From Octopus vulgaris (taxonomy: Eukaryota): a DNA stretch of 64,000 nt. The notes under the pieces are model-generated. The model had not been told where the DNA came from. It was given only the letters and a program-made list of their open reading frames with translations, and did no database searches. Position numbers and translations under genes: made by a program. Within the stretch, counting starts at the first letter, position 1; each line of letters begins with the position of its first letter. Shown piece after piece: positions 1-64,000 of the stretch. The stretch is taken from the NCBI GenBank assembly GCA_951406725.2, contig OX597822.1, positions 78,616,001 through 78,680,000 of the forward strand, read 5' to 3'.

Positions 1-2894
1 AAACAATGTGGTTGCTAAGTGAGCTTCTTAACCAAACACCCATGCTTGCACCTTGTGGATTTAATAAAAACAATATTTAGTGAGTGACTAATATTGCTGT
101 TTCCTCACCATATAATTATTTCTAGTTAATGTTTTGATCTCCCAACCTTAAATACATGGCAACTTATTTATTAATTAATAAGAGGAGAGGCAAGTTTATT
201 GAATAGGAAAAACACTGTGTGTAAATAGCTATCCTGGAGAAGTAGTACAGTAGGCCACTTTCTGTAGGTTGCAGAAATGTTGTGTAATTTTAGTTCTGAG
301 TCCCAATCTTTTCAGTGAGGGCAGTTGGAAGCCATCCTTTTTCTGTGTTGAATCAATATATGAAGGATTCCATAGTGGTTTATCATCATCGTTTAGTCTA
401 CTTTTCCATGCTTTCCCATTTGTTGAAGCAGATTTTTCTAGAGCTGGATGCTCTTCCTGTCACCAACCCTCACCTGTTTTCAAATAAGGTAATATTTCCC
501 CATGGCCAGACGTGTTTTTCACAGAGGACTGGAAATAAACCACATCACCTGTATGATTGTGATGCTTGTTTAGAACCACCACGTGATGTCTAAGCAAGGA
601 TACATATATTTATGTATCCATACACACACACATACATACTGGAACATATGTATAGAGACATACATGCACAGACATCATTATCATCATCATCATCTATTGC
701 TGGCATGGGTTGGACGGTTTGACAGGAGTTGGCAAAGCCAGGGGCCACATCAGGTTTCATTGTCTGTTAGCTGGCAAAGCCAGGAATCACACCAGGTTCC
801 ATTGTCTGTTTCTGTTTGGTTTCTACGACTGGATGCCCTTCTTCATGCCAGCCACTTTACATAGAGTATTGGGTTTCTTTCAACTTGCGTCTTCTAAATC
901 CACTCACAAGGCTGTGAAAAATGTGTCTGGCCATGAGGAAGTATTACCTTGCTTGGAAACATGTGAAGGTTGGTGACAGTAAAGGCACCCGGCCGTAGAA
1001 AAATCTGCCTCAGTAAATTCTGTCTGATCCATGGAAGCATGGAAAAGTGAACACTAAATAAAGATGGTGACACTGAAATCAAGAAGGGCTGGTCAGCAAA
1101 CATGAACAACAACATCACTTGTTGTTTCTCTCTTTGTTCATTGCTTACTCTGAATGTCACTAAAATCTTCATTTCATTTTTTTTTTATGTATTTATTTTT
1201 CTCCTTCCTTTTTTATAAAGTACTTAGTTTACTTCTGTAAATCTCTGGAGAATTTATGTGTATATGTATGTATGTATGTGGCTGCATATTTGTATGTATA
1301 TTTGTGTGCGTCTGTATGGATATATGTATGTACATGTGTGTGTGTGTGTGTATTTATATTATTGTTTATATTTTTCTTTTACAACTCAGATTTAGTGTGT
1401 TGTCTTCTACTCACAACACTATCATTTACTTTCACTTAATGTATAGTAAATGTAAGTATACCAGTATCACTGCCACCAACATCATCACCATCATCGTCAT
1501 CATAATGGCTTTTAGTATCTTGTTGAGGTTTTTTTTTGTTTTTTTTTTAACCTTGCCACCACCACCACCACCACTGTTACTTCCAACCTCCTTACTTCAC
1601 TACCTTCTAAGTTTCATAACCTCTCCACCACGGCTGTTTAACACATGCACCGCCTCCACTACCCTCTTCTCCGTTTTAACCAAAATTACTTTTATTTGAA
1701 GATGCCATACCAAATGCATAATTCTCATCTCTTGAGATTCTACACTGCTGTTCTTGCTACTCAACCAACCCGTATTCACATACGCCATGTAAATATATAC
1801 GCATACAAGTATGTGTGTGTGCGTGTGCGCGCACGTGCACATTTGTTTACATATATGTCTATGTACTCATAGTTATATGTATTCTACAAGCTTGTCTCAT
1901 TCTTTCATATCTCATGCATAATGGTAGTTGCATGATGTGTGTACCCTTATGCACACACACACACACACACATCAACATACATATATTGTACCTCAGTCTC
2001 ACCTAAATATTCATGCAAGTTGACAACTTCATCATCATCATCATTTAGCATCTGTGTTCCATGCTGGGATGGGTTGAACAGTTCGGTGCTTATCTGGGAC
2101 TAAACTGGCACTCTGTCAGGTACAACAGTGAGGGTTCCAGTTGATCCAATCAGTGGAATAGCCTGCTCGTGAAATCAACATGCAAGTGTCTGAGTACTCT
2201 TCTGACACATCATCATCATTTAATGCTCGTTGTCCATGCTGGCATGGGTTGGACGGTTTGACTGGGCTGGCACGCTGGAAGGCTGCACCAGACTCCAGTC
2301 TGATTTGGCATGGTTTTCTACGGCTGGATGCCCTTCCTAGTACCAACCTCCCTGAGAGTGTAATGGGTGCTTTTACATGCCACCAGCACAGGTGCCATTT
2401 GTGTGACACCAGGGTGCATTTACGTGCTACCAACACAATTTGCATGACACTGGTACCTGCCACAACTGCAATTTTGCTCGTGTGCACTTAACATAGTTCT
2501 CAGGGAGATTCAGCATGACACAGAATGTGAGAAGGCTGGCCCCTTTGTAATTACAAGTACAATTCATTTTTGCCAGTTGAGAGGACTATAGCAGCAGGAC
2601 ATAAAGTGTCTTGCTCAAGGACCACCAGAAATCAAACACACAGCTTCACAATCATGAGTCAAACACCCTAACCACTAAGCCACTTGCCAACCACAGGCAT
2701 ACAGAAATACATAGGACTACAAAGGGTTATAGCAATGTCCAGCAGTTACACTGCACCCCATGTGCCTTTTCTGTCGCCAAACATGTAATATGGTTGGTAG
2801 AACATACAATTTCAATGGTCCTCAACACAGTGTAGGCATTAGCATAACTGGACTGACACATCTTTGAGTTACACAAGCCATTTGGCTGACTAAC

Positions 2895-3595
2895 CTGCAG
2901 AGGACCGATCAGGTAAAGGACCTGGGTATCTTGGTGGATTCCTCCTTTTCGCCTTCGGCCCAGTGCGTCCATGCTGCCAACAAAGCACGCGGAATTCTGT
3001 TCTTGATTCAACGGTCATTCGGAATGCTCACAGCAGCCATATTCCTACCACTCTATGTCACGCTGGTGAGACCCATATTGGAGTATGGGATTCAAGCCTC
3101 TTCTCCTTATCTCCTCAAAGACATACAGCATCTCGAAAGAGTCCAGAAGCTGGCTACCCGCATGGTGCATGGTCTCAAAAATTTGTCCTACGAAGAAAGG
3201 CTGAGGACGCTCGACCTTTATTCTCTTGAAAAACGCCGCCGCCGTGGTAATCTCATTCTCGCCCACAACATCATAAGCGGAAAGTGTAACCTCTCGAAAG
3301 AGCTGTTCTTCACTCCTGCTCCAGAGCGTCAGCTGCGGGGTCATTCCGAAAAGCTCTACCTGCGACGATTTCATCTCAATCGAAGGAGAGGAGCTTTCTC
3401 CGTCCGGGTTGCGGATCCGTGGAACAAGCTGCCAGACGAGATGGTGAAGATGCCGACGACTGCTTTGTTCAAAGCCTCCCTGGACCTCAAGTGGCCTGAA
3501 CTCTTTACATGAACACCACCCTGTACTTAACTCCATGTCCCCCTACATGGCCTTGCTTTTGCTTTTGAGCCAAATTAACTAACTAACTAACTAAC
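2895..3595 (+). mobile_element. 5'-truncated CR1/L2-clade LINE: C-terminal ORF2 (post-RT) segment, 3'UTR and (TAAC)n tail
   Basis: Open frame LQRTDQVKDLGILVDSSF...LYVTLVRPILEYG...LERVQKLATRMV...LSYEERL..L.L.SLEKRRRRG...RGH...FS.RV...WN.LP, stop at 3510-3512. These motifs are typical of CR1-clade ORF2 C-termini. It ends in ttaactaactaactaactaac. Confidence 0.9.
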
Positions 3596-4798
3596 ATCTA
3601 CATGGTACAGATTTGCTTAGTCATGACTAAGACCTGGGACTATACAAGGACATGTTTTGAGTACTTAATTTATTTCTTTATTGCCCACAAGGGGCTAAAC
3701 ATAGAGGGGACAAACAAAGACAGACAAAGTGATTAAGTCAATTACATCAATCCCAGTGCATAACTGGTACTTATTTAATCAACTCCTAAAGGGTGAAAGG
3801 CAAAGTTGTTCTCAGCAGAATTTGAACTCAGAACATAGCAGCAGACAAAATACTGCTAAGCATTTTGCCCAGCATTTTAACGATTCTGCCAGCTTGCCAC
3901 CGTTTTGAGTACTTAATGGTTCCATATATATATAGAAAGGGAGAGAGAGACATATGCTAATATCAAACAATGAAAATGAGTGCTCAACACTATTAGTGGA
4001 TAAACATTTTTTATGGGATAACAAGGCAGCCAATAGTTTTATGCTAAAGAGATCTCAACATTTCCATATGGCTCCTTTGAGCAGTTGGGGATATCTTTTC
4101 CCCATGAAACCATTGGTTGCCTTGTTAGCCCACAAGTATATATATATATATCTTGTGAAATCTTACAAGTCAGCAGTTTAGGGTTCAATGAGCTGAGTTC
4201 AAAATTTGTTGAGTAGACAGACCTTTCAGACGTTTTAGGCCCTTGGAGAAATTCATTTAGATAAAGGAGCACCTTGGTAGAGAAAAGGTTGGAAGCCATT
4301 GATCTATGCAAATGCTGCAAAGTGCTTGTTAACTGCTCTCTCAAAGCAAATTTTATTTTGTACTGTATTTTGTATACCTTACTTATCAATATTCGTACCA
4401 TTGAAGGCATCAAGGTGGCACAATCATTAACATGCTTAGCAGCATTTCATCTGTCCTTACATTTCTGAGTTCAAATTCTACTGAGGTCAACTTTGCCTTT
4501 CATTTTTTTCAGGGTCGATGAAATAAGTACAAGTTACACACCAGGGTCGATGTAATTGACTATCCTCCTACCCCAAATTTCAGGTCTTGTGCCTCTGGTA
4601 GAAAGGATTACTGTTATTATTTAGTCCCAGCAGAAAGGGAGAAGGTGATAGAACAGCAGCAAGAGCTGAAGGTTTTATTTTTGTAGTTGTTTTTTATGTA
4701 ATTCAGTTCATTTAGAAACAATCTGTAGTGCACCAGTGCTACCTTACAATATCTGTCACTGCTGCTGTTTTTAATGGTTAGCTTTGTCTTTCTCTCTC

Positions 4799-4829
<31 letters not shown>

Positions 4830-5744
4830 GGGATTTTCAGGTGATATTTTATTAACATGCACTCCACTTACTAGCTTTAGATAGGTTTTGGGGTGGGAAA
4901 GCTGCAAATTCTGCTGCTGGGTTTATTTGTTTGTCATTTCTTTCCTGACAGGAGAATGGTTCTGTTGAGGTCAGACTGGAGAAGTAGGGCAAGCAAAGTG
5001 TCAACAATTTAGCTTATCTTAGGTAGAAACATAAATATTTTGGTTGAAGTTAAGTGGATCAAGTGGCCATTGTGTGTGTGTGTGTGTGTGTGTCTCTCTC
5101 TCTGTCTTGTCTCTGTTATAGCCTTTTATTTCTCTATTTCAGTCATGTTGGGGGTACCACCAACTTGAAGGGTTAACTTGAACAAATCATCAACCCTGGT
5201 ATTTATTTATTTTTTTAAAGTGTGGTACATATTCTATTGTGTGCTCTTCTGCCAAACTGCTAAGTTACAGGAACATAAACAAACCAACCCTGTTGTCAAG
5301 TTTTGGGGAACACACACACACACATGCATGTGCGCACACACACACACACTCATACGCGCACACATACTCACACACTCACTCACACATGCACACACACAGG
5401 CATGTGGCTTAGTGGTTGAGGTATTTGGCTAATGTTCATACGGTCATGAGTTTGATTCCTGGTGACATTATGTCCTTAAGCAATTCACTCTATTAACGTT
5501 GCTCCAGTCCACACAACTAGCAAAAATGAGTTGTACCTGCAATTCAAAGGGGCCGGTCTTGTCATATTCTGTATCACACTGAACCTCCCTCAGAACTATG
5601 TTAAGAATACACATTAAGAATAGGCGTGTCTGTGGAGTGCTCAGCCACTTGCACATTAATTTCTCAAGCAGGCTGTTCCATTGATCAGATCAACTGGAAC
5701 TCTCATCGTTGTAACCAATAGTGCCAAGTTTCTCCTATAGGGAC

Positions 5745-6210
5745 AAGCTTGAAATTTGGGGGAGGGAGCCAGTCAATTACATCAACCCAGTACTCAACTG
5801 GTACTTAATTTATCGACCCCAAAAGGATGAAAGGTGAAGTTAACCATGGCAGAATTTGAACCCAGAATGTAACGACAGACGAAATACCGCTAAGTGTTTC
5901 TCTCAGTGAGCTAACAATTCTGCCAGCTTGCCATCTTAATAATAATGATAATAATAATTATAATAAGGGTGGCAAGCTGGCAGAATTGTTAGTACACCGG
6001 GCAAAATGCTTAGCAGTATTTCGTCTGCCGTTACGTTCTGAGTTCAAATTCTGCCAAGGTTGACTTTGCCATTGCCTTTCATCCTTTCAGGGTTGATGAA
6101 TTAAGTACCAGTTGAATACTGAAGTCCATCTAATCGACTTAATTCCTTTGTCTGTCCATGCTTGTCCCCTCTATGTTTAGCCCCCTGTGAGCAATGAAGA
6201 AATAAATAAT
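5745..6210. mobile_element. Back-to-back pair of tRNA-derived SINEs (Meta-domain-like core), - then + strand
   Basis: Family ggcaagctggcagaat..gttagc..gagttcaaatt..gcctttcatcctttc.gggt.gat.aattaagtaccag occurs in both orientations around an (AAT)n spacer at ~5938-5966. Confidence 0.8.
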
Positions 6211-9200
6211 GTGTGTGTGTGTGTGTGTATGTGTATGTAACAAAATAATAAGAGTAAACTATAAATGAAAATCCATTTCATCTAGTGATAATGTATTTTT
6301 CCATTTTTACTAATGAAGGGAAAAAAAAAACCCCTTCAGCTATACAGACCATTAAATCTGCTATTTATACATCTCTTGCTTTGTATCCACTGAGGATACC
6401 TGTATAAAATTATACTATGGATTTAATAGTCTGTCTACCTCTATACAAGAACACTTATTGGTAACGGGTTCTACACTCTACACGCTTCTTTGCTAAAGCG
6501 TACTACTGCTGAGCATTTCAGTGCTTTACCCCCCCACACACACACAGCTATACCCCCCCCCCCCGCTATATCCACCATGTCTGCTGTAAATCTGTCAAGT
6601 TTTCCTCATAAAACATTGTTTAAAATGCAGAAACATTTCCTGGGAGACACTGTAATATGTATGTATGTATGTTTTATTGCAGACATACACTTAGATAAAC
6701 TGCATTGTTTTATGTGTGGTATATGTATGCTGGCATGGTTGTGTAGTAAAAAGCTTGCCTCCCAACCACATGGTTCTGGGTTCAGTCCTACAGTTTGGCA
6801 CCTTGGGCGAGTGTCTTCTACTATAGCCTTTGGCTGTCCAAAGCTTTGTGAGTGAACTTGGTAGATGGAGACTGAAAGAAGTCCATATATGGTACTACTT
6901 TTAGTACGATAGCTAATGAGGGTTATCCGAGTTGTGGTTATTGCTAGTTGGAAACTATATGTGCATGTGTATGTGTACGTGTCTGTGTTTGTTCCCCATC
7001 ACCACTTCACAACTATTTATGCTCTCATAACTTGGCAGTTTAGCAAAAGATACCAAGCTCTAATGAAAACAAAAACACTGGGGTTGATGTGTTCAACTAA
7101 AATCCTTCAAGGCAGTGCCCCATTATGGCCACAGGCTAATAACCAAAACCACTAAAATCCTCCAAAATATATGTTGTATATGTATGTTTCCCATGAACCT
7201 GAAAACCCTGGTCTCACTTCTAGCTAGAAGACTTCAAATCTCTCTCTCTCTTTCACAGCCCCTGATTTTTTTTTACCATGTTTTATACTACATTGTGCAG
7301 CATTTGTCATTCAAATCTGATCACACATGAATCACTTAGTTTCCTATAAAGCATCAAATGAAACCTCACAAGAACCAAACACAAATGGAGTGGAAGTCTT
7401 TAATCATGATCATCAATCATAATCATTTCGCATCCTCCTTCCATGCTGCCATGAGTTGGACAGTCTGACAGGAGGTGGCCAGGCAGGAGTCTGCACCAGA
7501 CTTCTGTGTCTGTTTTGGCATGGTTTTTACGGCTGGATACCCTTCCTAACACTGACCACCCCATAGAGTGGGCTGAGTGCTTTTTACATGGCACCAGCAT
7601 AGGCAAGGTTAGTTTTAGCATGGTTTTTTATGGTTGGATGCCCATATACTCTGAAAATCATATTCTGTGGCTGCAGTTATGATTTTGTGCCAGTGCACAC
7701 AGCCATGTGTGTGTGTGGGGTGTGTGCAAATTGTTTAATTTTAATTTCTTAATTGGGTATTAGGTGTCTTTACACTTCTTGAATCCCTTTCACCCTTTAG
7801 CATTTAAACAAGCCATATCCAGCCCAAATAATTCTACCTACTTTATGTTCAAACCAGCCAGATCTAGCCTCTCACACCTACTCAACAATGTCATTTTAAA
7901 ACTAAACAATCACATCGTTGAAATCTCGAAGCTATGAGGATATGCTTGATTAATGCAAAATTGCATGAATAACTAAGTGTTTCATTTGGCACTAATCTGA
8001 CTGCTAAAAGATTAAAGCATCTATTTCCTCTCTTAGCCTTTCAATCCTTGTGGAGTGGAGACCATTGTCGTCGTCATCATTTTAACATCCACTTTTCCAT
8101 GCTTATATGGGTCAGACAGAGTTCATTGAGGCAGATTTCCTATGGTCAGATACCTTTCCTGTTACTAACTTTCACCTGTTTCTAACCAAGATAATATCTC
8201 CCCATAGCCAGACATGTTTTCACTGAATATTGGAAATGAATGTCACTGCTTGTATGACAGTGACATTCATTTACAACCACTATACAATGTCAAAACAAAA
8301 GAGACTCAAAACACACTCACACACAAACATATATATTAACACAAGGGCTTCTTTCAGCTTCCATTATCTAAATCCACTCACAAGGCTTTTGGTTGGCCTG
8401 GGGCTATAGTGAACCACCTACTATAGAACTGAACCTGAAACCATATAGTTCAGAAGCAAACATCTTAACCATACAGCCATGTCTACACCAATGACAAGTC
8501 CTTCTGTTCTGTTTGGTCTAATCTAACAGCTTTGTTTTTGTATTTGTGTTTCTTTCTTTGTTTTGTGGCTTGTTTGCTTAGAAAGTAGCTAAAATAATTC
8601 TTAGTCCTACTAACTCTGTGCCTCCCAAGAAGTTCTTTGACCAGAAATTGTTTTCAGTTTGTGGAGTAGCACACCTCTGTTACCCAAGAAGATATGGAAA
8701 TTTTCTTTTGCTTTCTGAAAAAGCACTGACCCCCACGTATAAAGGACCCAGTACACTCTGTAAGTGGTTGGCACTAGGAAGTAGAAACTATGCCAAAATA
8801 GACTATGGAACCTGGTGCAGTTCCTGGTTTTACCGGATCCTATCAAACCATGCATCCCATGGCAGCATGGAAATGGATATTAAATGATGATGATGATGAG
8901 GTTGAAGTTAGAATAAAGAATGGTATTATGAGGCATAACTGATAACCTTATGGTAAACCTGGGTGACCAGCTTTTTGTTGAGCAGGCTTCTACTGTGTTG
9001 CACCTGCATATAAAAAATAGGTACCTACTGGAGGGAGGCCAGCAACTATACATAAGAAAACAAAAGACAGCTATTACACACAAAAAAAAAATGGTAATTC
9101 TTTTATAGATGACTGAATTGATCCAAAATGTTTATTGTAGTTATTATTTTATGAAATTCCATGTCAGTTGGTAGTATTTGAACTCAGATCTCAGTTTATT

Positions 9201-9281
9201 GACCTAATAAATAAACATGAGCAAAATATAAGCAAAAAAAAGCACAATTCTAGGTTTTTGTATGTTTATGATTGTATAACA

Positions 9282-9312
9282 ATATATATATGTATGTATA
9301 TATATATGTATG

Positions 9313-9343
<31 letters not shown>

Positions 9344-9596
9344 GTATATATATATGTGTATATATATATATATGTGTATATATATATATATGTGTATGTG
9401 TATATATATGTGTATATATATATATATGTGTATATATATATGTATGTGTATATATATGTATGTGTATATATATGTATGTATATATATATATATGTATATA
9501 TATATATGTATATATATATATATGTATATATATATATGTATATATATATATGTATATATATGTATGTATATATATATATGTATATATATGTATATG

Positions 9597-9645
<49 letters not shown>

Positions 9646-9756
9646 GTATGTATATATATGTGTATATATATATATATATGTATGTATATATATGTGTATA
9701 TATATATATATATGTGTATATATATATATGTGTGTGTGTGTATATGTATGTACATA
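9282..9756. repeat. Compound (TA)n/(TATG)n microsatellite
   Basis: ~470 bp of TA repeats punctuated by G; it generates five spurious I/Y/C/M ORFs. Confidence 0.97.
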
Positions 9757-11226
9757 TAAAATCAGACAACAAAGAGAAAATTGGAGACTGTTGTTACATA
9801 ACTTGAATTTTTTTTTTGTCTGCTATTGTACTCTGTGATTCCTGCAGCATTCAATCAATTGGTGAATAACCTCAGATTTATAGCTTGTATAGATTGCCTG
9901 GTGCATTTAACCAACACGAATTCCTGTATTCCTCGCTTGGCATTCTTTTACTATTCGCCAGGTTTTCTACATTGAGTGCTGACTGAGGTATTCAGCTGCA
10001 TTTCTTCAATCCCTGTTTCCTATCACCATGTGTGTGTGTATGTATATATATTATGTGTGTGTTTATACACACTGTTTCAGTCAAACTATCAAAGAAACTT
10101 TTATGAGGTCATTAAACCTGCTAGACATAGCAGCCAAAACTCCTCTCATTTCATGTCCTACCATAATTCTGGATAAACTGAAAAACAGGTTGGTCATGAC
10201 TGGAATGGCTATGGCTATAGTCTTATTCTGCTCAATCAAGGATGGCCTCAGACTCAACTATACTGCTACAGGTAAACGTGACTTCTCGACAATAACTGTG
10301 TGTTCTGCATTCCATTAAATCTCTTTGTGTTTATGTTTGTTTTATAAACACAATTAATTGCTGCTAATTTATAATAATTACCATGTGCAATTAATATATT
10401 TGAGAATAGCAGTAATAAAATATATAATATTTGCATTTTCCACTTAGGCATAGCTCTGTGGTTATGAAGCTGTCTTTGTAACCATGTGGCTTTGAGTTCA
10501 GTCTCAGTGTGGGATACCTCAGGCGAGTGTCTTTCACTATAGCCTCAAGCTTACCAATGCCCTGTGAGTGAATTTGGTTAACTACTGTGTGGAAGTGTAT
10601 GTATATATACATGCACATGTATACACACACACACACACACACGTGTATATATACATGCACATGTATGTATATATGTGTGTGTATGTAATATATATAATAT
10701 ATACGTGTGTGTGTGTGTGTATATATGTATACACACACACACACACACACACACACAGTCATCACAAAAGTAGACACCATTTTTGAAAGATATATTTCTA
10801 AAAAAAATGTTATTTGATGCATTTAAATTCTTAATTTAGTATTTAGATATACCTTAGGTGCAGATGTGGCTGCATGGTAAAAAGCTTGCTTCCAAACCAC
10901 ATGATTCCAGGTTCAGTCCTACTGTATTGCACCATGGGCAAGTATCTTCTACTATAAGCCTTGAGCTGACCAAAGCCTTGTCAGTGGATTTGGTCGAAGA
11001 CAGGAAATGAAAGAAGCCTGGTGCATGTATGTGTGTTGACAACTGATGTTAGTGTGTTTATGTCCCCATGAATAAGAAGTTCAGCAAAAGAGATTGACAG
11101 AATAAGTACATGGTATAAAAATATATAAGTAATGGGGTTTGTTCATTCCATTAAAAATTCTTGAAGCCAGTGCCACGGCCTCTATGACTAAAATGATGGG
11201 GGTAAAAAAATCCTTGTGCCTGATAG

Positions 11227-11630
11227 GTGCAAGAGTGGCTGTGTGGTAAGAAGCTTGCTTCTCAGCCACATGGTTCCAGGTTCAGTCCCAGTGTGTGGCA
11301 CCTTGGGCAAGTGTCTTTTACTATAGCCTTGGGCTGACAAAAGCTTCATGAGTGGATTTGGTAGCTGAAAACTGAAAGCCCGTCTCACACACACACACGT
11401 GTGTGTGTGTGTGTATGAATGTATTTGTGTGTCTGTGTTTGTCCCCTCCACCATCACTTGACAACTGATGTTGGTATATTTACATCCCCGTAACTTAGTG
11501 GTTCAGCAAAAGAGACCAATAGAATAAGTACTAGGCTTACAAAGAATAAGTCCTGGGATTGATTAGTTTGACTAAAGGCAGTGCTCCAGCATGGCTGTAG
11601 TCTAATGACTGAAACCAGCAAAGGAGCAAA
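11227..11630 (+). mobile_element. Full-length copy of the most abundant tRNA-derived SINE family
   Basis: A-box/B-box-like head (gtggctgtgtggtaag...ggttcagtccc), then ccttgggcaagtgtc, internal (TG)n and tail ...gctccagcatggc...tgactgaaac. Dozens of copies occur on both strands across the window. Confidence 0.85.
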
Positions 11631-12293
11631 GAGTAATTACATTAAAAGGTTTGAAATACAAAGTAATGATCCACTTGATATTTATAATGAGGAATGTTTA
11701 TTTAGTGATGAGATATCTTTGTGCGTGTATTTGTTGCCACTCCACTGCAGCTTGGCAACCAGTGTTGGTTTGTTTATGTCCCCGTAACTTAGTCGTTCGG
11801 CAAAAGAGACCAATAGAATAAGTGCCAGGCTTAGAAAAACTGAAGTATTGCACTCGATTTGTTTAAAACCTTTCAAGGTGGTGCTGCAGCATGGTTGCAA
11901 ATCAATAACTAAAACAAGTGAAAGCTAAAGGATAAAAGAGTGGTGCCAACAATTGCTCTCAACAGATGACTACTCCTGCATTGGACGAGGATGATAATGT
12001 TTGCAAACAAATCTGTTCTATTGAGCTGCTACACAGCTGCCACCTCACAGCTGCCACCTCACAGCTGCTGCGCCTATCTCTGCTTTTAATGATGCTATTC
12101 CATGTCTTTGGACATCTGTATGTGATTCATCATAATCTTATTACTTACTACATTATCAGTTCATTCAAGGCTGATGGGTGTGGACTGATAGAATTGGTTG
12201 AGCAATAGAGTAGAGCTCTTGTATTTTAGCTGCTATTCTTTTAGTCTTTATTCTTTTAATACAGTTCTATATTTAAGAGATGAGGAATTATGT

Positions 12294-12511
12294 ACATTAT
12301 TTACATTTGACGGATATTTGTCCTCATCTTATTTGTTGTTAACACAACATTTCGGCTGATATACCCTCCATCTTTCATCATGTGTCTTGGGGAAATTTCG
12401 AACCTGGGTTCTCGCTCCTAAGGTATTTTCCGATGTTGTTGTTGTTGTTATTCAGGTCACTGCCTGGAATCAAACTAACCCCAAGATTCCAAGTTCAATT
12501 CCAGGCAATGA

Positions 12512-12556
<45 letters not shown>

Positions 12557-12705
12557 CAACAACAACATCGAAAAATATCTTAGGAATGAGAACCCAGGTT
12601 CGAAATTTCCCCTAAGACACCTGATGAAAGCTGTAGGGTATATCAGCCGAAATGTGTTAACAACAAACAAGTTGAGGACTAATATCCATCAAATGTAAAT
12701 AATGT
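12294..12705. mobile_element. Penelope-like inverted pseudo-LTR palindrome with decayed minimal hammerhead ribozyme motifs
   Basis: Arm 12294-~12470 is the reverse complement of ~12497-12705. The right arm has acac-CTGATGA-aagctg..cagcc-GAAA (12617-12657), mirrored at 12341-12388. Confidence 0.7.
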
Positions 12706-14442
12706 TTTATTCTTTTACTTGTTTCAGTCATTTGACTGTTGCCATGCTGGAGCACTGCCTTGAAGGGTTTTAGTTGAAGAAATCGCCCCCAGGACTTATT
12801 CTTTGTAAGCCTGTTACTTACTTCAGCGGTCTCTTTTACCAAACCGCTGAGTTACAGGGACATGGAAACACCAGTGACAGTGTGGGGTGAAAAACACATA
12901 AATATATATACATATGTACGTACGTATCTACATACGTGCTTACATATACGATGGGCCACTTTCGGTTTCCATCTACTGAATCCACTCACAAGGCTTTGAT
13001 ATCGTGTGATAGTTGTAAGCAAGTGTCACTGTCATGTAAGCAGTATCATTCATTTCTGATCTTCTTTGAGAACATGTCTGGCCTTAAGGAAACATGTCTG
13101 ACCATGTTTGAAGTAGGTGTGAGTTGGTGACAGGAAGGGCATCTGACTAGAAAATCTGCCTCAACAAAATCTCCATCCAAATAATGTGAGCATGGAAATG
13201 TAGATATATTAAATGATAAGTCATTGGAGCATGGTCAATGCCAGTGCTGCCTGGCTGGCATCTCTGCAAGTGGCATATAAAAAGCACCTTTCGAGTATGG
13301 TCGATGCCAGTGCTGCCTGGCTGGCATGTAAAAAGCATCATTCAAGCGTGGGAACTACATTAGGGGTACACATGTCTGTGGAGTGCTCAACCACTTGCAC
13401 ATTAATTTCATGAGCAGGCTGTTCTGTTGATCAAATCACCTGGAACCCTTGTCATCGGAACTGACGGAGTGCCAGTATGCAACTCAGTACACATCTTTAT
13501 AGTATTCTGCTGACGTGATGGTTACCTAACCTGATGGATTTAATTGCCTGTGAGTCAGAAATTCAACATTCCAACTTCAACATTTATCTTAAAATTTCAA
13601 AAGTCTTGCATATGGAACTAAAGTCAATAAGCAGCTTTCTGTTGTATGTTCATCACATTCAGGTGAATAAGTGTACGGAGAGAAGTTGTTGACGTGTATT
13701 TTCTCTGGTCCTAGAAAAATTAATAGTCAGTAGATCTATGATTAAAGACATTTGTGCTATGACCATCCTGTCTTTTGAGGATTACATGGGACTACATGAT
13801 TTAACGCCCTTGGCTTAAAGTGTAAGATGCAATTTGAGGAAGATGTAGCTGATATTCTAGCAGGGCAAGCAATCATGTATAGGCTTCCATATTGGTTCAA
13901 TTCAGCTATAGTTGATGTTGTAGCTTAACCCCAGATCAAACACATGATCAAAGGCAATCTGGGCATGACTAACTCTCCTTTTTTTTTTTTCAGTTATGCT
14001 ATATCTAGAACATTATTATTTAATGTATCCTTCCCCTTTTTAGGTGGTATGGGACAGAGATTCTGCTGTTATTTCTAGCCAGTTATTTCTAACCACTTAG
14101 AGGTTTCCTAGTTGCTTCAGTATGTGCTGTGTGTATGTATAGGTTTTTGTTTGTTTTTCTTTAATTATGCAAGAGGAGGTTAATTAGTGTAGCACAATTA
14201 GTGTAGCAAATTTACCACTCCTCGAGAAGGCAAGCAGTGCTTAGGTCTTTTGGATTGTACTGATCTCTGGGTTACTCATTTGACATGTTGTAAACCATGC
14301 CTCTTCCATAAATTATTTCTCACCACACACACCAAACACACACACACACACACCTGAATGAGCTCTTCAAAACTCTTTAAGCTAAGTGCACTTCGTGTTC
14401 ACCTTTGTCCTCTGCACAAGGCCATATACACACGTGTGTGTG

Positions 14443-14475
<33 letters not shown>

Positions 14476-14573
14476 TCATATTTACATAAAATAAGGATAA
14501 AAATCACGTTGGTGATTATTGTCAAATAGTCAGCATGAAATAAAAATTTATAAGCAATTTATATATCAAATTA

Positions 14574-14716
14574 ATAATTATATTAAGAGAGAGAATCAAA
14601 ATCTGACTTTTCTCTTCCATGCTGAATGAATGTCTGAAGATAATGTAATGTTTAGACATTGATTCAGCATGGAGGAGGAAAGTCATGGTTCAACTTTCTC
14701 CCTTAATATAATTATA
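14574..14716. repeat. Foldback inverted repeat (~60-bp arms)
   Basis: ataattatattaagagagag...ccatgctgaatgaatgtct pairs with agacattgattcagcatgg...tctcccttaatataattat. Confidence 0.8.
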
Positions 14717-15064
14717 TATATTAATAGTAATGGTAAGACAACAAAAGAATGAAAGAGACCTCGATATTATGTAGTTTTATCATGGCAACCGATTAATTGT
14801 CACATATTATATTTAATATAGATATGTAACCACATGTGAATCGTTGGCGATATTTTTTCCTCCATCTTCCCTTCTATAGGACTTTCCTCTATTTCCGAAG
14901 AAGAGCATCTGCTCAAAACATTAAACCATCTTTCTTTCCTCTCTTGAGCATCTGCTAATACATTACATGTACCACATCCTCGTATTGTTGTTTTTTTGTG
15001 TTTGTTCTTTTTTAGATTTACTATATGTATGTATATATATATATAGATGATAATGATGATGATG

Positions 15065-15095
<31 letters not shown>

Positions 15096-15106
15096 GATGA
15101 TAATGA

Positions 15107-15144
<38 letters not shown>

Positions 15145-15528
15145 GTTTAATGTCTGTTTTCCATACTGACATAGTTTGGATGATTCGGTATGAACTGATG
15201 AGCTAGAGGCCCATGCTGACCTCTAATGTCTGCTTTGGCACAGTTACTGAGGCTGGATGCTCCTCCTAATGCCAACTGCTTAACAGAATGCACTAAGTGC
15301 TTTTTATGTGGCACTAACACAAGTGAGGTCACCAAGTAACTTACAAAACAAGACTCCTTCACTGAGTGGTGTAGAGTATCAAGGGATATGAAAGTATAAT
15401 AGAGGGGACAGGAGCAGGTGTCTTGCTAAGAGAGGTGAATGCATAGCTTGCCCATCTGAAGAGAGAGAGAGAGAAATAGATGTGAGGTTGAGGTACATAG
15501 TGACTATGAAAGAGGGAATAGGGTAAAA

Positions 15529-16066
15529 CTGTGGTTCTTAGACATTTTCTTGCCTATGGACCCCTTTATTTTGTATTTTACTCAACTGGACCCCCATAGC
15601 CATTCATAGTTTAAGACACCCCGTTATATTTTTATAATTAAATATTATTTGGCATGGTATAAAAAATTGGTTAAAATATTTTGTGTGTTGCAGATGTGTA
15701 CCCAGTGGAGGCGTGTTGTGCTGTGGTTAGGGTGTTGGACTCATGATTGTAAGATTGCGGTTTCAATCCCTGGACCAAGCAATGCGTTGTGTTCTTGAGC
15801 AAAAAACTTCATTTCATGTTAGCCCTGTCCACTCAGCTGGCAAAAGTGAGTAATCCTACAATGGGTCGGCATCTAATCAAAGGGATAAATATATGTGTGT
15901 GTGTCACAAAAACTGGGAAACCAGCCCTTTCGAGTCAATAGAGCTCAAGACAGATGCTTTATTTTTATTTTGAAGTATAATTAATTCATTGTACATAAAC
16001 TTTGGCAACAAAATCTTGTGTGGACTTCCAAGGATCATGTGAACCGACCTCGGTTGAGAACCACTG
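15529..16066. mobile_element. hAT-type MITE (CAGTGGTTCTCAACC-like TIRs) with a nested SINE at ~15705-15970
   Basis: Ends are ctgtggttcttag and ggttgagaaccactg, with imperfect 8-bp flanks gggtaaaa/ggctaaac. Related copies lie at 22562, ~37925, 53334 and 53944. Confidence 0.65.
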
Positions 16067-17176
16067 GGCTAAACAAACAGGAAATATGGGCTGGTAAATG
16101 CGCTACAATGTGAACACTACGTGACGGATGATAGAGACGGGAGTTGAGTTGGATGCATTGAATATCAGTTTGAGGGGACAGGGACACTTGTACATAGGCA
16201 TACACATACACACACATGTTGGCATACAGGTTTATAGATTGTTCGTTTCCTTTTTTTACCTTCAAATACATTACCTTATTTCACTGTTTTGAATTTATTG
16301 ATCTTTAAGTTATTGAGAGTTTGGTGGCACTATTGTTGATGTTTTCTGATTAATCAATAACGACAACGACGATGATGATTGTATTATTAAATTCAATATT
16401 TGCAGTAAATGATAATAAGTGTGTGTGTGTGTGTGTGTCTGCAGTTTCTTGCATAAGTAATAATGGTAAATATGATGATAATGTGAAAAATATTTTCTTT
16501 GCATATATAATAATGCTGCTGTTGATGATGATGATGATGATAATAAGAATAATGATAGGAAGAAAAGAAATTTGTGTGCATCATACATATACATACATAT
16601 TTGTATATGTATGTACATTGATATTAATGCATGTGTATGTATATACATATACATATCTATATACACACACACACATATATATGTATATGTATATATGTGA
16701 TGTTTCTTTAGTAACTAAAGAAAACAGTTTGACTTTGCATACATTTGCATCTTTTTTCCTTCCATTATGTTAACTTTTGATTAATTTGCCTCTGCCATCA
16801 CTGTCACCACCACCACCACCACCACCATCCTTCTCTCCAATTCCATAAATTTATTCATGAATCCATGCAGGCACACAGACACACAGATGCTCACTCTGTC
16901 CTACCCCACCCTCATCCCTGTCTCCGTCTTCTCTTCTCCATCGCCCTCTACCAGCTTATGCTGTTTTCCTTTCTCGATCTTTTTCTTTACATTACTGATT
17001 TCAATAATTAAAGATTTTCCAGGTCAACAGTGATGTCTATAATCAAATAAGTTTTAGCCAAATATTTCTCTTTGTGTTGTGTGTGTGTGTAGATTTATAG
17101 GGTTATGTATGCAGTCATGTCTATCTATGTGTGTGTATGTATGCACATCAAACTTACTTGCAGAAGTTTAAACTAC

Positions 17177-17220
<44 letters not shown>

Positions 17221-17923
17221 CCAATTATAGTTTGTTAGATATTTTCATTATATTAGGATGGTGGTGGTGGTGGCTGGCAGAGACTGAAGAGGGTCAAACT
17301 TCATTTCAGTTAATTGAAATGAAAGAGTTCAAATTGTACCAATGTTGGCTTTGCTTTCATTTTCTTTGCTATATGTGATATTTATGTTTCTCTTACACAC
17401 ACATATTTATAGGGGTGTTAGGAAGGGCATCCAGCCATACAAACACTGCCACAGCAGACAATTGGAGTCTGGCCAGCTCCATATCAAACTGTCCAACCCA
17501 TGCCAGAATGGAAAATGGGCATTATATGATGATGACATTCTCTGTGTGTGCATGTTTAGTATAATCTAAGATGCTAATATACACATCCAAGATAGACCAG
17601 TCCATCACAATATCCAGTTCTCATTGCAGTGTGGTGGGCTGTGTTGCTCAGTAATTCAGGGATCTATGCCAGCAGAGTGCAATCTCCTGGAATGGCCTCT
17701 CATACTGGTTAGATCAAAGAATTGGAGCCAGGCTAATAGGGACAACCTCTTCCCAAACGTAAAAATGGGTTTGCTTAAGGCCAATACCTTTATCTAGAAA
17801 AAGCAAACTTACATCAATGACAATTCAATACCAGCAAGACTTGGGAGTGGATAGCCCTGAGTTGAGAACAGTGGGGAGGAGTTGTTAATGGCCTATGCTC
17901 CATAGAGAATGAAGAACTTAATA

Positions 17924-18180
17924 AGGAGGTGGAAACGGTTGGGTCGAGTTTGTCGCTATAAACTGAACTCAGCTGTCAAGATCACTTCGCAGTGAGTTCC
18001 ACAAGGTAAAAGATGTGGCCGACCAAAGTAAACATGGTGGAAAACAATAGCAAAAGATCTTAAAAGCAGAGGGTTAAACAATGGAACAAGCTGTCAAGGA
18101 CACTTTCAGTGTTAGAAGGTGGAATGATTTTGCTGTCGCTTCAAGTGCCACAAGATACAATGAGAATTGGATGAATGAAT
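17924..18180 (+). mobile_element. Degraded RTE-clade LINE 3' end
   Basis: Conceptual translation RRWKRLGRVCR...*VPQGKRCGRPK*TWWKTIAKDLKSRG resembles the RTE ORF C-terminal W.GHV.R...GKR.RGRP..TW motif. It has internal stops and a (TGAA)n-like tail. Confidence 0.7.
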
Positions 18181-18845
18181 GGTTTCATAGCACTCAGTTT
18201 TAACATTTACTCCTTGATTAATTGATGCCCTATTCTCCTTTTTAACCCTTTCATGTTTAGACTGGTCATACCTGCCCCCAAATACTCTACACGTTTTATA
18301 TTCAAACTAGCCATATCTAGCCTCTCATACCTAAATTACATTGTCATTCTAAAAATAAATAATTGTCCACTCTGCTGAGTGGTTGGTGTTAGGAAGGGCA
18401 TCCAGCTGTAAAAATCCTTTGGCCTGGCTGAATTTTGTGGTACTGTCCCACCCATGCTAGCATGGAACACAGATGTTAAATGATGATATTGAAACTTCAA
18501 AGCTAGGAGATAATACATGATTAATTCAAAACAATTTGAGTGAAAAAGCAGAGTAATCTGAACACTCAAGGGTTAAAGGAGGGGAGAGCAGGGTGTCAGT
18601 GTAATAAATATGTATTTCTTTCCTTTTCTTCCTTCATTCCTTTCTTTCTCTCCTCTACCCTCATTCTTTGGTTTCTTCTCTCATATTCACCTTCTCTCAG
18701 GACATATAAAGGTTTGTGCCTGGTTTATGAAGACAAGTCAAAGCAACAGGCTGAGTTGGTGTGCAGTAGATTCCTTGCCATATTGCGGGTTATTATCTAT
18801 ACTTACATTGATTCCTCTTTGGTGTTGTTTTGCATTTATAATAAT

Positions 18846-18885
<40 letters not shown>

Positions 18886-20020
18886 GAATTATAAAAATAA
18901 ATTTTAAAAATATACAGTACTATTTCTACTTTGTGGATTTCCACCTGTCACAGGTTGGGGTTTGGAACGTAACACCCACAATAGTCGTGGGATTACTGTA
19001 CCACATATCTGGCCACAAGCTGGTGTCTCAGGGGCAGTGGAGGGCAAAGGATCACAACCTAGGACACTAGTAGTGGCACTGACTCCTGGTTTGTGCCAGT
19101 CTTTGCCTCCGGAAATGGGGATAACGGCAGCACAGAAGTCACAAGAAAACAATGTATGGTCAGATGGGGGTTTGTTTTGACATGCAAGGTTTGATGCCCC
19201 CCACCCACCCACCCCCGAACATCACAATCTCTGTGGTGGGGTTTGAACTCCAGACATAACTAGATACCACTTGGCATTATTATGTCTGATGCTCACTCCA
19301 ACGTCTAACCAATTCCACAATCTGATAATGTTTCCCGCCCTCTGCTACTACGAGAATGTGCACATATGAACAGCAACTGGCAGCAACAATAACAGCTCCG
19401 GAATTAGGCAGGCTTAAAGCTAGCAGCATACTTTTTCCTTCATTCCAACATCTGGGTTTAGAGTTAACTGGATGAGGTGGATGGGAGGGATACGTGCAAC
19501 TGGTCCCCACTTGTATTGTCTCCCATCGAGGCTCTTGAAGTGTCACGTTGGTTTCCCCCACACATACCTCACCTCCTCTCTGCTTGCTAATATCACATTT
19601 TTTTAAAAATCTTTTGTCCCATCTCACCCCACCCCCTCCATTTGCTCTTTCTTCCACCTACTTTCATTACTGCCCACTCCACCCCTCACCCTCTATATTA
19701 TTTTTTTTATTTCTCCTTCTCCTCCCCTTCTCTGCAATCCATCCGTCTCTACCTTACAGTCACTCCGTCATCACACTCCCCTTTTCTCACTCTTTCAGTC
19801 CCCCCCCTACCGCTACACCCACCTCTGACCTCACTTCTCTTACCTACCACCTCTTCCTATCACCGTTTCTTTTTACCTGCCTCACTCGTCTTTTATTAGC
19901 TCCTCTCTCTCTCTCTCTCAATCTATAACAGCATCTCTTGGCTTTTCTGATGCATCAACACCGAAATGGTTGCAAGCTGAGCTCATGTTTCTAATAAAAG
20001 GTAAACATAGAGGTATATAT

Positions 20021-20281
20021 ATATATGTGTGTGTGAGGGAGAGAGAGAAAAGAGGAAGAGGGCGGTTTAAGGAGTGTGTATGTAGAGGGGGTACAAGCTA
20101 AGAGACCTCCTCCACCACCACCACCACCAGGAACACACACACACACAGAGTTTAAGGTTAGACACATGCTAACAAGGCTATGCTGTTTATATTTCAAAAT
20201 GATGTCATCGAAAACATTCACCTGGCCTGTAATCATGTTTCATAAATTAAGGGGTTTTTTTTTTAGGAGATGACGGTAAGG
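20021..20281 (+). promoter_or_regulatory. Candidate promoter and non-coding first exon at the left edge of the CpG-retaining domain
   Basis: Purine-rich, SINE-free stretch with gggcgg ending in donor-like ACG|GTAAGG (GT at 20276). CpG frequency rises from about here. Inference only. Confidence 0.3.
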
Positions 20282-20889
20282 ATGGAAGTGTAGACGGTGG
20301 GTGAGGGAATCTTCTGGTATTGTCATCGTCGTACTTGAAGTGGGTTATTTTTATTTTTTATTTTTAAGGGAGAGTAGAAAAGGGGTTTTATGTTTTCACC
20401 GAATTGGGTTTGCTGTTTGTGACGGTTTATTTTTTTTTATATACATTTGGGGAAAATTAGTGAAATTTTATTTATTTATTTATTTAACGGTATATGGTGT
20501 TGTAAGCTGTGGGGTCTGTAGGAGGGGTGTTGGTGTGATGTGTTATACACCTGTGTACACACACACACATTCTTTTTCTCTCTGCACACACACACCTATT
20601 GTGCACAAAACTAGTTATGTGCATAGATTTATTCTGCACGTATGGGGCTCTTGTGTGCTCGCTCGCTCGCACGTGTATGGGGTTGATGGGAGCAAGTATG
20701 TGCGCTTGTTTGTGTGCATAGGCGTGCATGTGTATGCATTGCAAAGAGAAAGAGACAGACAGTCTGATCAGAATACATAAAGATGGAATTTCAAAGCATG
20801 TTGGCAACATCATTTTCTGAACTTATTTTTGTGAAGTTCTTTTACCTTTCTTCGTCTAGGCACGCGTGTCCATCACACACACACACACG

Positions 20890-20986
<97 letters not shown>

Positions 20987-21391
20987 CATACAAATTTTGA
21001 ATGTTTGCATAAAGTTGAAGCACTTTCTTTTTCCTTTTTGTGCCCTAATTCATGCTCGACCGATCAGATTTACCGACAGCTTTCAAACCATTGACCAAGC
21101 TTGTCTTTTACAATATCTGGATTTTCATTTTTCAACGTGTTCTCTCTCTTTCAAGATAGTGGGGGTGTAGTTTGAAGAAAATTTGGCTGCTATTTCTAAC
21201 AGGCCGACAGACGAATTAGAGTATGTAACTGAAGCAATTGTTTTTACAGGTGAATCTTCTCTTTACTCTTGTAAAGAGTGGAATTCTGTTGAACAATCAG
21301 ACTTCTGCTCATGATACAACCGTATTACAATTACACATTATATGTAGAAATGAATGTAAAAATCATTAATACATGTATCATGAGTGCAATG

Positions 21392-21426
<35 letters not shown>

Positions 21427-21539
21427 ACACGTGTGTGTGTGTGTAGCATTAAGGTAAAAGGATAAGCAGAATACTTCATAAAAACGTATTTATAAGCAAA
21501 ATGTTTTACTTAGATACACAGGCATATATGTATGTAATA

Positions 21540-21591
<52 letters not shown>

Positions 21592-21616
21592 ATATATATA
21601 TATATATATATATATA

Positions 21617-21900
21617 GGCGCAGGAGTGACTGTGTGGTAACACGCTTGCTTACCAACCATATGGCTCCTGGTTCAGTCCCACTGCGTAGTACCTTGGGCA
21701 AGTGTCTATAGCCTCGGGCCAACCAAAGCCGTGTGAGTGGATTTGGTAGACAAACACTGAAAGAAGCCTGTCGTATATATTTATATACAAATGGGTGTGT
21801 ATCTGTTTGTGTCTGTGTTCCCCCCCCCAGCATCGCTTCACAACCGATGCTGTTGTGTTTACGTCCCCGTAACTTAGCAGTTCGGCAAAAGAGACCGCTA
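21617..21900 (+). mobile_element. tRNA-derived SINE, CpG-retaining copy
   Basis: ggcgcaggagtgactgtgtggtaa...ccactgcgtag...gcctcgggcc; same family as 11227 but with CpGs intact. Confidence 0.85.
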
Positions 21901-22561
21901 TTAGAATCGTTCTGTATATCGTACTTAACGCAGATAGACTGTATAAAGCATGGAAACTGCAGTATTCGTCTCGAGAAAGTATCTCGTAGAGATGTTTTGT
22001 GTTATATAAAAAATAAAATAAAAAATAAAAAATATAGCAGCAGTAGGCGAAAAATGTCTAGCAGCGTGTGTTCATCTATCAGCATATATCGAAATAATGT
22101 ATGATTTTTAAAGTGACAAACAGTGTCGCAAGCAGTATTAGCAGAAAACTGTTTGACTTGTGCGTTTTTTTTTTCTTCAGCTTTGAAGATAGATTTTGAA
22201 CAAATGTATGATTTCATTCGTGTGCCTATATGAGTTTTTGCAAACTATATATTTGATATTGTTTAGCCCCGCCACCGGTCATTCATGACCGAACAGTCAA
22301 TGATCGGAAGTTTTCCATCCATGATCATCCTGTCTTTTTCAGGCTAATGACTGTATTATCTAATGTGTTCTTTGTTTATTGAAGGCGAATGGATATGATT
22401 CGACTGTTGTTTCTCACAATTTGGGTTGATCACTCTCCCTCCTTGTATCCTCAGATCAATCCCGATTGAGCAGACCTATAATCAAATACTTTGTTTAATG
22501 TGTCTGTGTTATTTAAGGGAATTTTCCTGCTATTTCTGACAGGTCAAGCGACTATATAGAT

Positions 22562-22715
22562 CAGTGGACGTTTAAAAAACTTTTTTTTACGTAATTAAAT
22601 CTTATTCGGAACCGTATAAAAAAATTATTAAAATGTGTTTGTAGAAGTATAAACAATTTATTTCACATAAATTTTAACAATAAAACCTTATATGGACCCC
22701 AGTGGAGAACTACTG
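22562..22715. mobile_element. Internally deleted hAT-type MITE with perfect 8-bp TSD
   Basis: atatagat|cagtgg ... gagaactactg|atatagat. Confidence 0.8.
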
Positions 22716-24884
22716 ATATAGATGTTCTATCATTGACTTGTCTCTGTAATAGGTTGAAGTTGTAGTTTCCACAAATTCTCGGGCTATGATTAAGGTAGAA
22801 GACAAATGACGAATAGTGCGCCAACTAGCATTTCCAAGCCACCAGTGTGTGTGTGTGTGTGCATCCTGAGTGGCCCTTGAGTTTTCCTCCGCCCCACGCT
22901 GGATGACAAACTATACAATTTTATAATGCAGGCCCAAAAGTGCCGCCTCCGTAAAAACGTTGCCCGGGGCAGACTATCCCCATTGCTTCCCTAGTTATGC
23001 TACTACTGTGCGCTGTCAAATAGCATTTCCAAACCACCTCAGCTGAGATCCGTTTCGAAGTTTCCTCTCAAAAGAACGTTAACACCGAAACGTGGTTTCA
23101 TGCAGTTACCAACCCATTGTTTGATTTTTTTTTGTCTCCTTTATTTCTGTGTTTTCTCTTTTGAGCTTTGAAGACAGCGTTTACATTACATGAAGCTTTA
23201 ACTTCAGCCAACACACAAAACCTGTTAAATTCACTTTTCGTGTATTTCTTGGTATCCAAATTTATGTCTTGTCATTGTCATCTGGTCACTTTCCATACCA
23301 GCCTTCAGTCAGGTTCAAGAACTAGTTGGTGTGCAGACACGTAAGCTATGCAAATGCTCTGTAATGCGCTGTACGGTTCAGAGTAGATAACGTAGCACAA
23401 TCAGTTTCTCTCAAGAGACTACAACTGACCTCTTTCTAACATTTCACGTCTAACATTTAGAAGTGAAACAATGGATTAGATATAGTCTTGGACTAACACA
23501 CAAACACAAAGACACACGCAAACAAACGCGCGTGCGTGTATGTGTCGTGCTGTAACTTATGATGCCTTGATTTACAAGCAGTAAAGTTCGCAAAATTTAA
23601 ATAAGGTTTATTATGACAGAGGGAGTCAAGAATCTTGATATTTCCTGCAAAGTTCTTTATCAAAAACAGGTACTAGATCCTAGCGGAATGTTTGGAATGA
23701 TAGTTATCTCTTAACCGTTTATCACTGGCTCACTGGGGCCAAATTGCAGCTCTTAAAGGCTCCCAGTAAAGGGCTAAGCATGGAACGTTGGATTTTTGCC
23801 TCCTTCCTACTTCCATGGCACATGAGCTTACTTAAATTTGCGTACATTATTATTATTATTATTTTCCTTTTGGCTGACATAGACTGCCCTCAGTTTTATC
23901 GGAGATTGGTTTTTAGTTGATGGCCAGCCTATCCAGAGGAATTTTATCTCCTGTGCATATTCGCTATGAAACCTGAGTTAAGCACAGTCCCAGAAAGTCT
24001 TTTGAAAATTTGGAGCCACTTTCATTTTTACACTTTCTGATATTTCTCATCTGTCTGTCTCTCTCCTCTGTGCAAGAAGGAAAAAAAAAAAAAGAAAAGA
24101 AAAATTGTAGCCAGGCAAAATATTATCTGAAAAGAAAAGAGAAAAAACATCAATCCGTATCCAGGTCATCTTTGACTTGGGGATAAATATTTAATTCTAC
24201 CTATTTTGATGTCACGTAATAAACTAGGTTGTAAAAATATATCTCCTAAGTTTTGGAATGTGATGTTTAATTTCGTAATATTAAGTGGCAGAACGACCAT
24301 TCCTTCAGTTTCTTTGATGAGAATATTGTTATTTACTCGAGGTCAACCCTGATCGAATAGATTTATGAGCAAAAGCGTTCAAGCCAGACCATCATGTCTT
24401 TTAGGACGTGGACTACATTATCTAATATGATTTTTTAAAAAGACGGTATACTTATTTGAGAGAGATTTGCCTATTATTTCTAGCAGATCGAAAGACCACG
24501 CAGTAAAGGGAGTCTTTTTCGTTGGATCGTTTTGAGCTGGTTACTTTGAATGCCAAAGTGACTTTTACCATTTTTGCTTCTTTCAGTGGTAAATTGGTGT
24601 CAACTCTTTGAGGAGATTTTAATTGCAATCAACTAGCATCTTCGTTGTGTTTGTGCGTGCATGCATGCACATAATACTGCTTGTGTACTGTGTTGGTTGT
24701 AACCGGATGTTCTGAATGTTAGAAGGCAAATTTAAACATTTTACTAAATAACTAAAACATATATTTTAAATGACACAGAAAACTGTGGGAGTCACATCGC
24801 ACCCCCCCACACACACACACACACATACACATCGCAAAGAATTAAAATATACCCATGATGACATTTCAGATATTTTGTCTATCA

Positions 24885-25950
24885 CAAAATGGTTAGCATG
24901 CCGGATAAAATGCTCAGTAGCGTTTCTTCCGCCTTCACACATTCTGAGTTCAAATTCCGCCAAGGTCGACCCTGCCATTTATACTTTTGGGGGATCGGGG
25001 GTGATAAAATAAGTACTGGGGGATTGGGAGCAATCATTGGAATCGACATGCTCCACCCGCTAAACTTGCTGACCTTTTGCCAAAATTTGAAACCATTGTT
25101 ATTAAAACGGCGACGCGCTGGCAGAATCATTAAAGTATCGGGAAAGAAAATGCTTAACCGCATTTCTTCTGGCTTTACGTTCTGAGTTCAAGATAGCGCT
25201 GAGGTCGATTTTGTCCTTCGATAAAATAAGTACCAGTCGAGTACAGAAGTCGATGTAATCGATTAGCCCCCTGTCCAAAATTGAAGTCTTAGTGCTTATA
25301 GTAGAAAGTATTATTGAACTGGCAGAATCGTTAGCACACCGGACAAAGTGCTTAGTGACATTTCGTTTGTCTTGACGTTCTGAGTTCAAATTCCGCCGAG
25401 GTCGACTTTGCCTTTCATCCTTTCGGGAGTTGATAAAATAAGTATCGGTTGAGCACTGGGGTCGATGTAATCGGCTTACCCCCTCACCCCGACATTATTA
25501 TCCTTGTGCCAGAATTTGAAATCATTATTATTGTTGTTGTTGTGATTATTATTGGCTAGCTGGCAGAAACGTTAGCACGCCGGGCGAAATGCTTTTTCGT
25601 CCGCCGCTGCGTTCTGAGTTCAAATTCCGCCGAGGTCGACTTTGCCTTTCATCCTTTCGGGGTCGATAAATTAAGTACCAGTGACGCACTGGGATCGATG
25701 TAATCGACTTAATCCGTTTGTCTGTCCTTGTTTGTCCCCTCTGTATTTAGCCCCTTGTGGGTAGTAAAGGAAAAATGTTTTTTGTCCGTCTTTACGTTCT
25801 GAGTTAAAATTCTGCCGAGGTCGACTTTGCCTTTCATCCTTTCGGGGTCGATAAATTAAATGCCAGTGAAACACTGGGGTCGATGTACTCAACTAGTTCC
25901 TTCCCGCCAAATTTGAGGCTTTGCACCTTTAATAGAAAGGATTATTATTT
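24885..25950 (+). mobile_element. Head-to-tail cluster of ~5 Meta-domain-like SINE copies
   Basis: Repeated ttctgagttcaaattccgccgaggtcgactttgcctttcatcctttcggggtcgataaa at ~24940, 25180, 25380, 25612 and 25797. Confidence 0.85.
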
Positions 25951-25953
25951 TAA

Positions 25954-26007
<54 letters not shown>

Positions 26008-29000
26008 AGCAGCAGCAGCAGCACATTCAATTCGCAGATATTGTTTTCTAAGTATCTTTTTAGTCAGCGTTCTGTATGTATGATAAAATGTACCCAGTGC
26101 ATCCTGTAAAACGGACATCCAGCCGAAAAAAAAAGTCCCAAACTAAACAAAAATGACATATGCAATAACAAAGGATTTGCAGTTTTCTTTTCTTCTTTGC
26201 TGTGTCGCAACAAGAGGGACCCCATACGACTCATACCAGCAGGGAAAAACAGGCATCAACTGATGATAATGACGAGGACGGTGATGTGTATTCGTTTGTT
26301 TATTCAAAGCTCAGCTTCCACCCCCACCCTCAATCTGAATATGCTCTGCTACATTATGTATCAAATATTTTTTCATCTCTTTCTCTCTTAGCAAAATATA
26401 TCTCACGCACTCGTTTTATTATTAAATGGTTAAGGCGACCGCAAAATGCGAAGTGGCATTTCATTCAAGTTTTACACTCAGAGTTCAGATGCCACCAAGG
26501 TTGACTTGGCTTTTCACCCTTTCGGGGTTGATAAAATAAGTACTAGTTGAGTACTGGGGGTCAGTGTAATCCACAACCCACTTCTCAAAATTGCCGGCCT
26601 TCTGCCAAAATTTAGAAAAAATTATTATAGTTAACTAGTTATCTAATTAACCATTTGATTGATTAATCAAACTTGTTTTGTTTGATTAACCAATCACTCG
26701 ATCAATTTATTGATTAGTTAATTGTTTAATTGGTAGTAATAATAAATTAAATAGAACCAGCATGTGTTTATCTTAATGACCCACACAAGGTACAAAAACC
26801 TTGCTATTATGGTTTATCTTTTACTTGTCTGTCATTAGACTGCGGCCATGCTGGGGCACCGTATCGAGGAGTTTTTAATCGATCGAATCGACCCTAGTAC
26901 TTTTTTTTATCATCGATACTTATTTTATCGGTCATTTTTACAGAACCGCGAAGTCACGGGAACGTAAACAGACCATCACCGTTTGCCAATCGATGGTCAC
27001 ACATACTCACGCGCACACGCACGTTTATATACATGACGGGCTTTTTTCAGTTTCTGTCTACAGAATCCACTCCAAAGGCTTTGGTCGGCCCGAGGCTATA
27101 ATAGATGACGGTTACCAAAGGTGCCACGCAGTGGGACTGAACCTGGAATCATGCGATTGGGAAGCAATTAAAATAAAATAAAATAAGAAAAAAAACTCCC
27201 AAGTCAGTGAAGTATTATTGGGGCTGAAAGTATCACCTGGACCCTATGGTATAGGAGACCGAAGGTAACCAGAACCTTCCTCCCAGCTGCAGAAATTCAG
27301 TTTGTCGAAGGTACACGATCTTAAAGCTGAGCGCTGCCGCTTATTTTCTTGGGATGTGCTCTCTCCTAGCTTTTGTCTTCTTGGACTAACTACCTACAAG
27401 ACAGCAGGACAGTGACACGTTAAGTGTCGGAGGCTATCCACTCGAAAAAGCCTGCCCTCTATATCGCTGGCTTCTACTTGCTGTTCTGCGCCCCCTCTCC
27501 CAATTAAACTGGAGCCATAAAGCAACCAGCTATCGTGTGACTGCGGTGGCTACCAGCTACTGAGCGGTGGGTGTCTTGTGGATGTAGAAGCTATGTACTA
27601 GCAATGTAGACTCACGGGGTTCTAGCCACTGACAGCAGCGCATCGCGTCGCTCTTGTTCGCGCGCGCACACACACACACTATATCTAGCACGTGCTGACT
27701 TACATACTATACATCGAATTCGCTGACCATTATTTTCAGCTGTGGCTTCTTTGATTTTGTGTGTGTATGCGAGTGTGTATTATACTCTTTTGTTTCAGTC
27801 ATTTGACTGCGGCCATGCTGGAGCAAAGTCGTAAAAGATTTTAGTCGAACAAATCGACCCCAGGACTTATTCTTAGTAAGCCTAGTACTTATTCTATCGG
27901 TTATTTTAGCCGAACCGCTATGTTAAGGGGACGTAAACATGCCAACATCTGTTGTCGAGCGGTGGCGGGAGGATAGACACACAAATACTTACATACATAT
28001 ATACGGCGGGCTTCTTTCAGTTTTCGTCTACCAAATCCACTTACAAGGCTTTGGTCGACCCAAGGCAATAGTAGAAGACACTTGCCCAAAGTGTCACGCA
28101 GTGGGACTTAACCCAGAACCATGTAGTTGGAAAGCAAGCGTGTTACCACACAGCCCTCCCAATCCTTGATGTACAGCTTCTGTTGCATGGGACATGAATA
28201 TTTAGCTGGAGAGGCTAGGTTTTAATTTAGGCTTGTGCCTCACCTCTCGCTCCTCCTGGTAGTGTTACGTGTAATTATACACATACACACGCACATGGTT
28301 AGTCCTACACAACTGTGTGTGTGTGTGTAACATTTTGAATGAAAGGCAATAATCATCTTAAGAGTCATGGCTTTTAGAGTGACTGAAGCCCAGCCTGAAC
28401 ATCTGCAAGAAAAATGTGTCTGTGTGTAATGAAGTGTGAATTGAATGGTCTAAATGGTAACCAGTCAACCATGAAGTGTGCAGTGAGGGGGAATGGAGTC
28501 CTTCTTAGCTTTTTTTTTCTCACAGGTTTTGATTTTTTTTTAAATATAATTTTTATCATTGCAGTTTTGGTTGAGTAAAATTTAAACCCCTGCAAAATAG
28601 TTTCTTCAATATCACCACTCTGTCCTTGGATGCCTTGAGTGATGCTTATTCTGTGACAAAAATTCGGGCCTCCATCTCCTGCAATTTCTCACAAGACTGA
28701 ATGGGTCACCATTACTTTTCCTACTGACCGCCGGCACGTGCGCGCGCGTTTATTTACATACATACATACATAAATAATAAATCAAAAAATCAAAAAAAAT
28801 TTTTTTTAAATAAAAAAAAAAAAATCGCTGGAATTAAATTATTCAATCCCGCCGTCCTCGTGTAAAGCAGTAGCTAAGGTAGTGTTAACATTTTATGTAG
28901 TGAGCTTTTAATATATGATTAGAAACATACTGTGAAGGGAACAGGAATTTTTTAGTGGACTTCCACAGCGAAGCATATATGGATGTATGTGCGAATTAGA

Positions 29001-29390
29001 CAGACAGACAGACAGACAGACAGAGGGATACACATGGTAAGAAGTTTGCTTCTCATCTACGTGGTTCCGTGTTCGGTCCCCGAGTCCCGTGCAGACGAAA
29101 GTCGTGAGTGGATTTCGTAGGTGGAAAATGAAGGAAGCCCATCGTGTATGTGTGTGTGTCCACCACCACTTGACAACCGCTGCTGGTTTGTCTACGTCCC
29201 TGTAATGTAAAGAACTATAGAATAAGTATTACTCTTCAAAAAAAAAAAAAAAAAACTGGAGTCGATTCATTCGATTAAACCCTTCAAGAAAGTGTCCCAG
29301 CATGGCCGCATGCCAATGACTGAAACAAATCAATGATATATATTATATAATGCATGCACGTTCGACACTAACTGTTCTCTTTGTCTCCAG

Positions 29391-29931
29391 TCAGTTTCTA
29401 GTCGTCTGTAGGTTTGTTCAGACGATAAAAACCGGGAGGGATTTATAGAGAAAGAGAGAAACTCGTGTAGTTGCCGTACTCTTTTACCAGTTACTAAATC
29501 CCAATATTTTTGCTGAAATGTTGTTTAGGGACAGAGATTTCACACACAGATATTTAAGACTGTCTCTTAGAATGTTTGACATTAGAAACTAGCTACAGTT
29601 GCACAGTCAGTGCTATAACTTACCTAACGGAAGGGCGATGGTGGAGGGTGTGAGTACTTGATACTATGTCGATAATATTATTGGTTGGCAATGTCGGTGA
29701 TAATGTTTCTCGTGGTATATTATTTGCGTTAACTAGATTGATAGTAACTGAATAACCGATCCTGCTAACTCTGCTACTCACTGGAGGGTTCACTCACCCG
29801 TCTCCTTTATTGGGTGGGGCCCGGCAATGGTAACCACCAGTAACCGTTTTCTTGGGTCTCTGCCATTGGTTTAATTTCATTTCAAAATCATAGAAAAATT
29901 GAGTTCATTTCAAAATCATAGAAAAATTGAG
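29391..29931 (+). other. Candidate non-coding (5'UTR) exon of TMEM198
   Basis: Branch point CACTAAC, pyrimidine tract and tctccAG at 29389-29390; donor GAG|GTAAGA at 29932. Unique sequence with no long ORF. Confidence 0.4.
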
Positions 29932-31955
29932 GTAAGAAAGCTTATGTAAAAATTTCTTGCTTTTTATACCCCCATCTCTGCCAGACCCTGTGTCCGACTA
30001 TCTTACTTTCTCTGTCTGCCAGTTTGTCTCTCCGCCTTTGTTTTTCTATTTCTATTATTTGCTGTCTCAAACTCTCTCCTCTCTTTGCAAGCTGAACTTT
30101 TACACTTCAACTTTAATCACTTTGTAAATAATAAACTGGTTATATTTAACTACCGTATTTGATAGCTTATCAATGGTTCCCGACTACTTTTGCACCACGG
30201 ACTGGGAAACCACGCTCGTAACAACGCAAAAAATGCATAATATATAAATTATTACATATACAACGCAAAAATATCCTGCAAGCTCGCAGCCTGTATAATT
30301 TTAAAATTTATTCTTTCTGTGCTGCCCGGTTCCAGATGATCCACTGCCTGGCCCGATGGTTGGAGTCCTCTGGCTTATAAGATGCACCACTCCCCCAAAA
30401 CTTCAAAACGCCCCTCAGGGTCTTCTATACGAAGTTTGATTTCCCATAGGCTAATTTTGTAACTGGCGCTCACTTTTTTTACTGAACATGTTCTCTTGAA
30501 ATCAGGGTGCATCAAATATACCCCGTGTGTTTTGTGTATGCCATCAAATAGGGTAAGTTTCGGCCAAAGATTCGCCCAGGCCGTGTTTAACTTAGTAACA
30601 CCACCCGATAAAATATGTTGAGTCATTTTCAAGTCAAGTTTTGCGACATTTTTGTCGGTAAGAGAAGCCTATTATAATATATAAATATAATTTGACTTGT
30701 TCCGACTCGAAACAGATATTCTCGGTGCACTGTGGTTATTTGAACCTAGGATCCGACTAACTGAACTACGTATACAAAAGTAACGGCAAACAAGTGATCT
30801 CAGTAACTAACTTTGAATAATAATAAACTGCAGAATGTCGGTCCTTCTGTCATTCAGTGCCTGTCAGTGTGAAGCGTCTGTCTATAAGCGTCTAATTGTC
30901 TGTCTGTGTAAATGTGTGTGTATGTGTAAATGTATTTGTCTCCTATATATGTATGTGAGTGTTCGTGTTATGCGAATTTACCTGTCTGTCTGTTCGTGTG
31001 CGCGTACGCTTGATTGTCTCTGTTGCTATGAGCCCCTCTCTCTTCTTCCTCGCTTTCACTCCCCTCTCTCCCTCCCTATCTCTCTCTCTCTCTCTCTCTC
31101 TCTCTAATAAATTGTTGCATGGAATTTAATTAATACGTATAAATATTCAAACAAGTACGATAATATCTAACACATATTCCGTATAGGCAAACGCACACAC
31201 AATGTGTTTGACCTAAATATCAGCTTCATTCAAAGAAAAGAAAAGCAGGGAAAAGACAAAAAGTAAGAAAGGTGTATGTTGTAATATTTAGAGAGGGGTG
31301 GGGGGGGGGAGATTCAAGAAAAGAAACTACATCGTTATGACAAGTCTTTAAGTCTTCAGCCTTTCCGTCATTCCTTCTAGTAGTTTGGTTTGAAGAGAAC
31401 ATCATCATCATTATTTTTTCGTAGTTCTCATTCTTCACATCCTCGTTATTTCTTTTATTTAATATCTTTCTTTTTTTTTTCGCATTTGTTCTTTAAATTA
31501 TAAATGTACAAACACACGCACATACCTTACACGCACATATCTATTACATGCACACACAAACTTACGCGCACACACATACACACACACATTTCAACCAATC
31601 GGTGTCAGAGCCTGATTTATTTGAATAAGGGAGAAGGGGGTGGGGTTCCTCTAGATCCTAACTGAAAGTCAAATCCTGGTCGACTGCCCTCCACCCCCCA
31701 TATCCATACACTATTTACATGCGAGATATATTAGAAATCCTTTATTGTTATTTAGTCTTTCTTATATCTCATCTACTTGTCTGAAATAACGAAGAAAAAA
31801 AAAAGGGGGGATTCTTTTACTTTGGAAGATTTTTTGAATAAACAAGAAATTAGAATCACAACAATAATAAATAAAATTGAAAATGCTAAATAAAAAATAT
31901 TCGTGGCTTCTATTTGAGAAAGAAATTAATCTTCCATGTGTATATGCTTCTAATG

Positions 31956-32006
<51 letters not shown>

Positions 32007-32457
32007 CACACACATGCATACATATATACAGCTGTTTATCATACATATATGCTTGTATGTTTATTATGTATACACGTTAATATATACATATTTTGTTATG
32101 TATATGCACACGCTGTCCATACATTTGTGTGTATGTCTGCGTATGTATACATTGCTTATTTAATTTTGAAAAAAAAATATGAAAAAACTATAAGTGTATT
32201 TTAATTATGCATGTGTATACAAGTTTATACATATGTCTGTTGTACTTGCATACAAATAATATACGTACATTTGTGAGTGTGCATGTGAAAGAATGTGTGT
32301 ATGTGTATACATAACTTATTTAATTTAGAGAAAAAATGGAAAATAAATTTGGTAAAGGAAGATATGGATTTTTAATAATAAATTCGGAACGCAAGCCTTT
32401 GTGTGTGGCATTCTGTATTCACTAACATCTTTTTCTTTTTTTTTTTTATCACTATAG

Positions 32458-32465
32458 AGTAACAA
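32458..32465 (+). other. Candidate 8-nt (or 6-nt) microexon
   Basis: ttcACTAAC branch point, ~20-nt T tract, then tatAG|AGTAACAA|GTAAGT. Confidence 0.4.
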
Positions 32466-32589
32466 GTAAGTTCCTAGTTAAAATGTGCGCTTGCCTGGAT
32501 GTGTGGTTATGGCGTTCTTTTTGCAACCACAATTCCTGGATAGATCTTAATGTGCAACACGCCACTGGGCCAGTGTCTTCTCTCAAGGC

Positions 32590-33000
32590 AAACTTGAGAG
32601 AAATTAGATTCACAAAACTTTAGAAGTCTATCAGGTGGATGAACGTGTTTTAGGGTGGTGTCACGAGGCGTTTTGCTGATGCTTGAGTTCAGCTGGTCAA
32701 CGAAGACATATTCCTTTGGCTGCGTGAATAATTGTTGAAGTAAACTGTAATATTTTGTGCTGGATATAAAGATATTTGGTGTTGGCAACATTAATAATTG
32801 CTGAATGAGAGGAGAGGAAAACTGCACTGGAAATATAGAAAGCTATCTGTGTGACATCATATGGTCAGTCCAAAAATATATGAAGTCATCTGCACAAATC
32901 GCTGAGGCAATCAGCAGTACATTGGCCATCTGCCTGGCAAGAATGGAGGTATGTGAGTCAGTTAGCCGCCTTCAACTTGCAGCAATTAGGAAAATGTCAA
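32590..33000 (-). mobile_element. Possible decayed LINE APE-endonuclease fragment
   Basis: Minus-strand peptide ...KEYVFVDQLNSSISKTP...DRLLKFCESN loosely resembles RTE endonuclease motifs F..QL...I...P and RLL.FC..N. Confidence 0.35.
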
Positions 33001-34718
33001 AAACGGTTCTTATAGGAGACAAGAAATCAAACTTTAGAACATTCAAAGAAACTATATCACTCCACAGTTTCATGGTGATTGGTCAGTTTATAGTCTGATC
33101 ATATGAAATTACAGTAGTTCACTGATGGCATCTGACCGAGTATCTAGGCGGCTAGGTTTTGAATCCCCCACAACAGTAATAACCTAGATAATCACAATCA
33201 CTCAGCCTTTGGGTACCTTTTTAGTAGAGTCCAATATGTAGCAAGAATTCAGGCTCCGGTCTGTGAGTAAGATAAAGTTGGGATGCACTGATTCTAACTG
33301 CATTCACCGAGCTTTTATTTTTTTAACCTTTTACAGTTAGACTATGGTCATGCTGGAGCACCACCTCGCTCTTTACTTGTTTCAGTCATTTGACTGTGGC
33401 CATGCTGGAGCACTGCTTTAGTCAAGCAAATCGATCCCAAGACTTATTCTTTGTAAGCCTAGTACTTATTCTATCGGGGTTTTTTTTTTGCCAAACAGCT
33501 AAGTTACAGGGGCGTAAATATAGCATCGGTTGTCAAGCGACGTGGGGGGGGGGGGGGCACATACACACACACACACATACATGACAGGCTTCTTTCAGTT
33601 TCTGTCTACCAAATCCACTCACAAAGCTTTGGTCTGTCCGAGGCTATAATAGAAGACACTTGCCCAAGGTGCCACATAGTGGGACTGAACTCGGAACCAT
33701 GTGGTTCGTAAGCAAGCTACTTACCACACAGCCACTCCTACGCCTCATCCTCAGTACTTATTCTACTGGTGCCTTTTTCGCTGAACCACTAAGTTACGGA
33801 GGCATAAACAAACTAGCATGTGGGTCAAGCACACACAAACACACGTATATACATGATGGGCTTCCGCACAGTTTTTGCTAAATTCACCCACAAGGCTTTG
33901 GTTGACCCATTACTATATTAAAAGGCACTTGCCCAAGGTGTTGTGCAGTGAGACTGAACCCAAACCCGCATGGTTACAAAACAAACTTGTTAACCACACA
34001 GCCATAAAGACATTTTTTTTTTTTTTGAAGTGCCTGTTTATTCAATTTCTTTTGACTCTTATTCCTCTGTCCTATATAAGGAATCAATATAAAATACAGG
34101 CTTTGTTCTCTGGATAATTAATTGATGAGAGCGAGAGAGAATCTATTTTGTCTTTTATCTCTGATGGTGTAAAATATATGTAATGTACTAATGCTCTCTT
34201 TTAAGCTTTTTTTATACCAACTCACTAAGTGTTCATATTTGAATTAAAACCTCAATTAAAAAAGTCTCATTACAACATTAATGAGAGATAATGAGGATTC
34301 TGTTCTACATTTGAACCAGTCTTTTAATTTTTTATTTATTTTAGTCATTAGATTGTGGCCATGCTGGGGCACTGCCTTGATGGAGTTTAGTCAAAGAAAT
34401 CAACCTTGTTATTTATATTTTTTAAATCTGTTGTTCTATCAGTCTCTTTTACCGAACTGCTAAATTACAGGGATGTAAACAAATCAACGCCAGCAGTTTT
34501 GCACACACTCACTCACTTATGATGAGGTTCTACACAGTTTCTGTCAACTAATTCTCTCACAAGGTATTGGTTGGCCTGGGTTTATAGTAGAAGACACTTT
34601 CCCCAAGGAGCCATGCAGTGGGACTGAACCTGGAACCTTGTGGTTGGGAAGCAAACTTCTTACCACACAGCCATGCCTGCATCTACCCCACATTTATTTT
34701 GTGTGTGTGTATGCACAC

Positions 34719-35542
34719 ATATAGGTTGCAGTGAAGTGAATAAGCTATCATCTGAATTATGCACAAACTTACCAAAATTACATAAAAACATCTTGAAATA
34801 CTAAAAAGTAAATTTATTCAATAAAATCACCATTGGCTTCAACCACGGACTTCAGATGACTTCGGAATCTGCTGCATCTCTTCTGGACGAAACTGATGAA
34901 TACTGCCATAATCCTAGCCATCAGTTTAGCTTTGGTATTGCAAGGAGTTTTGTTGGTCTCTTGCTCAACTGCACCCCACACATAATAATCAAAGGGGTTG
35001 CAGTCTGGTGAGTTAGGTGGCCAGATGTTAGGGGTGATGTGGTCACAGAAATTGTCTGACAGCCATGACTGGGATCTCCTGCTTGTGTGGCATGGTGCCA
35101 AGTCCTGTTGCCAGACATAGGGTCTTCCAGCAGGTACCCTCTTGATCCAGAGCAGGACTACCTTCTCCAGGCACTTGATGCAGGCGGCCGTGTGGGAAGA
35201 TGAATGAAGGTATTACGTCACCATCACTAGTGACCACTCCAAACACCATGATGTTGACAGAATGTTAGATTTTTATCACTCTCAGTACATGTCTTCAGAT
35301 TGCACTGTCCTCAGGTTGACACTCAAACACTCTGAAATGTTCATATTGGATCTTCCGGCGTGAATGGCAAGCTGTACAGCATGTTGTTTCCAAATTTCTG
35401 GCAGAGTGAATTGCATCATGGTGCTGTTTTTCTCACAGACTGTGCCCTACTGACCCTACTATACGGTGTAATCAACAAAATCAATAACAATGCGCAAAAT
35501 TTAGAATATAAAATGGCAACAGTTTGTCCATAGCACCTTGTA
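34719..35542 (-). mobile_element. Tc1/mariner superfamily DD37D (maT) transposon relic, internally deleted and frameshifted
   Basis: N-terminal HTH-like MMQFTLPEIWKQHAVQLAIHAGRSNMNISECLSVNLRTVQ from 35419; MVFGVVTSDG; VWQQDLAPCHT...WPPNSPDCNPFDYYVWG with 37 residues between the 2nd and 3rd Asp. Decayed TA-flanked TIRs. Confidence 0.88.
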
Positions 35543-36032
35543 TGTATATATCATATATACATAAATATTTTATTTAAACATACTTACATATATATACATA
35601 CATATACACACTCACATTCATATACATATAGACAGACAGATAGACATATTGCTCTTTAACCCTTTTCATATCGATCTACTTGAAACCACCCATAGTTCTC
35701 TGATACAAGCTTTCCGTTTTTAAGGGATCTAGTATCTTCCATTAAAATTCCATGTTCATTTCTGTTGCAAATGACAGCTTAATAAGAACAAAGTTACTAA
35801 ATTCTGCATTAATTTCCAAAATCAATTAAAAGCAATGTATTTCAACAGAAATATGCCAACAAAAGGATTATCTTTTATTGTGTATCTTTTACTTGTTTCA
35901 GTCATTAGATTGTGACCATGCTGGAGCACTGCTTTGAGTGTGGTCATGCTTGAGCACTACCTTAATGTTTTCTTTTTACATAATTTATTTTTGTTTTTAA
36001 TTGTTTTTTTTTCTTTTCTTGTATATTTCCAG

Positions 36033-36222
36033 ATTTGAAACCCTGACGAACCACTTCATTCATTGGTTTATTATGGCAACAATAATCGAGTAAAACTAAA
36101 AAGGAGGAAAAATAAAAAAAAGAACCCCTTTTTCTCACAAGAAGAAAAGAAAGGGGTGAAAGAGAGAGAGACATAACAGAAATCTGTCCAAAAAGTTCTG
36201 ATGTGTTTTAACCGTTGAAGTT
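36033..36222 (+). other. TMEM198: 5'UTR part of the first coding exon of TMEM198, with two short uORFs
   Basis: Long pyrimidine tract and ttccAG acceptor at 36031-36032. uORFs are ATG GCA ACA ATA ATC GAG TAA (36073) and ATG TGT TTT AAC CGT TGA (36201). Confidence 0.6.
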
Positions 36223-36427
36223 ATGGAGACATCAGAGCTGTCACCACCACACGTAAACCACCCACTTCCACAATTAATGTTTAGAACCACAGTGTTCCCA
36301 AACAATATAAGCATGAGCCCAAGTCGGAGGCCTGCACGCTGTGCCAAGATTGATTACGACTACACAGTCATTCCAGCTGTGATATGTTCCATGTGTTTTC
36401 TCTTTGGAATTGTCTACACATTCTTTG
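36223..36427 (+). CDS. TMEM198: TMEM198 coding exon 1 (N-terminus and first TM helix)
   Basis: METSELS...C.....Y.VIPAVICSMCFLFGIVYTFFG matches vertebrate TMEM198 (PALVCIMCCLFGVVYCFFG, recalled). Phase-1 donor G|GTAAGT at 36428. Confidence 0.92.
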
Positions 36428-39400
36428 GTAAGTTTACTAATTGACCCTTATCTTGTCCCTTTATTTGCCTATCCTTTTTCTTCTTGTTTTTCTTGTTCTC
36501 TCTCTCTTTCCTTTGCTGTCTCTTTCTTGCTGTCTTTCTCTTACACTCTCACCCTCTCTCTTGCTCTCTCCTTCTACCTCTTACTCTCTTTCCCCCTATG
36601 CCCTCTCTCACACGCATTCTGCTTTGGTTTGAGTTTTTGGTCTTAAGCTTCCATTCTCACTGCTTTCCATTTCCCTAGCTGACTCATTCTTATACCTTGT
36701 GCATGCACCCCCAATTTACTCATCTTCCTTCATCACCATCACCATATGTCATACCCATGGGTATGACAGATATCCTCCACCACTGGATTTTGAGATTTGT
36801 TGCAATCCTTTGTTATCTTCTTGAGCTCCTTTTATCCAGATATCCTTCATCACTGCTTTCTACATCTCCTTTGGACTACTTCTTCTGACAGCTCCTTCTA
36901 CTTGGATCACTTGATCCTTCATCATCAGCCCCTACAAAAAGAGGACACAATAGAACTTGTTCTACAGAAGATCTCCTGGAGCAATAATACAAACTCACCC
37001 AAACACAAAGGCATTGTCTATAATTCAAGACTCTGCCTGCAGATTTTATTCCTCAATTTTAAGTAAAGATGGGCTATACAGTTGAGAAGGTTGCTTCCCA
37101 ACCAAATGTTTCTGGGTACAGTCCCACTGCATGGCACTTTGGGCTTGTGTCTTCTGCTATAGCCCTGGGTTGATCAATTCCTTGCGAGCAGATTTGCTTG
37201 ATGGAAACTGAAAGAAGCCATCATCTGTGTGTGTGTGTACCTTTGTCTTAATATCACATGGTAGTTGTAAAAAAGTATCACTGTCATACAAGTAAGGTTG
37301 TTCATTCCCAGTGTTCTGTGTGAAATATTACTTTACTTGGAAACAAGTGAGAACTGGTGACAGGAAGGGGCATCTTGTGGACTACCATTTTAAATTGAGT
37401 TTCTTCAAGTTCTGAGTTCAAATTGCTCCTAGGTTGACATTTGATTTCATTTCCTCTTGAATCTACCATCATCATTATCACATTAATGTCCACTTGTCCA
37501 TGCTTACATGGGTCAGACAGAATTTATTGAGATAGATTTTCTATGGCTGAAAATTGTTTCTAAGCAAGGTAATATTTTCCCATGGCCAGACATGATTTTG
37601 CAGAATACTGCAAATGAATGATGCAGCTTTGATTAACAGTGACAACCATTTTACAACAATCACACAGTGTTGAAACAAGGAGACACACAAGAGAATTCTT
37701 TCAGTTTCTCCTTACCAAATTCACTGAGAAAGCTTTCGTTAGTTTGGGGCTATGACAGAAAACACCTGCCCAAGGTGCCATACAGTGAAACTGAACCCAG
37801 GACCATGTGGTTGGGAAGCAAACTTCATAACCACACAGCTGTGTCTTACTTAAAAATAATTAAAGATGGGTGTTGGGAAAGGCATCTGTCTGTAGAATAT
37901 TACTTCAAAAAGTTTTATATTACCCGGTTGCTCTCAACCAGGGTCCATGTAAGATTTTTTTGTTAAAATTTATTTGCAATAAAGTGGTTTTATTTCTACA
38001 AGGCACAAAATATTTTAACAATTTTTTTTTATACATTTCCTAATAATATTTAATTATAAAACTGCAATAGGGTCTTTTTTAAACATTGAATGGTTACGAA
38101 GGTCCATCCAAGTAAAATAGGAATCTAAAGGGTCCATAGCTAAAAAAAAAAGGGTTGAGAACCATTGGTGTAACCCATCCAAGCATTCAGAAGAAGACAT
38201 CAAATGGTGATGTGTTCTTCTGGAGATTTTTATGCAAATTGCTGGAGCAGTTATCCTTTACATTAAGATGATGCTTACCACCCTCTACTTTTTATTTTTC
38301 TATTTATCCGAGTTGAAGATTACTTTTTCAGATCTTGTATCTTGTTTTGCATTTTTTTGTCTGTAGTTGTCCTCCCATCGTTTCTTTCCTTGTCTATCCA
38401 TAATCTCAGCTTTAAATTTAAGCCTGACATAATTTATAACAATAGAAACCATACATACAGCTGTCAGCTGCCCCCATGACATCACAAATGTTATAAATAG
38501 GTCCCAGCAACTGGGTTGTTGTTGTTGTTGTTGTTATTATTATTAAAATAAGTACCAGTTAGGTACTGGGATCGATGTAATCAACTGTCCCCTTCCCCCA
38601 AATGTGAGGCCTTGTGCTTCTAGTAGAGTATATTATTATTATTATTAAGGTGGCGAGCTGGCAGAATTGTTAGCATGCCAGACCCAACATTCGAAAGGAG
38701 CTTAGCCACTTTGCCTCCGTGAGACCCAACACTCAAAAGGTGTTTCTTATGTGCTACTGGCCTGGGTGCCAGTTATGTGGCACTAGCATTAGCCACAACT
38801 ATGATTTCACTTGGCTTAGTCTTAAAGGAAATAAACCAAGAAATAACACTTAACTTTAATCTGTTATCTTGTACATGTTCCAGTTGTTGTGCTGTAGTCA
38901 TGTTGGGACTTGAACTGATTGATCCCAGTCCTTATTTTTTAAGTCTATCAGTTTCTTTTGTTGAACTGTTAAGTCATGGTAATGTAAACAAACCAACAAC
39001 AGTTCTCAAGTGGTGGTGGGGGGGGGAGAAATAATAATGGTAATGATTGTGAATGAATACCACTCTCTTGAGAAATTTGTTTTATCAGTTCTTTGTTTTT
39101 TTTGTGTGTGTGATTAAAGAATGATATTAGGTTTTAGACACAATGTTTGGGTACAGTACCTCTGACATTTAACAGTTCTGTTGTCAGTTTGACTGTTCTT
39201 AACCCTCACACCGTTTTCTAAAACAGATCTGATGGCTTATGTTATGCCTCTGACCGTAGTTTCATACAGATGGATTTGAAGCCTCTTTTGTCATTCATTA
39301 TCCTCCTCATCATCATTTAACACCCGTTTTCCATGTTGGCATGAGTTGCATGGTTTGACAGGAGCTGGTAAACCAAATAGCTGCACCAGTTTCCAGTTGT

Positions 39401-39737
39401 CTGGTATGATTTCTACAGCTAGATGCCAACGATTTTATGGGGTATACTGGGTGGTTTTTATTTGGCACCAGCATGGCTGCTTTATATATGGCACCAGCAC
39501 AAGTGCCTTTTACATGACACCAGCATAAGTGCTTTTTACTTGGCATAATGTGATATTCTTGTATTGTTTTTTAGCCCAATCAGTCTTGTTAAATGAAATG
39601 GTCATGACTGTAATATTTTTGCTTATAAGTTTGCACTTTTTTTTGTTGCAAATACTGTATTTGACTGCATAAAAGATGCACAGGTATAAGGCACACCCTG
39701 ATTTCAGATGCAGTGTAAAAAAAAGGTTTTTCGTGTA

Positions 39738-39964
39738 TTAACTCTTTAGCATTCAGATTACTTTGTCAAATGTAATGCTTTATTTTTGACTTTGCTTTAA
39801 ATTAATCATACTTTATTCTGTAGCATTGAGATATTGCTGGTATGATTGCTTATTTTTTGAATGACAATGTAGGGTAGGTGTGAGAGGCTGGATCTGGCTG
39901 GATTGAACATTAAATAAAGAGAATATTTGGACCAGATTTGACTGGTTTAAATGCTAAAGGGTTA
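39738..39964. mobile_element. piggyBac-like MITE (TTAA-flanked, CCCTTTAGCATT TIRs)
   Basis: ttaactctttagcatt ... aatgctaaagggttaa. Related copies lie at ~7790, 18243, 57532, 57887 and 63700. Confidence 0.6.
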
Positions 39965-41449
39965 AACATGTAATATAGGCCCAACTTTGCAACAAAGACC
40001 CAGTGTGAATTTTCGAGACATTGTTTTTTTTAAAAAAAAGGACATTTTATACACCATCAAATATGGTAATTTATCTAAAATATTATTTTATATAACCATT
40101 TAAAAAAATAAAAACAACTGGGTGTAATTCGAGGGAAATTTAGCTGCTATTTCTAGCAAGTTTACTGACCTCATAAACATTTCCTCAATGGCTCATGTAA
40201 TTGTTTTGAAATACATAGATGTTATTGGTGAACACCCTGAAAATGCTCTAGGCCTTCTTAACCTTAAATTTTACCATGCTGTACAAAATTTAACCTAGTT
40301 TAACGCATTACTAACTCACTTCTCCTTGCTTCTTAGCATACCATATTATATCATCAAATCATTATATATAATGTTCTTATAGCTTTTTTTCAGCTTTGTT
40401 CTAACAAATCTGTGTTTAAGTAATCAGCCCTTTTTTATTCTTATTCAATATGAAACTTAACAGCTTTCATACTGAGACCTTCATAGAAATAAACACAAGT
40501 ACACCTGCCTATTTCCTTCGTCACCTTGTTTGGTCTTTTGTCTCTAAGCTCTGAAGTCTTGGGATTATAATATTTCACACTATTAGACTTATGTTTGAGA
40601 GATAAAACCTTTTCTTTTATATTAAGGATTAGTTTGGTCTTTGGTTGCCATCATGTGTTTTTGTGAGTGATTATAATAAACAAAGTCTCTCTCTCCATAT
40701 ACACACACACACACCATATGTGCAGGCATGAGTGTGTACTACCCAAGCATGTGGTCCCAGGTTCAGTCCCACCAAGAGGCACCTAGAAAGGTGGCAAACT
40801 GGCAGAAACGTTAGCATGCTGGTCAAAATGCTTAGTTCTGAGTTCAAATTCTGCCGAGGTCAACTTTACCTTTCGTTTTTTCGGGGTTGATTAAATAAGT
40901 ACCAGTTACGCACTGGGGTCAATATAATCGACTTAATCCGTTTGTCTGTCCTTGTTTGTCCCCTCTGTGTGTAGCCCCTTGTGAGCAGTAAAAAATAAAT
41001 AAGAAGAAGCACCTTGGCCAAGTGCCTTCTGCTATAACCTCTGGGGTTGGTCAAAGCCTTGTGAGAGGACTTGACAGAGAGAAATAGAAAGAAGCTTGTC
41101 ATAGATAGATAGATAGATAGATAGATAGGTCAGTAGATTGTGTCTGCCTTTGTCTTGACATCACTTGATGGTTGTAAAAAGAAGCATCACCCACATGCAA
41201 TCAAAGATAACTATTTCCAGTCTTCCATGGAAAACACGTCGCTATGAGAAAACATTTACTTGCTTGGAAACAGGTGAGAGTTGGTGACAGTAAGGGCACC
41301 CAACCATAGGTTATCTACCTCAACAAATTCTGTCTAACCCATTCAGGCATGGAAAACTGGATGTTAATTGATGCTGATAATTTACGTATGTATAACCATG
41401 TTACATGTATACTTTAAACCCACAAATATTTTTTGTCTTTTACTTTCAG

Positions 41450-42013
41450 GTTACCGATTCTTCAAGGCTGTCATGTTCTTAACTGGTTTCATCTTTGGCA
41501 CAGTGGTTGTATATATAGTTTGTATAGAAGAGACAGTATTGCCGAAAGAAGCAAACATTGGCATTGCAGTGGGTGCCGGCATAATCTGCGGACTAATTAC
41601 CATGTTGGTCCAGTATGTTGGACTTTTTCTGACCGGATTCCACTTTGGCGTCGGTCTCTCGACCGGAGTGTTGGTCACAGTGGACCAGTTCTATAACATT
41701 GCCAACAAATGGATACCAATCGGTGTTCTCATTGGTGTTGGTATTTTATTTGCGCTGCTGACTCTCAAGTTCCAAAAGGCAGGCACCATTCTCGGTACAA
41801 GCGTCTTTGGTGCTGCCTTGATGGCGATTTGCCTGGACTATTTTATAGAAAAATTCCTGATCGTGAACTATGTGTGGGAGTGTATCAAAGTGGAGGATTC
41901 TGACCCTCCCTGTTGGTACAGCTGGCTGATTCTCGGTTGCTGGCCTTTCTGTTTCCTTGTAGGCTCCTTGACCCAGTGGAGAATAACAGGACAGAGCGCA
42001 GACCATCACGAAA
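41450..42013 (+). CDS. TMEM198: TMEM198 coding exon 2 (DUF4203-type multi-pass TM region)
   Basis: Acceptor tttcAG|GT completes Gly, giving GYRFFKAVMFLTG...VGLFLTG...DYFIE...CWYSWLILGCWP...QWRITG..DHHE. 564 nt, phase 1 to phase 1; donor A|GTAAGT at 42014. Confidence 0.96.
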
Positions 42014-42845
42014 GTAAGTAATTTTTAAGACATGTGTGTGCCTGTAAATGTATGTCTGTGCACTTGTCTGTATGTTTTTGTGTGTATGTGAGTGCTTGTA
42101 CCTTTGTGTGCGTATGCGTGTATCTGATATAACTAACAGTTGTAGGGTGTTAACCAAGGAGTTAATCTAATTTTATGGAAGAGAGTATATCTACACACAA
42201 ACTACCACATCACAGAATTAATGAGGGGACTCTGCATGGTTGCTTTATTTTGCTAGAAGTACAAGTAAATCCCCTTCAAATCATATATCATAAAAGAAGA
42301 GCAATTTGAATAATATAGTTATAGTAGACTGTCTGAAAATTAGAATGGATGGTCATAGGTGGAAAGCCTTTAACCAAACATTTTCTTGATCAGGGCTAAA
42401 CAACATACACATACACACAAAATACATTTATGCACATTCATGCTAACACACACACACGTACACAAAGACACGCTTATGCACAACCCAGCTAAATATCAAT
42501 TTACTGTAAACCACCCCTTCACTCCATGTCAGAATGGAAGAATGAACGTTAAAATGATGATGGTCATGTAATTAGGAGTGAAGGGCCTCAATTAGAAGCT
42601 TCTATCAATATTTATATAAGAGATAATTAATGCTAAGTTATGAAGCCTTTTACTCCAACCAAGCAAAAAATAAGTTACTTGGTTTACTAAATCCCTCAAA
42701 ATTTTAGTTTTAAAAATTCTTTAAAAGACAATGGAAAATTTGTGGGAGGGAATAAATCGTGTACTCTGGCCCTAGTGCTCAACTGGTCCTTATTTCTTGA
42801 ATTCAAACCTTAAAGACGGATGAAATAACACTAAGCATTTTGTCT

Positions 42846-42969
42846 CAGGGCTGTGGAGTCAAAACTCCTCTACTATTGGCACCTCCGACTCCTCTTCATG
42901 TAATTAAGTGATAAGAATAAAGATACTGCAAGTCAGAGTCAGAATAGTTTTACTGACTCCACAGCCCTG
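42846..42969. mobile_element. hAT-type MITE with perfect 15-bp TIRs
   Basis: cagggctgtggagtc / gactccacagccctg, with 8-bp TSD ttttgtct/ttttatct. Inserted into a SINE. Confidence 0.8.
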
Positions 42970-44039
42970 TTTTATCTAGTGTATTAACAACTGCCAGCTC
43001 AGTTAAAGAATGTATGTATTGGAAATGGTGAAGGTATGTGGCCTGGTGGTTAGGGTATTGCATTCATGGTTGCAAGATCATGGTTTCAATTCCTGAACTG
43101 GGCAGTGCATTGTGTTTTTGAGTAAGACACTTCATTTCACATTGTGACTGACTGGGCATCCCATCCAGGGGATATGTTATGATCTCAGTTGCTTATTCAC
43201 CATGGAAACTGGGTACCTAGGACCCAAGGCTTCATTGAGTTAAAAACACAAAATTGATGAAAGCATGTTGTCACAAAGACTCCTACATTTTGTTCTCTAA
43301 GACAGAAGGCATTGAATAAACCACCTAGCCTGATGTGGCTCTGTAGAGATCGGAAATCACATCCTTTCAGGTAGTGGATGCTTTTTACCTAATGTGTTCC
43401 TCTTTTTTTTTTAAGACAAAGTATGATCTGAAGTAGATTTGCTTGCTATTTCTAGCAAATTAAGTAACTGTTATAAAGGCTCTCTATGGAGGTTTGTAAT
43501 GCTGGCCTGAGTTGTTGTTTAACCCCATATCAATTTATCCAATGTTAGTTTTCTTTTAAGCTGTAGGGTGTGGTTTTATGAAGATTTGGTTGCTATTTCT
43601 TGTAGGTCAAAATAGTAGTCATTAACTTGAAATTTCTTTCAACTGAATTATTTTAATGTTTTACAACTTGTAGTCTGGCTATCTTTACAAGAAAAAGAAA
43701 GATATTTTCATTTTAAAAGCACACATGTGACTTCATACAAACCCCTCTTCACTGGGAAACAGATGTTTAAGATCATTATTAATAAAAGAATATGAGAAAA
43801 TAGAAAAACTATTAGTTCTAAATTTCTGAACAAGAAACATGCATCAACAGCACAATAGTGTAAAGTTTATTTGCCAACATAACATGGCAGTCCTATCAAC
43901 GCTGCATCGATAGCCAGCTGGAGAAGATATTTTCCTGGGGCTAAATAGCAGCAACATTCGTCCTAACCAGGACTGCCACATTACATTGGCAAATAAATTT
44001 TACAATATGATAAAAGAAATCCCAGCTCTTTACACTCCA

Positions 44040-44693
44040 AAATCCAAATACTGCTGATGTCAACTTAGCCTTTACACTTTTCCAAGATCAATAAAATAAA
44101 GCATAGGGATCAATTGAATCAACTACTCCCCCCCTTTCCACACACACACACACACACACACAACTCAAAACTGCTGGCCTTGTGCCTAAATTAGAAATAA
44201 TGCTATGATAATTAAGACAGTGGACTTGCAGAGTTGTTAGCATGCCAGACAAAATGTTAAGTGGCATTTCACCTATCTCTATGTTCTGAGTTCAAATTCT
44301 GCTGAGGTCAAGTACTGCGGTCAAAGTAATCGTTTTAACTCCACCTCTTAAAGAATTTCAGGCCTTGTGCCTATAGTAGAAAGGATTATTCAGGACATCA
44401 TCATCATCATCATCATAATGGTTAATTGTCTGAACTATTACTGTGCTGGACAAAATGCCTTGTATTATTTGTTTTTGTTCACTATGTCCTGGGGTCAGAT
44501 AAGTCAGTGAATTGCCAGAATTGTTAGACATTCAAGTATTGTTACAATCCCTATATGTTCTTAGTTCAAATCTCAGCAAAGTCAACTTCCCCTTTCATCT
44601 TTCCAAGGACAATCAAATACGTACAAGAACTGTACTTGGTATCATTACTTGTTTCCCTTTCCTCATATGTTTGACTCTGTACCTATATTATAA

Positions 44694-44728
<35 letters not shown>

Positions 44729-45460
44729 GAGGCAGCAAGCTGGCAGAATCGTTAGCACACTGGATAAAATGCTTAGTGGTATTTTGTCTGTCTTTATATT
44801 TTGAGTTCAAATTTCGTCTTTGCCTTTCATCCTTTTAGGGTCAATAAATTCAGTACTAGTCAAGTACTGGAGTTTATCTAATCAACTGGCCCCCTCCCAC
44901 CAAATTTCAGGCCTTGTGCCTATAGTAGAAAGAATTATTATTATTGTTATAAGGCAGTGAGCTGGCAGAAATGTTAGCATTTCTTAGCAGTGAAAATGCT
45001 TAGTAGTATTATGTCTATCTTTACATTCTGAGTTCAAATTCCACCGAGGTCCACTTTGCCTTTCATTCTTTTGGGGTCGATAAATTAAGTGCCAGTTGCG
45101 TACTGAGGTCGATCAAATCGACTGCCCCCTCCCCAAAAATTATGGGCCTTGTGCCTAGAGTAGAAAAGAAGATTATTGGAAAGCGGACGTTAAATGATGA
45201 TGATGATGATGATGATTATTATTGTTATTATTAAGGCAGTGAGCTGGTAGAGTCGTTAGCAGATTGGGCAGAATACTTAATGACATTTTCATTCATCTTT
45301 ACATTTTGAGTTCAAATTCTGCTAAGGTCTACTTTGCCTTTCATCTTTCCAGGGTCAATAAATTATGTACCAGTTACACACTGGGGTTGATGTAATCAAC
45401 TAGTAGCCTCCCCACAAATTTCAGGCCTTGTGTCTTTAATAGAAAGAATTATTATTATTA
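44040..45460 (+). mobile_element. Head-to-tail cluster of ~6 CpG-decayed Meta-domain-like SINEs separated by (ATT)n/(ATC)n
   Basis: Repeated ggcag..agctggcagaa..gttagc...gagttcaaatt...ggccttgtgcct..agtagaaa units at ~44215, 44500, 44730, 44952 and 45234. Confidence 0.8.
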
Positions 45461-45542
45461 TCTTGAGAGAGCAATGCATGCCATCAATGTGACATTGGGG
45501 TAAAATATATGAAACCCAGTATACCCATCATGACTACCCATC

Positions 45543-46955
45543 TGTTTTTAGGTTCTGTCCCACTGTGTGGAAACTTAGGCAAGGGTCTTCAATGAGAGCA
45601 CCAAGCCAACCAAAGCCTTGCAAGTGAAATTGATTGCTGGAAGCTAAAAGTAGCTGCTTTTCATATATCTATTGGATACATGCATCACAACCATATTTGC
45701 ACAACATGGTGATCTCCTATCAAGATAAACCATGCATGACCTTGCATGTGGCACCCAGTTAGAATTTTCTTCAGGTTGAGTAGCCCATCCTGCTCAAAAA
45801 GTCCCTAAATAAGGGTTGTTTAAGGATGTTGAACGAAACACCCATGTTTCCAAAAGTAAATTATCCAAACCCCAAAGAATTCTTCCCCCACTACTTCTGC
45901 TTATGATCAGAGATGCACATATCGTCAGCCACCAAGGGACATGCTCAGCTAGTTAAGGTCAAGCAACTGACAAGCAAATCTGTGTTATTGAGCAGAATAT
46001 TTGTTGTAGCCCATCTTTTATACCAAGACAAAACATGTACATGATAACTCTTCCAATCAGAGCCACTGCCTGGTACTGCATCAGGACATTATTATTATTA
46101 TTATTATTATTTTGTGTAACTAACATATGAAACCCAGGCAAGGCATAGGTATGACCATGTGGTTAATAAGTTTATTTTCCAACCACATGTTTTTAGGTTC
46201 TGTCCCACTGTGTGGAAACTTAGGCAAGGGTCTTCAATGAGAGCACCAAGCCAACCAAAGCCTTGCAAGTGAAATTGATTGCTGGAAGCTAAAAGTAGCT
46301 GCTTTTCATATATCTATTGGATACATGCATCACAACCATATTTGCACAACATGGTGATCTCCTATCAAGATAAACCATGCATGACCTTGCATGTGGCACC
46401 CAGTTAGAATTTTCTTCAGGTTGAGTAGCCCATCCTGCTCAAAAAGTCCCTAAATAAGGGTTGTTTAAGGATGTTGAACAAAACACCCATGTTTCCAAAA
46501 GTAAATTATCCAAACCCCAAAGAATTCTTCCCCCACTACTTCTGCTTATGATCAGAGATGCACATATCGTCAGCCACCAAGGGACATGCTCAGCTAGTTA
46601 AGGTCAAGCAACTGACAAGCAAATCTGTGTTATTGAGCAGAATATTTGTTGTAGCCCATCTTTTATACCAAGACAAAACATGTACATGATAACTCTTCCA
46701 ATCAGAGCCACTGCCTGGTACTGCATCAGGACATTATTATTATTATTATTATTATTTTGTGTAACTAACATATGAAACCCAGGCAAGGCATAGGTATGAC
46801 CATGTGGTTAATAAGTTTATTTTCCAACCACATGTTTTTAGGTTCTGTCCCACTGTGTGGAAACTTGGGCAAGGGTCTTCAATGAGAGCACCAAGCCAAC
46901 CAAAGTCTTGCAAGTGAAATTGATTGCTGGAAGCTAAAAGTAGCTGCCTTTCATA
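45543..46955 (+). repeat. 645-bp direct tandem duplication (2 full copies plus a ~120-bp third start)
   Basis: Units start at 45543, 46188 and 46833. The ORF track shows identical ORFs at 45959 and 46604. I see one difference between the full copies (gaacgaaaca vs gaacaaaaca). Confidence 0.95.
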
Positions 46956-49900
46956 TATATCTATATATGTGTGTATATAACTGTGCATTAGTGTGTAGGT
47001 GTTTGCATCTTCTGAATATCATGAGCTTGATGTAAATGAGTGTCATTCATTTCCAAACATCTGCAGAGAACATGTCTGCCCATGGGGAAGTATTACTTTG
47101 GAAACAGATGAGGGTTGGTGACAGGAAGAGCATCCAGCTGATGAAAAATCTGTCTCGGTAAATTGTCCAACCCATGCAAGCATGGAAAAGTGGTGTATGT
47201 GTGTGAGTGAATGAATTCATATCGTCTTCATCTTTACATGTGTTGGCTGGGTCTTACTGACGAGTCCATTTGGTTCTTGTTCTCAATGCAACCATGTCTG
47301 AACTGTTTGTTGGTCAATAGACTGGTAGGTTATTACTTTGCTTGGAAACAAATGAGGATTGGCATCAAGAATGGCATCTGACTATAGAAACCTCCACCCA
47401 AGAAAACCGTCCTCTGACCCATGCAAGCATGGAAAAGTAGACACTAAAATCATGATGATAACAATTTTCCTTCTTCAACAGACCGACACCATTTTTATAA
47501 TGGTGATGGTGGTAGTAGTAGTGGTGGTGGTAATACTGTTGTACTGCAGTAGCAGCAGCAGCATTGGTGGTGGTGGGAGGGAGGAAATTGGATTTGCCTA
47601 TTGTCCTGTCTCCTCCCACTATCACCCACAGCTGTTACTAAGATGCTCAATTGATATTCAATTTTACTTTATGTTCGGTTATTTATTAATGTTGAACAAA
47701 AAAAAAACGCCAGCTGACTCTTCGTGTGTGTGTGTAATTACGTATACATGCATATGAATGCCTACCCTGCCTTTTCAACAATATCCTCTCCATCGTGCCC
47801 CCCCCCCCCCCGACACCCCCCTATGATATTGCACAACACTGGCACACAACATTCATAACAGACAAATAAATATGGTGTCCTCTACATGATTGTTAGACCT
47901 GCTAGAAATAGCACCCAGAGCGCCCTCAAAAGTCATCATTGTGGTTTAAAATAAAATGGAAGAAATACATTGGCTAATGTAGTTTTCAGAGTGCAACAAG
48001 ACTGGATGGTCACGATTTGGACTGCCTCAAAAATTTAGAAAAGGTTGTATGCTAACTATGTGAAGCAGTTGTATGGTAGTCATTTGATGTACTAGACATA
48101 GCAGTCAGATATCATTTAAACCCCACCCTACAGTTTTAGATAAAGAAGGTTACATTAGACAATGGAGATAGAGCCTGATATACAATAAGAAGATTTGGTC
48201 TCAACTAAATAACAAAGAAGTACATAGTGGATAATGTACTCTTAGATAGACTATGCCTTAAGAAAAAGTACACCAGATGGAATGTCTGTAATCAGAATCA
48301 ACTGAAGGAGAGCTGACCTGGGGTAAAGCTGTTTCTAGTTTTGCACCTTCTGTTGAGACCTTTAAATGCAGGGTTGTGGAGTCAAAACAAAAAACTTTGC
48401 CTACACATGCAAACTACATAATCTTCATCATCATCATTTTTTTAATGTTCACTTTTCACGCTTGCATGGGTCAGATGTAATTTATTGAGGCAGATTTTCT
48501 ATGGCTAAAGGTTCTTTTCTATCACCAACCCTCACTTGTTTCAAAACACGCTCATTTACAACTACCACATGACATCAACTCAAGATGACACAAACATACC
48601 CACATACACTCACACACACACATTTCCATTTACCAAATCCACTCAAAAGGATTTGGTTGGCCTGCAGATATGATAGAAGACACTTGCCCAAAGTGCCACA
48701 CAGCAGGGCTGAACCCAAAACCTTGTGATTGAAAGCAAACTTCGTAGCCATGCCTGCACCTTTTTATTGAAACATATGAGGCAATTAAACTTGTTCCCTA
48801 GAACTCCTCAGCATTAACCACCTTTTTGATTGAAACCAACACATCTGAGAATTCTTCTTTTTCATTACATACATGATTATAGTGATACCTCACAGTACGA
48901 GTTTAATTCATTCCATGACCGAGCTTGTCTTACTATTTATTCATTTTACAAATCAATTTACCCCATTGAATTTAACTAAAATATTAATCCATTCCAGCCC
49001 CGCAAAACCACTCAAAAATAATTTTTTATGGATTTTAAAACAGAAAAGGTGTAATTACAAGTAAAGTGACAATTATAGAAAAAAGAATACAAAAGTGGTT
49101 TTATTAACTGAATCACCTTAAAGATGGAATGTACTGTGTGCTCATACTATGGATTTCTGCTCATACTTCGAGACAAAAATTTGCACGTCTTGGCTTGTAC
49201 AGCAAAATTACTTGTACAATGGGGCACTCATAGTTTGAGTTTCTACTGTATTGTTCAAAATGAACTTAACCATTTGGCTATGCTGCCTTGCCTATAACAG
49301 CAAGCTGCTAATTGCACCAATTGACCTCAAAGTGAGGTTAAGGTCCTTATTCTTATGTGCATAACCTCAATCAGCTCTACATGAATGACATAGTTCTAGG
49401 GTGCACACTCACAGACATACCAAATATTTAGGAACAATCCAATGTATTTTGGGATCCTAGCACACTTCTAACAGATAACGTTTATAGGCACAGGCATAAC
49501 TGCATGATCAGGAGGCCTGTTTCCCAACCATGTGGTCTTGTGTTTAGTCCCACTACATGGAACCTTGGCCAAGTGTCTTCTATTATAACCTTGGGCCAAT
49601 CAAAGTCTTGTGTGTGGATTTGGTGGAAGAAAACTCAAAGAAGCTCATCATTATATGTGTGTGTGGGGGGGTATATTTGTTTTTGCCCCTACCACTGTTA
49701 GACAAACAATGTTGGTTTGTTTATGTTCCTGTAACTTAGCAGTTCAGCAAAAGAGACTAATTGAATAAATACCAATCTCAGTTCATTCAACTAAAACCCT
49801 TCAAGGTGTTGCTCCAGCATGGCTGCAGTCAAATGACTGAAACAAATAAAAAATAAAAGGCTATAGTAGAAGACACTTGCCCCCCAAGGTGACATGCAGT

Positions 49901-51953
49901 GGGACTGAACACAGAACCATGTGGTTGGGAAGCAAGCTACTTACCATGCAATGGGTGAGGAAGGGCATCCTTTCATGGAAAATCTGCCTCAACAAATTCT
50001 ATCTGACCCATTCGGGCATGGAAAGGTGGATGTTACATGATAAATACTATAAAAAAAACATCTGTTTAGCCGTGGCTGTTTTAGCTACTTTAAAGATTAA
50101 CAGCTCTGCCTGTTACAAGTTCTGTCAGGATGTTTTTAAGTGCAGCTGACCCTGTTAGAGTCTCTGACATCTCCACCCCGACCCACTACTCTCTTCACTC
50201 ACAAGGGTTTTTTTTTCTCCCTTTTTTGCATCTATTGATTGTTAGATATTCACAGGCTTCGTATAAGATACATCAGTCCCATTCATCTTGGTGGGTCTGA
50301 ACAGGTCATGGAATATTTCCACTCCTTTCTTTCCAGCCGATTTGTGAAATTACAGCCCAACCCTAACACTTGGTCAGCTGGTGCAGTTAGTGGTAGTTCG
50401 CTGTTGTAGGTAGCATGGCTGGATGATTAAGAAGTTTAGTTTGCAATCATAAGATCTCAGGTTCAATCTCAACGTATGGTGTCTTGGACAAGTGTTGTTT
50501 TTACAATAACCTTGGATCAACCCGAACCTTCTGAGTGAAATTGGGAAGATGGAAACTGTAAGGAAGCTCATCTGATGGATTGTACCTGTAATTCAAAAGA
50601 TCCAGCTTTGTCACATACAGTATGACAATGATTCTGCTTGAGGATTACAGGTTGTCATCAACTTATGACCACAATTGGTTTCGACTGACTGGTCATAAGT
50701 CGGCCTATAGACCTATACATAGCTTTGTTTTATATTTTTACATTGTTAAGGTACATTTTCAAGTAAAAGTCACACACAGCATTCTGTATTATACTATTAT
50801 ACTGGTGTTAGACAAAAATTTCAGAGTTTCAAACAGTCATCTTATAAACAAATATGAGGTTACCTCAACGTCTCTGTGACAGGATATTCATCCAACACTT
50901 GGGATAACCACAGTGGCAATTGATAACCAAACCTAGAGGAAGTGTTTGTTAGCTGACATCATCCGTAGACAGGTTAATTTCTAAGAAATTAGACTCATTA
51001 GATTTCAACTGGTCTATTTATTATTGCTGATGGAAACTGGCACACCAATCATCATAAAGTTGATTGGTCGTAAGTCAATGATGACCTGTACTTCCTTTAA
51101 AGGTTTATATGCTAACTCGTTGAGCAGTAGCAGTTCAGTTGACCAAACAATTAAATTCTAGCAGAGAACCCCCTACCACCACATTTTTGTGCATACAATA
51201 GTTGCAGATGTGGCTGGGTGGTTAAGAAGCTTGTTTCCCATCCATGTACTTTTGGGTTCAGTCCTGCTGCAATGGCTCCTTGAGCAAATGTCTTCTACTA
51301 TAGCCTTGGGCTAGCCACAGCTTTGTGGAGTGGATTTGTTACACAGATACGGATGATGATGATATATTGAACAGGTTTCTTTCAGTTTCCATCTACCAAA
51401 TCCACTCCACAAAGCTTTGGTCTGCTCAAGTTGTAGTAGAGCATACTTGCCCAAAATGCCCCTTCTGAGGAGTGACCCCAAAGCCCACATGGTTGGAAAA
51501 CAGATTTCTTTCTTTCACTCTCTCTCTCTTATATATTATATCTACATATATATATATTACGTATAAGAGTGTGTGTGTGTGATAAGTAGCTTGCTTACCA
51601 ACCACATGGTTCGGGTTCAGTCCCACTGCGTGACACCTTGGGCAAGTGTCTTCTACTATAGCTTCGGACCGACCAAAATCTTGAGCGTGAATTTGATGGA
51701 TGGAAACTGAAAGAAGCCCATCGTATATGTGTGTGTATGTTTGTCCCCACCACCACCATCGCTTGATAACTGATGTTGGTGTGTTTGCTTCCCCGTAACT
51801 TAGTGGTTCAGCAAAACAGACCGATAGGATAAGTACTAGGCATACGAAGAATAAGTCCTGCGGCCGATTTGTTCGATTAAATGTGGTGCTCCAGCATGGC
51901 TGCAGTCAAATGACTAAAACTAATAAAAGAGTATATATACACACAACACACAC

Positions 51954-52006
<53 letters not shown>

Positions 52007-52870
52007 ATAAAATGTGTACTTACATATAAGAGAACAAAGTGCATGTACACCGCTAAAGTGGACATTAAACAAAAAACGAACGATATATATCTAGCTTAGC
52101 CTCACTCCAGTCCCAATTGAGCTGATCTCATTTATTCCAACTCTGACTACCTCAACCTTTTCTGATGCTGATGGGGGCATGGTGCACCTAGGATCACATC
52201 ATTTAATGTGCCTTTTACAAAGAGACTTGATTTTAAAGGAGAGTTGATTACTGTTTCTAGCAGATCAAGCAACCGCATAGACTCTTTCATACGTTAAGTG
52301 GGAATGTGTATAGGAAGGAATGTCTCCTGAAAAGCATCAGAGGTTCAACTGATTGTAATGTCTTGTAAAACACAAAAATAAGATAAATAACAGTCTGGAA
52401 GATATTAATTTATCAAATTTCTTTTTTTAAGTAATTAGTGTCTCATTAATGATTTAAAATTTTAAATGGCAGTATAAGAAATAGAAATTCATAATGGTGA
52501 AATGTTAACAATGTGTGTGTTTAGTAATGACATAATGAACCTCCTGAGAGGCAACACAATCTGTTTCAATACACAAATTCACATCAAGAACTTTGCAAAC
52601 CAATTCCAAAAAGTGTTGAATAAGAGAGAAAAGTTTCTGAGTGAATTTAAAGATGTAATGGCAGGGATGCTCGTTAACGAAAATAGAGTTTTGGTATTTG
52701 AAGGGTTAATTGAAAGCATTTGTTAATGAGTGAGTTGTTCAAAATGTTGGCTTTGCAGAATGTTGTTGGATTGCGAGAAAAAAATGAATTCTATGAGTAA
52801 CTGTATTTTCACTTTTTTTTCTAAATTTTTGTTATTTGTGTAAGTATTATTGCATTTCTTTACTCTTTAG

Positions 52871-52933
52871 GAGTACATAGAAATAATGTCTCATCTGCCA
52901 AATATCGGTCTCCGAGCTCTGATGAAGTTGATG
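52871..52933 (+). CDS. TMEM198: Candidate 63-nt symmetric (phase 1-1) TMEM198 exon: (R)VHRNNVSSAKYRSPSSDEVD(G)
   Basis: tgcatttctttactctttAG acceptor and G|GTAAGA donor. It is open in the phase set by exon 2 and is a higher-complexity island in an AT-rich intron. Confidence 0.65.
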
Positions 52934-53034
52934 GTAAGACTTTGGTTTGATTGCATCACATGTGTTTATCCTAGTAGCATGATGCATGCAACCTCAATTA
53001 TATATATACATACATACATACATTCATGTATGTA

Positions 53035-53079
<45 letters not shown>

Positions 53080-53333
53080 CCTTTTCCTCCAAAATCCTTT
53101 GTGCCTCTGTTGATGATGTAATTGTAGCTTATTTTCCTGCTTCTGTTGTGACAATTTGAATGTTTTTAATGTAAATATTTTCTCTTCGTTTTCCATCCTT
53201 TATGATTTATTTAACTCTTTTTTTTTGTGCAGCTTTGTGTGTTAAACGATTCTATTCATAAATTTTCGAGGAGTAGCTTAGTGTTTTATGTAAATGAGTG
53301 TGGTGAGTGAACCACATCCAGGTTTATCTGTCT

Positions 53334-53564
53334 CAGTGGTTCTCAACAATTTTTGCCTATGGACCCCTTTGATTCTTATTTTATTGAAGTGGGCCCCCCA
53401 TAGTCACTTGACACTTTGAAAAATCCTGTTATATTTTCATAATTTAATATTAGGAATTGTATAAAGAAAAATTAAATTATTTCGCATATTGTAGAAGTAT
53501 AATAAGTTTATTGCTCATAAATTTTAACAATAAAATCTTACATGGACCCGGCTGAGAACCACTG
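53334..53564. mobile_element. hAT-type MITE
   Basis: TIRs cagtggttctca / tgagaaccactg; an inverted sibling lies at 53944-54192. Confidence 0.7.
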
Positions 53565-54771
53565 ATCTAAGTTTACAAATATGCTTAACCTACCAGCACA
53601 GCTCAAGAAATTGACTGGCTTGAATAATGTCTGACTGTACTGGTCCAGCCAATACATTTCTTATCATGCATTAACCATGCCTCTGATCACATTGAGTGAG
53701 CAGACACCTCTTGTGTCTTGCTACTCTGGTCTAGTACACATCGTTTTCTGCATTAATCTATTGCAGTGCTGCGTAACATGATCCACACCAAAGTTATGGT
53801 GACCTGTGGCAAGTTTTTTTGTCCTACAGTGTTGCATAATGCACTTAAAATCTCCTGTATATTTGGTGATCTGTGAAGTATTTTTTTGTGAATTTTATGA
53901 ACCACCTGATGCAAAAGGTTATGTATCACTGATCGCTTTATATCAATGGTTCTCAACCAGGGTCCACGTGACCCCTGGGGTTCCATTCCATATAAGGTTT
54001 TAGTGTTAATGTTTATATCCAATAAATTAGTTACAGCCTTAGGGCTGAAACATGTAAAATACAATTCCTAGTAATAATTAATTATAAAAGTATAATGGGA
54101 CTTTTTTAGAACATTGAATGGGAATGAGAATCCTGCAGAGTAAAATAGGATTCAAAGGGGGTTAATAAACAAAAAATGGTTGAGTAACATTGATCTATTG
54201 AATATATCCCTGATCACATTGGTCTGTAAGGCATGTCCCTGATGACCCTAATTTTAAAACATATTTTACTGTTTATTATTTTATTGGTTTAAGGCAACAA
54301 ACTGGCAGAATTGTTAACACTTGGACAAAGTGCTCAGCAGTATTTCATCTGGCATTTTATGTTCTGAGTTCAAATCCCAAGAGGTCCACTTTACCTTTCA
54401 TCCCTTTAGGGTCAATAAAATAAAGTATCGGTCGAATACTGAGGTCAATGTAAATGACTTGCCTTGTCCCTGCAAATCTGCTAGCCTTGTGCTAAAATTG
54501 GAGAGAAAAACATTATCTTATTGGATTCAACCAGTATGTAGTGACCATGCTGGGGTCATAAACATTTATATCACAGGCTTGTTATATCTTCACTAGTCTA
54601 GGAAAAATAAAATATATATATATGCTGAAGCACTGCCTTTTAGCTGAACAAATCAAACCCAGGACTTATTCTTTTGGTCTCTTTTGCTGAACTGCTAAGT
54701 TACAAGGACGTAAACACACAAGCATTGGTTGTCAAGTGATGGTGAGGGGACAAACACAGTCACACAAATAA

Positions 54772-54835
<64 letters not shown>

Positions 54836-55181
54836 GATGGGCTTCTTTCAGTTTCCATTTACCAAATCCACTCACAAGGCTTTCATTGGCCCAAGGCTAT
54901 AGTAGAAGACACTTGCCTAAGGTGTCACAAAGTGGGACTGAACCTGGAGCAATGTGGTTGGTAAGCAAGCAACTTATCACACAGCCTAAATAAGTTGTAT
55001 TTTTTTATAATTTGTGCGAATTAAATTGGGTATTATTCTTCGCCTTGAAGGTTTGGTTAAACAAATCGATCCCTGTACATATTTTCTTTTCAAACCTGGA
55101 ACATATATTATCAGTCTCTTAGGCTGAACCACTAAGTTACAGAGATGTAAGCAAACCAACACCAGCGGAGAACAAACACAA

Positions 55182-55246
<65 letters not shown>

Positions 55247-55436
55247 CTGTATTTGTCCCCACCACCATCGCTTGACAACTGCTGTTGGTGTGTTTACGTC
55301 CCCATAACTTGCGGTTTGGCGAAAGAGACTGATAGAATAAGTACTAGGCTTACAAAGAATAAGTCCTAGTGTCAATTTTGTTTGACTAAAGGTAGTGCTC
55401 CAACATGGCTGCAGTCAAATGACTGAAACAAATAAA

Positions 55437-55474
<38 letters not shown>

Positions 55475-58400
55475 AAGTGAGAGAGAGACATTGGGATTAC
55501 TTCTAGTTTCTGACTACCAAATCCACTCACAAGGGTCAGCCCGAGACTATAGTAGGAGACATTTGCCTAAGGTCCCACACAGTGGAACTGAACCCAAAAC
55601 TATGTGGTTGGGAAGCACACTTCCTACCAAAAAGCCACATATGCTCTTATATTATTATCTTCATCATTTTAGCACCCAGTTTTCCACACTTGCCCAAGAG
55701 GCTTGTCCAAGGTACCACACAGCAGGATTGAACCTGGGAGACCAGATGGCTGGCAAGAAAGCTTCTTAACTACAAAGCCATCCAGGGTTTAAAATTGTGT
55801 AGTGATTGTCGTTATTGTTGTTAGTGGGGTAGGCTGAAGGAATGTTTCTGTAGATATTAGAGGGGAGACATAATTAATATTCAGCTGCCTTCAGAAATGG
55901 AGTTAAATGTTTTACTTATGTTTACTTTGTAAATTTCCCTGCTTGTTCTTGATGTTGTTGTTGTTGTAGTTGTTTTAAGATTTTAGTTTTTATTTGATTT
56001 TTCTTTGTAGCAGTAGTGTTTTGTTTCTCTTTGCAACATAAATGAAAATATGGCCGTTGCCTGTTGTTTTTGCCACAAATTTGAACACTTAACTTCCTCT
56101 TCCCCCTCCTTTGTCTTCGCATCTTCCAGATTTGTTTTTCTTCTGCAAATAGTTTATCCTGCCCTGTTGTTTTGCATGTGAAGGAAAAGGGAGAGATTCT
56201 TTGAAAAAAGATTTTAAAATAAAAAAGGGGGGGAAAAAAAACAGTCATATAAAAGCAGAAACACTGGTAAAACTTTCTGTTTGAATCTCCCCCTCTTTCC
56301 CTATTTCTTTCTTCCTCACCCCTCCTCTTCTCTCTAACTGATATTTTGTGATATGTCAAATCTAGGGAGTTACACATGGTGTCAGAATGCTAATCCCAAG
56401 AGACCCGGCCCTCTATGTGTGTGTGAATGATAAAATATTTTACTTTGCCCTTCCTTTAGCTAGAAATCTAGTACCAATGGGATTTTTTTTTCTATTTTTT
56501 TAATTTTTTTACATATCCACCAATAAAGAAGAAGTAATTTTAAATCAACAAGGAACTTCTATATGGATGCTTTTTCTGTTAGAAATAGTAAGCAAGTCTC
56601 TCGGTTCACACTCCACTGGTTTTTAAAAAAGACAAGTATTTAGTAATGGCCCTTTATATTTCTGAGCTCAAATCAGAAGTTGGCTTTGCCTTTCATCCTT
56701 ATGAAGTCTGTAAAATAAGGAAAAAAGTCAAGTGCTGGATTTTAGATGTGAATATGTGAAGGCGTTTAGCCTAGTGGTTAGGATGTTGTACTCATGGTCT
56801 AGTGACTGTGGGTTCAATTGCTGGATTGAGCAGTGTATTGTGTTCTTGAGCAGAACACTTCATTTCAGCTTGCTCCAGTTCACTCGGCTTTAAATGGGTA
56901 ACCCTGTGACAGGTAAGTGTTCCATTCAGGGAGATCATTGGCTTGCCCGCTAAGCCAGTGGGGTACCATCATTTGAACAATACAACAATCCAAAGAAAGT
57001 GTATTGTAACTCGCGGTGTGTAACAAACATCCAATAATCTGGTGGATACAGTGATGTGTGAATATGATTATAATAGACTACATGTTGGATAACATAACCT
57101 AAAATACTCAATGACTGCAGTAGAAAACACAACACAAAAAGATGGGATAGTCATGGCTGGAATATCTTTGATTATAGGTCTGCTTACTTAAAGCTGTTCT
57201 TTGACTAACCAACAACAATCTATTTTGTATTTGTTGTGGTTACCTGTGGGCTCTGTTGAGGGCCATGTAGTTGAATACACTCACACAAAGTGCCATGCAG
57301 TGGAACTGAACACGAAATCATGTGGTTGGGAAGCAAACTTCTTACCACAGAGTCATGCCTACACCAATATTAAACCAAAACTGTATAAGGTATTATAATC
57401 ACCAGTTTGAAAAAGTATAGAGCAAACAGGCCAGTGATGGGACTCAAACCACCCCAGGTGATTGTTATGTATTGGTTTCAGGCCTGCAGTGAGTCTGTTG
57501 CATTGAAAATTTTAGTTGTCAATTCCCAATATTAACCCTTTTGCATTCAGATAATTCTTTCAAATCTTGCATTATCTCACAGCTTCAAGATCTCAGTGAT
57601 GTAATTGTTTATTTTTAGAATGGCATTGTAGGGTAAGTTTGAGAGATCAGATCTGACCAGATTGAACATAAAACAGATAAGGATATTTTGGCTGTATATG
57701 ACCAGTTTAAATACTAAAGTGTTTTACTGGTTTTTACTTGAAATTACACTAGTGGGGGAATATCTTTGTTGCTTCTCCTTTTAAATTTAGTACAATTGTA
57801 ACCACAACTTCAAAAAAGGAGAAATTTGAAGGGGAAGTGTATGGTGATGGCATTGGTGGTAGGGCTCACTGAAATTCAGTGATCTTTTAACCTTTTAGCA
57901 TTTAAACCAGCCATACCTACTTGTTTTATGAGAGGTCAGATCCAGTCTCTCATATCTATCTGACAATGCCACTCTAAGAATAAACCATCACATCATCAGA
58001 ATTTCAAAGCTACAAGTTAATGCATAATTAATTCAAAATCTAGCACACGAGAGTTCCATTTGATCTGATCAATGGAACAGCCTGCTTGTGAAATTAACAT
58101 GCATGTGACTGAGTACTCCACAGACATACATACACTTAACCTAGTTCTCAGGGAGATTCAGCATGATGCAGAATGTGACAAGACTGACCCTTTGAATTAC
58201 AGGTACAACTCATTTTTGCCAGCTGAGTGGACTGGAGCAACGACAAATAAAGTGTCTTGCTCAAGGACACAGTGCACCGCCGGGAATCAAACCTATGATT
58301 TTATGGTTGTAAGCTGAATACCCTAACCAGCAAGCCACATGCCATCACCTGATTAATTCAAAACAGTGTGAATAAATAGGCATTACGTTTGACTGTAATC

Positions 58401-59088
58401 TGAATGTTAAAGAGTTAAATGCTGTGTCTATATGACATTCACTAAAAAGTCACTAGTTCCTGTACAACAACAGCAAGAGGTTCTTTTGAGCTGTGCAGCA
58501 GAGGTATGTGTAGCTATTTAGTAATTACTATTGCCTCCATTAACCAATCCTCTACGTGGTCATTTGACTTACTAGAAGTAGCAGCCAAATTTTCAGTACC
58601 CATCTTTCATCTTTTACTTGTTTCAGTCATTTGACTGCCCCCATTCTTCTGGAAGAATTTTTTTGGTTAAATAAATTGACTCCAGTATTTTTTGCTTTTT
58701 TTTTTTTTTCCAAACCACTAAGTTACTGGGACATAGATACACCAGCACTGGTTATCAAGCAGTGGTGGAGGACAGACACAAACACACAATATATGTATGT
58801 ATGTATATATATGATGGGTTTCTCTCTACCAAATCCACTCTCTAGGCTTTGGTCAGCCTCATGGTTTATTAGAAGTCATTTGCCCAAGTGGCTACACAGT
58901 GGGACTGAACCTACACTATACCGGGCCATTTTTGATCTTAGGTTTACTCGGTTAGGTCTAAACAGCAAGCAGGTCACTATTAAATATGGCTTTCATGTAA
59001 GACTAAAATTACAGTTTACTTCTATCAAACTTCTTTCATAAAATAGGGCAGCCCCCAACAAAAGAATAGAAAAATGTATAGGTGTAAG

Positions 59089-59313
59089 CAGGGCTGTGGA
59101 GTCGAAACAAAAAACTCCAACTCCTCTTTATGTAATTAAGTGATTGTGGTCTACGTATTTCATAAAGTATATGTATATGCTTGTACTTTGAGTAGGCTTA
59201 TATGTCAGTAAAGATATTGTGAGTCGGAGTCGGTATAGTTTTACCGACTCCAACTTTAGCTACTCCTTAATCGTTTCCAACTCCGACTCTACGACTCCTA
59301 CACCACAGCACTG
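59089..59313. mobile_element. hAT-type MITE with perfect 8-bp TSD
   Basis: ggtgtaag|cagggctgtgg ... ccacagcactg|ggtgtaag with internal (ccgact)n subrepeats; same family as 42846. Confidence 0.85.
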
Positions 59314-60537
59314 GGTGTAAGCATGGTTATGTGGTTAAGAAGCTTGCTTCAAAACCACATGGTTTCAGGTTCAATTCCACCAGACAGCACCTTAGGCAGG
59401 TGTCTCCTACTATAGCCCCAGGACAACCAAATGCCTTGTGAGTGAATTTGGTAAATGGAAACTGAGTGGAAGCCTGTCGTATATATATGTGTATGTGTTT
59501 GTCCACCACCACTACTTAACCAGTGTTGGTTTGTATTTTTCTCCTTTAACTTAGCAATTCGGCTAAAGAGACTGAGAATAAGTAGCAGGGCTCAATAAAA
59601 TCAATACTGCAGTCAATTCGTTTGACTAAAACCTCTTAAGGTGGTGCCCCAGCACAGCCACAGTCTAGGGATTGAAACAAGTGTAAAATATGAATGATAC
59701 AACTGTTAATGTCTCTCAACAGTGCTGCTGGAATCCTGGGCATGGCTTCATCTGAAAGAAACTGTGTGGGTGAAAGCAGATATAATGGACCAATTATGAA
59801 TTATATGGCCAAGAAAGAAGCAAACATGATAATGTCTCCACCTCGAAAACCGCCCCCCCCCATACCACCCCTACGTCTGTCATAATCAGAGATGACTAAA
59901 CAAACTTTTGAGTTGCTTAGTCTACATTACTTTATAAGGAACACAGGGCTGGTTTCTCTGACACACACACACATATTCCTCCCTGGATGGGACACTGATC
60001 CATCACAGGGTTACTCATTTTGGCCAGCTGAGTGGACTGGAGCAGTGTGAAATGAAGTGTCTTGCTCAAGAACACAATACATCTCCTGTTCCAGGAATTG
60101 AAACAATAATCTTACAATCATGAGCATAACACCCTAACCACTAAGCCCTACACCTCTGCAACTAAGTTGTTTAGGGCTTCCATTTGGGGGAGGGAAGGAT
60201 TCATCAGGCTAGTTACCTGGTTTCTGTGGTCTATATGTGACCAAGATCGCAACAGTACCCCTAAACAGTATGCTAGTCTGTTGCAAGATTCAAGGCCAGC
60301 AGATTTTGAGGGCGGGAGCAGCAAGCTGATTGCGTCAACATCCAATTCCTTCCCCAGTACTTGACTGGTACTTTATTTTATTGATCTTGAAGGAACTTAG
60401 GGTAAAGTTGACCATGGCAGGATTTGAACTCAGAATGCCAGAGTGCCAGAAGAAATGCAGCTAAGCATTTTGTCCAACACAGATTCTGCCAGCTTGACAC
60501 TTTTCAGTATTATATACTTCTGCCTTTTTTTGATCAG

Positions 60538-63313
60538 GATTTTGGTGTTGTCGAATATTCCGTCATTTTGGTCAACAAGGAACAGAGCTTGGCTCATTAC
60601 CAGAACAAACGAAGACACCTTGGTTTTCAGATGGGAAAAATACTACCAGCAAATCACTCTCAAAGATATACACACCACAAGGTTCTTATACTGCAACCAT
60701 CAATACTTTTAAATCACTTGTTGGAAAAAATGGGGTAGAAGCATCCCTTGCAAGGGCAAGCATCACCCAGGGTTTGTTTGGGGCAACAGGCTATGTAAAG
60801 GAGTCACCTGTAAGAGTAGATATATCTCGTGAGGTTTTTCCAAGAGCACACCTCAGTATGAATTCATTTCCCAGGTTAGCTTTCAATCAAGACTCATCTG
60901 CTGTGACAGGTTCCATTGGTGGCACTGAAGTTGACTCAGAGTCACTTGTTGGAAAAAGACATAACCAAGATTCATTTGCTGGGACAGAAAGCAACCATGG
61001 CTCCTTTCCTGGAGTAGAGTTTGCCCAGGCATCAGTTTTTGGAACAGAAGGTGACCAGATGTCGTTTGTTGTAATGGGCAGTGGGCAGGGATCTCTCAGT
61101 AGGGCAGAATCGTTTGAGACAGATTTTGACAAGAAATCCAATTTGGGGATTGACTTTGACCAGAGGTTACGTGCTAAGGCTGATTATGACCAGAGGTCTA
61201 ATACTGGTAAAAATGTTGATAGGGGGTCTTATTCGGGTACAGACGTTGAGCAGGGTTCTTATTCTGATACAGACGTTAATCAGAGATCTTATTCTAGCAA
61301 CAATGTTGATTGGAGATCTTATTCCGGCACTGACGTTGATGAAGGATCTTATTCTGGTACAAACGTTGACCAAAGGTCTTATTTTGGTACACATGTTGAC
61401 CAGAGTTCTTATTCTGGTACAAACGTTGATCAGGAGTCTTATTCTGGTACAGACGTTGATCAGGGGTCTTATTCTGGTACAGACGTTCATCAGGGGTCTT
61501 ATTCTAGTACAAACATTGATCAGAAGTCTTCTGGTACAGACGTTGATCAGGGGTCTTATTCTGGCACAGACGTTGATCGGAGGTCATATTCTGGTACAGA
61601 CGTTGACCAGAGTTCTTATTTTGGTGCCGACGTTGACCAGAGTTCTTATTCTGGTGCCAACGTTGACCAGAGTTCTTATTCTGGTACAGACGGTGATCAG
61701 AGGTCTTATTCTGGCACAAACGATGATCAGGGGTCTTATTCTGGTACAGACGTTGACCAGGGATCTTATTTTGGTGCCGACGTTGACCAGAGTTCTTATT
61801 CTGGTGCCGACGTTGACCAGAGTTCTTATTCTGGTACAGACGGTGATCAGAGGTCTTATTCTGGCACAAACGATGATCAGGGGTCTTATTCTGGTACAGA
61901 CGTTGACCAGAGTTCTTATTCTGGTTCAGTTGTTGACCAGAGTTCTTATTCTTGTACAGACGTTGACCGGAGTTCTTATTCTGATACAGAGGTTGACCAG
62001 AGTTCTTATTCTGGTTCAGACGATGATCGGGGTCATATTCTGGTACAGACGTTGACCAGAGTTCTTATTCTGGTACAGACGTTGACCAGAGTTCTTATTC
62101 TGGTACAGTTGTTGACCAGAGTTCTTATTCTGGTTCAGTTGTTGACCAGAGTTCTTATTCTGGTACAGACGTTGACCGGAGTTCTTATTCTGATACAGAG
62201 GTTGACCAGAGTTCTTATTCTGGTTCAGACGATGATCGGGGGTCATATTCTGGTACAGACGTTGACCAGAGTTCTTATTCTGGTACAGACGTTGACCAGA
62301 GTTCTTATTCTGGTACAGTCGTTGACCAGAGTTCTTATTCTGGCACAGACGGTGATCAGAGGTCTTATTCTGGCACAGACGATGATCGGGGGTCTTATTC
62401 TGGTACAGACGTTGACCAGAGTTCTTATTCTGGTACAGACGTTGACCAGAGTTCTTATTCTGGTACAGTCGTTGACCAGAGTTCTTATTCTGGTTCAGTC
62501 GTTGACCAGAGTTCTTATTCTGGTACAGACGTTGACCGGAGTTCTTATTCTGGTACAGATGTTGACCAGAGTTCTTATTCTGGTTCAGTCATTGACCAGA
62601 GTTCTTATTCTGGCACAGATGTTGATCAGGGATCTTATTCTGGCACAGATGTTGATCAGGGATCTTATTCTGGTACTGACGTTGACCAGGGATCTTATTC
62701 AGGTACAAATGTTGACCAGAGTTCTTATTCTGGTAGTGCCATTGACCAGGGGTCTTATTCTTGTACAGATGTTAACCAGAGCTCTTACTCTGGTACAGAC
62801 GTTGATCAGGGGTCTTGCTCAGATACAGACGTTGATCAGGGATCTTACTCAGGTACAGACATTGATCAAGGATCTTATTCTGGTACTGACGTTGATCAAG
62901 GGTCTGATTCAGGTACCGACGTTGATCAGGGGTCTATTTCTGGCACAGACCTTAACCGGAGGTCTTACTCTGACACAGACGTTGATGACAGGTCTTACTC
63001 TGGCTCAGACGTTGATAATGGGTCTTACTCTGGCACAGACATTGACGACGGGTCTAATTCTGGTACAGAAATTGATCAGGAGTCTAATTCTGGTACAGAC
63101 GTTAAGCAGGGGTCTTATTCTGGTACAGACGTTGACAAGAGGTCTAATTCTGGGACTGATTATGACCAGAAATCTTTTGCTGGGACTGACTTTGATCAAG
63201 AATCATTTGCCAGAACTAATTATCTCAAAGGGTCATTTTCTGGCACTGATTGCAGCCAGGATTCATATGCCAGTACAGACCAAAGATCGTTTGTCAGTGC
63301 TTTTTATTATTAG
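60538..63313 (+). CDS. Large terminal coding exon with SYSGTDVDQx decapeptide repeats; probable alternative last exon of TMEM198 (one 1-nt deletion at 62029-62032)
   Basis: Acceptor ctgcctttttttgatcAG|GA (phase 1) lies just after an in-frame TGA. The frame reads (G)FWCCRIFRHFGQQGTELGSLPE... into the ORF-track 60774 frame. With one G restored the repeat frame stays open to ...DQRSFVSAFYY-TAG (63311-63313). Unit variation is largely synonymous in this frame. Confidence 0.72.
61140..63285 (+). repeat. 30-bp coding minisatellite, ~70 units, consensus TCTTATTCTGGTACAGACGTTGACCAGAGT
   Basis: Direct 30-bp periodicity with a homogeneous centre and degenerate edges; one in-frame 27-bp unit at ~61521. 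Confidence 0.97.
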
Positions 63314-64000
63314 AACTTTACTCTTTCTGACAATAACAGGAGGTCATTTGTAAGCATGGCTGTGGAGCACACACTGCTCTGTTTGTAGGAAGTAGTATCT
63401 TTTGTGCTCTTTGTAACAAGGTGATGGTTAAAATCTTATATAAAATAGCAAACTTCAAAAGCATGTTGTTAACACTGAAAAGGCATGAACTGATATTGGA
63501 GATTTCTGACTAATCGTTCCTTGTTTTAACCTTTGCACTCACTCATGTGGTTCTGATTTTTATATTGATTTTTTTTTTTTTTTTATTGGTGATTTAATTA
63601 ATTTATTCATATAATTATTGCATTCTGTCTCCTCACCTCCACACCTAATTGTTATCTCCTTGAATTCTAGCTGGCCATTTATTGTGTATCGTGTATCTTT
63701 TAATCCTTCAGCATTCTGATTACTCTGTCAAATGCAATACTTATTTATCAGGCATAATCTTGTAGCTTCAAGATTTCAAAGATGTGTTTGTATATTTTTA
63801 GAATGACATTGAAGGGTAGGTGTGAAAGGTTGGATCTCATTAATTTTATTATGAACCAGATAGAATGTTTAGGGCCAACTATGACTAGATTAAATGCTAA
63901 AGGGTTAAAATAGATGAATGGTAGTATAACAGCAGACATATTGATTTGAAGCCAGACACTACCTGGTCACAGACAATAAATTAAGTATCTATATATATGT

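Follow-up and report, generated by a model that had tools for sequence, protein, structure and literature searches.

The window, a stretch of 64,000 nt of the Octopus vulgaris genome, carries on its forward strand the upstream coding exons of a TMEM198 gene followed by a long repeat segment. Four segments, 36223-36427 (205 nt), 41450-42013 (564 nt), 52871-52933 (63 nt) and 60538-63313 (2776 nt), have GT donors and AG acceptors and fit together in phase 1; an earlier note on this DNA had proposed these four exons, their splice sites and the repeat frame, and all lie where it placed them. The first segment (36223-36427) runs from the ATG to the first predicted transmembrane helix and is 100% identical to the O. 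sinensis protein P0001. The second (41450-42013) encodes the rest of the membrane part and contains the TM7S3/TM198 domain (Pfam PF13886; E 4e-36, 125 bits against a curated cut-off of 29.2), which places the host gene in the TMEM198 family, and it has a single match in the genome. The third (52871-52933) is a 63-nt cassette exon that is included in the named isoforms X1 and X2, skipped in X3 and X4, and also found in Argonauta and cuttlefish proteins. Overall, the first three exons are 97-100% identical to named Octopus proteins, and the named isoforms X1-X4 (for example XP_036362467.1, XP_036362465.1 and XP_052826350.1) represent the same gene, with these exons 99-100% identical. They differ in size from the form predicted here, however, being 339-365 residues long as compared to about 1,200 residues. 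The join across the candidate junction reads DHHE-RVHRNNVSSAKYRSPSSDEVD-GFWCCRIFRHF.

The basic tail that is typical of the family was not seen in the window by the earlier note, which was correct, because the window ends before the exons that encode it. A search downstream, as the note had proposed, located two canonical tail exons at G000:C9:78684748-78684878 and 78707429-78707548, 4.7 and 27 kb beyond the window end and 98-100% identical to named proteins; the basic tail is thus encoded in the locus. Indeed, in O. sinensis and O. bimaculoides all four of the named isoforms (X1-X4) terminate in the canonical basic tail or a variant of it. A lineage-specific replacement of the TMEM198 tail by the repeat segment, one of the two options in the earlier note, had as its sole support the absence of the basic tail from the window; with the canonical exons intact downstream and used by named isoforms, this option can be dismissed with near certainty. 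The position of these exons also means that the segment 60538-63313 lies inside a TMEM198 intron and 5' of the canonical last exons, which is the arrangement expected of an alternative last exon.

The segment 60538-63313 is an array of approximately 89 ten-codon units, found at a single locus; it has an open frame that matches the upstream donors in phase. It begins with 56 nt of non-repeat sequence (60538-60593; FWCCRIFRHF...), open and in the same phase, followed by old, decayed 10-residue units (60594-61196) that remain in register without a stop, the only displacements being of 18 and 15 nt, and that show a lag-10 protein periodicity (p 0.002). What had earlier been described as a unique front part is non-repeat in 60538-60593 and decayed repeat from 60594 onwards. 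The homogenised core of the 30-nt array (61197-63142; SYSGTDVDQx) comprises 67 copies with 83% matches by TRF (period 30) and includes one 27-nt and one 29-nt unit, and decayed 3' units lead to the stop of the SYSG frame (63143-63313; SAFYY*), beyond which repeat-like sequence continues. Across the whole array the register moves by 18, 15 and 27 nt and, in a single slip, by 1 nt, and no stop codon interrupts the SYSG frame in any of the units, the young ones included. As noted earlier, the frame opens at an acceptor immediately after a stop and has no early ATG: a TGA lies at 60531-60533, and the first methionine is residue 107 of the segment. An origin from a transposon or dispersed repeat was rejected, as the sequence is confined to the TMEM198 locus, where all 27 pattern matches and the single DNA match fall. 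Other genome matches to the repeat peptide are of low complexity with 19-41% identity, the best of them being an unrelated octopus minisatellite (L024). The gap free of dispersed repeats around the array (60510-63688) is the 7th longest of 137 such gaps in 124 kb, a weak signal.

The candidate 3' splice site (60513-60537), a pyrimidine tract followed by CAG, is in phase 1 and in frame with the upstream donors. On a crude score it ranks 9th of 959 intronic AG dinucleotides and equals the real acceptors at 41450 and 52871; one of the eight that outscore it is the canonical acceptor. At the other end, an AATAAA followed by a TA/TG-rich stretch (63975-63980) is a possible polyadenylation signal, and an ATTAAA at 63889 also lies 3' of the repeat segment.

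RNA support for the candidate exon is thin. In a search of sequencing runs, 11 of the 24 listed contain part of 60538-61180; eight of these 11 are RNA by guess and none is recorded as RNA. Four runs, all of them RNA by guess only, were compared read by read over 52780-61180. Contig 16 of run X2 (238 nt, with a depth of 2.8, a measure unsuited to ranking expression) aligns from 60537 with 0 differences and has 15 loose letters in front, below the 31-letter bar for a bridge. The alignment should begin at 60537 if the exon ending at 52933 is the splice partner, and at 60538 if it is the exon ending at 42013. The other two of the three contigs listed at the acceptor (run X1 record 7 and run X6 record 31) read through it without splicing, and runs X1 and X6 also contain other intron pieces. 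The joints and loose ends listed in this comparison were dominated by dispersed intron repeats, with 1,189 further joints and 6,075 further loose ends beyond the listing, which is therefore neutral on a 52933-to-60538 joint.

The break in the run X2 contig fits any exon ending in C, G or T and then G, and might also come from a same-strand gene nested in the TMEM198 introns that has a promoter and first exon of its own and encodes a soluble or secreted repeat protein; the methionine at residue 107 would be a possible start. A looser donor scan of introns 2 and 3 gave five candidate ATG exons of at least 5 codons, ending at 47117, 47572, 51778, 53865 and 59769, but these are short, have weak donors and resemble intron sequence. 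None of the four strict GT[AG]AG donors that fit the contig break in the preceding intron (52934-60537) is preceded by an ATG frame, and both the phase and the break point match the known exon ending at 52933, which makes a nested gene quite unlikely.

The openness of the homogeneous core proves nothing by itself, because the L024 minisatellite is also open in several frames. The older units are more informative. None of 20,000 dinucleotide shuffles kept the stretch 60540-61196 (219 codons) open, and 58 of 20,000 did so for its first part, 60540-60911; the other five frames of 60540-61196 carry 6-15 stops. In the 25 oldest units 365 of 750 bases (49%) differ from the core majority, yet no stop has appeared; simulated divergence of these units left the frame open in 0 of 20,000 trials, with a mean of 11.6 stops. 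The pN/pS-based omega in the SYSG frame was 0.41 (61197-61496) and 0.38 (62783-63292), whereas the other two forward frames gave 0.73/2.29 and 0.94/1.57. A synonymous excess was found in the SYSG frame alone (p 0.036 for 87 units, p 0.050 for the 32 flank units), and is marginal: the repeat units are not independent, the first test, within the core, gave p 0.165, and the two flanks taken alone gave p 0.076 and 0.28. In organism C, the front of the segment has 19 differences and 0 gaps in 472 nt, with no extra conservation of exon over intron (19/472 against 19/436 in three intron pieces). Taken together, the segment still looks coding from its sequence.

A non-coding minisatellite in which acceptor and open frame had both arisen by chance would be in line with the behaviour of L024, with the eight intronic AG that score above the acceptor (one of them canonical) and with the non-significant synonymous test within the core. 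It would have to account, however, for half-diverged flank units free of stops and frame-breaking indels, for 219 codons that the shuffles never left open while the other five frames are closed, and for a contig that breaks at the acceptor, and we consider it very improbable.

One feature interrupts the SYSG frame. The G run at 62029-62032 is four G long, against five in the sister units at 62234 and 62384, and, apart from this 1-nt gap and a single substitution, the 179-nt block 61914-62092 is identical to the 180-nt block 62123-62302. A G run within a near-exact duplication is a usual place for consensus errors, and the slip, read in one assembly, could be either an assembly error or a very recent mutation; the reading preferred here takes it as a homopolymer error of the assembly. 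When the SYSG frame is made continuous it comprises 1,202 codons, in agreement with the 1,202 residues given in the earlier note after restoring one G. Left uncorrected, the assembled frame carries on in +1 and meets a stop at 63351-63353. The SYSG frame keeps the same coding signal 3' of the slip. Dual coding by the +1 frame (ILVQTLTRVL) was rejected, its openness being a by-product of codon use: 0 stops are expected in synonymous shuffles of 62033-63310.

If the slip is real, the segment could be a former last exon in decay, now yielding noise-level splicing or a junk product with 440 residues in the +1 frame; its past use would account for the coding signature of the old units. This would agree with the presence of the slip in the assembly, with the absence of the exon from all named isoforms, with the two unspliced contigs among the three at the acceptor, with a divergence in organism C that is no lower than in the intron pieces, and with the repeat-like sequence past the stop at 63313. 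Against this, the slip is the loss of a single G from a G run within a near-exact 180-nt duplication, 89 units, young ones included, are without any stop, and the acceptor is intact; we therefore regard a decaying exon as unlikely.

No named isoform in three Octopus species or in Argonauta has the candidate exon, and no decapeptide tail was found among the 120 TMEM198 relatives listed (329-796 residues), with tails checked in those longer than 400 residues or without the tail motif. Word-indexed searches gave no match for segment residues 1-215 (among proteins of 515-1640 residues) or for the 3' repeats (344-2000 residues), HMMER over 1.84 billion representatives gave no homologue of the repeat segment, and Atlas and metagenome contigs gave no alignment-based relative of it; these blanks mean only that no called protein matches. 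In the literature searched, we found no study on TMEM198 in octopus or on the repeat unit, and for octopus decapeptide repeats a single, unrelated review on adhesion. AlphaFold2, run twice on the repeats, gave a strand-rich model (pLDDT 54.5) and one with no secondary structure (pLDDT 45.9), and Foldseek found no match to the repeat models at E 0.001 or better.

The best reading of the segment, because of its coding signature, its good acceptor and the one contig that breaks at the junction, is the alternative last exon that was the second option in the earlier note; 60538-63313 is probably an unannotated exon of this kind, giving a minor TMEM198 isoform of about 1,200 residues with an acidic tail. 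The donor at 52933 (or 42013) would be joined to 60538, and not to the canonical exon, in some cells or stages, and the transcript would end near 64000. The predicted product would retain the seven-helix membrane part, which in vertebrates is reported to associate with LRP6, lose the 83-residue conserved basic tail (net charge +10) and gain around 920 residues with a net charge of approximately -105 and without a confident fold. The repeats are rich in serine (19-26%) and aspartate (12-18%), strongly negative, and contain many kinase-type motifs; lysine and arginine are scarce in the core. As each unit has S/T-x-x-D/E and D/E-x-x-S/T patterns, the tail could be a membrane-tethered polyanionic array of casein-kinase substrates that might dampen or redirect the normal scaffold function. 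The motif counts exceed those of residue shuffles, but they come from the repeated counting of one unit, and the excess is not evidence of selection for the motifs. That the acidic tail, on its retained membrane part, acts as such an array on the TMEM198 scaffold is a tentative proposal even if the isoform is real. Also speculative is the idea that octopuses keep a 920-residue acidic tail, built within an intron of a conserved Wnt co-receptor scaffold, as a switchable last exon, that is, a charge-reversing, splice-controlled kinase sink or phospho-scaffold; the charge of the cytoplasmic face would change from about +10 to about -105 and more than 100 casein-kinase-type sites would be placed on a membrane tether with no known relative.

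If the alternative last exon is real, current octopus annotations have missed a large coding exon in a family that otherwise keeps a short basic tail, and a repeat domain grown by tandem expansion within an intron would have been recruited to switch the tail of a Wnt-pathway scaffold, its older and younger units lying side by side. The surprise is limited, as alternative last exons are a well-known class and the normal form of the gene is intact.

Association of TMEM198 with LRP6 and recruitment of casein kinase are reported for vertebrates, as relayed second-hand in PMC8494741, PMC3278829 and PMC12157921. Isoforms with alternative last exons or intronic polyadenylation are a known class (e.g. 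PMC5928244, PMC9341504), and the octopus segment likewise has an intronic 3' splice site, a frame, a stop and a possible poly(A) signal that would exchange the C-terminus. Unlike the transcripts described in the abstract of PMC5928244, which lose coding sequence, the octopus segment would extend the protein by about 920 tandem-repeat residues, to more than three times its length. The repeat also shares with the pentapeptide and decapeptide repeat beta-helix proteins (PF13599, PF25296) a 5/10-residue period in which every fifth residue is hydrophobic, although its Pfam scores are below the cut-offs (32.7 against 38 and 20.7 against 45) and no confident fold was predicted. Acidic, Ser/Asp-rich or kinase-motif repeats are familiar from the SD repeats of staphylococcal ClfA, from dentin phosphophoryn and from the KSP tail repeats of NEFH. 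The nearest Atlas cluster (0.86), a chordate set with the automatic name 'clumping factor A-like', is a lead only. The octopus tail resembles the ClfA, phosphophoryn and NEFH repeats in composition, charge and kinase-type motifs, but differs from them in its repeat unit and in its predicted tether to a seven-helix membrane protein.

The earlier note had joined four segments (36223-36427, 41450-42013, 52871-52933 and 60538-63313) into one reading frame, and their coordinates, GT-AG ends, phase-1 joins and translation were all confirmed. The last segment, however, is 2,776 nt long as assembled, one base short, and the claimed total of 1,202 codons holds only if the frame of the SYSGTDVDQx decapeptide repeats (the SYSG frame) is continuous; without the 63-nt exon at 52871-52933 the continuous frame would comprise 1,181 codons. 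The SYSG frame slips by 1 base at the G run 62029-62032, after which the assembled sequence runs on in the +1 frame to a stop at 63351-63353. The 179-nt block that bears the slip equals a 180-nt block 209 bases downstream, except for the gap and one substitution, and we infer that the slip arose either during assembly or by very recent mutation. SYSG-frame signal persists 3' of the slip, and the openness of the +1 frame is a by-product.

The host gene is TMEM198. Exon 41450-42013 encodes the Pfam PF13886 domain, has a single match in the genome and is 100% identical to TMEM198 of O. sinensis. TMEM198 proteins of 339-365 aa were found as named isoforms X1-X4 (O. sinensis and O. bimaculoides), two O. 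vulgaris models and one Argonauta model, and every one of them continues into a basic tail, LQNKRSRK.... The 63-nt exon is already known as a cassette, present in isoforms X1/X2, skipped in X3/X4 and also found in cuttlefish proteins. Examination of 60 kb beyond the window end located the canonical tail (83 residues, net charge +10) in exons at 68748-68878 and 91429-91548, in window numbering carried downstream, which places the repeat segment within the intron that separates 52933 from 68748. The proposal that the repeats are a lineage-specific replacement of the tail is therefore refuted. An alternative exon at ~76590-76682 in the same numbering (G000:C9:78692590-78692682), used in isoforms X1/X3, shifts the last exon into another reading frame; the squid/cuttlefish-like proteins P0128 and P0129 have it as well, which indicates that alternative splicing of the TMEM198 tail already exists in coleoids. 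Among other TMEM198 proteins, the Timema models P0053, P0088 and P0095 carry a fused aldolase domain and are probably annotation fusions, and the tunicate proteins P0068, P0069 and P0079 have long, divergent, basic tails.

The segment is one 30-nt array. TRF called 67 copies at 61187-63195 but the repeat register reaches beyond this call, from 60594 to ~63310. At offset 0, the ten units furthest 5' show 40% agreement with the core majority, whereas the median for the remaining offsets is 24%, and lag-10 periodicity is present in the translated protein (p 0.002). The array contains 87 full units, one 27-nt and one 29-nt unit, and linkers of 18 and 15 nt. It is single-locus, since all 27 unit-pattern matches fall here, as does the single match to the front part at the DNA level. 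Repeat-like units seemingly persist at 63287-63390, ~25 codons beyond the stop at 63313, and the repeat tail may once have been longer. Elsewhere in the window, a 645-base sequence is duplicated head to tail at 45543-46832; the copies differ by one mismatch, TRF did not call them (period >500), and the duplication is either very recent or an assembly artefact. By eye, a 214-codon open frame at 2868-3512 (+) resembles the 3' terminus of a LINE reverse transcriptase ORF, and a 132-codon frame at 34814-35212 (-) with a WPPNSPDCNP motif resembles what is left of a Tc1/mariner transposase.

Since an unrelated octopus minisatellite was open in several frames and a first within-array test gave p 0.165, the homogeneous core provides weak coding evidence. 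The control locus L024 (G000:C26:41022072-41025494), used only as such, consists of a pair of unrelated minisatellites in which both strands carry long open frames. The old units give stronger evidence than the core: in 25 of them, 365 of 750 bases depart from the core majority without a single stop, whereas simulated units at equal divergence were all open in 0/20,000 cases (mean 11.6 stops). Likewise, 60540-61196 was open in 0/20,000 dinucleotide shuffles, and its remaining five frames contain 6-15 stops. That the segment is a non-coding minisatellite seems very improbable. Omega against the core majority in the SYSG frame was 0.41 (5' flank) and 0.38 (3' flank), compared with 0.73-2.29 in the other forward frames; among the oldest units, omega did not distinguish the SYSG frame from the +2 frame (0.59 vs 0.61). 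Once shared changes occurring in runs had been collapsed, the SYSG frame showed a synonymous excess with p 0.036 (87 units) and 0.050 (32 flank units); taken singly, the two flanks gave 0.076 and 0.28, and the other frames had no excess. Taken with the stop-free units and shuffles, these values suggest that selection against stops is strong and selection on residue identity weak. In organism C, the front of the segment shows 19 differences and no gap over 472 nt, and three intron pieces together have 19 differences, with 7 gaps, over 436 nt; the differences being similar, there is no clear extra conservation of the segment. That the segment is a decaying exon is rather unlikely.

The segment acceptor ranks 9 of 959 intronic AGs on a crude pyrimidine score, the same score as for the genuine acceptors of exons 41450-42013 and 52871-52933. 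Contigs of four runs from four studies (X1, X2, X3 and X6; RNA by guess) were aligned to 52780-61180; six listed contigs lie within the segment and three extend to the acceptor. Two are unspliced across it, record 7 of run X1 (60480-60817) and record 31 of run X6 (60445-60699), and fit pre-mRNA or DNA because other intron pieces are present in both runs. Record 16 of run X2 aligns to 60537-60759 from its 16th letter with 0 differences. Because one G is common to the exon that ends at 52933 and the end of the intron, a join from that exon would align from exactly 60537, and a join from 42013 would align from 60538. This single contig has a depth of 2.8 and its loose front is below the 31-letter bar; the break suggests splicing at the acceptor, short of proof, and the contig does not name the partner exon. 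None of 4 strict donors in front of the segment has an ATG frame, and five short candidates remain in the two introns in a loose donor scan; that the segment belongs to a nested gene is regarded as improbable. The alternative last exon of TMEM198 proposed earlier is retained as the most likely, moderately probable reading.

The segment begins (60538-60570) with W-C-C and then basic and aromatic residues, ~30 residues past the last predicted helix, an arrangement reminiscent of a palmitoylation site. The searches made returned no protein match to the front 215 residues or to the 3' repeats, and the Pfam pentapeptide and decapeptide repeat models scored under cut-off. Two AlphaFold2 runs gave pLDDT of 54.5 and 45.9 and Foldseek found no match to the first model, which is compatible with disorder. 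Two SYSG-frame pieces, with net charges of -40 and -65 and no hydrophobic helix, contain 113 S/T-x-x-D/E and 71 D/E-x-x-S/T patterns; such patterns are CK2- and CK1-type sites.

None of the named TMEM198 proteins examined has this exon annotated, and a literature search found no paper on it; alternative last exons are an already known class of event. If the isoform is real, the TMEM198 membrane part would be retained and its tail exchanged for an acidic repeat presenting many casein-kinase-type sites, by which the scaffold may be dampened or redirected, a function that we propose tentatively and less firmly than the exon switch. In comparison, vertebrate TMEM198 is reported to be a protein of 360 residues that has a ~110-residue cytoplasmic tail and is predicted to have seven TM helices, to associate with LRP6, probably via the part in the membrane, and to bring in casein kinase 1 (PMC8494741, PMC3278829, PMC12157921).

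What the first reader, a model, noticed from the sequence alone, without database searches (positions are those of the whole stretch)
61220..63160. SYSGTDVDQx repeat: dense casein-kinase consensus array with regularly spaced [G/S]-S-Y-S-G tyrosines
Seen: each unit has S-x-x-D and T-x-x-D (CK2 consensus), D-x-x-S (CK1 consensus) and one Tyr in SYS every 10 residues, in a strongly acidic, low-complexity context. Established: [G/S]Y[G/S] motifs drive condensation of FUS-family low-complexity domains, and TMEM198 recruits casein kinases. Inference: a membrane-tethered, phospho-tunable condensate or kinase-sink scaffold for Wnt signalosomes. A beta-solenoid or Ca2+-binding repeat is an alternative.
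Basis: inference. Interest (0 to 1): 0.7.

Follow-up and report, generated by a model that had tools for sequence, protein, structure and literature searches.

The report
Hidden acidic repeat exon in octopus
Inside an intron of the octopus TMEM198 gene lies an unannotated stretch of about 2.8 kb that has evolved as protein-coding DNA for a ten-residue acidic repeat and could give this membrane protein a very long alternative tail, but one missing base breaks it in this sequence and nothing shows that it is expressed or acts in Wnt signalling.

Summary
The repeat is real: a 30-bp unit (DQSSYSGTDV), 67 copies, in Octopus DNA. It is not the known TMEM198 tail. The window's TMEM198 exons match a 339-aa O. 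sinensis protein, whose conserved tail exons lie outside the window, so the array is intronic. The locus still carries a coding signature: synonymous excess in the SYSG frame (p about 0.004, also downstream of the break), degenerate stop-free flanking units, and a strong phase-1 acceptor at 60537, in frame with all three TMEM198 donors. No database protein or paper matching it was found. Best reading: an unannotated alternative last exon that swaps TMEM198's basic 82-aa tail for a ~924-aa disordered polyanion. It may instead be dead or belong to another gene. The condensate and kinase-sink idea is poorly supported. CK sites come easily from this composition and are lost in older units, along with SYS. 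Net charge (-0.15 per residue) exceeds that of phosphomimetic FUS, which does not phase-separate. AlphaFold2 gave no confident solenoid.

The parts
36223..36427 (+). TMEM198 first coding exon (69 codons incl. first TM helix); phase-1 donor GT at 36428
   Evidence: tblastn 100% to O. sinensis protein P0002 residues 1-69; boundary
41450..42013 (+). TMEM198 main transmembrane exon (PF13886), phase 1/1
   Evidence: Pfam E 4.9e-37; 100% to P0002 residues 69-256; boundaries
52871..52933 (+). TMEM198 63-nt cassette exon, phase 1/1; last annotated TMEM198 exon in the window
   Evidence: 100% to P0004 residues 258-277; boundaries
60343..60509 (.). Interspersed repeat (SINE-like by copy number; label inferred) just upstream of the acceptor
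   Evidence: Matches up to 15 other places in the window
60508..60537 (+). Polypyrimidine tract and CAG|G candidate 3' splice site, phase 1, one codon after the stop that opens the ORF
   Evidence: Crude score 16 (true TMEM198 acceptors 17 and 16); 3 of 690 AGs in 52975-63900 score as high
60538..61217 (+). 5' part of candidate exon: 226 stop-free codons, charge-neutral, with degenerate 10-residue units from about 60675
   Evidence: Stops by frame 0/9/16 on +, 15/6/9 on -; 15 of 16 any-register profile peaks in 60675-61218 are in this frame; charge
61218..62029 (+). Core array, first half (about 27 units), with one in-frame 3-nt deletion near 61515
62026..62030 (+). 1-nt deletion in a G run; frameshift (assembly error or recent lesion, undecided)
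   Evidence: 4 G against 5 G in sister units at 62234 and 62384; frame change
62030..63313 (+). Core array second half and 3' degenerate units, 427 codons in the SYSG frame, ending at TAG 63311-63313
   Evidence: synonymous excess in SYSG frame p=0.004, none in the shifted frame
63335..63364 (+). One further degenerate unit in the same frame beyond the stop codon
   Evidence: Profile peak in the SYSG frame; translation
63975..63980 (+). AATAAA, possible polyadenylation signal (weak evidence in AT-rich DNA)

Best explanation
An unannotated alternative last exon of octopus TMEM198, built from an expanded 30-bp coding minisatellite. Shown: it lies in a TMEM198 intron, has evolved as coding sequence in the SYSG frame, and begins at a strong in-frame acceptor. 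Inferred: when the acceptor at 60537 is used and the transcript ends behind 63313, the multi-pass membrane core keeps its N-terminus and helices but loses the conserved basic 82-residue cytoplasmic tail (net +10). It gains about 924 residues, of which about 650 are a disordered Ser/Gly/Asp/Tyr polyanion. This needs the -1 base at ~62030 to be a homopolymer assembly error. The tail would most likely act by bulk physical properties, as a membrane-anchored acidic brush or spacer that binds cations or basic partners and whose length changes by unit duplication. The isoform would be tail-switched and probably signalling-dead, not a better Wnt scaffold. Incidental CK2/CK1 phosphorylation is plausible but would only add repulsion.
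For: Intronic position and gene identity. Coding signature: 114 changes on a minimum spanning tree of 48 distinct core units fall 41/20/53 on codon positions 1/2/3; 42 are synonymous against 29.8+-4.3 expected with the same mutation spectrum (p=0.004). The only other frame of six with an excess is the antisense frame that shares third positions and has a stop in every unit. Downstream of the break p=0.004 (36 units) and 0 of 1500 draws (41 units) in the SYSG frame, p about 0.95 in the shifted frame. No stop in 22 diverged edge units: neutral P=0.0008, or 0.012 for the 15 clearest. Five spacing changes are multiples of 3 (18, 45, 27, 24, 57 nt), one is not. Acceptor; phases. Disorder: FoldIndex -0.26 to -0.29, pLDDT 49 and 34. 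Tail charges. The canonical tail is matched by 67 of 89 named homologues.
Against: No transcript evidence was available. No protein matched the flank among 2386 and 3917 candidates (30-1644 aa), although O. sinensis, O. bimaculoides and Argonauta TMEM198 proteins are in that collection. None of the best 150 phmmer hits has more than 2 SYSG. The frameshift is in the sequence as given. The first half alone is not significant (p=0.065), and without the CpG columns p=0.023. Counting distinct substitution types shows little difference (12 of 20 synonymous, 33 of 67 non-synonymous). The TRVLILVQTL frame is also stop-free across the core (p=0.03), so openness alone proves little. The 5' edge shows no codon-position bias (0.51/0.54/0.49). 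Phase agreement has a 1-in-3 chance rate, the splice score is crude, and the spanning tree only approximates the array's history.
Confidence: 0.4

Rival explanations
1. A dead or dying exon: it was coding, but the -1 deletion is real and the exon is no longer spliced or is degraded.
For: Frameshift in the sequence; a further unit lies beyond the present stop, which suggests truncation; no annotated protein.
Against: Only 1 disabling change in about 924 codons, and it sits in a homopolymer inside a tandem array, where long-read assemblies err (general knowledge). The recently duplicated, near-identical units hold no stop, and the acceptor is intact.
Confidence: 0.22
2. The last exon of a different product: a nested gene with its own upstream exon (possibly a secreted, acidic, Ca2+-binding or structural protein), or a splice from TMEM198 exon 1 alone, giving a single-pass protein whose helix is followed by FWCCRIFRH (Cys pair and basic residues, like a palmitoylated juxtamembrane segment).
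For: The same coding signature and acceptor. The exon-1 donor is also phase 1. The juxtamembrane look of the first residues is read from the sequence; the motif knowledge is recalled.
Against: No ATG-to-strong-phase-1-donor mini-exon was found in 52936-60500 (crude scan). The ORF has no hydrophobic segment (best 19-mer 0.67). The first in-frame ATG (60858) lies 108 open codons into the ORF, which argues against a single-exon gene.
Confidence: 0.2
3. One reading: a membrane-tethered, phospho-tunable condensate or casein-kinase sink for Wnt signalosomes.
For: The motifs are present in most core units. Vertebrate TMEM198 recruits CK1 to LRP6 (PMC3278829, PMC8494741, PMC12157921; passages). An in-frame splice is possible.
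Against: Polyanionic before phosphorylation, unlike FUS LC. CK sites are common for this composition. SYS and CK sites are lost in older units. The exon would remove the conserved tail. No Wnt evidence in octopus was found.
Confidence: 0.06
4. The repeat folds as a pentapeptide-like beta-solenoid or cross-beta rod, with Tyr and Val alternating every five residues in the core.
For: A hydrophobic or aromatic residue at the pentad centre in 57 of 60 and 53 of 60 core pentads, and 11 of 15 and 9 of 15 edge pentads. Sub-threshold Pfam Pentapeptide_4 and Decapeptide matches. phmmer matches to DotG/IcmE decapeptide repeats (E 4.9e-7) and designed pentapeptide solenoids. AF2 draws strands.
Against: 0 of 120 core pentads meet the consensus given in PMC8145042. 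pLDDT is at most 49, although AF2 tends to over-call solenoids on repeats (PMC11795689, abstract). No Foldseek match at E<=0.001 (low-confidence model).
Confidence: 0.07
5. A non-coding intronic minisatellite whose open frames are chance.
For: Two frames are open across the core; intronic; no protein in databases; the window holds 53 tandem-repeat rows.
Against: Frame-specific synonymous excess, stop-free diverged flanks, in-frame spacing changes, and an acceptor at the ORF start.
Confidence: 0.05

Closest known systems
TMEM198 (PF13886 TM7S3/TM198-like)
   Same: Host gene; three exons in the window are 99-100% identical to octopus RefSeq proteins; the candidate exon is in frame with its donors.
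   Different: Named homologues of 330-796 aa carry no such repeat (0 of 89); the canonical tail is short, basic and conserved (67 of 89).
FUS-family low-complexity domains
   Same: [G/S]Y[G/S] motifs, Ser/Gly/Tyr/Gln-rich, predicted disordered.
   Different: FUS LC is nearly uncharged (PMC5641905); this repeat is 17-19% Asp with Val and Thr, net -0.15 per residue, and strictly periodic.
Pentapeptide-repeat proteins (Rfr fold) and decapeptide repeats such as DotG/IcmE, PF25296
   Same: Five- and ten-residue periodicity with a hydrophobic centre; weak sequence matches.
   Different: The centre is Tyr/Val rather than Leu/Phe; Pfam scores are below the curated cut-offs; no confident fold.
Alternative last exons and coding VNTR arrays (mucin- or neurofilament-tail-like disordered repeats; comparison recalled, from no call)
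   Same: A homogenised core with degenerate edges, weak amino-acid constraint, and frame kept through unit gain and loss.
   Different: No sequence relationship; expression not shown.

Membership tests
Annotated TMEM198 protein sequence | Repeat region present in a known TMEM198 protein | tested here: not met
   0 of 89 named homologues match either half; search covered 329-2000 aa, 120 of 128 hits listed
TMEM198 alternative last exon | Same strand, inside the gene, acceptor in phase with upstream donors | tested here: met
   position of the downstream tail exons beyond 64000 is inferred from their absence in the window
TMEM198 alternative last exon | Spliced, polyadenylated transcript | not testable with these tools
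   No RNA-seq or octopus genome collection on hand
Protein-coding exon | Uninterrupted reading frame | tested here: not met
   -1 deletion at about 62026-62030; may be an assembly error
Protein-coding exon | Purifying selection in one frame | tested here: met
   p=0.004 core; first half alone p=0.065; without CpG columns p=0.023
FUS-like prion-like LCD | [G/S]Y[G/S] motifs | tested here: met
   52 of 60 core units; 0 of 15 edge units
FUS-like prion-like LCD | Near-zero charge | tested here: not met
   Net -0.146 and -0.164, charged fraction 0.22, against 2 acidic of 163 (PMC5641905)
FUS-like prion-like LCD | Phase separation | not testable with these tools
   Needs a bench assay
Pentapeptide repeat proteins | At least 8 contiguous pentads of the consensus with central L/F | tested here: not met
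   0 of 120 core pentads and 2 of 30 edge pentads fit the wider consensus (consensus from PMC8145042); Pfam 32.7 bits against cut-off 38
Pentapeptide repeat proteins | Right-handed quadrilateral beta-helix | tested here: inconclusive
   AF2 pLDDT 49.3 and 33.8 on shallow self-alignments; Foldseek no match at E<=0.001
CK1/CK2 multisite substrate | Consensus sites above what composition gives, kept across units | tested here: inconclusive
   Present; within-unit permutation P=0.12; largely lost in edge units

The most novel reading that the evidence does not exclude
Octopuses evolved, by expanding a coding minisatellite inside TMEM198, a switchable last exon that flips the cytoplasmic tail of a Wnt co-receptor scaffold from +10 to strongly acidic. 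The long isoform binds the basic tails of the canonical isoform, casein kinases or Ca2+, forms heterotypic membrane-bound assemblies, and tunes LRP6 activation by repeat number in a tissue that current annotations missed.
Probability: 0.1. Interest if true: 0.72.

Novelty: new variant of a known kind. Interest (0 to 1): 0.42.

Why it matters
If expressed, this is a lineage-specific ~900-residue extension of a conserved membrane protein that octopus annotations have missed, probably because it is repeat-masked and frameshifted in the assembly. It would be a clean case of a new domain born from a minisatellite, with old and young units side by side, and a natural tail-swap allele for asking what TMEM198's conserved tail does. 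If it is not expressed, it is a decaying exon of little consequence. One RNA-seq look-up separates the two.

Tried and rejected
Homologue searches with the non-core flank: none at 516-1644 aa (2386 candidates) or 30-515 aa (3917 candidates). phmmer of the second half against 1.84 billion representatives: 2254 hits at E<=0.001; the best 150 are generic repeats (period a multiple of 5 in 150 of 150), 4 of the 25 top rows printed contain SYSG and none more than twice, so I rejected them as orthologues. Bacterial or phage origin: 0 exact matches of the unit pattern in GTDB genomes, no tblastn match in 50,697 phage records; the array is flanked by octopus interspersed repeats. Structured RNA: 0 Rfam matches in 52000-64000. 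Other copies in the window: none upstream of 59500. TRVLILVQTL frame as the real product: no synonymous excess. Antisense frames: broken by stops. AF2 twice and Foldseek once: uninformative. Residue-shuffle nulls for motif counts were rejected as invalid for tandem copies. The exon-1 donor score printed used a position off by one and is not used. Left open: the sequences of RefSeq isoforms X1 and X3 (cluster look-up could not be made), an ESM Atlas comparison (not available for this sequence), metagenome and viral contig collections (unchecked), and the primary TMEM198 paper (Liang et al. 2011, not held; known here only through three citing papers), so the part of TMEM198 that binds casein kinase is not established here.

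Full report
Observation. The region holds a 30-bp tandem array at 61187-63195 (67.1 copies, 83% matches) with consensus DQSSYSGTDV. Tyr recurs every 10 residues in 52 of 57 intervals, and the consensus contains two CK2-type sites, one CK1-type site and SYS. Only 30 of 60 indel-free core units keep all four features. The frame is broken once: at about 62026-62030 a unit has four G where its sister units at 62234 and 62384 have five. As sequenced, the ORF from 60534 moves into a hydrophobic TRVLILVQTL frame and the SYSG frame resumes as a separate 428-codon ORF.

Context. The window is Octopus DNA. Exons at 36223-36427 and 41450-42013 are 100% identical to the O. sinensis TMEM198 protein P0002, and a 63-nt cassette at 52871-52933 matches O. 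bimaculoides P0004. The remaining 82 residues of P0002 have no credible match in the window (best tblastn E 1.3). I infer that they lie beyond 64000 and that the array is inside a TMEM198 intron, between interspersed repeats. Of 89 named TMEM198 homologues (330-796 aa), 67 match the canonical tail and 0 match either half of the repeat ORF. So this is not the annotated tail.

Is it coding? Several tests say it is or was. On a minimum spanning tree of 48 distinct core units, 114 changes fall 41/20/53 on codon positions; 42 are synonymous in the SYSG frame against 29.8+-4.3 under a null that keeps each base change and moves it to a like base (p=0.004). Of six frames, only the antisense frame sharing third positions shows the same, and it has a stop in each unit. 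Downstream of the break the excess is in the SYSG frame (p=0.004), not the shifted one (p=0.95), so the deletion is either an assembly error or recent. Degenerate units extend to about 60675 and 63300; 15 of 16 and 8 of 9 any-register profile peaks lie in the SYSG frame (the profile included the seven edge units nearest the core). The 226 codons before the core have 0 stops, against 6-16 in the other five frames, and neutral decay of the consensus to the observed divergence leaves no stop with P=0.0008 (22 units) or 0.012 (the 15 clearest). Five spacing changes are multiples of three and one is not. Against this: the first half alone gives p=0.065 and removing the CpG columns p=0.023; distinct substitution types differ little (12 of 20 against 33 of 67); the TRVLILVQTL frame is also stop-free in the core; the 5' edge has no codon-position bias. 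Constraint on amino acids is weak, as in disordered repeats.

Which gene? The ORF opens one codon before a pyrimidine tract and CAG|G at 60536-60538. By a crude score this AG ties or trails only two others among 690 in 52975-63900 and equals the true TMEM198 acceptors. Among 68 strong AGs in the window it has by far the longest open frame. It is phase 1, as are all three TMEM198 donors. The first in-frame ATG is 108 codons downstream, and no plausible separate first exon was found in 52936-60500. The simplest model is therefore an alternative last exon. A splice from exon 1 alone, or from an unknown exon, remains open. No transcript data were available, and no protein database entry exists for the flank or the repeat, although octopod TMEM198 proteins are in the collection searched. 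That absence is the main evidence against current expression.

How it would work (inferred). TMEM198 is described as seven-pass with a cytoplasmic tail that scaffolds CK1 and LRP6 (PMC8494741 and PMC3278829, passages; PMC12157921, passages, which also place it in the ER; the primary paper was not held). The octopus canonical tail has 15 basic and 5 acidic residues in 82. The alternative has a neutral 226-residue linker and about 695 residues at -0.15 per residue, predicted unfolded (FoldIndex -0.26 to -0.29). Using the exon would delete the conserved tail and anchor a long polyanion at the membrane: a brush or spacer that may bind cations or basic partners. FUS-type self-condensation is unlikely. 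FUS LC has two acidic residues in 163, and adding 12 charges abolishes its phase separation (PMC5641905, passages), a charge this repeat exceeds unmodified. The kinase sites arise in 12% of within-unit permutations. In 15 older edge units none keeps [GS]Y[GS], 3 keep S-x-x-D/E and 4 keep T-x-x-D/E, while Ser4 (14 of 15), a hydrophobic residue at position 5 (11 of 15) and Gly7 (10 of 15) persist.

Fold. The 5-residue hydrophobic spacing gives sub-threshold Pfam pentapeptide and decapeptide matches and weak matches to DotG/IcmE and designed pentapeptide solenoids. But 0 of 120 core pentads meet the published consensus (PMC8145042, passages). Two AF2 runs on shallow alignments of the window's own segments gave pLDDT 49.3 and 33.8, although AF2 tends to over-call solenoids on repeats (PMC11795689, abstract and outline). 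Foldseek found nothing at E<=0.001. A solenoid or cross-beta state is not excluded but has no support.

Novelty. Full-text searches found 0 papers with TMEM198 and octopus, 1 unrelated listing for three unit motifs, and no relevant title among 12 of 21 listed for cephalopod decapeptide repeats (listings only). These cover open-licence PMC and bioRxiv only; supplements were not searched. No match was found in GTDB genomes, phages or Rfam. The element looks undescribed, but it is of a known kind: a candidate alternative last exon built from a coding VNTR. Verdict: a real, probably once- or still-coding repeat exon; TMEM198 fusion plausible and untested; Wnt condensate mechanism unlikely. Interest 0.42.

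Noticed in passing
window 61075-63353 (+1 frame): The alternative frame (TRVLILVQTL) is also stop-free across the whole core; if the frameshift is real, the product would end in about 440 hydrophobic residues (GRAVY +1.26).
   Followed up: partly
window 61051 and 61207: Phase-1 donor-like sites (AAG|GTGACC, CTG|GTAAAA) inside the flank could turn 60538-61050 or 60538-61206 into an in-frame TMEM198 cassette exon that skips the core array.
   Followed up: no
window 63314-63391: The SYSG frame holds one more degenerate unit and reads on to a second stop after the TAG at 63311, which suggests the ORF once ran further.
   Followed up: partly
window 61545-62563: Higher-order duplications of five-unit (150-bp) blocks in the core; identity peaks at lag 5, a sign of recent unequal crossing-over.
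   Followed up: partly
window 2868-3512 (+): 214-codon ORF that reads like the C-terminal end of a LINE reverse transcriptase (label recalled; no Pfam match).
   Followed up: no
window 34817-35212 (-): Remnant of a DDE (Tc1/mariner-like) transposase, Pfam DDE_3 below its cut-off, about 1 kb upstream of the TMEM198 start codon.
   Followed up: no
window 52871-52933: The 63-nt TMEM198 cassette exon is conserved in Argonauta and cuttlefish proteins (95% and 82% identity), so this intron region is already alternatively spliced.
   Followed up: partly
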